The position numbers and the translations under genes were made by a program. DNA of 33,540 nt from contig JAAYZO010000535.1 in assembly GCA_012514865.1 (NCBI GenBank), forward strand, positions 1-33,540, in the 5' to 3' direction. Positions within the stretch are counted from its first letter, which is position 1; each line of letters begins with the position of its first letter. Under the pieces are notes generated by a model. That model made no database searches. It was not told where the DNA came from and was given only the letters and a program-made list of their open reading frames with translations. This DNA is from Lentisphaerota bacterium (GTDB lineage Bacteria; Verrucomicrobiota; Lentisphaeria; Oligosphaerales; JAFGRS01). This document shows, piece after piece, positions 1-33,540 of this stretch.

Positions 1-2
1 CC

Positions 3-86
3 ATCGAGGACCTGAACACCTTCGTCTTCCAGCGTAAGGAACCACGCAAGACGCTGCGCCGGAAGGAACAGCAGCCACTAAGTTGA
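3..86 (+). CDS. Tentative 3' end of an unidentified CDS entering from the left edge (..IEDLNTFVFQRKEPRKTLRRKEQQPLS*)
   Basis: Frame 3 is open from the window edge for 27 codons and ends at TGA 84-86. 20 of 27 codons end in G/C, including the first ten. It would converge on the EF-G paralog. It is too short for any family call and could be a chance open frame in GC-rich DNA. Confidence 0.25.
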   Translation: MEDLNTFVFQRKEPRKTLRRKEQQPLS

Positions 87-226
87 CGCGTATGCCCTTC
101 GGGGTGGCCAGGGGAGCGCTGACGCGGTCTTCGTTCAGCCCTGGGGCTGTCACCGGCAGAACGGCGAACCACCCGTACCTCGGAGCTTCCGTCACTGGCA
201 GGTTCCGGCCATTGGAGGAAGATCCG

Positions 227-2293
227 TCAGAGGCTGCCGAAGAGCTGTCGGGCGGTGGCGGCGGGGAGCTCCTGGTAGCCGCACGGCTCCATGCTGAAGG
301 CGCCGCGGCCGCCGGTGAGCTTGGGGAGGGCCTTGCCGAAGCCGAACATCTCGGCGAGGGGCACCTGGCAGGAGATGCGCTTGACCGGTCCGATGCTGGC
401 CATGGCGTGGATGATGGCGCGGCGGGGCTGGAGGTAGACCGAGACATCGCCGACGCAGTCTTCGGGGGCCATGACCTCGAGGCGCATGAGGGGCTCCAGG
501 ACGACCGTCCCGACGTGGGCGATGGCCTGGTCGACGGCCTCGAGGACGGCGCCGACGACAGCGCCCTCGGTGGTCTTGTCGGGCTGGATCTCGAGGGCCG
601 TCAGCTCGGCGCCGGCGTAGATCAGCGGGTAGCCGTGGTTGCCGCCGGTGCGCAGGCCGTCGGCGAGGGCCTTCTCGGCAGCGGCAATGAGGGCCTTCGG
701 CACGAGGTTGCGCTGTTTGAGGCTGTTGCTGACGCGGAAGAGCTCCTCGCCGCGCGGCAGGGGCTTAAAGGCGACCCGGACCTCGGCGAAGATCTCGGTT
801 TCGCCGAGGACGCGGCTGAAGACGACGTGTTCGCTGGTGGCGGCCGTGAAGGTCTCGCGGTAGGCGACGCGGGGCTCGCCGGTGCGGGTGTCGAGGCCGA
901 ACTCATCGGCGATGCGCTTGAGGTTGATCTCGAGGTGGAGCTCGCCCATGCCGGAGAGCAGGCGCTGGCCGGTGTCCTCGTCCTGGCTGCGCGAGAGGGT
1001 CTGATCCTCGCGGCAGAGCAGGCCGAGGACCTCGTCGAGGCGGTCCTTGTCCTTGCTGTACTTGGGCTCGATGGCGATGGAGATGACCGGGTCGGGGAAG
1101 GCGATCGACTCGAAGGCGACGCGGTGTCGCGGGTCGCAGAGGGTATCGCCGATGCCGCAGTCGCGCAGGCCGATGAGGCCGACGATGTCGCCGGGCCCGA
1201 CCGCCTCGACCATCTCGGTGTTCTTGGCGTAGATGCGCAGGAGCTGCTTGGGCCGGACGCGTTCGCCCGAACGGCTGTTCAGGAGGGTATCGCCGGCGTG
1301 GAGCGTGCCGGCGTAGGTGCGCACGTAGAACAGGTCGCTGCTGGCCGAGGCATTGACCTTGAAGATCAGGCCGGCGAAGGGCGCCTTCGGGTCGGGGGCG
1401 ATCGCCACCGTGTCGGCGGTACGGAGGTCCTGGGCCTTGACCTGGTCGACCTCGTCGGGCGACGGCAGGTAGTCGATGACGCCGTCGGCCAGGGGCTGGA
1501 TGCCGAGGCGGCGCTTGCCGCTGCCGAGGAAGACCGGCACGACCATCCGGCGCAGGGTCAGGGCGCGGATCTCGCGGCGCAGGAGGTCGACCGGGATGTC
1601 CGCGCCGTCGAGGTAGAGCACGGCGATCTCTTCGGAGTGGTCGGCGAGGCGTTCGATCATGTGCTCGCGGCGGGCGGCGAAGACGGCCGCGTGCTCGGCC
1701 GGCACCGGGCCGCGGTGGACCTCGCGGTTCTCATCGCCCGAGAAGGTGATCAGCTCGGAGGTCACCAGATCCAGAATGGCATGGAAGCCGTCCTCGACGC
1801 CGATCGGCTCCTGCACGGGTACGGCGCAGTTGCCGAAGGTCGTGTTGATATCCTCGACGACGCGCGCGAACGAGGCCCCGATGCGGTCGAGCTTGTTGAC
1901 GAAGGCGATCTTGGGGACGTGGTAGTGGTCGGCCTGGCGCCAGACCTTCTCGCTCTGCGCCTCGACGCCCTCGACGCCGCCGAAGATGACGACGGCGCCG
2001 TCGATGACGCGCAGGGAGCGCTCGACCTCGGCGGTGAAGTCGATGTGTCCGGGGGTGTCGATGAGGTGGATGAAGTGGTCCTTCCAGGGGATGGTCGCAG
2101 CGGCGGCGCGGATGGTGATGCCGCGGGCGCGCTCCTCGGGAAGGAAGTCCATGGTGGTACTTCCCTCGTCGATATTGCCATAGCGGTGCGTCAGGCCCGA
2201 GAAGAAGAGGATGCCCTCGGTAGTGGTGGTCTTGCCGGCGTCGATATGGGCGATGATGCCGATGTTACGGATGAGACGGGTGCCACTGCTCAT
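227..2293 (-). CDS. Elongation factor G family translational GTPase (divergent EF-G paralog)
   Basis: 688-codon ORF with a GAGGA Shine-Dalgarno 6 nt upstream of the ATG. The GTPase motifs appear in EF-G order: G1 AHIDAGKT(TTTE), G2 RGITI, G3 DTPGH, G4 NKLD. The C-terminal EF-G domain III-V-like sequence includes VPLAEMFGFGKALPKLTGGRGAFSMEP. The length fits EF-G. There is no rpsG upstream or tuf downstream in the window. Automated pipelines would probably label it fusA, but the domain IV loop is non-canonical (see findings). Confidence 0.93.
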   Translation of the reverse strand: MSSGTRLIRNIGIIAHIDAGKTTTTEGILFFSGLTHRYGNIDEGSTTMDFLPEERARGITIRAAAATIPWKDHFIHLIDTPGHIDFTAEVERSLRVIDGAVVIFGGVEGVEAQSEKVWRQADHYHVPKIAFVNKLDRIGASFARVVEDINTTFGNCAVPVQEPIGVEDGFHAILDLVTSELITFSGDENREVHRGPVPAEHAAVFAARREHMIERLADHSEEIAVLYLDGADIPVDLLRREIRALTLRRMVVPVFLGSGKRRLGIQPLADGVIDYLPSPDEVDQVKAQDLRTADTVAIAPDPKAPFAGLIFKVNASASSDLFYVRTYAGTLHAGDTLLNSRSGERVRPKQLLRIYAKNTEMVEAVGPGDIVGLIGLRDCGIGDTLCDPRHRVAFESIAFPDPVISIAIEPKYSKDKDRLDEVLGLLCREDQTLSRSQDEDTGQRLLSGMGELHLEINLKRIADEFGLDTRTGEPRVAYRETFTAATSEHVVFSRVLGETEIFAEVRVAFKPLPRGEELFRVSNSLKQRNLVPKALIAAAEKALADGLRTGGNHGYPLIYAGAELTALEIQPDKTTEGAVVGAVLEAVDQAIAHVGTVVLEPLMRLEVMAPEDCVGDVSVYLQPRRAIIHAMASIGPVKRISCQVPLAEMFGFGKALPKLTGGRGAFSMEPCGYQELPAATARQLFGSL

Positions 2294-2299
2294 ACAAGA

Positions 2300-2304
2300 T
2301 CCTC
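2300..2304 (-). promoter_or_regulatory. Shine-Dalgarno (GAGGA) for the EF-G paralog
   Basis: The minus strand reads ..GCGAGGATCTTGT-ATG. GAGGA ends 6 nt before the start codon at 2291-2293. Confidence 0.6.
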
Positions 2305-2390
2305 GCTGGCGTCACCGACGCGGTAGCCTCTGCAGGAACCAGGCGAGGCCTGGCCGGCGGCCGGAATGCCGCCTGCGGACAACATGGCGT

Positions 2391-2419
2391 AATGTAGCCC
2401 ATCGACGGCCCTCTGTCGG
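2391..2419 (-). promoter_or_regulatory. Candidate sigma70-like promoter for the EF-G paralog (-35 CCGACA, 17-nt spacer, -10 TACATT)
   Basis: On the minus strand CCGACA is at 2414-2419 and TACATT at 2391-2396, with a 17-nt spacer. This is the only relatively AT-rich patch in the 470-bp intergenic region and would give a 5' UTR of about 90 nt. The match to consensus is only moderate, and the promoter rules of this unknown lineage are not known. Confidence 0.25.
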
Positions 2420-2700
2420 CTCTTCCGCCAGGCCGGCGGAGCCAGGCCGGCGGAAGGGCCCCAGGGGAGCGGCTGAGGACAGCCGCCGCCGCGGCAGAGG
2501 AGGCGCCCGGCGGCGCCGGGCCGGGGCTGGTCCCGGGGTCGCCCGGCAAGGGACGCAAGCGACGGAAGGGACTCCAGGAGGGGCGCGCCGCGGAACGTGG
2601 CGCCGCCAGGCGCCCGGCGGTGCCGGGCCGGGGCGGCAGCCCTGGTGTCCCTGGTGTCCCTGGGGTCGCTTTCCTCGTGGTCGACCCTGCGGCGGGGGTT

Positions 2701-2743
2701 AAAAGCCCACGGGGCCGGCCCGAGGTGGGCTGGCCCCGTGGGG
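2701..2743 (-). terminator. Intrinsic (rho-independent-like) terminator of the giant gene
   Basis: Starts 23 nt after the TGA at 2766-2768. The minus strand reads CCCACGGGGCC-AGCCC-acctc-GGGCC-GGCCCCGTGGG followed by CTTTTAA. The outer arms (2706-2716 and 2732-2742) are a perfect 11-bp GC-rich stem, and the inner part can extend it to about 16 bp around a 5-nt loop. The T-tract is only 4 nt. Confidence 0.6.
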
Positions 2744-2765
2744 GGTTGTCAGGTCACGGTGCGCC

Positions 2766-5700
2766 TCAGCGCGGCGGGCCGCTGAGGGGCAGGTTCACCC
2801 GGCGGAACGCCTCGATCCAGTAGGCCCGTCCGGGCACCATGGTGGTGACCGTCTCGTAGGCCATCGTGACCGGGTTCAGGGTCATGATGTTGTTGAGGTT
2901 GACGGTGCCGTTGCCGCCGCCGATGCCGTAGGCGCCGTAGGCGGTGAGGGCATTCGTCTGGACGGCCGGCCCGACGAGGTTCCAGCCCGCCTCGAGGGCC
3001 AGGGTGCCGTCGGTCGGCATGCCGTGCACGGTGAAGGTCGCGCCGTTCGGGAACGGGCAGAAGACCCAGTACCCGACCTTGGCGCGGACGCGGAGCACGG
3101 GGACGTAGCTGCCGCCCTCGTAGGCCCAGACCATGCCGGCGATCACCGGCTGGCCGGCGAAGGCGAAGACGCTCTGGACGTCGCTGGTGACCGGCTCGAC
3201 AGCCAGGGAGATCATGTTCCAGCCGTAGCGCAGGCTGATGGTCTGGCTGCGGTCGCCGGTGCCGAGGCTGATGCGGAAGACCGCCACCGGGGCGACGCCA
3301 TCGCGGTCAGCGCGTTCCAGCAGCTCGGCCATCTCGGCGGAGCTGATGGTGATGTCGCTGAAGGCGCTCATGTCGACGGCCGACCCGGAGACCGGGTAGA
3401 GCTCGCCGTAGGGTCCCTCGTCGACGCGGGTGAGGATCAGCGGCGTCTCGGTGACGGGCAGGCCGAGGTCGGTCCAGCGGATGCGGCAGGAGCCCGGGTT
3501 GCGTCCCAGCTCGACCTTGAGGTACCATGCCGTGAGGTCGCCGTAGGGCCGCATATCGGTGGTCAGGCGGGTGTGCTCCTGATCGAAGCCGATGATGTAG
3601 CTGCTGCCGCTGGGCGTGGTGGCGACGGCCGTGCCGGCGCCGACGCCGCCGGGTCCGGTGGGCGGGCCGCTGGGATCACCGGGCGGCGGGATGCTGGTGG
3701 GCAGGTCCGCGTCGATGCCCATGTCGAAGCCCTGGGTGGCACCGGAGCGCCAGCCGATGGTGACCGTCTGGGTGACGGCCGGGGTGCCATCGGTGAAGGT
3801 CTTGTCGACCTGGATGGACTGCGTCCAGCTCCGGCTGCCGATGGTGACCTCATTGCTGAGGGTACCGAGGCTCTCGCCGTTGCGATCGACGGCGAAGACG
3901 AGGCAGGACCAGACCTCACCCTCGGCGGTGTAGCGTGCCGGGACGACGTTGGCCGGCGAGCCGTCGGGGCTGGTGTCGGGCTTGGCATTGGCGAGGATGT
4001 AGTTGTAGCCCTCGTACGGCTGGGCGCCGCTGCCGAAGGGCACCATGAGGCCATTGCGGTACCAGACGTAGCGGTAGGAGACCGCGTCGGCGCCGAGGGG
4101 CGAGATCGCGCCGCCGGCTTCGCAGACCAGGTCCGAGGTGATCTCGGGCGCGGCCGGGGTCAGGACGACATGCGCGGGTGCGCTCGGTCCGCTGGCGCCG
4201 GCGGGGGTCTCGAACCAGAGGTGGACGGAGTACTCGCGGTTGGTGTCGATGAGGATCTGGTTGGTCCAGACCTGGACGTAGTAGATGCCCGGGTCGAGGG
4301 TGGCGACGATGCGGGCGTAGCTCGAGCTGCCCGGCTGGCGCAGCACGCCGATGTCATCGACCTGGCGGATGAAGCGCGGCGCGCCGCCGTTCGGGCTGGC
4401 GCTGTAGAGAGCCAGGACCGTATCGGCCGCATCCGACGCGGAGTTGTGCTGCGGGGTCCACAGCTCGGCGCCGCCATTGGTCTCGAAGGTGACCTTGACC
4501 TGCTCATAGCCCGGGCCGTCCTCGACGACGAACCAGAACCAGTCGCGGTCGTCCTGAGCCACGAAGGAGTGGTCCTGGATGGCGGTATCGGCCAGGCTCA
4601 GCGGGTTGCTCTTGGGCAGGATGCGCCGGGCCTGGTTGGCGGTGTTGTTGGGCTCGTAGGCATAGACGCCGGTGAGGGTCTCGGCGATCACGACCGGGTT
4701 GGAGCTGACGCTGACGCTGGCATTGCCGAAGACATCGACAGCGGTGACCTGGCAGAACCAGCGGTCGCCGGGCTCGGTCTCGGCCTCGTCGAGGACCGGC
4801 GAGGTGAGGCCGTCGACGGCGAGGTAGCCGCCGGCCGTGGCGTCGAAGCGGAACCACTGGTAGAAGTAGGCGAAGACATCGCCATCCGGGTCGCTGGAGC
4901 CGGACGCCGTGCACAGGAGCATATCCTGCGTGAAGGCGGTCTCCGGCGTCACGGTCACCTGAGTCGGGGTCGTCGGCGGGTCGTTGTCGACGACGACATT
5001 GGCGGCGCCGCCGATGACGCGGGTGACGCGCACCTGCGGGTCATTGCCGCTGCCGTAGGTCGGCCGGCTGAGGCCGCCGGCGAGATCGCGGGCGTAGGCC
5101 ATGAAGCCCCACAGGTCACCGCGGCGGGTGAGGTTGCCGCTGAGGCGGACCTGGGTCGCCGAGTTGGCCGCGACCTGCGCTGCCGGCGAGGACATGAAGA
5201 ACTCGCCGTTGCGGTACCAGTCCACCAGGAAGGTGATGCTGGTGGCATTCGGGTTACGCAGGCTGAGGGTGAGGGCATCGCCGACCTCAGGCGCGTCGGG
5301 GTTCAGCGACATGAAGATCGGCCGCTGCGGGGCGGTGCGGACGGTGGTGACGGCGTAGTCGAGGGCGAAGGGCCCCTGCTTGCCGAGGTCGTCCACCGGC
5401 ACGACGACGACGTAGTAGACCTCGCCGGCGGCGGCGCCGAGGCGTGCCAGGTCGAGGGTGACCGAGGTGGCGAGGGCGGCGTTGTCGGCGACGAGGATCG
5501 TCTCGCCGAGGTCGTACAGGCCGTCGGCATCGGCGTCCTCGAAGAGGTCTTCGCCCTCATCCCAGTCGCCGTTGCCGTTGGCATCGATGAAGCCGACGGC
5601 GGCGTTGGGGCTGGTCGGCGCGGCGACGCCGCGGAACCAGTAGTAGCGGTACTGGACGGTGAGGCCGTCGGGGTCGGTCGAGGGCAGGGTCACGACGACA

Positions 5701-8700
5701 CGCAGGACGGCATCGCGGGCCACCTCGTGGGTGGTGGTGGCCGGGTCGATGCGGATCCGCGGCATGCCGGGGGCGTCGTTGCCATCCATGACGACGTCGT
5801 CCATGGTCGGCAGCGGGGCGCCGTTGGCGCTGCCCGGCAGGACCGCGTGCATCCAGCCAGCGCGCCAGTCGGCGTGCCAGGCGAAGTCTTCGATGTGCTC
5901 GCCGGCGTCGTCGAACTTCAGGTAGAGGGCGAGGCCCATGGCCTTGGCCCACGGCGCGGGCTGCGCGTCGTACCAGCTTGCCTTGTTGGCGTAGTCGACC
6001 CAGGCGTCCTCGTCGGCCGGCTGGTAGGCGCGGTCGGCGTTGGCGTCGTGGTAGTACAGGGCCAGGGCGCGCGTGGTGCCGGTGGCGGCGGCCGGGGCGG
6101 CGCCGTGGATGAGCAGGTCAATGCCGGCGTCGTAGGCGCCCGCCGTGCCGATGAGGAGGACGCCGTCGCCGGGCTGGTCGGCCCAGACGGCCTCGCCCTC
6201 GTCCCAGGCGTGGTTGGCGTTGGCGTCGTCGTAGAAGACGCCGGTAGCCAGGCGGCCGACGGTGCCGGACGGCGTCGTCCAGGGCATCTGGCTGACGTGG
6301 CGGTCGACGACGTAGGCGCTGGTGTCGGTGTTGGCGAGGTTGAAGGCATCGGCGAGGCCGCCGTCGTAGGCGCCGATGACCGGCATGGCCGTGCGGCTGC
6401 TGAAGGCGGTGATCTCGGCGTTGCTGCGGGTGGCGCCATTGAGGTAGTAGGTCAGGCCCGAGGTCGGGTCGACGTACTGCAGGGAGCGCGGGTCCACGCC
6501 CCAGATGCGGACCTCGTCGAGGTCGCCGGCGTAGTTCTCGCCGAAGCGCACGAAGGCGGTGCGGGTCGGCAGGACAGTCGGGCAGTACCCGGGCACGCCG
6601 ACCTGCTCGGCGACGAGGACGCCGTCGAGGAAGAGGCTGAGGACGTGTCTGGCCGAGTCGTAGCGTCCGACGAGGTGGTACCACTGGTTCTCGAACAGCT
6701 CGAGGTTGGCGACCTCGGCGGTGCGCAGGTTGGCCAGGGGCGTCGCGCCGGCGTCGGCGGTGTTGGTCCACGCGGTGAACGGGTAGAGGTACTTCCCGCC
6801 GGCGTTCTGGCCGACCTTGAGGCCGATGGCGTAGTTGGTGTCGGCGGTGGCGCCGGGTGTCGTGACCTCGAAGCCGCGGCGGACGAGGAAGAGCTCCTCG
6901 CCGACGGCGTGGTCATCGAGGTCGATCTGGCCGCGCTGGGCCGGGTCGTCGCCGGTGCGGAAGCGGAAGCGCGCCTCGACGGTCCAGCTCGAGAAGGCCA
7001 GGCGCTGCAGGGCGTCGTCGACGCCGGGGGCGCGCAGGAACTCGTCGGTCTCGAGGCGCGCCATGAGGTTGCCGCGGTAGTCAAGGCCGGCGTAGCGGCT
7101 CAGGTCGACGTTGGCATTCACGCGCTCGTTCGAGAGGCTGTTGTAGCCCTGCGTGCCGGTGACGAACTCGGCGTAGTCATCGGCGCCGTCGTCGTCGGTG
7201 TCGACGAGGTTCGGGTCGGTGAAGACGCCCGGCTGCCACTCCTGGATGTCGGTGAGGCCATCGCCATCGCTGTCGGTGGTCTCGTCTTCCGGGACCTTCG
7301 GGTTAGTGCCGGCGAGGTACTCTTCGTAGTTGGTGCGGTTGTCCATATCCGGGTCATCGTTGCGGCCATTGGGGGTCGCGGCGCTGAGCGGATTGAGGTC
7401 ATAGCGGATCTCCCAGCCATCCGGGAGGTCGTCGTCGTCGCTGTCGCGGTCATTCGGGTCGGTGCCCTGGCCGAACTCGACGATGTTGCTGGCGGCGTCG
7501 CCATCCGGATCGCCGGCCGCGCCATGGCGGCCGTTGCCGTCGACGGGGCTGAGGCGGTTGGCGACTTCCCAGCCGTCCGGGAGGCCGTCGCCGTCGGTAT
7601 CGGCGTCGGTCGGGTCGGTGAGGTAGTCACGTTCCTGGCTGTTGGTGAGGCCATCGGCGTCGGGATCGCCGGCGGCGCCGTTGACGCCGGTGGCGTCGGT
7701 GGCGTCGAGGAGGTAGCGGCGTTCCCAGCCATCCGGGAGGCCATCGCCGTCGGTGTCGCTGTCGAGCGGGTCGGTGGCGTCGCCCCAGTTCGGGGGCACG
7801 CTGACGAGGTCGACGACGAGGTCGGCGCCGAGGTACTCATCGATGTTGCTGAGGCCATCGCCATCGAGGTCGACGCCGGCGTCATCGGCGAGCGGGTTGA
7901 GGCCGTAGGCGACCTCCCAGCCGTCGGCCATGCCGTCGCCGTCGGTATCGGCGAGGCGGGCGCGGGTGCCGGCGCGGTACTCGCCGAGGTTGTCGAGGCC
8001 GTCGTTGTCCGGGTCGCCGGTGGCGCCGTTGGCGCCGGTGGCGTCGTTGGGCATGAGGCCATTGGCGATCTCCCAGGCATCCGGGAGGCCATCGCCGTCG
8101 GCGTCGCTGGCGAGGAGGTTCGGCACATCGGTGTCGAAGGCATAGCCGCCCTCACCGCGGGCCGAGTCAGCCAGGCGGTTGGTGACCATATCCTGGGCGC
8201 CGTAGCGTGCCGGCGAGAGGGCGCTGCCGGCCCACTCGTCGTCGTCCATGATGAAGTAGCTCACCAGGTTGGCCTCGCCGCCGCTGAGGCGCTGGAAGCG
8301 GCTGCCGTTGATCTGCGCCAGGCTGCGGGCGACCTTCCAGACGCGCACGTCGTCGATCTTGCCGGCGAAGCCGCTGAGGCCGTTGCCGCCGAGGGTCAGG
8401 TCGGTGAGCGGCAGATCCGGGGTGATCGAGGTGAAGACGATGCCGCGCATGATGCCGTCGAGGTAGAGGCGGAAGTTGCCGGTCTCGCCGGTGGTGCTGC
8501 GCGGGTCGTAGACGACGGCCAGGTGGTGCCAGGCGGTGGCGTCCTGGACGGTCAGGCTCGAGGTGACCGTCAGGGCGCTGCCGCCGAGGTAGGTGAAGCG
8601 CGCGAAGGGCTTGTGCGTCGCATCGATACCGATCTCGACGGTGACGCTGCTGCCCGAGCGCCGGGACAGGAGGACCTGCTCGGCGGCGGTGGTGCTGGCG

Positions 8701-11700
8701 CGCTTGAACCAGAGTTCGGCGGTGTAGGTGGTCAGCGAGAGCTCGGCGCGGGCGGCAGCGCGCAGGAGGCTGCCGGGCAGGCCGTCGAAGCGGACGCTGC
8801 GGTTCTTGTACGGATCAAGGGCGTAGTTCGGCAGGGTGCCGCTGAGGAGCTCGACGAGGTCGTCGACGCTGTCATCGTCGGAGTCGGCGGCGTAGGGCTT
8901 GGTGCCATAGACCAGGACCTCGCTGCCATCCGGGATGCCATCGCCATCGGTGTCGGCGGCCATCGGGTTGGTGCCATCGCCGAGGCCCCAGGCCGGGAAG
9001 TCGGCGACGCCATCGCCGTCGGTGTCGACGTCGAAGCCCTCGACCTGGCCGATGCCATCGGCGCCGAGGTACTCGTCGAGGTTGGTGAGCAGATCGCCGT
9101 CGGGGTCATCGGCGTTGCCATAGAGCGCCAGGACGCGGGTACGGAAGGCGGCGTCGGTCTCGCCGGGGTTCTGCGTCAGGCTGCTGCTGAAGTTGGCGAA
9201 TTCCCACCAGTCGGGCAGGTCGTCGTGGTCGACATCGGCGGGCTGGTTCTCATCGCCGACGACGACGGCCCCGGACGGGTAGGCGGCGTGCGGCCAGTTG
9301 AAGAACCAATCCGGGAGGCTGTCGACATTGACCATCGTGGCGGTGAAGTCCTCGATGGAGTGGCTGTCGATGCCGAGGCCGTCGTCGAAGCGCCAGTAGC
9401 CGACCAGGGTGGCCGGGTCGGTGGGGCTGAGGGCGGCCAGGACGAGGGTGCCGGCGGTGTGGGCGGCGATCTGGGCCGGGGTGCGGACGCCCTTCCAGAG
9501 GCGGACCTCGTCGAGGCGAGCGCCGGCCGGGAGGGCCTGCGCGAAGCCGCCGCCGACGGCGTAGCCGGCGCCCATGCTGATCTCTTCGAAGCCGGGGGTG
9601 CCGCGGGTCTTCGGGGCGGTGGCCACCGGCAGCGCGCCGGCGACAGCGCCGTCGACGTAGAGCACGAGGGCGGTGCCGTTGAGGGTGGCGGCGAGGTGGT
9701 GCCAGGCGTCGGCACTGAGGGCCGCCGCGGCGGTGACCTGCCGGCTGGCGCCGGTGCTGTCAGTGAAGCGCGCGGTCGGCCGCCCGGCGTCGAGGCCGAG
9801 TTCGAAGTTGACCGTATCGAGAGGCGCCCCGGCGTCGAGAGCACGCCGCACGACGACACCGCTGGCGGTGCTGTCGGGGATGCTGACGCGGGCCTCGACG
9901 GTCCAGGTGGTGAGCTCGTGGCGGGCCTGGTTGGCGACCACGAAGCGTCCCTCGCCGTTGAAGAGTGCAGCGCGGGCGCGGAACGGATCCAGCGAGTTGA
10001 CCGCGGCGGCGCTGGCGCTGCTCTCGGACTGGTCGCGGACGCCGTCGTCGTCGGTATCGGCGCTGAGCGGGTGGGTGCGGTTGAGGTTCTGTTCGGTGAG
10101 GTTGCTGAGGCCATCGCCGTCCATGTCCTCATCGCCGTCGAGGATGCCATCGCCGTTGGTATCGGCCCGGGTCGGGTCGGTACCGGCGAGGAACTCGTAC
10201 CAGTCGCTGAGGCCGTCGCCGTCGAAGTCCTGGCCATCGAGGCCCTGCGAGACGTTGAGCGAGCCGAAGTAGGTCAGCTCCCAGGCATCGGGCAGGCGGT
10301 CGGGCTCGCCGACGCCGCTGACGACGCCATCGACGACGATGCTGCTGTTCGGGTAGTAGCGACCGGCGTGGCGCCAGTTCTGGTTCCAGTCGGCGACGAC
10401 ATGGAGGTCCTCGCCGGTGACGCCGCCGTCATCGAACTTGAAGTAGGCGACGAGGTTGGACGGGATATCGACCTCCGGACGGCCGGCCGGGTGGGTCGGG
10501 CCGTCATTGACGACGCCGTCGTTGTCGTTGTCCACGGTGTCGGTGAGGTTGGTCTCCGGGGTCGCGTAGGGCCCGGTCAGGTCGTCGGCGACGCCATCGC
10601 CATCGGTGTCGACGCCATCGGCGGACTCATCGACGTCGCCGGGAGACGGCGGCGTGACGATGAGGTCGGTCATGTCGGCGGTGGTGAGGAGGCTATCCCA
10701 GAGGGCGATCTCGTCGAGGTCGCCGACGAAGCGCTGGCAGGTGACGCGCTTGAGGGCATTGGCGCTGGAGTCTTCGGCGAAGCCGACAACCAGGTCGCCC
10801 ATGGCGTCGGTCACCGGCGAGCCGATGGCCACGCCGGTGGTCTGCATGCGGCGGTAGGTATCGCCGTCGGCGACGAAGAGGTTCAGGTCGAAGACGCGCG
10901 CCGTGCCGTCGGACGTATCGGTATTAAGGCGGGCGACGACGAGGGTCCAGGCGTCATCCGGGATCGGGGTGCCGCTGGTGACGCGGACGGTGCGGCCGGT
11001 GACCGGCATGTCGTAGCTGAACTCGACGGTGTTGGTCGCGGTCAGCACCAGGCGGTAGGTGGCGTCGGCGCCGTTGCGGACGGTGCGCCGCAGGATGCCC
11101 TGCGAGACCGCCGAGGCAGCCGGCTTGACCCAGACCGCCAAGGTGAAGCGCGAGGGCGCGGTGGCGGCGCTGTCACTGACCACCATGTACTCCGAGCCGG
11201 TCAGGCGCAGCAGGCGCGGCACCACCGGGCGCAGGGAGTTGGTCGGGTCGGTGCCGAGGACGAAGAGTTCCTCGTAGTCGGTGAGGCCATCGTCGTCGGT
11301 GTCGGCCAGGGCCGGGTGGGTGCCGTAGACCTGCTCCTCGTAGTTCCAGAGGCCGTCGCCGTCCGGATCTTCCTCGCTGTCCGGAGTGCCGTTGCCATCC
11401 GTGTCGAAGATGCCCGGGTGGGTGCCGGCGTAGTACTCGGCGAGGTCGCTGAGGAGGTCGTCATCGGCGTCGCCGGTGCCGTCGTGGCTGAGGTCGCCGA
11501 AGTACTGCAGCTCCCACCAGTCGGCCATGCCGTCGCCGTCGGTATCGGTCCAGCGGTCGGCGTCGAAGGGATCCGTCTCGGTGGGCAGCATCTCGCGCAG
11601 GCGGGCGTCGTTGCGCAGGGTGGCGGCGTTCTCCCAGTCATTGCGCCAGTCGTGGGCCGGCATGGCGAAGTCTTCGACGTGGCCCTCGACCAGCTCGAAG

Positions 11701-14700
11701 GCCTCGCCGTCGAGGTCGTCGTTGCTGCCGGTCCAGGTGCCGTCATCGAAGCGGTAGTAGGCGACGAGGTTCGGCTCGTTGCCGGCCAGGGTCGCGTAGC
11801 GCTCGGCCTCGATCTGCTCGCGCGGGATGGCGATGTCGTAGAGGCGGACGTCGTCGACCAGGCCGCGGAAGCCGTCGGTGCCGAGGCTGCCGACCGAGGT
11901 GACGACCGGGCCGGGGCCGTTGATGGCGCAGGTCGTGCCGATGGCCTGCGAGGCCACCAGGAGGCCATTGCGGTAGAGTCGCAGCGAGGTGGTCGCCGCG
12001 TCGTAGCTGGCGGCCAGGTGCGTCCAGACGCCGCCCATGACGGCGTCGCCGTTGAGGCGGGTGACGACCTTGTCAGCGGCCAGGCTGGCGCCGGTGACGC
12101 GGACCTGCGGCTGGCCGTTGGCGAGGCTCAGCTCCCAGGTGACGTAGTGCTTGCCGGTGGCGGCCTGGATGCCGACCGAGCGGCGCGGGACAACGCCGTT
12201 GATATCGGCGGCGCTGGCGGCCTCGGGGCGCACGTAGGCGGCGATCGTCCAGGACGACAGAGCGAAGCGCCGGTCGGTGGGCATGATCAGGGCCGCGCCA
12301 TCGGCGGTGAGGTCGAGGACGCGCGAGATCTGCGGGCTGAGCGAGTCGGTCGGGTCGGTGCCGCCGATGACCTCGGCGCCGTCCTCGATGCCATCGTCGT
12401 CGGTATCGACGCGGAGCGGATCGGTGAGGCGCGCGAACTCCTGGGCGTTGGTGAGGCCATCGCCATCGAAGTCCTCATCGGCATCCGGCACGGCGTCGTT
12501 GTCGGAGTCGGCGTCGCGCGGGTTGGTCATGAGGGCCTGTTCGTAGTAGTTCTCGAGGCCATCGCGATCCGGGTCATGCGGCAGGCCGTAGTCACGGTGC
12601 GGCAGCTCGCGGGCGAGGGCGTCCTCGGTCCACATGTAGTTCTCGTCCTGGATCCAGGTCGAGGCGGTGACGCCGTGCCAGACGGCGCGCGGGTCGAAGC
12701 GGCTGTCGTCACCGCGGACGATGACCAGCTCGCCGTCAACCTCGAGTTCGGCATCGAACTTGCCGGTGAAGATATCCTGGTTGAAGGTCTCGGCGCTGCC
12801 GTCGACGAGGTTGCTGTAGCGGATGACGCGGGTGTAGGACGAGGTGCGCTCGAAGAACACCGCGATCTGGTTGTTGCCCTGGACGAGGTACGGCGTGATG
12901 TCGACCGTGGCGGCCGGGGCGACGGCAGTGCCGTTGACGTAGAGGTTATCCAGGCTGCAGCCGGGCGACCACATGCGCAGGATGGCCTGCGTGGGCACCT
13001 GGGCCAGGCGGATGTACTTGACGACACGGACGAAGGCGCCGTCTTCGCCGAGGACATCCGACTTGGTCGAGCGGTACTGCAGGTTCTCCAGCCAGGAGAC
13101 ATCGCCGTTGCCGATCGAGGTGTAGGCCGTGAAGCTGCGCATGAAGGCGACGCCGTCGATCTCGCCGGTGTTGTCGTAGACGAAGGTCGGGTCGAGGCGG
13201 AACTTGGCCCACTCGTCGAGCTGGTGGAGCTTGACCCACCACTCGGCCAGGCCGTCGCCGTCGGCGTCGTCGATGCCGCGCACGCGGGCGGCCTGCGCGG
13301 TGGTGACGGGGGCGCGGATGACGTAGGAGCGCTCGCCGAGGTGGGCGAAGTCCTCGACCGTCTCGCCGTTGTCATCGAAGCGGTAGTAGACGCGGAGCAC
13401 GTCGCCGTACTCGTAGTCGGCCAGGTCGATGGTCTCGAGGGTCGGGAAGAGGTGCCGGCGCCAGTACGCGATCTCGTCGGCGGTGCGGACCTGGGCCCAG
13501 ACGCGGACCTCGTCCACGTAGCCGCTGTCGGCATCGCTGGCAACGCCGTCGGTGAAGCCGCGGGCCATGAAGGCCTTGCCGCTGGTGCCGACGCTCGGGT
13601 CGGCGAGGGTCTGCTGCGCCAGCATCAGGATGCCGTCGCGGTAGAGCCGCAGGGTGTTCTCGGCGGGTTCCCAGACGAGGGCCAGGTGGGTCCAGGTCGC
13701 GGGGACCAGCGCCGCGGTGCTGCCGGCGCCGCCGACGCGCACGATGGCGGTGTCGGTGGCGCTGTCGCCCTTACGGAAGATGACGCCCTCGGGGACGCCG
13801 TTGTCGAGCGACAGGCGGTAGCCGACGCGGTTATCGCCCTCGAAGCGGAGGATATCGCCGGTCTGGTCGACGAGGCCGGGGTAGACCCAGGCTTCGACGG
13901 TCCAGCCCTCGTAGCCGAAGGCGAAGCGCTGGCCGAAGGGCAGCATGACGCCGAAGCCCTCGCCATGGCGCAGGGCCATGCTGCGCGGGTCGGCCATGTT
14001 GCTGTGGGCCGGATTCGGGACGCTCATCGGGTGGGTCGGGCTGGTCACCGCTGTGACCTCGGCCTTGTCCTCGGCGCCGTCGTCGTCGGTGTCCTTCAGA
14101 TCCGGGCGGGTGCCGTAGGTCTGTTCCTCGAGGTTGGTGAGGCCGTCGCCATCGGCGTCCTCATGGCCGTCGGGGATGCCATCGCCATCGCTGTCGACGG
14201 CGTAGGGGTTGGTGCCGGACCAGTACTCGTAGATCGAGGTGAGGCCATCGCCGTCGTCATCGAACTGCGAGTCGTCGTACCAGCTCCAGTGGCCATTCTC
14301 GTCTTCCCACCAGTCGGGCATGCCATCGCCGTCGGAGTCGGTCTCGCTGGGCTGGACCGGCGAGGTCGGCGCCTCGACGATCTCGGCCGTGTCGGTGGTG
14401 CTCTCGAGGACGGCGGCGTTGAACCACTCGGTCTTCCAGTCGTCGCGGTTGACGGCGAAGTCCTGGGCGGTGGCGCCGTTATCGTCGAAGATGTAGCTGG
14501 CGACGAGGCCCATCGGGAGGGCGGCCGGGGTCACCACCGGGTCGCTCGGGCGGGCCGTGACGCGGAACGGGCTGTCGTTCGGGATCGCCGTGTCGGTGCT
14601 CTCGGTGTCGCCGAGGAGGACCAGGTCGGCATGGCGCGTCAGGCGCGCCTCGCCGGCGACGGCGGCGCCCACCAGGCTCGGCTCCACCGGGCTGACCGCC

Positions 14701-17318
14701 GGGCGGTCGGCGACGGTGATGGTGTCGTTGCCGCTGAAGTCGGTACGGGCGACATTCCAGACGCAGACCGCGTCGATGTCGCCGAGGAAGCCGTCACCGA
14801 CGACCACCTCGCTGACGCCGACGGCATCGGCGCCGGGGCGGACGCTCCCGACCGGTATCGAGGTCGGGAAGCCGTTGTTGACGACGATCGAGAGGGTCTT
14901 GGCCTCGGCGCCGTAGACGGCGGCGATGTGGGTCCAGACGCCGGTCTCGATCACCGCCACCGCGGCCGCGTTGGCGGCGCTCGGGACCTGCAGGGCGACG
15001 CCGCCGTTGCCGGCCGCGTCCTTGGCGCTGACGAAGCGTGCGTACGGCCGCAGGGCCCCGCCGATCCGGGCGACGCCGAGTTCGTAGTTGACGGTCTCGA
15101 AGGTGCCATTCAGATCGGCGTCGATGCGGCGGCTGACGATGATGCCGCCATCGCTGTCGGCGGCGTCGATCTTGACCCAAGCGTCGACCGTCCAGGAGCC
15201 GCCCAGGGCAAAGCGCGGCTGGTTGGGCAGGACGAGGCGGTCGCCGGCCTGGGCGAGGCGCAGGGCGCGCGACACCCACGGCGACAGGGCGTTGTCCGGG
15301 GCACTGCCGGCGGTGACTTCGACGGCGTCGGTACGGCCGTCGTCATCGAGGTCGCTGACATCGGCACCGCCGACGGTGGGCACGCCGGGGTGGGTGCCGG
15401 CGAGCTGTTCCTGGAGGTTGCTGCGGCCGTCGCCGTCGCTGTCCAGGAGCTGGTCGGGGGTGACGCCGTCGGTGACGCCGAGGAACGGGTGCGTGCCGGC
15501 GAGGTACTCGGAGTGGTTGGTGAGGAGGTCGCCGTCGAGGTCGAGATCGGCGTCCGGCAGGGCCGGGTTGAAGTTCAGGGCGGCCTCGAACCACTCCGGC
15601 ATGCCGTCGCGGTCGCTGTCGCCGGGCAGGCTGAGGAAGTGCGCCTCGGCGGCGGCGGGGGCGTGGACGCTGACGCCGCTGCCCGCGGCCCAGGTGGCCG
15701 CGAAGCGGGCGGTGGTCTCGGCGCCGGCGGCGTCGGTGAGGGTGAAGACGTCCTCACGCTCGGTGAGGTCGAGCACGAAGCGGCGGTCGTCCATGCGGTC
15801 GTCGGCGCGGAAGCAGGCGACCATGACGCGGGCGCTGGCGAGGTCCATGGCGGCCCGGGCATTGAGGCGGCCGCCGGTGAGGACGACGCCATCCAGCGCC
15901 GGGATGCTGTCGGTGCCGTCGAGGAGGCCGGCCTTGATGTCGGCGAACGAGGCTCGCGGCGAGCGCGCGTAGAGGAGTGCGGCGACGCCGGCGACGTGCG
16001 GGCAGGCCATCGAGGTGCCGGACATCGTCTGGTAGCCGCCGCCGGGGGCGGTGCTGAGGATGTCCTCACCGGGCGCGGCCAGGTCGACCGAGGTGGCGCC
16101 GTAGTTGCTGAACCAGGCCAGGGTGTCGGTGGCGTCGGTAGCGGCCACGGCGACGATGTTGTCGTGGTCGAACGAAGCCGGGATGGCCGGGATGGCGTCG
16201 TTGTTGTTGGCGTCGTTGCTGGCGGCGGCGACGAAGAGCTGGCCGGCGCTGCGGGTGCGGCTGACGGCGTCGTAGAGGGCCTGCGAGTAGCCGTAGCCGG
16301 CCCAGCTGTTGCTGGTCAGGGTGGCGCCCATGCGGATGGCGTAGTCGATGGCCGCGATGGCGCCGGCGGTGGTGCCGCCGCCGCTGGCGTCGAGGAACTT
16401 CAGCGCCATGATGCGGACATTCCAGTTGACACCGGCGACGCCGATGCCGTTGTTGCCGACCGCGCCGATGGTACCGGCGCAGTGGGTGCCATGGCCGTCG
16501 TCGTCGATGGGATCGCCGTCGTCATTGGCGAAGTCGTAGCCGTAGACGTCGTCGATGTAGCCATTGCCGTCGTCGTCGATGCCGTTACCGGGGATCTCGC
16601 CGGGGTTCGTCCACATGTTGGCGGCGAGGTCCGGGTGGGTGTAGTCGACGCCGGTGTCGATGACCGCGACGACCACGCCGCGGCTGCCGGTGGAGCGGTC
16701 CCAGGCCTCGGGGGCGTCGATGTCGGCATCGGCAGCGCCGCCGGTCTGGCCGGTGTTGTGCAGGCCCCAGAGCTGGCCGAAGAGCGGGTCGTTCGGCATG
16801 GCCACGGCGCGGAGCTGGTAGTTCGGCTCGGCGTAGACCACGTCGGCACGCTCGCGGTAGGCGCGCAGGGCATCACGCAGGGCCATGCCGGCCGGGACCG
16901 CGACGAGGTCGATACCCAGGGCCGCGGTGCGCGACAGGACGGTGCCGCCGAGGGCGGCGTGCAGGGCGGCGCGCTGCTGGGCGCTGGTGGCCGGCTGGAG
17001 CTTGACGAGGAGCTGTCCGGGCTCGTGATCCGGGACCAGGGCCGCGTCGACGTCGGCCTGATAGACGCTGCTGAGGCCCTGGCCATAGGCGATGGCCCGG
17101 CCGCCGGCAGCGCTGTCGGCGGTGCGGAAGTCGCGGAAGATCTGCTGCGCCGGCAGGGCGCCGTTGTAGATGCGGACCTCGTCGATGGCGCCGGTGAAGC
17201 CCATGCCGAGGGTGGTCTCGGCGCCGTCGAAGATGCCGTCGGTCGAGGTCGCCATTGGCGTCGCAGGCGCAGGCGAACTCACCGGTGAGGTCGATGCGCT
17301 CGGCGACCGGCATGCCAT
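2766..17318 (-). CDS. Giant LamG/TSP3-repeat surface protein, 3' portion (frame B). Contains the I9-S8 subtilase, LamG modules 13 (C-terminal part) to 20, Ig-like repeats, a PPC domain and the C-terminal module.
   Basis: 4850-codon ORF ending at TGA 2766-2768, with recognisable domain motifs throughout (see sub-features). Roughly the first 25 residues (MACRSPSASTSPVSSPAPATPMATS) look like out-of-frame filler. Genuine sequence starts near DGIFDGAETTLGMGFTGAIDEVRIY, which is the C-terminal end of a LamG module whose body lies in the upstream ORF. This is most likely the continuation of 16873-33540 across a frameshift, not an independent gene. Confidence 0.9.
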   Translation of the reverse strand: MACRSPSASTSPVSSPAPATPMATSTDGIFDGAETTLGMGFTGAIDEVRIYNGALPAQQIFRDFRTADSAAGGRAIAYGQGLSSVYQADVDAALVPDHEPGQLLVKLQPATSAQQRAALHAALGGTVLSRTAALGIDLVAVPAGMALRDALRAYRERADVVYAEPNYQLRAVAMPNDPLFGQLWGLHNTGQTGGAADADIDAPEAWDRSTGSRGVVVAVIDTGVDYTHPDLAANMWTNPGEIPGNGIDDDGNGYIDDVYGYDFANDDGDPIDDDGHGTHCAGTIGAVGNNGIGVAGVNWNVRIMALKFLDASGGGTTAGAIAAIDYAIRMGATLTSNSWAGYGYSQALYDAVSRTRSAGQLFVAAASNDANNNDAIPAIPASFDHDNIVAVAATDATDTLAWFSNYGATSVDLAAPGEDILSTAPGGGYQTMSGTSMACPHVAGVAALLYARSPRASFADIKAGLLDGTDSIPALDGVVLTGGRLNARAAMDLASARVMVACFRADDRMDDRRFVLDLTEREDVFTLTDAAGAETTARFAATWAAGSGVSVHAPAAAEAHFLSLPGDSDRDGMPEWFEAALNFNPALPDADLDLDGDLLTNHSEYLAGTHPFLGVTDGVTPDQLLDSDGDGRSNLQEQLAGTHPGVPTVGGADVSDLDDDGRTDAVEVTAGSAPDNALSPWVSRALRLAQAGDRLVLPNQPRFALGGSWTVDAWVKIDAADSDGGIIVSRRIDADLNGTFETVNYELGVARIGGALRPYARFVSAKDAAGNGGVALQVPSAANAAAVAVIETGVWTHIAAVYGAEAKTLSIVVNNGFPTSIPVGSVRPGADAVGVSEVVVGDGFLGDIDAVCVWNVARTDFSGNDTITVADRPAVSPVEPSLVGAAVAGEARLTRHADLVLLGDTESTDTAIPNDSPFRVTARPSDPVVTPAALPMGLVASYIFDDNGATAQDFAVNRDDWKTEWFNAAVLESTTDTAEIVEAPTSPVQPSETDSDGDGMPDWWEDENGHWSWYDDSQFDDDGDGLTSIYEYWSGTNPYAVDSDGDGIPDGHEDADGDGLTNLEEQTYGTRPDLKDTDDDGAEDKAEVTAVTSPTHPMSVPNPAHSNMADPRSMALRHGEGFGVMLPFGQRFAFGYEGWTVEAWVYPGLVDQTGDILRFEGDNRVGYRLSLDNGVPEGVIFRKGDSATDTAIVRVGGAGSTAALVPATWTHLALVWEPAENTLRLYRDGILMLAQQTLADPSVGTSGKAFMARGFTDGVASDADSGYVDEVRVWAQVRTADEIAYWRRHLFPTLETIDLADYEYGDVLRVYYRFDDNGETVEDFAHLGERSYVIRAPVTTAQAARVRGIDDADGDGLAEWWVKLHQLDEWAKFRLDPTFVYDNTGEIDGVAFMRSFTAYTSIGNGDVSWLENLQYRSTKSDVLGEDGAFVRVVKYIRLAQVPTQAILRMWSPGCSLDNLYVNGTAVAPAATVDITPYLVQGNNQIAVFFERTSSYTRVIRYSNLVDGSAETFNQDIFTGKFDAELEVDGELVIVRGDDSRFDPRAVWHGVTASTWIQDENYMWTEDALARELPHRDYGLPHDPDRDGLENYYEQALMTNPRDADSDNDAVPDADEDFDGDGLTNAQEFARLTDPLRVDTDDDGIEDGAEVIGGTDPTDSLSPQISRVLDLTADGAALIMPTDRRFALSSWTIAAYVRPEAASAADINGVVPRRSVGIQAATGKHYVTWELSLANGQPQVRVTGASLAADKVVTRLNGDAVMGGVWTHLAASYDAATTSLRLYRNGLLVASQAIGTTCAINGPGPVVTSVGSLGTDGFRGLVDDVRLYDIAIPREQIEAERYATLAGNEPNLVAYYRFDDGTWTGSNDDLDGEAFELVEGHVEDFAMPAHDWRNDWENAATLRNDARLREMLPTETDPFDADRWTDTDGDGMADWWELQYFGDLSHDGTGDADDDLLSDLAEYYAGTHPGIFDTDGNGTPDSEEDPDGDGLWNYEEQVYGTHPALADTDDDGLTDYEELFVLGTDPTNSLRPVVPRLLRLTGSEYMVVSDSAATAPSRFTLAVWVKPAASAVSQGILRRTVRNGADATYRLVLTATNTVEFSYDMPVTGRTVRVTSGTPIPDDAWTLVVARLNTDTSDGTARVFDLNLFVADGDTYRRMQTTGVAIGSPVTDAMGDLVVGFAEDSSANALKRVTCQRFVGDLDEIALWDSLLTTADMTDLIVTPPSPGDVDESADGVDTDGDGVADDLTGPYATPETNLTDTVDNDNDGVVNDGPTHPAGRPEVDIPSNLVAYFKFDDGGVTGEDLHVVADWNQNWRHAGRYYPNSSIVVDGVVSGVGEPDRLPDAWELTYFGSLNVSQGLDGQDFDGDGLSDWYEFLAGTDPTRADTNGDGILDGDEDMDGDGLSNLTEQNLNRTHPLSADTDDDGVRDQSESSASAAAVNSLDPFRARAALFNGEGRFVVANQARHELTTWTVEARVSIPDSTASGVVVRRALDAGAPLDTVNFELGLDAGRPTARFTDSTGASRQVTAAAALSADAWHHLAATLNGTALVLYVDGAVAGALPVATAPKTRGTPGFEEISMGAGYAVGGGFAQALPAGARLDEVRLWKGVRTPAQIAAHTAGTLVLAALSPTDPATLVGYWRFDDGLGIDSHSIEDFTATMVNVDSLPDWFFNWPHAAYPSGAVVVGDENQPADVDHDDLPDWWEFANFSSSLTQNPGETDAAFRTRVLALYGNADDPDGDLLTNLDEYLGADGIGQVEGFDVDTDGDGVADFPAWGLGDGTNPMAADTDGDGIPDGSEVLVYGTKPYAADSDDDSVDDLVELLSGTLPNYALDPYKNRSVRFDGLPGSLLRAAARAELSLTTYTAELWFKRASTTAAEQVLLSRRSGSSVTVEIGIDATHKPFARFTYLGGSALTVTSSLTVQDATAWHHLAVVYDPRSTTGETGNFRLYLDGIMRGIVFTSITPDLPLTDLTLGGNGLSGFAGKIDDVRVWKVARSLAQINGSRFQRLSGGEANLVSYFIMDDDEWAGSALSPARYGAQDMVTNRLADSARGEGGYAFDTDVPNLLASDADGDGLPDAWEIANGLMPNDATGANGATGDPDNDGLDNLGEYRAGTRARLADTDGDGMADGWEVAYGLNPLADDAGVDLDGDGLSNIDEYLGADLVVDLVSVPPNWGDATDPLDSDTDGDGLPDGWERRYLLDATDATGVNGAAGDPDADGLTNSQERDYLTDPTDADTDGDGLPDGWEVANRLSPVDGNGRHGAAGDPDGDAASNIVEFGQGTDPNDRDSDDDDLPDGWEIRYDLNPLSAATPNGRNDDPDMDNRTNYEEYLAGTNPKVPEDETTDSDGDGLTDIQEWQPGVFTDPNLVDTDDDGADDYAEFVTGTQGYNSLSNERVNANVDLSRYAGLDYRGNLMARLETDEFLRAPGVDDALQRLAFSSWTVEARFRFRTGDDPAQRGQIDLDDHAVGEELFLVRRGFEVTTPGATADTNYAIGLKVGQNAGGKYLYPFTAWTNTADAGATPLANLRTAEVANLELFENQWYHLVGRYDSARHVLSLFLDGVLVAEQVGVPGYCPTVLPTRTAFVRFGENYAGDLDEVRIWGVDPRSLQYVDPTSGLTYYLNGATRSNAEITAFSSRTAMPVIGAYDGGLADAFNLANTDTSAYVVDRHVSQMPWTTPSGTVGRLATGVFYDDANANHAWDEGEAVWADQPGDGVLLIGTAGAYDAGIDLLIHGAAPAAATGTTRALALYYHDANADRAYQPADEDAWVDYANKASWYDAQPAPWAKAMGLALYLKFDDAGEHIEDFAWHADWRAGWMHAVLPGSANGAPLPTMDDVVMDGNDAPGMPRIRIDPATTTHEVARDAVLRVVVTLPSTDPDGLTVQYRYYWFRGVAAPTSPNAAVGFIDANGNGDWDEGEDLFEDADADGLYDLGETILVADNAALATSVTLDLARLGAAAGEVYYVVVVPVDDLGKQGPFALDYAVTTVRTAPQRPIFMSLNPDAPEVGDALTLSLRNPNATSITFLVDWYRNGEFFMSSPAAQVAANSATQVRLSGNLTRRGDLWGFMAYARDLAGGLSRPTYGSGNDPQVRVTRVIGGAANVVVDNDPPTTPTQVTVTPETAFTQDMLLCTASGSSDPDGDVFAYFYQWFRFDATAGGYLAVDGLTSPVLDEAETEPGDRWFCQVTAVDVFGNASVSVSSNPVVIAETLTGVYAYEPNNTANQARRILPKSNPLSLADTAIQDHSFVAQDDRDWFWFVVEDGPGYEQVKVTFETNGGAELWTPQHNSASDAADTVLALYSASPNGGAPRFIRQVDDIGVLRQPGSSSYARIVATLDPGIYYVQVWTNQILIDTNREYSVHLWFETPAGASGPSAPAHVVLTPAAPEITSDLVCEAGGAISPLGADAVSYRYVWYRNGLMVPFGSGAQPYEGYNYILANAKPDTSPDGSPANVVPARYTAEGEVWSCLVFAVDRNGESLGTLSNEVTIGSRSWTQSIQVDKTFTDGTPAVTQTVTIGWRSGATQGFDMGIDADLPTSIPPPGDPSGPPTGPGGVGAGTAVATTPSGSSYIIGFDQEHTRLTTDMRPYGDLTAWYLKVELGRNPGSCRIRWTDLGLPVTETPLILTRVDEGPYGELYPVSGSAVDMSAFSDITISSAEMAELLERADRDGVAPVAVFRISLGTGDRSQTISLRYGWNMISLAVEPVTSDVQSVFAFAGQPVIAGMVWAYEGGSYVPVLRVRAKVGYWVFCPFPNGATFTVHGMPTDGTLALEAGWNLVGPAVQTNALTAYGAYGIGGGNGTVNLNNIMTLNPVTMAYETVTTMVPGRAYWIEAFRRVNLPLSGPPR
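2769..3240 (-). other. Unassigned C-terminal beta-rich module with duplicated GWN(M/L)(I/V)...G(Y/A)YW(V/I) motifs
   Basis: YGWNMISLAVEPVTSDVQSVFAFAGQPVIAGMVWAYEGGSYVPVLRVRAKVGYWVFCPF...LEAGWNLVGPAVQTN...MVPGRAYWIEAFRRVNLPLSGPPR*. It contains no hydrophobic helix plus basic tail, no LPXTG and no PEP motif. Confidence 0.4.
3838..4195 (-). other. Fourth Ig-like repeat of the same type, C-terminal to the PPC domain
   Basis: PSAPAHVVLTPAAPEITSDLVCEAGGAISPLGADAVSYRYVWYRNGLMVPF...TAEGEVWSCLVFAVDRNGESLGTLSNEVTI. Confidence 0.5.
4264..4665 (-). other. Bacterial pre-peptidase C-terminal (PPC)-like domain
   Basis: YEPNNTANQARRILPKSNPLSLADTAIQDHSFVAQDDRDWFWFVVEDGPGYEQVKVTFETNGG...DTVLALYSAS...ATLDPGIYYVQVW. 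This fits the PPC layout (E.N(D/N)t...A..l, D.DW(f/y).F, D..l.LY, GtYYv.V). Confidence 0.65.
4685..5780 (-). other. Three Ig-like beta-sandwich repeats (approx 5345-5780, 5015-5335, 4685-4988)
   Basis: Recurrent pattern: P..P..v.(l/v).P..p...d.L.C.a.g.sDPDGD...Y.Y.W(F/Y)R.g......L......GD.W.C.V.A.D..G..s..v.S..V.I. Example: NDPPTTPTQVTVTPETAFTQDMLLCTASGSSDPDGDVFAYFYQWFRFD...PGDRWFCQVTAVDVFGNASVSVSSNPVVI. I cannot assign a family name. Confidence 0.5.
7150..8115 (-). repeat. Dense run of TSP3/EF-hand-like calcium loops organised as about 5-6 tandem 52-64-aa units
   Basis: The units begin D(A/T/S)DGDG(L/M)(P/A)D(A/G)WE(I/V/R), continue through ..G..G..GDPD.DG(L).N..E(Y), and end ..GT(D/N)P.D.. 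For example: DTDGDGLPDGWERRYLLDATDATGVNGAAGDPDADGLTNSQERDYLTDPTDA followed by DTDGDGLPDGWEVANRLSPVDGNGRHGAAGDPDGDAASNIVEFGQGTDPNDR. Confidence 0.75.
12670..13180 (-). other. Galactose-binding-like jelly-roll insert (copy c)
   Basis: ..FVRVVKYIRLAQVPTQAILRMWSPGCSLDNLYVNGTAVAPAATVDITPYLVQGNNQIAVFFERTS...EVDGELVIVRGDDSRFDPRAVWHG. Clear paralog of copy b. Confidence 0.45.
15834..16793 (-). other. Subtilisin-like serine peptidase domain (MEROPS S8) with intact catalytic triad
   Basis: The catalytic Asp lies in VVAVIDTGVDYTHPDL (codon 16656-16658). The His lies in DDDGHGTHCAGTIGA (codon 16491-16493). The Ser lies in MSGTSMACPHVAG (codon 16011-16013). An oxyanion-region Asn occurs in VAAASNDANNN. 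There is a Ca-binding-type insertion GNGIDDDGNGYIDDVYGYDF. I checked all three triad codons against the nucleotide sequence. Confidence 0.9.
16803..17018 (-). other. Peptidase inhibitor I9-like subtilase propeptide (internal)
   Basis: GQLLVKLQPATSAQQRAALHAALGGTVLSRTAALGIDLVAVPAGMALRDALRAYRERADVVYAEPNYQLRAV. It has the typical ..v.f....s......a...G..v.........v......a...l......V.yaEPn... propeptide layout and sits directly N-terminal to the S8 domain. Confidence 0.6.
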
Positions 17319-20300
17319 CGATGTAGAGGCGCAGGGTGCGGGTGTTCTGGTCGAAGGTGGCGGCGAGGTGGGTCCACTCGCCGGCCGTCACGGCCAGGCC
17401 AGCCAGGCCGGCCCCGCCGACCTTGAACTCGCGGCCGTTGGCCATGACCAGGCGGGCGTACGGGCGCAGGGCGCCGTCAGCCTCGAGGCCGAGGTCGTAG
17501 TTGATGGCCTGCACCGCGGTGCGGCGCTGAATGACATGGCCGGCGGCCTCGGGCAGCACCCAGGCCTGGACCGTCCAGCTCGCGGCCGCGTACTTGGCCT
17601 GGTCGGGGATGATCACCCCGGCGCCGGCGCTGGCGAAGTCGAGGTGCTGGCGCTGCGGCGGGTAGACATTGCTCAGCGGGTTGAGCGGGTCGCTGGCGTA
17701 GGCATCGACGGCGGCCTGGCGCGGCAGGCCGAGGCCGGGGTACATCTGCTCGCCGAAGACCTCCTCGGCGTCGGTGAAGCCATCCGCGTCGCTGTCGGCG
17801 AGGCGCGGGTCGGTGCCGAAGCGCTGCTCGAGGCCGTTGATGAGGCCGTCGCCATCGCTGTCCTCTCGGAAGTCGCCGGCGCAGTCGTCGCAGTCGTCGA
17901 GCTGATCCGGGTGCGTCCCGCAGAGGAACTCGTAGAGGTTGTTCAGGCCGTCGTTATCCGGGTCGGCGAGCGGGTCGTCGACGCGGTAGAAGACCTCGAA
18001 CCAGTCGGCCATGCCATCGGCGTCGCTGTCGTCGAAGCCGTAGAGGCGCAGGGCCTCGTCGGTGCCGATCCAGTCGGCGGTGCCGTCAGCGTCGGTGTCG
18101 CCGACGCCGTAGAGGGCCGCCGGGATGGCGTGCGTGTCGGCCTGCTCCCAGCCCGGGTGCGCGAAGTCCTCGATGGACATGCCGCCGTCGTCGAAGCGGA
18201 AGCAGCGGAACAGCCCGGTGGCGCTGGCGGGGACCAGCTCCCAGCGCGCCCGGTCGATCTGCGCGGCGGTGCGCGCCGTGGTCCAGATGCGGACCTCGTC
18301 CAGGCAGACGCTGCTGGTCGACCAACTCGGGAAGGCCGCCAGGGTGAAGGAGCCGACGCCGCTGGCCGGGGCGTAGTCGAAGTCGGTCTCGCGGAACTCC
18401 AGACGGAACTGCGAGGCGCCGTTGAGCAGGAGGCTCAGGGTGCGCTGGCGGCTGTCCCAGGTCGCGGCCAGGTGCGTCCAGGTCGACGGCGCCAGGGCGA
18501 CGTCGGCATCGAGGCGCTTCTCCGTGCCGCGATCGGTCTGGTAACGGACGTAGGGCCGGCCGGCGGCGATGCCGAGTTCGAAGGTGGTCAGGGCGCCCAT
18601 GCTGCGGCGCACCAGGACACCCGTCTCGCTGCTCGGGTCGTCGGCGCGGAACCAGGTCTCGACCGTCCACTCGGGCATGAGCTGGGCGCGCTCGGTGGCC
18701 AGGAGGGGCACCGAGAGGCCGCTGGTGCGGCCGGCCTGGCTGACCAGGAAGTGGCGGGCCACGGCCGGGCTCATCGAGTGACGCGGGCTGGTCAGGCCGG
18801 TGACTTCGTCGCCGTCCTTGAGGCCGTCGTCGTCGGTGTCGGCATTCCGCGGGTCGGTCTGGTACTGCTGTTCCTCGTAGTTGGTCAGGTCGTCGTTGTC
18901 GGTGTCCTCGGCGCTGTCGAGGATGCCGTCGTCGTCGCTGTCGGGGTTGGTCGGGTCGAGGTCAGCGAGGTACTCGTAGAGGTCGTTGAGGCCATCGCCA
19001 TCCTGGTCGCCGGTGCCATCCGAGACGGTGATATCGCCGAAGTAGTGGATCTCCCACCAGTCGGCCATGCCGTCGGCGTCGCTGTCGACATCCCAGAGGA
19101 CCGGGCTGGCGCCGCCGAGGTCGATGACGTCGGCCGTGCCGCGCAGGGCGGCGGCGTTGGTCCAGTTGCGGTTCCAGTCGCCGCTGTTGGCGATCAGGCT
19201 GTCCTGGGCGGTCTCGCCATCGTCATCGAAGCGGTAGTAGGCCACCAGGCCGGCCTCGTCGCCGACCAGCAGGCCGGTCATCGTCGCGGCGACCTCGTCG
19301 GCCGTGCGGACGCTGCCCCAGATGCGGACGTCGTCGATGACGCCGGTGAAGCCCTCGCCGATGCGGGTGTAGGCGACGCCGGGGCCGGAGCGCACCGGAG
19401 CGGTGGTGCTGCGGCGGTCACGGGCCTGAGCGCCGTCGAGGATCAGGGTCAGGGTGCGGGTGGTGTCGTTGTAGACACCGGCCACGTGCGTCCAGGCCAG
19501 GCCGTCGGCCGTGATCGGCTGCAGCGAGGTGGCGCGCACCATGGTGCCGCGGCCGTCGCTGTAGCAGGCCTCGACCTTGCCGTCGGGCAGGAGGTGCAGG
19601 GCGTAGTTGATGTTGAGCTGGCCGGCCTTGGTGCCGACGACGCGCTCGACGATGCGGGCGGTGGTGCCGGCGGCCGGGAGGGCGCTCGGCCGGATCCATG
19701 CCTCGATCGTCCAGTCGGTCAGCGCAAAGCGCGCCTGCAGGGGCAGCTCGGCGTAGGAGCCGGCCGTGCCGTCGAGGGCCAGGCCGCGCATCACCGTCGG
19801 GCTGTTGCCGTCGGTCGGGTCGGAGCCGGCCGTGACCTCGACGCCGTCCTCGAGGCCGTCGTCGTCGGTGTCCTTGGTGACCGGGTCGGTGCCGAAGAGG
19901 TCCTCACGTGAGTTGGTGAGGCCGTCACCGTCGAAGTCCTCGTCGCCGTCAGCGATGCCGTTGTTGTCGCTGTCGCGGTCCATGGGGTTGGTACCCAGCA
20001 TGAACTCGAGGAGGTTGGTGACGCCGTCGAAGTCCGGGTCATTGGCAATACCGTAGTCCTGGTGCGGCGGGAAGTGGCCGCTGTAGTCGGTCCAGGGCTG
20101 CTGGGTGGTGCTGGTACGGCCGTGCCAGACGGTGCGCGGGTCGAACTTATGGTGGTCACCGCGGACGATCACCTCGCGGCCGTCGACGGTCAGGGCGGCG
20201 TCCATCTTCATGCTGGCGCGCGGCCAGGTGTAGGCCTGGACCGGCCACGGACGATCCTGCAGGACCGGGGCCTGCCCGCCGGGGTTGTAGACCCAGAAGC

Positions 20301-23300
20301 TGGGCGGCACCACGAAGTAGGTGGAGGTGCCGCCGCCGGTGTCGCGCAGGCGCAGGTAGATCTGGTTGCGGCCGGCGCGCAGGTAGGTCGCGATGTCGAC
20401 GGTGCCGGTGCCGGCCAGTCCGACGCCGACGCCGTTGACCGTCATCTGGTCCACCGCGCCGTTCGGCAGGAGCAGCTCGAAGGGCGCCGTCTCCGGAGCG
20501 CGGTCCAGCACGATGTACTTCATCAGGTGCATGAACATGCCGGAGTCGTAGTTGATGATCGACTTGGTCAGCACGGTCATCAGGTCTTCGACGTAGTTGG
20601 TCGTCGTGCCGATCGAGCTGAAGACCGTGAAGTCACGGACCATGTGGCCGCTGCTGGAGAGCGGCGAGGGCAGGTTCGCGCCGGTCGGGACGGCGGTGTG
20701 CGGGCCGGGGTTGCCAGCGAGCCAGCCACCGGGCGGGGTGAAGTAGCCCTCGGTCATCTGGCCGTCGACATTCAGGTCGTTGCGGGTGTCCGTGAAGGGC
20801 GCGCCCCAGATCATCTGGCGCCAGTTGTTGAGGTTGTGGAGGCTGACCCACCATTCCGGGAGGCCATCGCCGTCGTCGTCATCGACGCCACTGAGAGGCG
20901 CGGCCTGGTCCTCGGTGAGGGTGGCGCCGGCGAGGGCGTAGTCCTCATCGCGGAAGGCGCGGAAGTCCTCGGCGAGGAGGCCGGCGTCGTCGAAGCGGTA
21001 GTAGAGCCGCAGGACGTCGCTGTAGAGGTAGATGGTCCGGCTGGCGAAGGGGTTATCGGCGTCGGGGATCAGCTCCTGGAGGGCGAGCTGCGGGCTGAAG
21101 CTGCCGGTGTCGATGGTCTCGTAGGTCGGGATGATCTCATCGCGCCAGCGGTTCAGCTCCTGCTCGGTGCGGGCCTCGCCCCAGACGCGGATCTCGTCGA
21201 GGTGGCCGCTGGTCAGGTCGCGGCCGACCCAGGCATTGCCGGCGGCGATGGTCGGCACCGCCAGGGTCTGCTGCGCAATCAGCAGGATGCCATCGCGGTA
21301 GAGGCGCAGGCTGTTATCGGCCGGGGCCCAGACGACGGCCAGGTGGTGCCAGCTCCCGACGGGCACCGCCGGCACGGCGGCGCTGCCGCCGACCTTGACG
21401 ACGTCGGCCGTGCCGCTGAAGATGCGGCCGACCGGGGCGCCGTCCTCGAGGCCGAAGCTGAAGCTCTGGCCGTTGACGCCTTCGTAGAGGAGGAACGAGC
21501 CGGTCTGCGTCGTGACGTCGGCGGCGGCGCGGTACCAGGTCTCGAGGGTCCAGGCGGTCTGGCCGAAGGCGAAGCGCTCGGGATGCGGGATCTCGAGGCC
21601 GCGGCTGGCGGTCTGGGCCGCCAGGGCAGCGAGGTCGAGGCTGGCGGGCTTGAAGTTCGGCCGGCTCATCGGGTGGACCGGCGAGGTGGCCGCGTCGACC
21701 TCGGCCTTATCGTCGTAGCCGTCGTCGTCGCTGTCGGTCAGGCGCGGGTCGGCGCCGTGGGTCTGCTCCTCGCGGTTGGCGAGGCCGTCGCGGTCGAAGT
21801 CCTCGTTGCCGTCGGTGACGCCGTTGTTATCGGTGTCGGTGTCGTAGGGGTTGGTGCCGACGTAGAACTCGTAGAGGTTGCTGAGGCCATCCTGATCGAG
21901 GTCGCTGGTGGCGTCGAGGGCCAGGGCCGGCTCGCCGCTGTGGACATCCTCCCACCAGTCCGGCAGGCCGTCGGCGTCGCTGTCGTCGATGCCCTTCATC
22001 GTCTTGGCGTCGGTGGTGACCGTCCAGTCGGCATGGCCGTCGCCGTCGGCGTCGGTGACGCCGTAGCTCCCTGCCAGGAGACTGTATTTCAGGACATCAC
22101 GGTGGGCCGGGTGGCCGTAGGGCCGGGTGAAGTCCTCGATGGCCATGCCGCCGTCGTCAAAGCGGTAGTAGGCCAGGAGGCCGGTGCCGGAGACGATGCT
22201 GTCGCGGCTGGCGCGGACCTGGGCCAGGGTCATCGCCGCGGCGCGGATGCGCACCTCATCGACAAGGCCGCTGGTCAGCGTGGCGCTGCCGGCGGCGCTC
22301 TCGGCCATGCCGTTGCCGCCCACGTACATCGACCCGACGCCACTGACAGGGCGCTCGAGGGCGATCGTCTTGTACTCCAGCACGCCGTCGACGTAGAGGC
22401 TCAGGGAGTTCTGAGCCGCGTTGTAGCTGCCGGCGATGTGGTACCAGCGCCCGGGGGTCAGTTTGGGCGCGACGTTGACGCCGCCCGCGGTGTAGGGCTT
22501 GTTGCTCTCGGCCTGGAAGCGGCTGTAGGGATAGCCGTCCTTCACGCCGATCTCGGCGGCGGTCCGGCGGCGGACCTGGACGCTGATGATAGCGCCGGTG
22601 TCGTCGTCGGCCAGGCGGACCCATGCCTGCAGGCTCCACGCCTGGGCCAGGGCGGCGGTGCGATCGCCGTCCGGCAGGGCAATGCCGCTGTTGGTACCTG
22701 TCGCGACAGCGTCATTGACCGTGGCCAGGTCGAGGCTGCGCGGCGGCGTCAGGCGGTAGTTCCCCAGGCTGTCGACCGGGACGGCGGTGTCGAAGTGAGC
22801 CATGGAGTAGAGCGGGCTGGTGATGTAGTGCGGACGGTCGGGGCTGCCGTCGGGGGAGCCGAACAGCTCCGCGTCATCGCGGACGCCATCGTCGTCGGTG
22901 TCGACCAGGCCGGGATGCGTGCCGAGTTCCTGCTCCTCGCCATTGGTGAGGGTGTCCCCGTCGGTGTCGTCGTGGTAGTCGTCGGTACCGTTGTGGTCGG
23001 AGTCGGCCTCGTTGGGGTCGGTGTCGGCGTAGTACTCGTAGAGGTTGCTCAGGCCATCGCCGTCGGGATCGGCCAGGCTGTCGTCGACATTCGGGTCGGT
23101 GCCGTTCTCCTGTTCCCAGAGGTCGGGCATGCCGTCACCATCGGAGTCACGCTCGCCGGAGACGGCGTTGTCGGAAGCGAGTGTGGTGCCGTTCCGGTTG
23201 AGGGCGTGTGACCAGCCGGTGAACCAGTCCATGCGCCGGGCGAAGTCCTCGTAGGTCTGGCCGCCGTCGTCGAACAGGAAGGCGTACACGAGGCCGTTGC

Positions 23301-26300
23301 GCTCGGTGCCGAGCGAGTAATGCGGCAGCATCACCCAGTTGGTAGCGGCGCGGGTCAGGAAGCTCTCTGTGACCGCGCTGCTGACGCCGCCGGACCAGGA
23401 AGCGCGGATCTGGGCGGCCGTGCGGACGGTGCGCCAGAGCACGACGTCGTCGAGGCCGCCTTTGAAGCCGCTGTAGTCCACCGAGCCATTCTCGGGGAGT
23501 CCGGCGCCGATGGTGGTGCCGGCACGCCCCTTGACGTTGGTGGGCGGGGCGTCGGTAACGCCGGAGAGGCTGCGCTCGAGTTCGCCGCCGACGTAGAGGC
23601 GCAGGGTCCGCTCGGTATCAGAGAACGACCCCGCGATATGCGTCCAAGTGGTGCCGTCGGCGATGACCGGGCTGTTCGCGGTCAGGAGCCAGGCGGTGCC
23701 CTGGGCGGTCTTGAAGCCGACGTACGGCTTGCCCTCGGCGTCGAGGCCGATCTCGTAGTTGGTGGCGTAGTAGTACTGGTCGCTCTCGTTGGGGTACTCG
23801 TCGTCGGTCCCCGTCGGCAGTTTGCCGTACCGTCCGACGGCGCGGCGCAGGATGACGCCGTTGAGAGCGCCCTCGTCGGGCTTGATCCACGCCTCGACCG
23901 TCCAGTCGAGATAGGAGTTGGGATTCCAGAACCAGTCGTCGACCTCCGGCACGGTGAGGACATCCTGACCGGTGAGGCGGAGGTGGCGCGGGCGGCTGGG
24001 TATGAGGCTCGACACCGGGTTGAAGCTGCCCTTGACCTCATCACCGTCGTCGAAGCCGTCGTCGTCGGTGTCGAGGAGGTTCGGCATGGCTCCGGGGTAG
24101 CGCGCCACGGAGCGTTCGATGCCATTCATGAGGCCATCGCCATCGCCATCCTCTTCGCCATCGGGGATGCCGTTGCCGTCGGTGTCGTCGTCGAGCGGGT
24201 TGGTGTTGCAGAGGAACTCGGACCAGTTGTCGAGGCCGTCGCCGTCGGGATCCTGGTCATAGGCCCACTTGGCCAGGCCGTAGAAGCGTTCGGTCCAGAA
24301 GTAGCGGATCGGGGTGCCGTCGGCGCGGTAGTTGTGCACCTGGTCCGCCGACTCCTGGTAGGGAGGCAGACCCTGCATCTGGAACCACTCGACGTTGCCC
24401 TGCTCATTGGCCATGCGCACGCCGTTGACGAAGACCTCGCCCCAGAACTCCAGGGGCCAGACCGGCGTGTCGGCATCGAAGTGCTCGAAGTGCACGGTGA
24501 TGCGGTTGCGCCCGGCATAGAGACGGGTGCGAATGCCGTTGACGAGGTCCAGGGTATCGACGGCGCCGGCGGCGAGGTTGCCGAAGTAGTCATGCGGGAG
24601 GGAGACGGCCGTGTCGGGGCCGCCGACGCGTTCGCCGTTGACCCAGATCCAGAAGCGGTTGTACGACCCAGTGCCGCCCACCGGCCCGCCGTAGGAGAAG
24701 CGGAAGATGGCGCTTTCGACCGTTTCGGTATCGAGGAAGAAGTCGGTCACGAAGGTCCGCGCATCGGGGTTTTCGCCGATGAAGGTCCGGGCCGGTATCT
24801 CCTGGTCGGTCACCGCGTCGATGTACGACGAACCGCTCCAGTACTCGGGTTCGGGGTCGAAGCCGGTATAGGGGAAGTCGAGGTCATACCAGCCGCCGGC
24901 GGCGGCGCCGAAGTGGAGCTGCTGCCAGCCATCGGGGATGGGGTCGAACTCGGTGTTGCCGGTGCCGATCATGGCGACGGCCACATCGCTGTCGAAGTAC
25001 GGACGGGACTCGGCCGGGAAGCGCCGGCCGAGTGCAGTCAGGGCGTGCGGCCAGTCCGTGCGCCACTCGACCTGAGTGTCATAGGCGAAGTCCTGGGCGC
25101 CGACCGGCAGATCACCGCTGGCGGCGTGGCCGTCGTCGAAGCGGTAGTAGGCCGTCGGCGTGTTCACCGGGTCGTCATTGCCCAGGCCGACCTGCGGCAG
25201 GGCCGTGGTCATCCATTCGCGCAGCTCCTGCTGGCTGCGGATGCGCGAACGCGTCAGGGTGAGCGTCCAGATGCGCACTTCGTCCAGGTTGCCGGCGAGG
25301 TACATGCCGTCGCGCTCGCCCATCAGCTCGGTGGTCCAGTCGGAGCCGTTGCCGCTGATGATGTCGTCGGCGCGCACCATGACGGCGCCGGCGAAGACGC
25401 CGTTGATGTACAGCCGGATGGAGTTGGCGCTGTTCTCCCAGGCCGCAGCGAGGTGGACCCAGCCGGAGGCGACCGTCAGCGGCAGACCGTGGCGTGCCAC
25501 GATCTCGTAGTCGAGGCCGTCCAGGCCGCGGGTGCGGGCATAGGGCAGGCCATCGCGCAGACCGAGTTCGAAGGCACTGCCGACGCCACGCTGGTGGCGA
25601 CGCATGAGGCTACCGGTGTTCTTGGCGTCGTCGCCAAGGCGGAACCAGCACTCCACCGTCCAGTCGGAGCGCAGGCTGTTGCGGCTGGCATCGAAGCGTT
25701 CGTCGGCGGGGATGGTCAGCACCTGAGCGGCGTCCCCGGCCGGGAACTTCAGGCTACGCCAGATCAGAGGACTGAGCGGGTCGAGCGGGCCGCTGCCACG
25801 GCGCTGGACCTGGCGGTCGATGCCGGCGTCGTAGCGGCGATTGCCGTTGACCTCGCACCAGAGGTTCTCGTTGGAGTCCCAGGCGCCACTGGCGTTGGTG
25901 TCATAGAAGTAGACGCCACCGATGGCATCGGGGTTGATACCGGGAACCGCGTCGCGGCTGCTCCAGTCGTCACTGCCGCCATGGACACGGCGGTCGTGGT
26001 CGGCGTCGTAGCGGCCGGCGGTGCCGCCGGCGATATCCTGCCAGATGTCCTCGGTCGGGTCCCAGACGCCGTCGAGGTCAGCGTCAGCGAAGGCGATGCC
26101 GGTCTGGATGACCAGAGCGCCCTGGCTGCCATCGGCGAGGACCCAGGTGTCGGCGGTGACCTCGTCGTAGTCGATGAGGCCATCGTCGTCGGTGTCGCGC
26201 TTGCCCGGGTGCGTCCCGATCAACTGCTCGTACTGGTTGTTCAGGCCGTCGGCGTCGCCGTCTTCGGCAACATCCTCGGCGCCGTCGCCATCGGTATCGA

Positions 26301-29300
26301 CGAGAATCGGGCTGGTGCCGGCGTAGTATTCGTAGAGGTCGTTCAGGCCGTCGACATCGGCGTCGCCGCTGCCGTCGGTGGTGTCGAGGCTGTCGAAGTA
26401 GCTAAGCTCCCACCAGTCGGGCAGGCCATCGCTGTCCGCGTCGATATCACGGCGGTAGCTCGGGCTGGTGGTGTCGACCTCCATCCTGGCGCCGTTGTGG
26501 AGTCGGACGGCGTTCGCCCAATCCGTCAGCCAGTCTCTGGCGACGGTCGCATCCTGGGCGGTAAGGCCGAAGTCGTCGAAGCTGTAGAGCGCGACCAGGC
26601 CGGCCTCGGTGCCGCTCTGGGTGACCGCCATGGAGGCGGCGATGTCGCTGACGGTGCGGGCCTGATTCCAGATACGGACCTCGTCGATGCGGCCGCTGAA
26701 GCCCTCGCCAATGCGGCTCAGGCGGGCGCCGACCAAGTCAGTCGCGGGCGGCTCATCGTTGACCGTGGTCTGCCACTGGTAGCGGCCGTTGACGACGATC
26801 GTCAGCGTGGCAGCCTGCTCATCGTAGACACCGGCCAGGTGCACCCAGCCGGCCGCGGGCGTCACTCGCGCCAGTTCGGGGACCTCGGTCGAGCGCCACT
26901 CGTAGGTCTGCCCGTGGTGGAGAAGGACGTAACGGACATAGGGCGAGCCGTTGGGCGCGATCGCCAGTTCGTAGTTCACCGTCTGGTCGGGCCCGTGCTG
27001 GATGGCATGGCGGATGACCGAGCCGCCCGCGAAACCGGCATCGGCCTTGACCCAGGCCTCGAGGGTCCAACTGCCGGCCAGGTCGAAGCGCGTCTGCCAC
27101 GGCAGGGCGGCGTAGTCGTCCGAGCCATCGAGCACGAGGACGCCGGGCGTATAGCGCACGCTCACGGCGGGGTCTTCAAGACGGTCGTTGCCATCGGCCG
27201 GGTTCGTCCGGTCGAGGAGTTCGCGAGCGTCGAGGCGGCCATCGTCGTCGGTATCGGCCAGGCGCGGGTGCGTGCCGATGCGCTGCTCCTCCAGGTTGGT
27301 CAGATCGCCGTCGCCGACGATGGCATTGCCGTCGTCGTCATCGCCGTGTTCCTTGCCGTCCTGGATGCCATTGCCATCGCTGTCGCGCTGACGCGGCAGG
27401 GTTCCGGCGAGGTACTCGTAGAGGTTCGTCAGGCCGTCGCCGTCGAGGTCCTGGCTGCCGTCGCTACCGGCGAGGGCGTCGAGGTTGTGGGCCAGTTCCC
27501 ACCAGTCCGGGATGCTGTCGCCATCGGTGTCGCCGAGCATCGGGGCGTAGGTGCCGTCAGTCTCGGTGATCTGGGCGCTGTCGGCGAGGGTCGTCGGGAT
27601 AGCGCTGTGGAAGGCCGCCGTCTCGAGATCCTCTTCGGCGAAGTCCTGGGCCAGGTCGCCGCCGTCGTCAAAGCGGAAGTGTGCGACCATGCCGCCGATG
27701 ACCTGGGCGGTGCCCTGCGAGCCGCGCATGCGGAACTGCAGGTCGGAGAGGAAGATGCCGCTGTCCAGGATGGTGTCGCCGAGGTCGCTGATCGCGAAGC
27801 GCAGGGTGTGCTGCCCGGGTGTCAGCGGCCAGTTGGTGCGCAGGGTCGGCGTGAAGCCGTTGTACTGCATGTTCATGGTCACAACAGTCTTGCCGACGCG
27901 GGCCGGGTGGCCGGGGTAGTAGTCGCCGCTGTTGTCCAACTGGAAGAAGTTATTGTTGACCGTCAGCGGGTTGCCGAGGGAGTCGAAGGAGATGTTGACG
28001 CCGTCGAGGAAGCATCCGAAGGCATCGTTATAGGCCGACCCGACGTAGTACGGGAACTCCTCCGAGCCGAAGACCATGTCGAAGGACAGCCCGGGCACCG
28101 AGCTGTCGCTGGTGAAGGTCAACTCCAGGGCGATGGCGTCGTGGACCGAGTCGGTGCTCATACCGGCGAGGGCGGCGAGCTGGCTGTCCTGCATGGGCGT
28201 AGCGCCCTCGAGCGTGGCCGAGAAGCTCGGGGCGTTGTTGGGGCCGACGACGCGGCTGGCGTCGCCGCTGGTCATAACAACGCCGTCACCGAGCTGCTTG
28301 CTGCCGGCCACCGACGGGAACTGGCTGTAGAGGGCGGTCGGCGTGGGGGCGTTGGTAGCGGTGGGCGTACCGACGAAGGCCGCACTGAGGTTGCTGATGC
28401 CCGCGGGCACCTGACCGCCGAGGAGGGCGTTCATGAGGGCCTGGGCATCCGTGGTCGCTGTCAGGGTGACGGTGTTGGACGAGGTCGCCCCATAGGCCTG
28501 GCCGGACTGCACCGAGGTGTGCATCCACGCTGCGACCTGCCAGGGCTCGAGCACGGCGCCATAGAGGCGGACTTCGTCGATGGCTCCATGGAAAGCGTCA
28601 CCGAGGCTGACCACGGCCACTTCCGGGCCGTAGGTCGGGCACTCCGGGCGTTCGGCAGTGAAGCTGTACTGGTCCATGACCAGGCCATTGACAAAGAGCA
28701 CGAGGGCGTAGGATTCGGCGTCGTAGGTCGCCGCCAGGTGGGTCCACTCGGCCATCGGGAGCTGCGTCGGCGACTCCAGACGGTACGGCGCGACGCCGAG
28801 CCCGTCCTCAGTGCCGAACTCGACGTAGGCGCGGCCATCCTTCAGGCCGATCTGGTAGTTGACCTTGTCGGTATCGACGCGGCGCTGCAGGAGCGACGCG
28901 GTCTGGCCGGCGGTTTCGGGCTTGACCCACAGCTCAAGAGACCAGGTGCTCAGGGCGTACTTGGCCTGGTTCGGGACGAGCAGGCGGCTGGCGCCGTCGA
29001 ACTGGGCGCCGCGGCGGACCGCCGCGCTGTTCGGGTTGAGCGGATCCGAGACCGGCCAGAGCTCGGCGATGCTGGTGCCGAAGGCGGCGGGGTCGTCGCC
29101 GCCGTAGATCTCGATGTAGTCGGAGTTGCCATCGTCGTCGCTGTCGGCTCGCTGCGGGTTGGTGCCGTAGGTCTGCTCGTGAGCGTTGATGACGCCGTCG
29201 GCGTCGACGCTGTCGAGTTGGGCGTCGAGGGTGGTGCCGTCGGTGCGCTCGCGGTCCGGGCGGGTGCCACAGAGGTACTCGTAGAGGTTGCTGAGGCCAT

Positions 29301-32300
29301 CGCCGTCGGCGTCGTTGCCGGCGTCATCGGCGGTCAGGTCGAGGCCGAAGGCGTGTTCCCAGGCGTCGGGCATGCCATCGCCGTCAGCGTCGTCGAAGCC
29401 CCGCAGATCCTTGCCGGCGGCGAACCAGTCGGCCTGGCCGGCGGCGCTGCCGACGCCGTAGTCGGCGGCCACGAGGCTGTAGGCCTCGGCGTAGATCGAC
29501 GGGTAGGCGTGGGTGAAGTCCTCGACGGCCATGCCGCCGTCGTCGAAGCGGTAGTAGGCCAGGAGGCCTTCGCTGGTGCCGTCGATGAGGCGGTGACGCG
29601 CCAGGTCGAGCTGGGCCTGGGTGCGCGGCGCGCCCCAGACGCGGACCTCGTCGACGAGGCCGTCGGCCAGGCCGGCGCCGAGAACGAGGCTCGGGCGACC
29701 GCTGAGCAGGCCGTCGACACCGGCGGCGGCGAGGTCGAGCTCGACCACGGCGGTGCCGTCGACGATGAGGCGGACCAGGCGGGCGACGGGGTCGTAGGCG
29801 GCCGCCACATGTAGCCACTCGCCAGCGGTCGCCGTCACGTCACTGGTGAGGACGTGGGCGCTGAAGCCGTCGGCGGGCGAGGCGGTGATGGCCAGGGCCG
29901 GCTTGCCACCAACCAGGTGCAGGTCAAAGACGACCAGCGCGCCGGCGCCGTTGGGGATGGTCGCCTGGACGAGCGAGCCGTCGGTGTCGGTGCCGACCTG
30001 GAACCACAGCTCGACGGTCCAGCCGTGGGTGAAGTCGAAGCGCGAGGCGTAGGGCATCGTCAGACCGGCGCCGGGGGTGCCGAGGGCGGCGAGGTCGAGG
30101 CTGCGGGCCACGGCCGGGCTCATGCTGTAGCGGCCGCTGGTCGGCGGGTTGCCGAAGTACTCGTCAGCGTCGGCAAGGCCGTCGTCGTCGCTGTCCTGGC
30201 GGCGCGGGTGGCTGCCGCCGGTCTGCTCGTCGAGGTTGCTGAGGCCGTCGTTGTCCTCGTCCTCGTCGGCGTCGCCAAGGCCGTCATTGTCGGTGTCGGC
30301 GTCGTTCGGGTCGAGGTCGGCGAGGTACTCGTAGAGGTCGTTGAGGCCATCGCCGTCAGTGTCGGTATAGCCATCGGGGCCGGCCGCATCCAGGCCGGCG
30401 GTGGTGAGATTGCCGAAGTGGAGGAGTTCCCAGGCGTCCGGGATGCCATCCGCGTCGCTGTCGGCGCCGGCGGCGGTCACGGGCGCGTCGAGAGGCGCGG
30501 GGACCATGGCGGCACTGCCGAGGAGGCGGCCGGCATCGGCCCAGCCGTTGAGCCAGCCGTTCGTCTGGGTGAAGTCTTCCGCGGTGGTGAGGCCGTCGAT
30601 GGCGCTGCCATCCTCGGCGGCACCGCCGTCATCGAAGCGGAAGTAGGCCACCAGGCGGCCGTCGGTGACGGTGGCGTTGCCGTACATACCGGCGGCGATG
30701 CCGGCCCCCGGCAGAGCCGTATTCCAGATGCGGACTTCGTCCATCTGGCCGACGAAGCCGGCGCCGATGCGGGTGAGCACCGGGCCGGTGCCGACCAGGG
30801 CGCAGGAGCCGCTCACCGGCTGGTTCGCGACCTGGACGCCGTTGACGAAGAGACGGAGCTGGTTGCCGGCGTCGTCGAAGGTCGCCGCCAGGTGACTCCA
30901 CTGGCTCAGCGGCAGGGCCGCCAGGCCGTTCAGAACCATGCGCTCGCCGGGCTGCGGCTGCTGGCTGCCATCGACCACGGAGGTGAACTGCACGTACGGC
31001 ACCCCGTCCTCAAGGCCGAGGCGGAAGGTGTAACGGTCGGCGCCGACCTGGCGCTCGATGAGGGTGCCATCGCCGGTCGCAGTCGGCTTGACCCAGGCTT
31101 CGAGAGTCCAGTTGGCGAGGGCGAAGCGCGAGGACAGGGGCAGAACGAGGCTGTCGATGCCGCCGGTCAGCTCCAGGACGCGGTCGACGATGGGGTCGAG
31201 GGCGGTCGTCGGGTCGGTGCCGGCGAGGGCCTCGTCGGCGTCGCTGATGCCGTCGTCGTCGTTGTCCTTCAGGGTCGGGTCGCTGCCGAGGGTCTGCTCC
31301 TGGAGGTTGGTCAGGCCGTCGCCGTCGAAGTCCTCGTCGCCGTCGGCGATGCCGTCGTTGTCGGTATCGGCCTTGTTCGGGTTGGTGCGGCAGAGGTACT
31401 CGTAGAGGCCGTTCAGGCCGTCGCTGTCGGTGTCGCCGGCCGAGACGTCGGCACCGGGGACACTGACCTCGGGGCGCCCGGCCGGGTGGGCCGCATCGTC
31501 ATTGACAAAGCCGTCGTTGTCGTTATCGACGGTGTCGGTGAGGTTCGTCTCCGGGGTGGCCCACGGGCCGGTGAGGTCGTCGGCGACGCCGTCGCCATCG
31601 CTGTCCAGGCCGTCGAAGCGCTCGTCGATATCGACGCCGAAGAGGTCCTCGTACCAGTTGGCGATGCCGTCGTTGTCGCGGTCGTCGGCGGTGCGCACCG
31701 TCGAGAGCAGGGGCGCGGCCGTCGTCGTGACCGTGGCCCCGCCGAGGTTCGCCAGGGCGTAGTCGGCGGCGGTCGCCGACGGGTAGGCCTGCGTGAAGTC
31801 CTCGACGTGGGTGCCGCCGTCGTCGAAGCGCCAGTTCGCCAGGAGGCCGGCGGTGCCGGTCTCGACGATGCGGTCGCGGTTGAGCTCGAGCTGGTCCAGG
31901 CTGCGGGCCGTGCTCCAGACGCGCACCTCGTCGAGGTGGCCGGCGGTCAGGCGCGTGGCGTCATCAGCGACGCCGCGGCTGGCCAGGTAGAGCTGGCCCA
32001 CGCCGGCGACCGGCGTCAGGGTCGTGAACTGCGAGAAGCTCAGGATGCCGTCGACCACCAGGGTCAGGGCCGAGGTCTGCGGGTCCCAGGTCGCGGCGAC
32101 ATGCCGCCAGACACCGGCGTCGAAGGCCGGGATGCCGGCCGCGGCGCCGCCGGCCGTGACCGCGGTGCCGGTCCGGCTCTCGAAGCGCGCGTAGGGCACG
32201 CCGCCGGACAGGCCGATCTCCATCGCGGTGCGGGCGCCGACCACGTAGGCGGCCAGAACGCCGTCCAGATCCGCCTCCGGCTTCACCCAGGCTTCCATCG

Positions 32301-33540
32301 TCCAGGTCGCGCCGCTGCGGTCGAAGCGGCCGCTGTACGGCACCGGGATGCCGGCCGGGCCGATCAGGGCCGAGGACAGGTCCAGGGAGCGGGCCGGGGT
32401 CAGGAGGTCGCCCTCCATGTGGGCCATGCTGTAGCGCGGGCTGGTCACGCGCCAGGTATCGGCGCCGACCTGCAGGACCTCGACGCCGTCAGTGACGCCG
32501 TCGTCATCGCTGTCGGGGTTGCTCGGGTCGGTGCCCAGGGCCATTTCCTCGGCGTTCTTGAGGCCGTCGTTGTCGCTGTCCTCATCGCCGTCGGAGATGC
32601 CGTTGTCGTCGGTATCCGCGTCATTCGGGTCGGTGCCGACGAGGAACTCATCCAGGTCGCTCAGGCCGTCGCCATCGCCGTCGGCGCTGCCGTTGTGGCT
32701 GAGATCGCCGAAGTGCATGATCTCCCAGGCGTCGTCCATGCCATCGCCATCGCTGTCGACCGGGCCGGGGGTCACGGGCGAGGTCAGGGCCGGCGTGCTG
32801 GCGTCGAGTTCCTGGAAGGCGGCGGTGCCGCTGAGGACCGCGGCGTGGGCCCAGCCGGTGAGCCAGTCGCGGGCGTAGGTGGAGACGAACTCCTCGGCGC
32901 GGCGGCTGCCGCTGAGGTCGCCGTCATCGAAGCGCAGGTAGCCGATCAGGCCGCTCTCGTCGCCGGCCAGGGTCGTGGTCATGGCGGCGGCGATCTCGGC
33001 GGCGGTGCGGGCGACGCCCCACAGGCGAACCTCGTCGATGGCGCCGGCAAAGCCGCTGCCGATGAGGACGCGCGGCGTCGTGGTGCCGCGGGTGGTGTTC
33101 GGGAGGGTCAGCACGGGGTGGGTGCTGTTGGCCTGGTCGGTGACGTCGGCGCCGTTGACGACGACGCGCAGGGCGCGTGTCGGCGGGTCGAAGACGGCCG
33201 CGACGTGGGTCCAGGTGGCGCCGTCGGCCGTGATGCTCCCCAGCGAGACAGCGGTGATGGTGGCGCTGGCGGTGTCGGTGAAGACGGCCTTGAGCTTGCC
33301 GCCGTCGAGGAAGAGGCGGTAGTTGCTGTTGCCGGCTTCGAAGGTGCGTTCGAGGATGGTGCCGGTGGTGACGCCGGCGTTCGGGCGGATCCAGGCCTCG
33401 AGGGTGAACTGGCTCAGGGCGAAGCGGTACGACGCGGGCAGCTCGACCATGCTGGTGGCGCTGCCGTCGACGATGACGGCGTGGTAGACGAGCGGGCTGA
33501 GGCTGCTGTCCGGGCGGGTGAGGCCGTTGACCTCAGCGAG
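16873..33540 (-). CDS. Giant LamG/TSP3-repeat surface protein, 5' portion (frame A, 5'-truncated by the window edge). Contains LamG modules 1-13, a choice-of-anchor-L-like domain and two galactose-binding-like jelly-rolls.
   Basis: The ORF track starts at ATG 33450, but the frame stays open to 33540. Those codons read LAEVNGLTRPDSSLSPLVYHAVIVDGSATS, which matches the recurrent inter-module linker, so the true start lies beyond the window. Real coding ends near 17245. The last ~125 codons down to 16873 (..DRRHLRRRRDHPRHGLHRRHRRG..) are Arg/Pro-rich out-of-frame read-through overlapping frame B. Confidence 0.9.
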   Translation of the reverse strand, partial: LAEVNGLTRPDSSLSPLVYHAVIVDGSATSMVELPASYRFALSQFTLEAWIRPNAGVTTGTILERTFEAGNSNYRLFLDGGKLKAVFTDTASATITAVSLGSITADGATWTHVAAVFDPPTRALRVVVNGADVTDQANSTHPVLTLPNTTRGTTTPRVLIGSGFAGAIDEVRLWGVARTAAEIAAAMTTTLAGDESGLIGYLRFDDGDLSGSRRAEEFVSTYARDWLTGWAHAAVLSGTAAFQELDASTPALTSPVTPGPVDSDGDGMDDAWEIMHFGDLSHNGSADGDGDGLSDLDEFLVGTDPNDADTDDNGISDGDEDSDNDGLKNAEEMALGTDPSNPDSDDDGVTDGVEVLQVGADTWRVTSPRYSMAHMEGDLLTPARSLDLSSALIGPAGIPVPYSGRFDRSGATWTMEAWVKPEADLDGVLAAYVVGARTAMEIGLSGGVPYARFESRTGTAVTAGGAAAGIPAFDAGVWRHVAATWDPQTSALTLVVDGILSFSQFTTLTPVAGVGQLYLASRGVADDATRLTAGHLDEVRVWSTARSLDQLELNRDRIVETGTAGLLANWRFDDGGTHVEDFTQAYPSATAADYALANLGGATVTTTAAPLLSTVRTADDRDNDGIANWYEDLFGVDIDERFDGLDSDGDGVADDLTGPWATPETNLTDTVDNDNDGFVNDDAAHPAGRPEVSVPGADVSAGDTDSDGLNGLYEYLCRTNPNKADTDNDGIADGDEDFDGDGLTNLQEQTLGSDPTLKDNDDDGISDADEALAGTDPTTALDPIVDRVLELTGGIDSLVLPLSSRFALANWTLEAWVKPTATGDGTLIERQVGADRYTFRLGLEDGVPYVQFTSVVDGSQQPQPGERMVLNGLAALPLSQWSHLAATFDDAGNQLRLFVNGVQVANQPVSGSCALVGTGPVLTRIGAGFVGQMDEVRIWNTALPGAGIAAGMYGNATVTDGRLVAYFRFDDGGAAEDGSAIDGLTTAEDFTQTNGWLNGWADAGRLLGSAAMVPAPLDAPVTAAGADSDADGIPDAWELLHFGNLTTAGLDAAGPDGYTDTDGDGLNDLYEYLADLDPNDADTDNDGLGDADEDEDNDGLSNLDEQTGGSHPRRQDSDDDGLADADEYFGNPPTSGRYSMSPAVARSLDLAALGTPGAGLTMPYASRFDFTHGWTVELWFQVGTDTDGSLVQATIPNGAGALVVFDLHLVGGKPALAITASPADGFSAHVLTSDVTATAGEWLHVAAAYDPVARLVRLIVDGTAVVELDLAAAGVDGLLSGRPSLVLGAGLADGLVDEVRVWGAPRTQAQLDLARHRLIDGTSEGLLAYYRFDDGGMAVEDFTHAYPSIYAEAYSLVAADYGVGSAAGQADWFAAGKDLRGFDDADGDGMPDAWEHAFGLDLTADDAGNDADGDGLSNLYEYLCGTRPDRERTDGTTLDAQLDSVDADGVINAHEQTYGTNPQRADSDDDGNSDYIEIYGGDDPAAFGTSIAELWPVSDPLNPNSAAVRRGAQFDGASRLLVPNQAKYALSTWSLELWVKPETAGQTASLLQRRVDTDKVNYQIGLKDGRAYVEFGTEDGLGVAPYRLESPTQLPMAEWTHLAATYDAESYALVLFVNGLVMDQYSFTAERPECPTYGPEVAVVSLGDAFHGAIDEVRLYGAVLEPWQVAAWMHTSVQSGQAYGATSSNTVTLTATTDAQALMNALLGGQVPAGISNLSAAFVGTPTATNAPTPTALYSQFPSVAGSKQLGDGVVMTSGDASRVVGPNNAPSFSATLEGATPMQDSQLAALAGMSTDSVHDAIALELTFTSDSSVPGLSFDMVFGSEEFPYYVGSAYNDAFGCFLDGVNISFDSLGNPLTVNNNFFQLDNSGDYYPGHPARVGKTVVTMNMQYNGFTPTLRTNWPLTPGQHTLRFAISDLGDTILDSGIFLSDLQFRMRGSQGTAQVIGGMVAHFRFDDGGDLAQDFAEEDLETAAFHSAIPTTLADSAQITETDGTYAPMLGDTDGDSIPDWWELAHNLDALAGSDGSQDLDGDGLTNLYEYLAGTLPRQRDSDGNGIQDGKEHGDDDDGNAIVGDGDLTNLEEQRIGTHPRLADTDDDGRLDARELLDRTNPADGNDRLEDPAVSVRYTPGVLVLDGSDDYAALPWQTRFDLAGSWTLEAWVKADAGFAGGSVIRHAIQHGPDQTVNYELAIAPNGSPYVRYVLLHHGQTYEWRSTEVPELARVTPAAGWVHLAGVYDEQAATLTIVVNGRYQWQTTVNDEPPATDLVGARLSRIGEGFSGRIDEVRIWNQARTVSDIAASMAVTQSGTEAGLVALYSFDDFGLTAQDATVARDWLTDWANAVRLHNGARMEVDTTSPSYRRDIDADSDGLPDWWELSYFDSLDTTDGSGDADVDGLNDLYEYYAGTSPILVDTDGDGAEDVAEDGDADGLNNQYEQLIGTHPGKRDTDDDGLIDYDEVTADTWVLADGSQGALVIQTGIAFADADLDGVWDPTEDIWQDIAGGTAGRYDADHDRRVHGGSDDWSSRDAVPGINPDAIGGVYFYDTNASGAWDSNENLWCEVNGNRRYDAGIDRQVQRRGSGPLDPLSPLIWRSLKFPAGDAAQVLTIPADERFDASRNSLRSDWTVECWFRLGDDAKNTGSLMRRHQRGVGSAFELGLRDGLPYARTRGLDGLDYEIVARHGLPLTVASGWVHLAAAWENSANSIRLYINGVFAGAVMVRADDIISGNGSDWTTELMGERDGMYLAGNLDEVRIWTLTLTRSRIRSQQELREWMTTALPQVGLGNDDPVNTPTAYYRFDDGHAASGDLPVGAQDFAYDTQVEWRTDWPHALTALGRRFPAESRPYFDSDVAVAMIGTGNTEFDPIPDGWQQLHFGAAAGGWYDLDFPYTGFDPEPEYWSGSSYIDAVTDQEIPARTFIGENPDARTFVTDFFLDTETVESAIFRFSYGGPVGGTGSYNRFWIWVNGERVGGPDTAVSLPHDYFGNLAAGAVDTLDLVNGIRTRLYAGRNRITVHFEHFDADTPVWPLEFWGEVFVNGVRMANEQGNVEWFQMQGLPPYQESADQVHNYRADGTPIRYFWTERFYGLAKWAYDQDPDGDGLDNWSEFLCNTNPLDDDTDGNGIPDGEEDGDGDGLMNGIERSVARYPGAMPNLLDTDDDGFDDGDEVKGSFNPVSSLIPSRPRHLRLTGQDVLTVPEVDDWFWNPNSYLDWTVEAWIKPDEGALNGVILRRAVGRYGKLPTGTDDEYPNESDQYYYATNYEIGLDAEGKPYVGFKTAQGTAWLLTANSPVIADGTTWTHIAGSFSDTERTLRLYVGGELERSLSGVTDAPPTNVKGRAGTTIGAGLPENGSVDYSGFKGGLDDVVLWRTVRTAAQIRASWSGGVSSAVTESFLTRAATNWVMLPHYSLGTERNGLVYAFLFDDGGQTYEDFARRMDWFTGWSHALNRNGTTLASDNAVSGERDSDGDGMPDLWEQENGTDPNVDDSLADPDGDGLSNLYEYYADTDPNEADSDHNGTDDYHDDTDGDTLTNGEEQELGTHPGLVDTDDDGVRDDAELFGSPDGSPDRPHYITSPLYSMAHFDTAVPVDSLGNYRLTPPRSLDLATVNDAVATGTNSGIALPDGDRTAALAQAWSLQAWVRLADDDTGAIISVQVRRRTAAEIGVKDGYPYSRFQAESNKPYTAGGVNVAPKLTPGRWYHIAGSYNAAQNSLSLYVDGVLEYKTIALERPVSGVGSMYVGGNGMAESAAGSATLTSGLVDEVRIRAAAMTLAQVRASRDSIVSGTGLLAYYRFDDGGMAIEDFTRPYGHPAHRDVLKYSLLAGSYGVTDADGDGHADWTVTTDAKTMKGIDDSDADGLPDWWEDVHSGEPALALDATSDLDQDGLSNLYEFYVGTNPYDTDTDNNGVTDGNEDFDRDGLANREEQTHGADPRLTDSDDDGYDDKAEVDAATSPVHPMSRPNFKPASLDLAALAAQTASRGLEIPHPERFAFGQTAWTLETWYRAAADVTTQTGSFLLYEGVNGQSFSFGLEDGAPVGRIFSGTADVVKVGGSAAVPAVPVGSWHHLAVVWAPADNSLRLYRDGILLIAQQTLAVPTIAAGNAWVGRDLTSGHLDEIRVWGEARTEQELNRWRDEIIPTYETIDTGSFSPQLALQELIPDADNPFASRTIYLYSDVLRLYYRFDDAGLLAEDFRAFRDEDYALAGATLTEDQAAPLSGVDDDDGDGLPEWWVSLHNLNNWRQMIWGAPFTDTRNDLNVDGQMTEGYFTPPGGWLAGNPGPHTAVPTGANLPSPLSSSGHMVRDFTVFSSIGTTTNYVEDLMTVLTKSIINYDSGMFMHLMKYIVLDRAPETAPFELLLPNGAVDQMTVNGVGVGLAGTGTVDIATYLRAGRNQIYLRLRDTGGGTSTYFVVPPSFWVYNPGGQAPVLQDRPWPVQAYTWPRASMKMDAALTVDGREVIVRGDHHKFDPRTVWHGRTSTTQQPWTDYSGHFPPHQDYGIANDPDFDGVTNLLEFMLGTNPMDRDSDNNGIADGDEDFDGDGLTNSREDLFGTDPVTKDTDDDGLEDGVEVTAGSDPTDGNSPTVMRGLALDGTAGSYAELPLQARFALTDWTIEAWIRPSALPAAGTTARIVERVVGTKAGQLNINYALHLLPDGKVEACYSDGRGTMVRATSLQPITADGLAWTHVAGVYNDTTRTLTLILDGAQARDRRSTTAPVRSGPGVAYTRIGEGFTGVIDDVRIWGSVRTADEVAATMTGLLVGDEAGLVAYYRFDDDGETAQDSLIANSGDWNRNWTNAAALRGTADVIDLGGASPVLWDVDSDADGMADWWEIHYFGDITVSDGTGDQDGDGLNDLYEYLADLDPTNPDSDDDGILDSAEDTDNDDLTNYEEQQYQTDPRNADTDDDGLKDGDEVTGLTSPRHSMSPAVARHFLVSQAGRTSGLSVPLLATERAQLMPEWTVETWFRADDPSSETGVLVRRSMGALTTFELGIAAGRPYVRYQTDRGTEKRLDADVALAPSTWTHLAATWDSRQRTLSLLLNGASQFRLEFRETDFDYAPASGVGSFTLAAFPSWSTSSVCLDEVRIWTTARTAAQIDRARWELVPASATGLFRCFRFDDGGMSIEDFAHPGWEQADTHAIPAALYGVGDTDADGTADWIGTDEALRLYGFDDSDADGMADWFEVFYRVDDPLADPDNDGLNNLYEFLCGTHPDQLDDCDDCAGDFREDSDGDGLINGLEQRFGTDPRLADSDADGFTDAEEVFGEQMYPGLGLPRQAAVDAYASDPLNPLSNVYPPQRQHLDFASAGAGVIIPDQAKYAAASWTVQAWVLPEAAGHVIQRRTAVQAINYDLGLEADGALRPYARLVMANGREFKVGGAGLAGLAVTAGEWTHLAATFDQNTRTLRLYIDGMPVAERIDLTGEFACACDANGDLDRRHLRRRRDHPRHGLHRRHRRGPHLQRRPAGAADLPRLPHRRQRCRRPGHRLWPGPQQRLSGRRRRGPGPGSRARTAPRQAPAGHQRPAARRPARRPRRHRPVAHRGPGYRPRRGPGRHGPA
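20120..20660 (-). other. Galactose-binding-like jelly-roll insert (copy b)
   Basis: ..MHLMKYIVLDRAPETAPFELLLPNGAVDQMTVNGVGVGLAGTGTVDIATYLRAGRNQIYLRLRD...TVDGREVIVRGDHHKFDPRTVWHG. Clear paralog of copy c. Confidence 0.45.
24365..24795 (-). other. Galactose-binding-like jelly-roll insert (copy a)
   Basis: ..AIFRFSYGG...FWIWVNGERVGG...LDLVNGIRTRLYAGRNRITVHFEH..EVFVNGVRM. This resembles the ..vNG..vG...D(i/l)T..L..G.N.i.v. pattern of sugar-binding jelly-rolls. Assigned by motif only. Confidence 0.4.
27733..28475 (-). other. Choice-of-anchor-L-like domain embedded between LamG modules 5 and 6
   Basis: About 248 aa from NTVTLTATTDAQALMNALLGG to GIFLSDLQF. It contains LELTFTSDSSVPGLSFDMVFGSEEFPYYVGSAYNDAFGCFLDGVNISF, then MQYNGFTPTL, then GQHTLRFAISDLGDTILDSGIFLSDLQF. 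This matches my memory of the choice-of-anchor L signature (F.F.SEEY.., NDvFaFFLdG.NIa, yDGfT, l.iAIaD.gD...DSgvFi). Confidence 0.65.

Follow-up and report, generated by a model that had tools for sequence, protein, structure and literature searches.

To our knowledge, proteins of more than 10,000 amino acids are rare in bacteria, and a function is known for almost none of them. A 33,540-nt stretch of DNA from a Lentisphaerota bacterium (contig JAAYZO010000535.1; hereafter the window) raises the question of whether a single gene there encodes a protein of this size and, if so, what its modular plan suggests about its role. Victivallales, Oligosphaeraceae, and Kiritimatiellota are thought to live on complex glycans and particles. 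A preliminary description of the window, made from the sequence and its open reading frames, regarded the architecture of the encoded protein as one without a characterized counterpart. This novelty was overstated, since giant PVC genes have been described before, including TSP3-rich ones, and cleavage of giant PVC proteins by the S8 and C39 domains within them has been suggested (bioRxiv 10.1101/2023.11.21.568195). Proteins longer than 5,000 aa are reported to be enriched in Lentisphaerae, among other phyla (PMC11573180). The window protein is uncharacterized, but it is not an unprecedented kind of giant bacterial surface protein.

Extent and Coding Signal of the Giant Gene

The giant gene occupies the minus strand from 33540 to 2766, with its 5′ end beyond the window, and comprises at least 10,258 in-window codons followed by a TGA stop at 2766-2768. 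On the minus strand, frame 0 runs without a stop between the right edge of the window (33540) and 16876 (5,555 codons), and frame 1 is open from 17387 to 2769, immediately ahead of the stop (4,873 codons). GC contents of 0.68, 0.48, and 0.92-0.94 at codon positions 1, 2, and 3 constitute a clear coding signature, and plus-strand ORFs of equal length give the mirrored values of 0.94, 0.49, and 0.68; these long plus-strand ORFs are antisense by-products of the giant gene. For the in-window part of the product, a mass of ~1.10 MDa and a pI of 4.1 were computed, and the joined translation contains 0.3% Cys and 1,610 acidic vs 632 basic residues.

That the two frames belong to one gene follows from their openness and high GC3, from a LamG HMM match that spans the break between them, from relatives that are in frame, and from an orthologue in a Victivallales MAG (CAILUI010000138.1). 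The frame of the orthologue is unbroken for at least 11,422 codons; in the window copy the frame of more than 10,000 codons is interrupted by a 2-bp deletion. The proposal of one giant minus-strand gene filling most of the window is thus borne out by the open frames and GC3, and its preference for one gene over many by the collinear, uninterrupted orthologue. The window contains the 3′ 30.8 kb of one giant gene of a Lentisphaerota (Victivallales-like, PVC) bacterium.

The LamG Array and Its Predicted Calcium-Binding Linkers

The body of the protein consists of a unit of ~365 aa repeated 20 times, each unit comprising one LamG module and a linker with three to five TSP3 calcium-binding repeats. 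An HMM built here from eight modules recovered exactly 20 full-length LamG modules, with start-to-start distances of 1.04-1.25 kb where no insert intervenes, in agreement with the 20 modules at a period of 1.05-1.2 kb that had been counted by eye. When Pfam was run on 20 overlapping pieces of ~700 aa, Laminin_G_3 (PF13385), the profile that had been predicted to match, was obtained in about 17-18 of the 20 pieces at 37.8-147 bits (gathering score 27.6).

All modules lie on the minus strand and are numbered from the N-terminal side. Modules 1-5 (28534..33459; own HMM, Laminin_G_3, and TSP3_bac) are located at 32992-33459, 31888-32355, 30697-31161, 29608-30072, and 28534-28995, and after each comes ~210 aa of linker sequence that includes a YYRFDD-type motif as well as three to five TSP3 repeats. 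Modules 6-13 and their TSP3 linkers (17139..27123; own HMM and Pfam) are at 26641-27123, 25240-25728, 23407-23925, 22216-22695, 21154-21606, 19291-19764, 18256-18726, and 17139-17625. Modules 14-20, again with TSP3 linkers and found by the same two profiles, extend over 6483..15248 (14733-15248, 13470-13955, 11811-12299, 10671-11195, 9468-9950, 8310-8771, and 6483-7013).

Both recurrent motifs reported earlier are far in excess of chance: the calcium motif D.D.DG..[DN]..E, described as several dozen loops, occurs in 71 copies vs 0.04 expected from shuffles, and the post-LamG YYRFDD-type motif in 14 copies vs 0.12. The calcium loops form tandem arrays that the bacterial TSP3 model (PF18884, cutoff 25 bits) matches at up to 71.5 bits, with four stretches in one piece; the TSP_3 profile that had been predicted, PF02412, gave no match. 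A dense TSP3 run expected at 7.2-8.1 kb was located at 7158..8105 (minus strand), where motif positions, TSP3_bac (E 5e-20, four stretches), and NCBIfam repeat matches together indicate ~10 calcium-binding repeats. Through calcium binding, these linkers would be expected to stiffen the chain.

Identity among LamG paralogues within the protein is 15-47% (median 29%) and that between orthologous modules is 58-82%; judged by these values, the 20 modules are old and individually conserved. Laminin_G_3 belongs to the concanavalin A-like lectin/glucanase superfamily, which leaves room for some modules to be enzymatic or to serve simply as spacers.

Accessory Inserts

Several of the inserts anticipated between LamG modules were recovered, all on the minus strand. 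The choice-of-anchor-L-like insert expected at 27.7-28.5 kb corresponds to a match to NCBIfam NF038133 at 27745..28326 (E 2.3e-33, 115.5 bits vs cutoff 27) spanning 192 of 219 profile positions. Paired D/N-loop units, expected at 25.8-26.1 kb, were placed by motif search at 25741..26085 as two D/N-rich loops of ~45 aa each (D.D.DG.WD..E..W ... YD.G.D), and three further copies occur in the tail of the protein (5433-6227).

The claim of three galactose-binding-like jelly-rolls held in part. Insert A (20119..20658) is assigned through alignment and HMM homology to insert B and the AF2 model of the latter. Insert B (12672..13160), recognizable by the signature VNG...DIT.YL..G.N.I.V, was modeled by AF2 as all-beta with a pLDDT of 83. 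Its top Foldseek matches are accessory domains of GH78, GH2 (probability ~1), and CBM35 (0.89), at TM scores of only 0.33-0.41 and E values of 3e-3 or higher, and a profile of the insert searched against PDB sequences retrieved 7kmm (E 0.001) and GH2 proteins (E 0.02-0.3), covering residues ~95-190 of the GH2 enzymes. Inserts A and B are probably beta-sandwiches remotely like the sugar-binding domains of glycosidases, a likeness weakly supported at the level of fold. The possible third jelly-roll, claimed at 24.4-24.8 kb, rests at 24490..24780 on sub-threshold signals (Pfam BetaGal_ABD2, E 0.13; hhalign against the ins4/ins6 profile, probability 28%).

The Mid-Chain Protease

The protease placed at 15.8-17.0 kb as an I9-S8 pair proved to be of the S8 type with a different prodomain. 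A Fervidolysin N-pro-like subtilase propeptide (PF22148, E 4e-15, 56.3 bits vs cutoff 21) lies at 16821..17030 on the minus strand, and Inhibitor_I9 (PF05922) had no match at E ≤0.01 either in the prodomain segment or elsewhere in the Pfam-scanned pieces. The Peptidase S8 catalytic domain follows at 15918..16682 on the same strand (PF00082, E 7e-56). Its triad is Asp5629, His5684, and Ser5844 in joined-translation numbering, the motifs VAVIDTGV, HGTHCAG, and GTSMACPHVAG are present and conserved in two orthologues, and an oxyanion-hole Asn was identified by eye in TSNSWAG.

Subtilases generally mature by a cut between propeptide and catalytic domain. The closest solved structure is that of deseasin MCP-01 (3vv3; E 2e-109, 369 bits, whole catalytic domain covered), in which, as here, the triad is intact. 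MCP-01 is secreted by Pseudoalteromonas sp. SM9913 and is a subtilase of the collagenolytic type (PMC5691207). Deseasin and the window protease both have an N-terminal propeptide and C-terminal beta-sandwich binding domains. Deseasin, however, is a stand-alone multidomain protease whose solved catalytic chain has 334 aa, whereas the pro-protease here is preceded by at least ~5,500 aa within a protein of more than 10,000 aa. With the pro-protease embedded in mid-chain, removal of the propeptide would sever the protein that carries it.

The C-Terminal Tail

Beyond LamG module 20, a tail of 1,238 aa (2769..6482, minus strand) comprises D/N-loop units, beta-sandwich repeats of ~100 aa with Y.Y.W.R motifs, a PPC-like domain, and a terminal module. 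No Pfam match above threshold was found in it, and the tail is lineage-restricted. The conserved terminal module (2769..5024, minus strand) is common to the relatives, and its place in family members is invariably the very end of the chain. The PPC-like domain (4215..4664, minus strand) was assigned tentatively from homologous segments; the predicted match to PF04151 is absent from the window copy, which gave NCBIfam FDP_fam at E 0.02, and occurs in only 5 of 16 homologous segments (best E 8.4e-6). No C-terminal sorting domain (PEP-CTERM, LPXTG, T9SS CTD, and the like) was found by NCBIfam or Pfam in the last 659 aa, and the C-terminus, ...AFRRVNLPLSGPPR, has neither a hydrophobic helix nor a basic tail.

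Relatives and Soundness of the Assembly

Relatives of the giant gene occur in Victivallales, Lentisphaeria, and Kiritimatiellota MAGs, in keeping with the earlier impression of a PVC-group origin. Fragments in public MAGs of Lentisphaerae/Victivallales share 40-67% identity and are annotated as ‘LamG domain-containing protein’ or ‘hypothetical protein’. The Victivallales orthologue is collinear with window residues 3034-10252 (~7,200 aa) in a single HSP at 67% identity, so that conservation of module order, suggested as a check, holds over this portion and fails for the N-terminal ~3,000 aa, which are not collinear. More distant are three complete proteins that carry the same C-terminal module (P0127, 7,825 aa, and P0148, 6,315 aa, both from Oligosphaeraceae; P0152, 5,169 aa); as judged by eye rather than by a predictor, they start with Met and Sec-type signal peptides, and they contain three to six LamG modules and lack S8 motifs.

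The frame break noticed earlier, and described as the only one, is a 2-bp deletion inside LamG module 13, where GG is absent between minus-strand positions 17241 and 17242. The site reads CTCGAC^CGACGGC in the window and CTCGACGGCGACGGC in relatives, and the repaired reading is ...GEFACACDANGDLDGDGIFDGAETTLG.... In a blastn comparison, four relatives (L085, L086, L087, and L089) all have two additional bases here and are in frame, the first being 99% identical to the window over 3.4 kb. Both Victivallales orthologues are in frame at this position, and module 13 aligns to the LamG HMM end to end through the junction. By these alignments, the deletion is specific to the window sequence and is not a gene boundary; it is due to an error of sequencing or assembly, or else to a mutation that inactivates the gene in this strain.

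Two accounts would deprive the source strain of an intact giant protein. Were the deletion real, the gene would be inactive or truncated there, as a pseudogene or a split gene: translation would stop at TGA 16873-16875 after ~120 aa out of frame, leaving the N-terminal portion, at least ~5,550 aa, as a LamG fibre that lacks both protease and tail, and the downstream 4,850-codon ORF would be silent or lack an export signal. The break is read directly from the window sequence, genes of great length offer a large target for mutation, a different lesion of ~134 nt affects the same module in contig L086 of a related MAG (window 17455-17587), and a Kiritimatiellota homologue (L088) is frame-broken too, the ORF from its break (P0128) beginning within a LamG module. 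We nevertheless consider a real deletion the less likely outcome, if one to be reckoned with, because the 99% identical relative and both Victivallales orthologues are in frame and because, past the break, GC3 is still 0.94 and neither the domains nor the catalytic triad show damage, so that any loss of function would have been very recent. Indels of 2 bp are, in addition, typical of consensus errors, and the L086 lesion coincides exactly with a rise in identity to the window from 91% to 96%, which looks like a chimeric strain join. It is far less credible that the giant ORF is itself an assembly artefact, produced by repeat-driven collapse, expansion, or chimerism of shorter LamG genes. The gene is highly modular, its N-terminal portion departs from the Victivallales orthologue as noted, and a contig of a related MAG (L006) begins 11 nt from the right edge of the window, so two assemblies break there. 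However, exact internal DNA repeats reach 35 nt at most and the best internal repeats have 66-81% identity, a level of divergence at which an assembler would not be misled, which makes repeat collapse unlikely; the protein-level divergence of the modules points the same way. The ~7,200 collinear residues come from an orthologue assembled independently in another study, independent WAS_Bin_35 contigs are collinear with the window at 33.5-31.0, 25.9-13.5, and 7.1-1.1 kb (~21 of 33.5 kb, 90-99% identity), and the single frame and GC3 signal are continuous.

The few hundred bases around LamG module 13, just upstream of the prodomain, contain the window lesion, the L086 lesion, and the end of contig L085.

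Comparison with Known Giant Proteins

The giants of West-Roberts et al. (2023), especially those called ‘Dockerin-type’, resemble the window gene in being single ORFs of tens of kilobases from uncultured PVC-related bacteria whose assemblies often fragment within the gene, and their products in being predicted to be extracellular, in combining many TSP3/EF-hand-like calcium repeats with carbohydrate-binding modules, and in containing S8 peptidase domains for which a role in cutting the giant chain has been suggested. They differ in coming from Omnitrophota rather than Lentisphaerota/Victivallales, in length (30-85 thousand aa vs at least 10-11.4 thousand here), and in the position of S8, which is near the N-terminus there and mid-chain with its own propeptide here; the core repeat here is LamG plus TSP3, and, on inspection by eye, no transmembrane-rich regions stood out in the in-window part of the protein. 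As a candidate class, the Dockerin-type giant protein (dockerin, TSP3, and discoidin domains in at least 30,000 aa) was rejected: TSP3 is present, and Pfam gave no dockerin or discoidin (F5_F8_type_C) matches in the window protein.

A further comparison is with large proteins of Lentisphaerota, Kiritimatiellota, and other phyla that combine LamG, NHL/SGL, and TSP3 domains. They belong to the same sequence family (40-67% identity), and the C-terminal module of the window protein is found in P0127 and P0148 of Oligosphaeraceae and P0128 of Kiritimatiellota. The public entries retrieved are mostly contig-truncated fragments of ~2,000 aa or less, and the complete ones have fewer LamG modules and no S8 motifs. 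The window adds no new principle, being one more, slightly damaged, member of an unstudied family from public MAGs. This family nonetheless offers a tractable case of a giant protein, with a clear and conserved modular plan (20 LamG modules, calcium linkers, one protease, and a C-terminal module) that recurs in Victivallales, Oligosphaeraceae, and Kiritimatiellota MAGs, and its embedded, apparently active subtilase makes testable the question posed by PVC giants of whether they function as a single chain or as separate pieces after cleavage.

Proposed Function

We consider it probable that the product is a secreted, calcium-stiffened, multivalent ligand-binding fibre, and that its deseasin-like protease probably cleaves the chain as it matures. 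LamG, TSP3, choice-of-anchor L, and S8 are all domain types typical of extracellular proteins, and the profiles confirm each of these four elements of the extracellular-type architecture proposed earlier. Export would occur by a Sec signal peptide, as in the distant relatives that share the C-terminal module, and calcium outside the cell would then promote folding into a long, acidic, semi-rigid fibre. To judge by the domain families, the fibre would display many different ligand-binding faces, the likeliest ligands being glycans or glycoproteins carried by particles, polymers, or other cells. Maturation of the mid-chain subtilase would follow the general course for subtilases, a cut between propeptide and catalytic domain, and this cut would leave an N-terminal half of ~5,600 aa and a C-terminal half of ~4,600 aa, the latter keeping a tethered active protease able to digest bound proteinaceous substrate.

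Other roles can be weighed against this fibre. The protein could be mainly an extracellular degradative or predatory machine rather than an adhesin, either a cellulosome-like scaffold or a weapon against prey walls or polymers, with LamG and beta-sandwich modules serving as substrate-targeting or catalytic units. The subtilase is of an active-looking collagenolytic type, similarity to accessory domains of GH2, GH78, and sialate esterase enzymes is seen in the beta-sandwich inserts, and the superfamily of Laminin_G_3 includes glucanases as well as lectins. Predatory or cellulosome-like roles have been put forward for giant PVC proteins (bioRxiv 10.1101/2023.11.21.568195; PMC12057145). Such a machine seems unlikely here, as the protease is the sole enzyme found: Pfam over the whole length of 10,258 aa and NCBIfam over the inserts and tail gave no catalytic domain of a glycoside hydrolase, lyase, lipase, nuclease, or toxin, and the window and the loci inspected contain no pointers to predation. 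Somewhat more doubtful still is the suggestion that autoprocessing of the propeptide makes this protein of more than 1.1 MDa a self-severing giant with a built-in switch. Two half-megadalton fibres would result, held together by the complex of propeptide and active site for as long as the propeptide escapes degradation, and the protease would set the time at which one half is released or activated; for example, a variable N-terminal lectin array would be shed while the conserved C-terminal half with its live protease stays on the cell, and the cluster of lesions and a contig end at module 13 might then mark a variable or switchable junction rather than chance.

Secretion by a type I system, in which the chain would leave the cell in unfolded form by way of its C-terminus and fold in response to extracellular calcium, as the 1.5-MDa MpIBP or LapA does, is highly improbable. 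RTX adhesins (MpIBP, LapA, and SiiE) are likewise megadalton, acidic, Cys-poor, calcium-binding extracellular chains of tandem beta-sandwich domains, with ligand-binding modules along the fibre or at its end; the constant position of the conserved module at the C-terminus would suit this route, and the many structures resembled by a low-confidence model of the tail include the tandem Ig-like domains of MpIBP. RTX adhesins, however, have near-identical Ig-like spacers, as opposed to divergent LamG modules with an embedded protease. Assignment of the window protein to this class was rejected: it contains zero GG.G.D nonapeptide motifs, no ABC transporter, MFP, or TolC genes lie downstream of the giant gene in the window or in a related locus (L167), and the complete tail-sharing relatives have N-terminal Sec-type signal peptides, which type I substrates lack.

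Downstream Region

A GC-rich hairpin with 16-bp arms (2706..2742, minus strand) lies 24-60 nt past the stop codon and is followed by CTTTT; it is terminator-like, yet falls below the T-run rule of the terminator scanner, which scored it negative. Farther downstream, an EF-G-like GTPase gene (227..2293, minus strand) was identified by Pfam and by NCBIfam TIGR00484 (645 bits vs cutoff 659). It is a conserved neighbour outside the giant gene, counted in four relatives, in two of which (L001 and L002) the assignment is by length only, an ORF of 685-689 aa following the giant gene. In L167 a called EF-G gene follows, and the downstream order there is EF-G, NUDIX, and oxidoreductase.

Reading Frames and Coding Signal

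The G+C content of the window is 70%. On the minus strand, frame 0 is free of stop codons from the right window edge at 33540 to 16876 (5,555 codons), while frame 1 stays open over 17387–2769 (4,873 codons) up to a TGA stop at 2766–2768; the two open stretches overlap by ~500 nt. Joined, they constitute the in-window part of a giant gene, at 2766–33540, that occupies 91.7% of the window and yields a translation of 10,258 aa, and the size, span, and frames claimed for it in the preliminary description are correct according to the ORF scan. The G+C contents at the three codon positions (0.68/0.48/0.92 and 0.68/0.49/0.94 for the two minus-strand frames) are a real coding signature for a high-GC genome. 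Long open frames are also found on the plus strand, with 4,861 codons at 2703–17285 and then 913, 1,099, 2,200, and 1,242 codons at 17170–33540. These have been rejected as genes, since their codon-position pattern (0.94/0.49/0.68) mirrors that of the real frame, as expected for antisense shadows of GC3-rich coding sequence. Such shadows could mislead a gene caller.

The Frame Break in LamG Module 13

Frame 0 reads ...LYIDGMPVAERIDLTGEFACACDANGDLD and becomes arginine-rich nonsense beyond that point, and frame 1 resumes at ...DGIFDGAETTLGMGFTGAIDEVRIYNGAL. Both sides of the break belong to one LamG module, the 13th from the N-terminal side (17139–17625), and the LamG HMM matched positions 4–156 across the junction. 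A gene boundary can be ruled out because the break lies inside a single LamG fold. Window 17100–17450 was aligned to four relatives, namely L085 and L086 from the closely related MAG WAS_Bin_35 (351/353 identical and 96% identical, respectively) and the Victivallales MAG contigs L087 and L089 (74–78% identical). Two extra bases are present in all four (CTCGACGGCGACGGC, against CTCGAC--CGACGGC in the window), indicating that the break is due to the loss of GG between window positions 17242 and 17241. Programmed frameshifting or recoding is likewise ruled out, given that the frame is kept here in every relative; L085, L087, and L089 are open from end to end. The deletion is either a consensus error or a true strain-specific lesion.

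Two other irregularities lie nearby. L086 carries a different deletion of ~134 nt in the same module (window 17455–17587; L086:8098-8434), at which its window identity rises abruptly, from 91% to 96%, and contig L085 ends at window 17701 (L085:1). All three cluster in or beside module 13 (17139–17701), just upstream of the protease propeptide, a pattern that could reflect chance, a strain-recombination junction, or a weak spot in assembly.

The LamG/TSP3 Array and Its Inserts

When the translation was searched against Pfam as 20 overlapping pieces of ~700 aa, Laminin_G_3 was matched in 18 (above the gathering score in 17) and TSP3_bac in most. An HMM built from eight of the modules identified exactly 20 LamG modules, spaced at 1.04–1.25 kb where no insert intervenes. 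Matches to the calcium-loop motif D.D.DG..[DN]..E number 71 against an expectation of 0.04, and the YYRFDD-type motif that follows LamG modules occurs 14 times against 0.12. Every longer gap holds an insert where the preliminary description had placed one, all on the minus strand: a choice-of-anchor L domain at 27745–28326 (NF038133, E 2e-33), two D/N-loop units at 25741–26085 (motif search), a subtilase propeptide at 16821–17030 (Pfam, Fervidolysin N-pro-like) followed by a single Peptidase_S8 domain at 15918–16682 (Pfam, E 7e-56), and a run of ~10 thrombospondin type 3 (TSP3) repeats at 7158–8105.

Three galactose-binding-like jelly-rolls had also been proposed. Two of these, at 20119–20658 and 12672–13160, are beta-sandwiches homologous to each other, and a model of the insert (AF2, eight-sequence alignment) is all beta with a pLDDT of 83. 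Its best PDB matches by Foldseek were GH78 rhamnosidases, GH2 beta-glucuronidases, and a CBM35 module, for which the probability was high but the TM only 0.33–0.41, and its profile matched residues ~95–190 of GH2 enzymes and a sialate esterase at E 0.001–0.3; on these values the jelly-roll identity of the two inserts is plausible, not proven. The third, at 24490–24780, stayed sub-threshold (BetaGal_ABD2 E 0.13; hhalign probability 28%). Searched as single sequences, the inserts and the tail had no useful match among solved structures.

The embedded S8 domain carries the Asp (VAVIDTGV), His (HGTHCAG), and Ser (GTSMACPHVAG) motifs of the triad in canonical order, all three conserved in both orthologs, and an oxyanion Asn (TSNSWAG) was identified by eye. 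Its closest solved structure is that of deseasin MCP-01 (3vv3, E 2e-109), the abundant secreted collagenolytic subtilase of a deep-sea Pseudoalteromonas (PMC5691207).

The C-Terminal Tail

The last 1,238 aa match nothing significantly in Pfam or NCBIfam, and no PDB entry is related to them in sequence. The tail contains three further D/N-loop units and repeats of a ~100-aa beta-sandwich domain, the latter represented by 4590–4904 (minus strand; aa 9514–9618) with the pattern ...LxCxxxGSxDPDGDxxxYxYxWxR.... This domain has only a weak Pfam match (Sde0182_C, E 0.028) and is present as many as 35 times in tandem in large proteins elsewhere, such as P0130 (4,766 aa); with a 1,200-aa tail query that includes it, 1,414 library matches were obtained at E <= 0.001. 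In segment 4215–4664, 5 of 16 homologs match Pfam PPC (best E 8e-6) and the window copy does not; a profile of this PPC-like segment found nothing among solved structures. The structural model of the tail is poor (pLDDT 48.5), with Foldseek matches only to tandem FnIII/Ig-like beta-sandwiches.

In an exhaustive HMMER search with the last 1,200 aa, the final ~750 aa were matched at the very C-terminal end of further large proteins, including P0127 (7,825 aa), P0148 (6,315 aa, Oligosphaeraceae), P0152 (5,169 aa), and P0128 (Kiritimatiellota). The complete proteins that share this module start with Met, followed by a Sec-type signal peptide as judged by eye (e.g., MKSKHAVRSLWGRTLAGLAMLAMAASALA|AP); they have 3–6 LamG modules and lack S8 motifs. 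The module may serve in anchoring or secretion; in the last 659 aa of the window protein, NCBIfam and Pfam matched no known sorting domain.

Relatives, Assembly Soundness, and Module Turnover

Tail, protease, and N-terminal queries all led to MAGs of Victivallales, Lentisphaeria, and Kiritimatiellota, and the near-identical MAG is labeled 'Verrucomicrobia bacterium WAS_Bin_35'. The LamG and TSP3 architecture in the preliminary description, and its impression of a PVC-group style, are borne out by the domain searches and by these relatives, so that its interpretation is supported in part, with the function a proposal from domain families. Among related loci in metagenomes none exceeded 40% identity; in the two protein homolog searches, the longest protein matched was ~2,155 aa, and the representatives library extends to at least 7,825 aa. 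In the Victivallales contig CAILUI010000138.1 (74 kb; three overlapping loci merged), the ortholog is one frame of 11,422 codons without a break, running from 37,092, where it is still open with the start not reached, to a stop near 2,823. CAIZKT010000577.1 has a single open frame of 7,898 codons from the contig end.

A misassembly by tandem duplication is rejected on the internal DNA repeats, the best of which are 66–81% identical and the longest exact one 35 nt; among themselves the LamG modules share 15–47% protein identity (median 29%). The WAS_Bin_35 contigs are collinear with window 33529–31036, 25928–13543, 17701–14312, and 7086–1080 at 90–99% identity, and a single HSP with 67% identity aligns aa 3034–10252 with the Victivallales ortholog on CAILUI010000138.1. 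At least for the 3′ 22 kb, a collapse of repeats or a chimera is very unlikely. Further toward the 5′ end, the remaining 9 kb are backed in part by L006, a WAS_Bin_35 contig collinear over the first ~1,650 aa. L006 starts 11 nt from the right window edge (33529–33540), that is, two independent assemblies break there, which suggests that the sequence immediately upstream of that edge is difficult to assemble or varies between strains.

LamG modules 9–20 are 58–82% identical to their positional orthologs vs. 29% among paralogs, indicating that the modules are old and that each is under its own constraint. Collinearity with CAILUI010000138.1 is absent over the N-terminal ~3,000 aa (24440–33540; aa 1–3033), which show ~32% identity, a paralog-level value; the counterpart in this ortholog has NHL/SGL propeller-like matches and no LamG for 2,433 aa. 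Together with the divergence of L006 from the window beyond ~1,650 aa, this indicates that the 5′ part of the gene evolves by module turnover and that the 3′ 22 kb are fixed. The Kiritimatiellota homolog L088 (JAADHN010000118.1) has a frame break as well, at 11066–11375; the ORF beginning there (P0128) starts inside a LamG module, and the C-terminal piece has been deposited separately as a 'LamG domain-containing protein' (P0128/P0285).

Comparison With Known Giants and Proposed Mode of Action

The domains of the chain (TSP3 repeats, LamG, choice-of-anchor L, and a pro-subtilase) are all of extracellular types. With a pI of 4.1 and 1,610 D+E vs. 632 K+R, the chain is highly acidic, and it contains few cysteines (28 Cys). 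These properties, together with the signal peptides of relatives, make export of the giant protein most likely. The protein is very unlikely to be an RTX adhesin, as it has no nonapeptide motifs and as T1SS genes are absent on the downstream side. From the domain families of this conserved architecture, with its intact catalytic residues, a mode of action can be proposed in which at least ~70 calcium sites in the linkers would give the chain order and stiffness once outside the cell. The resulting fibre would display 20 different LamG faces along with beta-sandwich modules, with which it could bind glycans or glycoproteins multivalently. In subtilases, maturation proceeds by autocleavage between propeptide and catalytic domain; here such cleavage would split the chain at around aa 5,600 (in-window numbering), and the C-terminal half would keep a tethered deseasin-like protease.

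Giant genes have been documented in PVC and candidate phyla, including TSP3/dockerin-rich extracellular types, and in some of the giants S8 or C39 domains have been suggested to cut the protein that carries them (bioRxiv 10.1101/2023.11.21.568195; PMC12057145). Lentisphaerae are among the phyla enriched in proteins of >5,000 aa, all uncharacterized (PMC11573180). The window gene fits this documented kind; it differs from the described subtypes in its LamG and TSP3 unit without dockerin or discoidin, its mid-chain pro-subtilase, and its family-specific C-terminal module.

The Downstream Gene and Intergenic Region

The neighboring gene on the 3′ side (227–2293, minus strand) encodes an EF-G-like GTPase of 688 aa that scores 645 bits against the NCBI EF-G equivalog cutoff of 659. 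An EF-G gene is also called 3′ of the giant gene in the related contig L167, and an ORF of 685–689 aa follows it in L001 and L002; the pairing is conserved. No Rfam match was obtained anywhere in the window, intergenic region included, and a promoter and terminator scan of window 1–3200 found none. The intergenic region itself (2294–2765; 472 nt) is very GC-rich and contains a 44-nt direct repeat (2501–2544 and 2608–2651; 80% identical), a 14-nt tandem (2427–2454), and, just past the stop codon of the giant gene, a hairpin with 16-bp arms (2706–2742).

Follow-up and report, generated by a model that had tools for sequence, protein, structure and literature searches.

Two overlapping giant open reading frames in a Lentisphaerota contig are halves of one gene that is broken in this sequence only

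We analysed a 33,540-nucleotide stretch of DNA from a Lentisphaerota bacterium (contig JAAYZO010000535.1; hereafter the window), the minus strand of which carries two overlapping giant open reading frames (ORF A and ORF B) with the following features.

33450..16873, minus strand: ORF A as read in the window, 5,525 codons including a nonsense tail
17242..33540, minus strand: true coding part of ORF A, with LamG modules 1–12, most of LamG 13 and TSP3 repeats; third-position GC (GC3) 0.94
17318..2766, minus strand: ORF B as read in the window, 4,850 codons including a nonsense head
2766..17240, minus strand: true coding part of ORF B, with the end of LamG 13, subtilase prodomain, S8 protease, LamG 14–20 and TSP3 repeats
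17130..17634, minus strand: LamG (Laminin_G_3) module 13 of 20, cut by the break; residues 5273–5441 of the repaired protein
17241..17242, minus strand: break point, two bases missing (CC on the plus strand, GG on the coding strand)
16873..17241, minus strand: terminal part of ORF A, out of frame, an Arg-rich tail of 122 codons; a +1 reading of the real frame, with GC periodicity following frame B
17241..17318, minus strand: leading part of ORF B, out of frame, MACRSPSAS..PMATST; over this segment it is frame A that has the GC3 of 0.94
16821..17030, minus strand: Fervidolysin_NPro (PF22148), a fervidolysin-type subtilase N-terminal prodomain; residues 71–140 of 9819–17240, E = 4.6e-15
15921..16682, minus strand: Peptidase_S8 catalytic domain, E = 8.6e-55, with Asp, His and Ser motifs present
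17471, minus strand: in-frame 3-nt indel polymorphism; CGC encodes one extra Gly in most populations and is missing from the window and from runs X12 and X14
16195: second in-frame 3-nt indel polymorphism

The two open reading frames form a single gene for a surface protein of more than 10,000 residues, a conclusion that is strongly supported. At least 10,259 codons of this gene lie inside the window, and because the frame of ORF A is open up to the window edge at 33540 (minus strand), its start lies outside. Repair with two bases gave a stop-free reading of 10,228 codons, counted from the ATG at 33450. The product is predicted to be a secreted or surface protein combining 20 LamG modules, which we identified with a self-built LamG profile, with TSP3 calcium-binding repeats, and the subtilase prodomain and S8 protease sit mid-protein. 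The S8 triad motifs in ORF B are VIDTGVD (Asp), HGTHCAG (His) and GTSMACPH (Ser). Mycosin-like and PrtP-like matches to the S8 region scored under the family cut-offs, and the C-terminal 1,244 residues of ORF B had no family match. The original prediction, which had placed an I9 propeptide about 230 nt downstream of the break, was right that a propeptide follows; it is PF22148 rather than I9, and begins approximately 170–210 nt past the break.

We found that the frame switches on the minus strand between 17242 and 17241. This confirms the position inside LamG 13 at which a frame break had been proposed. In frame A, ..TLRLYIDGMPVAERIDLTGEFACACDANGDLD gives way, as anticipated, to an Arg-rich tail of 122 codons that ends at a stop at 16873; frame B reads ..SPAPATPMATST, then DGIFDGAETTLGMGFTGAIDEVRIYNGALPAQQI. 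The frame-A part matched Pfam Laminin_G_3 over profile positions 4–108 (52 bits) and the frame-B part over positions 110–150 (24 bits), and the merged text matched over positions 4–150 with 77.5 bits. A Pfam search with the ORF A tail returned no match, and the GC3 of 0.94 is in frame A up to the break and in frame B directly after it. By the module map, the break is at residue 5403 of the repaired protein. The switch had been ascribed to one surplus base, with DANGDLDDGIFDG as the restored text. Instead, relative to all other sources, two bases are deleted between plus-strand positions 17241 and 17242, and the true intact text is DANGDLDGDGIFDG, which the module alignment identifies as an inserted loop specific to LamG 13. 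The window reads GACCTCGAC followed directly by CGACGGC, and all other sources read GACCTCGACGGCGACGGC, that is, GACCTCGAC and CGACGGC with GG between them. The junction is GACCTCGACCGACGGC in the deletion allele and GACGGCGACGGC in the intact allele, and the repaired translation across it is ..CDANGDLDGDGIFDGAE..

In the other sources that cover the site, the giant gene continues across it in one frame. The two bases were explicit in contigs of 14 public runs (X1–X8, X10, X12, X13, X16, X17 and X18), and a fifteenth (X9) agreed, with a contig end reading CC+GTCGAGG. These 14–15 runs came from 10 studies and included two metatranscriptomes; none of the 15 contained the window allele. X12 represents the same strain as the window (9 mismatches in approximately 6.4 kb among the contigs listed, and agreement with the window at 17471), yet it has the two bases at 17241/17242; X14 is also a same-strain run. 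Three loci from other metagenome-assembled genomes (MAGs) were likewise in frame at the break site, reading DLDGDG or DTDHDG. Two of them, L001 and L003, are contigs of MAG WAS_Bin_35 (96–99% identical) and have both bases. The third, an ortholog from a Victivallales MAG (L002; 76% nucleotide identity), also has them, in one open frame over 20,999 nt. Comparison with this ortholog gave dN/dS values of 0.37 for the part upstream of the break and 0.26 for the part downstream; purifying selection acts on both halves of the gene in the clade. Separately, L003 carries a frame-breaking lesion of its own in LamG module 13, which sits where identity jumps from 91% to 95.6%, appears as a joint in no run and looks like a chimeric join.

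These comparisons bear on whether the sequence is correct as read, with either two genuine genes (a stop and a restart) or programmed ribosomal frameshifting or transcriptional slippage that restores the frame. Free-standing S8 proteases start with the same prodomain, which could make a gene led by the protease seem plausible. However, the break falls within a LamG domain, leaving a piece on either side, and GC3 places the ATG at 17318 in the wrong frame, where it occurs by accident and is no true start. In orthologs and conspecific populations the frame is continuous, with no frameshift site, the opposite of the separate genes with a real stop and start that would have spoken against a single gene, and GAC CTC GAC CGA CGG contains no slippery heptamer, stop or hungry codon. 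This reading is close to refuted.

Beyond the break, the gene is undamaged. As the original prediction held, frame B is domain-rich and free of further lesions: it is uninterrupted from 17240 to its stop at 2766–2768, with no damage to the S8 triad motifs or to any of the seven subsequent LamG modules. Its coding part had no out-of-frame indel relative to other populations, the remaining indels within the giant gene were all of 3 nt, and 1-nt indels were intergenic only. It is very improbable that the indel is a standing polymorphism or a reversible on/off switch by which the protease half is disconnected from the LamG adhesin half. The proximity of the break to a natural domain boundary, approximately 170–210 nt upstream of the prodomain, and the different lesion in L003 would suit such a switch, but the site has no tandem or homopolymer tract, the flanking GACGGC ×2 repeat would yield 6-nt rather than 2-nt changes, the off state was in 0 of 15 runs and the L003 lesion resembles a chimeric join. 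Of the three causes first proposed, this one is thus unsupported; a sequencing or assembly indel and a recent inactivating mutation both stand.

We infer that the break, which has no designed function, is a consensus or assembly deletion that went uncorrected in the source record (probability roughly 0.5), slightly more likely than a real allele. GG is absent from the LamG 13 loop in this sequence alone, and a gene caller therefore reports two overlapping ORFs, one of 5,525 codons that ends in nonsense and one of 4,850 codons that begins with it. The gene is rich in repeats, and its short-read contigs are interrupted every 0.1–10 kb; the window, by contrast, is unbroken across 31 kb, which hints at an origin in long-read data. 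Deletions are the main residual error in such data. There is a precedent in which correcting a local assembly error fused two adjacent giant genes into one (bioRxiv 10.1101/2023.11.21.568195). Against an error, the window showed no further indel relative to the same-strain X12 contigs, so the assembly is otherwise accurate, and the lost GG is outside any homopolymer of at least 3 bases or repeat tract, an atypical context for long-read or systematic sequencing error. Moreover, the source reads were not found among the public runs (none contained more than 0.70–0.90 of the window's words), and a minority deletion allele could exist unseen because Logan contigs drop rare variants.

The same observations leave, as a serious contender at somewhat under even odds, a loss-of-function allele that arose very recently and is confined to the strain or sample. 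A 31-kb gene would be a large mutational target, and the lack of downstream decay is what a recent mutation predicts. By contrast, the allele was absent from all 15 runs, including same-strain X12, a 60-nt query in which each 31-mer crosses the window junction found no matching run, and purifying selection on both halves should make a null rare and short-lived. If the deletion is real, translation would stop after 5,403 good residues and a 122-residue nonsense tail. Since ORF B lacks a genuine start or signal sequence, the C-terminal half led by the protease would then be either not produced or not exported.

The window has a G+C content of 69.8% and carries two long overlapping ORFs on the minus strand, next to a translation-factor gene.

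Minus-strand ORFs and neighbouring gene
33450–16873, minus strand: ORF A, 5,525 codons, frame A
17318–2766, minus strand: ORF B, 4,850 codons, frame B
227–2293, minus strand: EF-G-like translational GTPase (GTP_EFTU, EFG_III, EFG_IV and EFG_C), downstream of the giant gene

We found that the two ORFs are one gene. Frame A gives good LamG text as far as ..GEFACACDANGDLD, followed by a 122-codon Arg-rich string, and frame B carries ..SPAPATPMATST followed in the same frame by DGIFDGAETTLGMGFTGAIDEVRIYNGALPAQQI. By base-composition periodicity, frame A upstream of the break and frame B downstream of it each have a GC3 of 0.94, which indicates that the tail of ORF A (its last 122 codons) and the head of ORF B (its first 26, with the ATG at 17318) are wrong-frame readings. 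A Pfam search found no family match for either stretch. The coding signal thus stops short of the ends of both ORFs, and we rejected the reading of two separate genes on this basis. The same GC3 bias accounts for the long plus-strand ORFs lying opposite the giant gene, one of 4,754 codons at 3024–17288 and others at 17170–19911, 20062–23211 and 23320–29814, which are antisense shadows and not genes.

A search with a profile derived from its own LamG modules found 20 of them in the protein, with the break in number 13. Against the Laminin_G_3 profile (PF13385, gathering cut-off 27.6 bits), frame A covers positions 4–108 and frame B covers 110–150 (24.2 bits, below the cut-off). The joined text covers positions 4–150 of 151 at 77.5 bits, approximately the sum of the two partial scores, and only with the frames joined did module 13 give a full-length match above the gathering score. 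The location, coordinates and module number of the break in the original prediction were therefore confirmed by the frames, the Pfam halves, the GC3 switch and the own-module profile. Alignment of the modules placed the break in a loop unique to module 13 and showed the conserved G..DEVR.W strand in all 20; the profile coverage and this strand suggest that neither half of module 13 would fold alone. The 33 nt at 17154–17186, which encode the conserved ..DEVRIYNGALP.. strand, were also matched with 1–3 mismatches by unrelated contigs at depths of 70–720 in many runs, and a similar LamG motif is presumably carried by an abundant co-occurring organism.

A scan of one genome per species returned four loci, of which three were relevant: two contigs of the metagenome-assembled genome (MAG) 'Verrucomicrobia bacterium WAS_Bin_35' (L001 and L003, 99% and 91–96% identical to the window) and a locus of an uncultured Victivallales MAG (L002, 76% identical). 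All three contain two bases at the site that are missing from the window: the coding strand elsewhere reads GACCTCGAC-GG-CGACGGC, and the window reads GACCTCGACCGACGGC. The original prediction had proposed a one-base insertion, and removing one base does restore the frame, but the true difference is a 2-nt deletion, and the intact protein has one more residue. With the two bases restored, the text reads ..CDANGDLDGDGIFDGAETT.. in an ORF of 10,228 stop-free codons, counted from the ATG at 33450, and the intact allele is marked by the peptide ..CDANGDLDGDGIFDGAETTLGMGF... This is the single lesion in the gene, being followed by 4,824 stop-free codons. At the other end, the frame is still open at 33540 (more than 10,259 codons); 33451–33540 on the minus strand contains no stop, and its text ..LSPLVYHAVIVDGSATS is similar to what leads into other LamG modules, which indicates that the gene starts outside the window and that the ATG at 33450 is an internal codon.

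The Victivallales locus reads ..YANGDTDHDGVFDG.. at the site and forms one open frame throughout the 20,999 nt retrieved, roughly 10 kb to either side of the site. Rough NG86 estimates of dN/dS between the window and this locus were 0.37 over the 3,000 codons that precede the site and 0.26 over the 3,000 that follow it, indicating that both halves are maintained as coding sequence in the clade. A decaying pseudogene was rejected, given the single lesion, the intact downstream domains, the dN/dS of 0.26 and the fact that the lesion is not shared. L003 has a separate frame break in LamG module 13 at its position 8373 (window 17455–17587), where 136 nt are absent. On passing this gap, the identity to the window rises from 91% to 95.6%, and two strains have probably been joined here into a chimera; the gap did not occur as a joint in any Logan run.

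We compared Logan contigs of public sequencing runs with the window over 16900–17600. Every run with a contig over the site had CC inserted behind plus-strand 17241. The insertion was explicit in 14 runs (X1, X2, X3, X5, X8, X10, X12, X18, X13, X16, X17, X4, X6 and X7), of which X5 and X6 look like the same data, and one further run was consistent with it, the X9 contig ending with CC+GTCGAGG just past 17241. These runs came from 10 studies of wastewater, sludge, digesters, bioreactors and fuel cells. The proposal that the two ORFs are halves of one gene is thus supported by all sources with sequence over the site, which are in frame. X8 and X10 are metatranscriptomes and both have CC, so the intact allele is probably transcribed, DNA carry-over being possible in these two runs. 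X12 represents the haplotype of the window itself: its listed contigs differ from the window at 9 positions in about 6.4 kb and likewise lack CGC at 17471, yet it has CC. Depths of 9 versus 3.5 at 17241 had raised a second allele in X12, and re-examination at a 1% threshold gave a single contig, with CC. Other runs of the same strain (X33–X37 and X39) had no contig over the site; the X36 contig alignment stops exactly at 17242, which is consistent with CC, and was left out of the count.

The deletion allele of the window was seen in none of the 15 runs, whose contigs hide minority alleles. A 60-nt query in which every 31-mer crosses the window junction matched no run, which is weak evidence since only two words were sampled; the best share of the window's words in any public run was 0.90, 0.70 and 0.90 for three queries, the second being a 10-kb query and the third a strain-specific, SNP-dense one. 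A scan of JGI metagenome contigs found no match to the junction protein or to a gapped DNA pattern that allowed for both alleles. A protein homologue search with the junction alone gave nothing at E ≤ 1 × 10^-10 in the database searched, and one with the junction plus the peptidase domain was dominated by ordinary S8 proteases, with no match crossing the junction. Exact look-ups of ORF B and of the EF-G-like neighbour returned no recorded protein.

Compared with four runs, the other indels in the window were 3-nt differences at 16195 and 17471, both in frame, and 1-nt differences at 146 and 2746 only, both intergenic. Substitutions separate the common strain from the window at about 1.6% of positions (169 in 10.6 kb), with no out-of-frame indel. 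Both in-frame differences are polymorphisms between strains: at 16195 CGC or CGT is involved, and at 17471 CGC, which adds a Gly. The short form at 17471 is common to the window, X12 and X14, the last two being 2016 bioreactor metagenomes.

The break is not conserved, and it has no repeat tract, no slippery site and no other damage accompanying it, which together remove a programmed frameshift, two genes, classical phase variation and an old pseudogene. For programmed ribosomal frameshifting, the three relative loci and 14–15 runs are in frame at the site, and the sequence GAC CTC GAC CGA CGG CAT contains neither an X XXY YYZ heptamer nor a stop codon. Phase-variable contingency loci gain or lose bases in simple-sequence tracts of surface-protein genes. 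The window resembles them in that an indel shifts the frame of a very large gene for a surface protein, but it has no simple-sequence tract and no change in repeat units: Tandem Repeats Finder found nothing in 17100–17400, and the sole local repeat is GACGGC present twice, yet the loss is of 2 nt and not 6. The runs did not show both states, and the off allele was found in no population examined (15 runs).

Judging from the other samples, we consider a consensus or assembly deletion in the record the leading explanation, at a probability of about one half; the source reads would then be expected to show GACGGCGACGGC in place of the GACCTCGACCGACGGC of the window. The allele is absent everywhere else, the same strain included. 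The window also crosses a 20-module repeat in one piece, which contigs from short reads cannot do; this suggests long-read data, and a giant-gene split of exactly this kind has been published (10.1101/2023.11.21.568195). In that study, the repair of a local error in the assembly fused two adjacent giant genes on one contig into a gene of 74,983 amino acids. Our case is similar in that two overlapping giant ORFs fuse once two bases are restored, but the error here is deduced from other samples and not from the assembly's own reads, and a real mutation is nearly as likely. Such a mutation would be a very young, private null allele, a tentative reading that fits the otherwise clean indel comparison between the window and same-strain contigs and the position of the lost GG outside a homopolymer. 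A real deletion would give a product that stops after 5,403 good residues and a nonsense tail and that is without the final strands of LamG 13, the prodomain, the protease, seven LamG modules and 1,244 residues at the C terminus; ORF B would have neither a genuine start nor a signal sequence. It is very improbable that a real deletion serves as a low-frequency natural off state or split, in which the 13-module LamG/TSP3 half is expressed and the protease-led half is silent from a point just upstream of the prodomain, where the S8 domain may cut the intact protein anyway; the distance of about 170–210 nt between the break and the prodomain boundary is most simply a coincidence.

Whatever the origin of the break, the giant protein comprises 20 Laminin_G_3 modules, bacterial TSP3 repeats, a fervidolysin-type prodomain and S8 domain in mid-protein, and a C-terminal region. 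The prodomain (PF22148, E = 4.6 × 10^-15) precedes the peptidase (PF00082, E = 8.6 × 10^-55), a putative protease with the catalytic motifs VIDTGVD (Asp), HGTHCAG (His) and GTSMACPH (Ser); these motifs and all LamG modules after the break are intact. The canonical order and D/H/S motifs are those of fervidolysin-type subtilases, and the closest relatives of this part are free-standing proteases that open with the same prodomain (the best 57–63% identical), whereas LamG and TSP3 modules totalling about 5,470 residues precede it in the giant protein. By comparison with how subtilases mature, the giant protein may cut itself autocatalytically just after the prodomain, near residue 5,560, whatever the status of the break. 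The last 1,244 residues (2769–6500, minus strand) matched no Pfam or NCBIfam family above noise, and the GWNLVGP and GRAYWIE-type motifs at the extreme C terminus could mark an uncharacterised anchoring or sorting domain. What looks like an intrinsic terminator, an inverted repeat rich in G+C with TTTT behind it (GGGGCCAGCCCACCTCGGGCCGGCCCCGTGGGCTTTT; 2690–2745, minus strand), lies about 25–60 nt past the giant gene's stop, and the strain indel at 2746 adjoins it. A plus-strand ORF at 83–2326 that overlaps the EF-G-like gene had no family match.

Proteins of 10,000 amino acids or more have been described in PVC bacteria, with genes of giant size frequent in Verrucomicrobiota and S8 domains that might cleave giant proteins into pieces (West-Roberts et al. 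2023, bioRxiv 10.1101/2023.11.21.568195). The gene studied here shares with them a length of more than 10,000 codons, repetitive extracellular-type domains and an S8 domain, and it belongs to a bacterium of the PVC group, the MAGs nearest to it being labelled Verrucomicrobia and Victivallales. It is far smaller than the Omnitrophota giants (30,000–85,000 amino acids), and differs from the PVC giants in its LamG/TSP3 architecture and in an S8 domain that lies mid-protein behind its own prodomain and not near the N terminus. As a feature, the frame break is ordinary, and it matters mainly for annotation: the two giant ORFs should enter the record as a single gene (more than 10,259 codons) that contains a frameshift, whether this is corrected or the gene is marked as a possible pseudogene, instead of as two proteins with artificial ends. 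The case also shows that independent public metagenomes allow a frame break in a giant gene to be assessed where source reads are unavailable. The giant gene holds moderate interest as one of the giant surface proteins of PVC bacteria, and this interest is independent of the break.

Follow-up and report, generated by a model that had tools for sequence, protein, structure and literature searches.

Gene and domain organization

The window, the whole 33,540-nucleotide stretch of DNA analysed here, carries one giant gene (2766–33540) from a Lentisphaerota-type PVC bacterium. This gene and all features described below lie on the minus strand. The ORF list gives it as two open reading frames (16873–33450 and 2766–17318), which become a single frame of at least 10,258 codons once a 2-nt deletion is repaired. 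The stop codon is at 2766–2768 and the frame is still open at the end of the window (33540), so that the true N-terminus lies outside it. The repaired protein contains 20 LamG domains, clusters of calcium-binding TSP3 repeats between them and one prodomain–S8 unit. Besides the S8 domain and its prodomain, the only Pfam families matched were Laminin_G_3, TSP3_bac, Laminin_G_2 and Pentaxin. The repaired translation places 5,508 residues of the window upstream of the protease and about 4,350 downstream, in agreement with the approximately 5,500 and 4,350 residues of the first-pass annotation.

The prodomain and S8 domain together (15837–17030) form a cassette of about 425 residues embedded between LamG domains 13 (17118–17718; residues 5275–5475 of the repaired protein) and 14 (14709–15329), the latter being the first LamG domain past the protease in the LamG map. 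Two distances support insertion of the cassette. LamG 13 and LamG 14 lie 596 residues apart, compared with 150–430 for LamG neighbours elsewhere, and the spacing from the LamG IDEVR signature to the YYRFDD motif, which is exactly 35 residues in six of the 17 signature-bearing modules and 41–68 in four more, is 459 residues across the protease. The segment that follows the S8 domain (15453–15836, starting MVACFRADD) has low pLDDT and no Pfam match. We considered it as an S8-specific C-terminal domain and rejected this assignment, as it is the inter-module 'YYRFDDG' segment normally found after LamG, followed by the first TSP3 repeats.

The last 600 residues or so of the protein (2769–4562) are a non-repeat region which is conserved in about 19 Lentisphaerota/Victivallales genomes (33–65% identity) and matches no Pfam family. 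The PPC domain previously assigned to the C-terminal half was not recovered there by Pfam, even at E ≤ 5, or by a PDB sequence search. We do note a PPC-like motif, DRDWFWF...GIYYVQV, seen in this region by eye only.

The frame break and the internal position of the protease

The break between the two open reading frames is at 17223–17250. A sister MAG has GACCTCGACGGCGACGGC (D-L-D-G-D-G) here and the window GACCTCGAC-CGACGGC, which lacks two bases (GG) between positions 17242 and 17241. The break is inside LamG 13, with the prodomain about 75 codons further downstream, and once GG is restored this LamG domain is intact (167 bits). In P0001, L003 and the Victivallales ortholog CAIZKT010000577 the homologous LamG domain and the prodomain share one frame. 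It had been suggested that the break is a remnant of the fusion of a subtilase gene to an adhesin gene. We reject a fusion scar, as the lesion is the loss of 2 nt from a LamG domain, and relatives have this domain intact. As judged from these relatives, the deletion is peculiar to the window sequence and reflects either a sequencing error or a lesion specific to the strain. If real, it would mean that the window strain does not make this protease at all.

The alternative that the protease is an independent secreted protein, joined to the repeats only through the frame break, was assessed using orthologs. In the sister MAG (contig L002, 99% identical) the order LamG–prodomain–S8–TSP3–LamG is continuous in one frame over 1,132 codons. 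The Victivallales ortholog aligns in a single tblastn HSP (64% identity over 7,240 columns), and its open frame, at least 7,898 residues long, runs across the site of the break. The order of parts in L001 and L003 is identical to that of the window gene, and in L009, L013, L014, L019 and L023 a single open frame holds the S8 domain and, downstream of it, the same C-terminal region. The 33-residue linker before the prodomain (DSAAGG...VPDHEP; 17019–17117) is predicted to be disordered (pLDDT below 50 for residues 1–34 of model 1) and on inspection lacks a hydrophobic signal-peptide-like stretch. Because both the sister MAG and the Victivallales ortholog read through the break, comparison of the sequences indicates that the protease is genuinely an internal part of a single giant gene, as the first-pass annotation had proposed, and not a secreted protein in its own right.

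The same layout was found in 22 large relatives sampled (3,107–7,192 residues): a signal peptide at the N-terminus, then LamG/TSP3 modules, a single pro-S8 unit in mid-chain and further modules, with LamG before the unit in every case and after it in all but two. Those with a complete N-terminus begin with Met, and in most of them a hydrophobic signal-like stretch comes next; no such stretch was seen in front of the prodomain in the sampled proteins. In the 5,782-residue L087 protein, for example, the N-terminus begins MNTRTRFSNLVKKMVLPLAVCGMMCATGALAQ and the S8 domain occupies residues 3406–3713. One cluster of the relatives is from Kiritimatiellia, further loci of the same kind occur in Lentisphaerota genomes, and independent assemblies agree on protein lengths (e.g. 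5,918 residues in three Kiritimatiellia MAGs). The layout is conserved across many PVC lineages. Since it is common to dozens of related bacteria, the window protein is neither a one-off nor an artefact and belongs to an unstudied but widespread family. It is very probably secreted, because those relatives that are complete have a signal peptide at the N-terminus.

The catalytic domain and prodomain

The S8 catalytic domain (15837–16796) matches Peptidase_S8 (PF00082) with an E value of 5.9e-56 and a score of 190 bits, the cutoff being 21.8, in a Pfam search of window 15400–17318. The catalytic residues are Asp5629 (16656–16658), His5684 (16491–16493) and Ser5844 (16011–16013), the codons being exactly where the triad had first been placed, and the oxyanion residue is Asn5745 (16308–16310). 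All four are invariant in an alignment of 56 sequences. The domain is 56–58% identical to the collagenolytic subtilase deseasin MCP-01 (phmmer E = 3e-109), and its model superposes on the solved structure of that enzyme (PDB entry 3VV3) with a TM score of 0.96 and an r.m.s. difference of 1.0–1.1 Å (Foldseek). By sequence and predicted fold it is a catalytically intact, deseasin-like subtilase. The 63–67% identity to free-standing, ordinary secreted subtilases argues for retention of a general protease function. In a separate comparison with the sister MAG, we noted a clustered 3-nt deletion and four substitutions in the window S8 domain that replace a near-invariant Tyr.

The prodomain (16797–17030) begins with GQLLVKLQP at 17018 and ends in the conserved tail ...YAEPNYQLRAVAM. 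It had been described as I9-like, and the presence of a prodomain of the same fold class as I9 (β-α-β-β-α-β; pLDDT above 90 in the AlphaFold models) holds. The family, however, is the fervidolysin N-pro type (PF22148, Fervidolysin_NPro-like, E = 3.9e-15), with no match to PF05922 at E ≤ 0.01 in window 15400–17318. Its identity is 44% to the ortholog P0001 and 34–38% to free-standing subtilases. The unit as a whole is a complete subtilisin-type protease that brings its own folding prodomain and is apparently functional.

The autoprocessing junction is predicted at EPNYQLRAVA/MPNDP (16788–16829) from alignment to mature deseasin MCP-01 at the point where its ordered part begins, residue 4 of 3VV3 (TNDPRF) being aligned with PNDPLF of the query. 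The motif EPNY...PND is conserved in both the giant and the free-standing members. AlphaFold folds the prodomain and S8 domain confidently (mean pLDDT of 95 for model 2). Docking of the propeptide on the active site had been put forward as a point to check by structure prediction; when superposed on the solved zymogen structures of pro-subtilisin, pro-Tk-subtilisin and SUB1, the models show r.m.s. differences of 23–26 Å over about 440 columns and so do not reproduce the canonical docked state, in which the prodomain tail occupies the active site.

Proposed processing and comparison with known systems

Canonical subtilase maturation is self-processing at the prodomain/S8 junction. As this would produce such a cut here, autocleavage that splits the giant precursor is likely by analogy. 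After export, the prodomain would chaperone folding of the adjacent catalytic domain, which would then cut its own chain in cis at about ...YQLRAVA/MPNDP.... The products would be an N-terminal half of at least 5,580 residues with the prodomain at its end and a C-terminal half of about 4,680 residues with the mature protease at its start, both at first held together non-covalently via the prodomain–protease complex. Once the prodomain was degraded or displaced, the tethered protease would be free to attack proteins or glycoproteins that the lectin-like, calcium-stabilized LamG/TSP3 fibre has captured; it might also trim the fibre itself. In our view, the best explanation overall, to which we assign a probability of about 0.6, is a pro-S8 cassette in a secreted giant LamG/TSP3 protein that makes the junction cut in cis and remains as a tethered protease.

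The idea of a self-cleaving embedded protease already exists for two other groups of proteins. In giant Omnitrophota proteins, S8 and C39 domains have been proposed to cleave the proteins that contain them (bioRxiv 10.1101/2023.11.21.568195), and in secreted polymorphic toxins subtilisin is listed among the embedded processing peptidases (PMC3482391).

Reading frame of the giant gene

The giant gene lies on the minus strand of the window, the G+C content of which is 70%, and appears there as two huge overlapping ORFs of 5,525 aa (16873..33450) and 4,850 aa (2766..17318). Once a missing GG is put back at 17241/17242, the window gives a single frame of 10,258 residues that ends at the stop at 2766. 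The upstream reading frame is still open at 33540, and over 33451-33540 (minus strand) it runs to the window end, beginning partway through a LamG domain; the full protein must thus exceed 10,258 aa, with its N-terminus and signal peptide beyond the window. Pfam analysis along both ORFs gives Laminin_G_3, TSP3_bac, Laminin_G_2 and weak Pentaxin matches plus one prodomain-S8 stretch, and the S8 domain is the sole enzymatic domain that Pfam finds among the LamG/TSP3 repeats. The protein contains 20 LamG domains separated by TSP3-rich linkers of 150-430 aa; at least 13 precede the protease and seven follow it. An exact look-up of the 4,850-aa product returned no match, and DNA patterns from the gene-5' end of the window matched nothing in metagenome, viral or GTDB contigs. 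The long plus-strand ORFs are probably mirror ORFs of the kind expected at such a G+C content, and the one tested (83..2326) has no Pfam match.

The C-terminal ~600 aa are not repetitive and are kept in about 19 Lentisphaerota/Victivallales genomes at 33-65% identity. The first-pass annotation had placed a PPC domain (PF04151) in the C-terminal half. For the last 599 aa Pfam gives no family at E<=5, a PDB sequence search with the DRDWFWF segment yielded no relevant match and the assignment is not retained here. An EF-G gene (227-2293, minus strand; TIGR00484 score 645 bits, cutoff 659) lies directly downstream on the same strand as the giant gene, and this pairing recurs in 16 related Lentisphaerota loci, including that of the isolate Oligosphaera ethanolica DSM 24202, at 62-82% identity.

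The break between the two ORFs splits a LamG domain, the thirteenth: the upstream frame passes from ...LYIDGMPVAERIDLTGEFACACDANGDL into Arg-rich nonsense, and the downstream frame picks up at ...TDGIFDGAETTLGMGFTGAIDEVRIYNG. A 54-mer from the S8 region matched a 3,398-bp contig (L002) of MAG WAS_Bin_35 that is ~99% identical to the window. At the break L002 reads GACCTCGAC-GG-CGACGGC, and the contig is one unbroken frame of 1,132 codons encoding LamG-prodomain-S8-TSP3-LamG. With the two bases restored, LamG 13 of the window scores as an intact domain. Because 15 codons differ, together with two in-frame 3-nt indels, we regard L002 as a different strain or assembly and not as a copy of the window. 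As judged from this alignment, the break is a 2-nt deletion peculiar to the window, either an error or a recent lesion. Programmed frameshifting was ruled out at this site since close and distant orthologs are in frame; no slippery heptamer X XXY YYZ was seen there by eye.

Some further features of the L002 comparison may be recorded. The two 3-nt indels, of CGG/GGC type and both within 3 kb, lie in the regions of window positions 17475-17477 and 16192-16194 (L002 positions 226-228 and 1510-1512), and they point to frequent slippage or assembly ambiguity in the GGC/GAC-rich repeat DNA. Within the S8 domain at 16170-16217 (minus strand) there is a cluster of a 3-nt deletion and four substitutions, giving SNDANNND-AIPAIPASF in place of SNEANNNDGAFSAYPASF. 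The cluster makes a tandem GCCATCCCG duplication and replaces a Tyr that 90% or more of homologs conserve; a local assembly error or a micro-conversion could account for it. L002 and a second contig of the same MAG (L010) are labelled 'Verrucomicrobia bacterium', and the close relatives of the C-terminal region all come from Lentisphaerota/Victivallales. It is probable that the label goes back to an old or coarse PVC assignment.

Were the deletion real, translation would stop at 16873-16875 after about 123 out-of-frame codons and neither the protease nor the C-terminal half would be made, leaving a strain-specific pseudogene. The window sequence as given is indeed frame-shifted, the same 3-kb stretch holds further real-looking differences from L002, including the two in-frame indels, and the clustered S8 change costs a near-invariant Tyr. 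We nevertheless consider this reading rather improbable. It would rest on one frame-disrupting change in 30.8 kb that otherwise holds open frames of 5,525 and 4,850 codons; differences from L002 outside the S8 cluster are seven synonymous and four non-synonymous, as under ongoing purifying selection; the relatives are all intact; and a true lesion is no more likely than a consensus or assembly error in the GC-rich GACGGC repeats.

The break had also been taken as a possible scar of gene fusion; a deletion that is specific to the window, with an unbroken frame in L002, is no such scar. A stronger version holds that the S8 unit begins an independent downstream gene (ORF 2766..17318) and that its internal position is a product of the break. 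ATG codons do occur at 17318 and 17255, both upstream of the prodomain, but the sequence read from either is out-of-frame LamG with no signal-peptide-like hydrophobic stretch. The split LamG is continuous in L002, in the orthologs P0001 and L003 and in the Victivallales contig CAIZKT010000577, and the only signal peptide of full-length relatives lies thousands of residues upstream. The two-gene reading is thus already contradicted by these sequences, and we regard it as very improbable.

Identity and integrity of the protease

The protease unit lies between LamG 13 and LamG 14. Its prodomain begins with GQLLVKLQP at 17018 and the S8 domain ends near 15837. The catalytic domain matches Peptidase_S8 (PF00082) with a score of 190.3 bits (E 5.9e-56; cutoff 21.8 bits). 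The segment in front of it had been described as an I9 propeptide; PF05922 is not reported at E<=0.01, and the match is instead to the Fervidolysin_NPro-like family PF22148 (56 bits, cutoff 21; E 3.9e-15). In NCBIfam the matches to specific subtilase families, mycosin and dentilisin PrtP among them, all stayed below threshold, and the domain belongs to none of these families.

The catalytic residues fall on the codons that the first-pass annotation had named: Asp (D5629, in VIDTGV) at 16656-16658, His (H5684, in HGTHCAG) at 16491-16493 and Ser (S5844, in GTSMACP) at 16011-16013, all on the minus strand. The oxyanion Asn (N5745, in SNSWAG) is at 16308-16310 on the same strand. The order Asp-His-Ser typical of S8, within D[TS]G, HGTH and GTSM motifs and with the oxyanion Asn, is found in full, and the triad and motifs occupy invariant columns in 56-sequence alignments. 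The best PDB match, both by sequence (E 3e-109, 56-58% identity) and by fold, is the deseasin MCP-01 (PDB entry 3vv3). An AF2 model of the catalytic domain has the subtilisin alpha/beta fold with pLDDT >90, and Foldseek superposes it on 3vv3 with a TM score of 0.96 and an r.m.s. difference of about 1 Å; the TM scores for thermitase, savinase and SUB1 are 0.85-0.95. The earlier description of an S8 domain with intact catalytic residues is borne out by the family score, the fold and the conservation alike.

It could still be argued that the S8 fold is retained for binding or structure without catalysis, and non-catalytic subtilase homologs of the CspC type are known and occur among the weak NCBIfam matches. 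Against this, the triad is complete and the oxyanion Asn is there too, on the invariant columns just described, and the motifs recur in P0001, L003 and nearly all of the giant relatives. We consider the pseudo-protease reading extremely improbable. The catalytic domain is also 63-67% identical to ordinary secreted, free-standing subtilases.

The prodomain has the secondary structure E-H-E-E-H-E (beta-alpha-beta-beta-alpha-beta) as assigned by DSSP, with pLDDT >90 in two AlphaFold models (full and trimmed), and its tail, YAEPNY...PNDP, agrees with the family consensus. In superpositions, its placement relative to the S8 domain in the AlphaFold models did not match that in solved zymogens: Foldseek comparison of both models with the pro-subtilisin E, pro-Tk-subtilisin and SUB1 zymogens in the PDB aligned ~440 columns with r.m.s. 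differences of 23-26 Å.

Anatomy and origin of the cassette

The gap between LamG domains that holds the protease is 596 aa. In regular modules the LamG signature G-x-I-D-E-V-R-I-W is followed by the motif (L)VAYYRFDDG. The spacing from signature to YYRFDD is exactly 35 residues in six of the 17 signature-bearing modules (repaired aa 166->201, 931->966, 1294->1329, 4733->4768 and 7227->7262, for example) and 41-68 residues in four more. In the protease module 459 residues separate the signature from MVACFRADD, the equivalent motif. The protease thus sits as a cassette within an otherwise fixed, short spacer; the cassette consists of a 33-aa linker, the prodomain and S8, ~425 aa in all. Viewed in this way, what might be called a post-S8 domain is simply the regular inter-module segment. 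Since the 35-residue distance is fixed in many modules, the comparison suggests that the (L)VAYYRFDDG strand belongs structurally to the LamG module.

The G+C content is 0.71-0.73 across the S8 cassette and about 0.70 in its flanks, and a neighbour-joining tree (no bootstrap support) places the S8 units of the window and P0001 together. On the unremarkable G+C content and this grouping, a recent horizontal origin of the cassette was rejected. The same data point weakly to an old insertion.

Orthologs and the wider family

The best protein match to the window, P0001 (52% identity), is encoded on contig L001 (ENA ERZ2647986, coverage 1.17), which is collinear with repaired aa 3905-7437 and carries LamG/TSP3 fragments on either side. 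A second ortholog, L003 (ENA ERZ2647956, coverage 2.6), holds TSP3-LamG-linker-prodomain-S8-linker-TSP3 in one 889-aa ORF, with identities of 45% to the window and 54% to P0001. On both of these low-coverage contigs the orthologous giant gene has been called as 5-20 separate short genes, which are very likely one gene broken by sequencing frameshifts. There is an annotation lesson here: the frame break in the window and the fragmentary ORFs on low-coverage contigs conceal one gene, and the fragmentation on L001 and L003 shows how such giant genes vanish from protein catalogues.

Longer loci preserve the arrangement. Alignment of the non-repeat region recovered C-terminal relatives in GTDB that include the isolate Oligosphaera ethanolica. 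On the contig of this isolate (NZ_JAUSVL010000001.1) the 10 kb covered contain no S8 unit; any such unit would lie upstream of position 1,546,227. Five of the C-terminal loci carry an upstream S8 unit on the same strand, in open frames of at least 3,900-4,090 aa from the locus edge to the C-terminus. The closest long ortholog, on Victivallales contig CAIZKT010000577, came from a GTDB scan that had the S8 unit as its query; merged with its own C-terminal locus the contig has a single frame that stays open for at least 7,898 aa, and a single tblastn segment spans repaired aa 3095-10251 at 64% identity. A complete relative of 5,782 aa (L087) begins with a classical signal peptide and has its S8 domain at aa 3406-3713. 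It lies on CAMBQV010000008.1, a contig with a G+C content of 0.52 from a MAG labelled Akkermansia muciniphila, an assignment that may be a binning or labelling error.

The family was found through an exhaustive search of representatives together with the GTDB scans; queries with the post-S8 module and the C-terminal region against an index of 5.8 billion proteins gave only 17 and three matches, respectively. The representative search covered 1.84 billion sequences with a prodomain+S8+TSP3+LamG14 query, and 59 matches longer than 3,000 aa were listed. Among these 59, 22 proteins of 3,107-7,192 aa have one pro-S8 unit with two to seven LamG domains before it and none to five after. They start with Met, followed in most cases by a hydrophobic, signal-like N-terminus, and keep the EPNY...PND junction. 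One cluster is the NCBI 'S8 family serine peptidase [Kiritimatiellia bacterium]', for example MDP6810988.1, with 5,918 aa in three MAGs; another has a 5,354-aa representative and six members of 5,346-5,355 aa from separate assemblies. Many sequence relatives are thus already public under generic names. A second class among the 59 has two or three tandem prodomain-S8 units and no LamG domain. These proteins are 3,000-4,800 aa long (P0141, P0143, P0145, P0149, P0160, P0161 and P0164 among them), and their existence indicates that internal pro-subtilase units are not rare in large secreted proteins.

The common layout is signal peptide, (TSP3-LamG), prodomain-S8, (TSP3-LamG). The window shows all of this except the N-terminus, the signal peptide being seen only in relatives. 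That the pro-protease is internal to the giant protein, as originally suggested, is upheld by the orthologs and by the 22 large relatives with a mid-chain S8, and the ortholog survey did not find S8 to be always a separate gene with its own signal peptide. Across the sequences compared, the internal position of the pro-S8 unit is reproducible and conserved.

Proposed maturation

How bacteria fold, export and mature proteins of 5,000 to more than 10,000 residues, and whether these act as one chain or as processed pieces, is an open field. The present family offers a concrete handle on this question, having a single canonical pro-subtilase at a conserved mid-chain position: textbook maturation of a pro-subtilase so placed necessarily cuts the precursor in two. 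Self-processing of the precursor, which the first-pass annotation had proposed, is plausible in this light. The prodomain would assist folding and a cut in cis would follow at the prodomain/catalytic junction, at about RAVA/MPNDP, a position taken from alignment to the first ordered residues of mature MCP-01. We infer both steps from established subtilase biology. The mid-chain cut would leave the prodomain at the end of an N-terminal half and the protease at the start of a C-terminal half, the halves at first being held together by the inhibitory prodomain-enzyme complex.

We suggest, at a probability of roughly one in four, that the pro-subtilase is a conserved 'breakpoint and clasp'. Autocleavage would divide the chain of more than 10,000 residues into two of ~5,000 residues that remain joined non-covalently by the prodomain-protease complex, and loss of the prodomain would free half of the fibre and switch on the tethered protease. 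The YxRFDD strand after S8 may provide a second link by folding back onto LamG 13, which is conceivable because the cassette lies inside the fixed 35-residue LamG-to-YYRFDD spacing. If correct, this would be an undescribed mechanism for the maturation and regulation of giant proteins.

A rival possibility is that S8 makes one or a few cuts in its own chain and degrades nothing external, in the manner of the MARTX cysteine protease domain or of releasing peptidases in polymorphic toxins. Embedded subtilisin domains have been catalogued as processing proteases in secreted multidomain toxins (PMC3482391), the S8 and C39 domains of giant Omnitrophota proteins have been proposed as self-cutters (10.1101/2023.11.21.568195), and each protein has a single S8, the mid-chain position of which is conserved. 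However, the 63-67% identity to broad-specificity subtilases and the 56-58% identity to the caseinolytic and collagenolytic MCP-01 exceed what a single turnover would need. There is also no variable C-terminal toxin or immunity gene; the C-terminus is the one kept in about 19 genomes, and EF-G follows the giant gene. We therefore hold a release-only role to be unlikely. The likeness to ordinary secreted subtilases argues that S8 is more than a single-use self-cutter and that it probably digests external proteins held by the lectin-like fibre.

The LamG/TSP3 pro-S8 family occurs in Lentisphaerota and Kiritimatiellia. Members of both groups degrade complex glycans and glycoproteins, and a lectin-like fibre with a broad-specificity protease may therefore also matter for extracellular glycoprotein degradation.

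Comparison with known systems

The closest characterised enzyme is MCP-01 from Pseudoalteromonas sp. SM9913, a secreted multidomain S8 subtilase that is caseinolytic and collagenolytic. The two share the triad and oxyanion residue, a prodomain in front and attached substrate-binding domains. In MCP-01 the catalytic domain is followed by a P-proprotein domain and by a PKD domain that binds collagen; Pfam finds neither PF01483 nor PKD in the 640-aa and 167-aa segments after S8 in the window. MCP-01 is also of ordinary size, whereas the pro-protease of the window lies ~5,500 residues into a protein of more than 10,000 aa and is followed by LamG/TSP3 repeats.

Among giant proteins, the 'Archaeovorins' and dockerin-type proteins of Omnitrophota carry S8 and C39 domains for which autocatalytic cutting of the precursor has been proposed (West-Roberts et al., 10.1101/2023.11.21.568195), and proteins of at least 10,000 aa are also reported there in Verrucomicrobiota. 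They share with the window protein (at least 10,258 aa, one S8) a length of at least 10,000 aa, an embedded subtilisin-family domain and an origin in the PVC superphylum. The Omnitrophota giants have S8/C39 near the N-terminus together with glycosyl transferases/hydrolases, methyltransferases and transmembrane segments; in the window protein S8 is mid-chain, and Pfam gives LamG, TSP3, pentaxin-like and S8 domains only, with no glycosyl transferase/hydrolase, methyltransferase, NUDIX or dockerin match. A catalogue of processing peptidases that lie within polymorphic toxins also includes Peptidase S8/subtilisin (Zhang et al., 2012; PMC3482391); these toxins, too, place a protease domain, proposed to be self-processing, inside a long Sec-exported repeat protein. 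Those proteins have a hypervariable toxin end with an immunity gene and RHS or filamentous-haemagglutinin repeats, in contrast to the conserved C-terminus followed by EF-G seen here, which led us to rule out a polymorphic toxin. The window protein lacks the defining features of either family.

The architecture is shared by Kiritimatiellia proteins such as MDP6810988.1 and by metagenomic relatives (3,107-7,192 aa), with ~40% identity to the window over a contiguous ~770-aa prodomain-S8-TSP3-LamG stretch. These are shorter, with two to seven LamG domains before the protease and none to five after, compared with at least 13 and seven in the window. The C-terminal 600 aa of the window protein have no match among them, and we found no studies on them. 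In a full-text literature search on PVC taxa with S8/subtilisin, laminin G and giant proteins, no title or abstract among the papers recovered described a LamG/TSP3 family with a mid-chain pro-S8.

The gingipains RgpA/Kgp of Porphyromonas gingivalis and WprA of Bacillus subtilis are protease-adhesin polyproteins that mature by proteolysis into fragments which stay associated at the cell surface. As in the window protein, one precursor combines a protease, a prodomain and binding modules. They differ in catalytic class, in the case of the gingipains, or in their far smaller size, and their protease is N-terminal whereas that of the window protein stands mid-chain.
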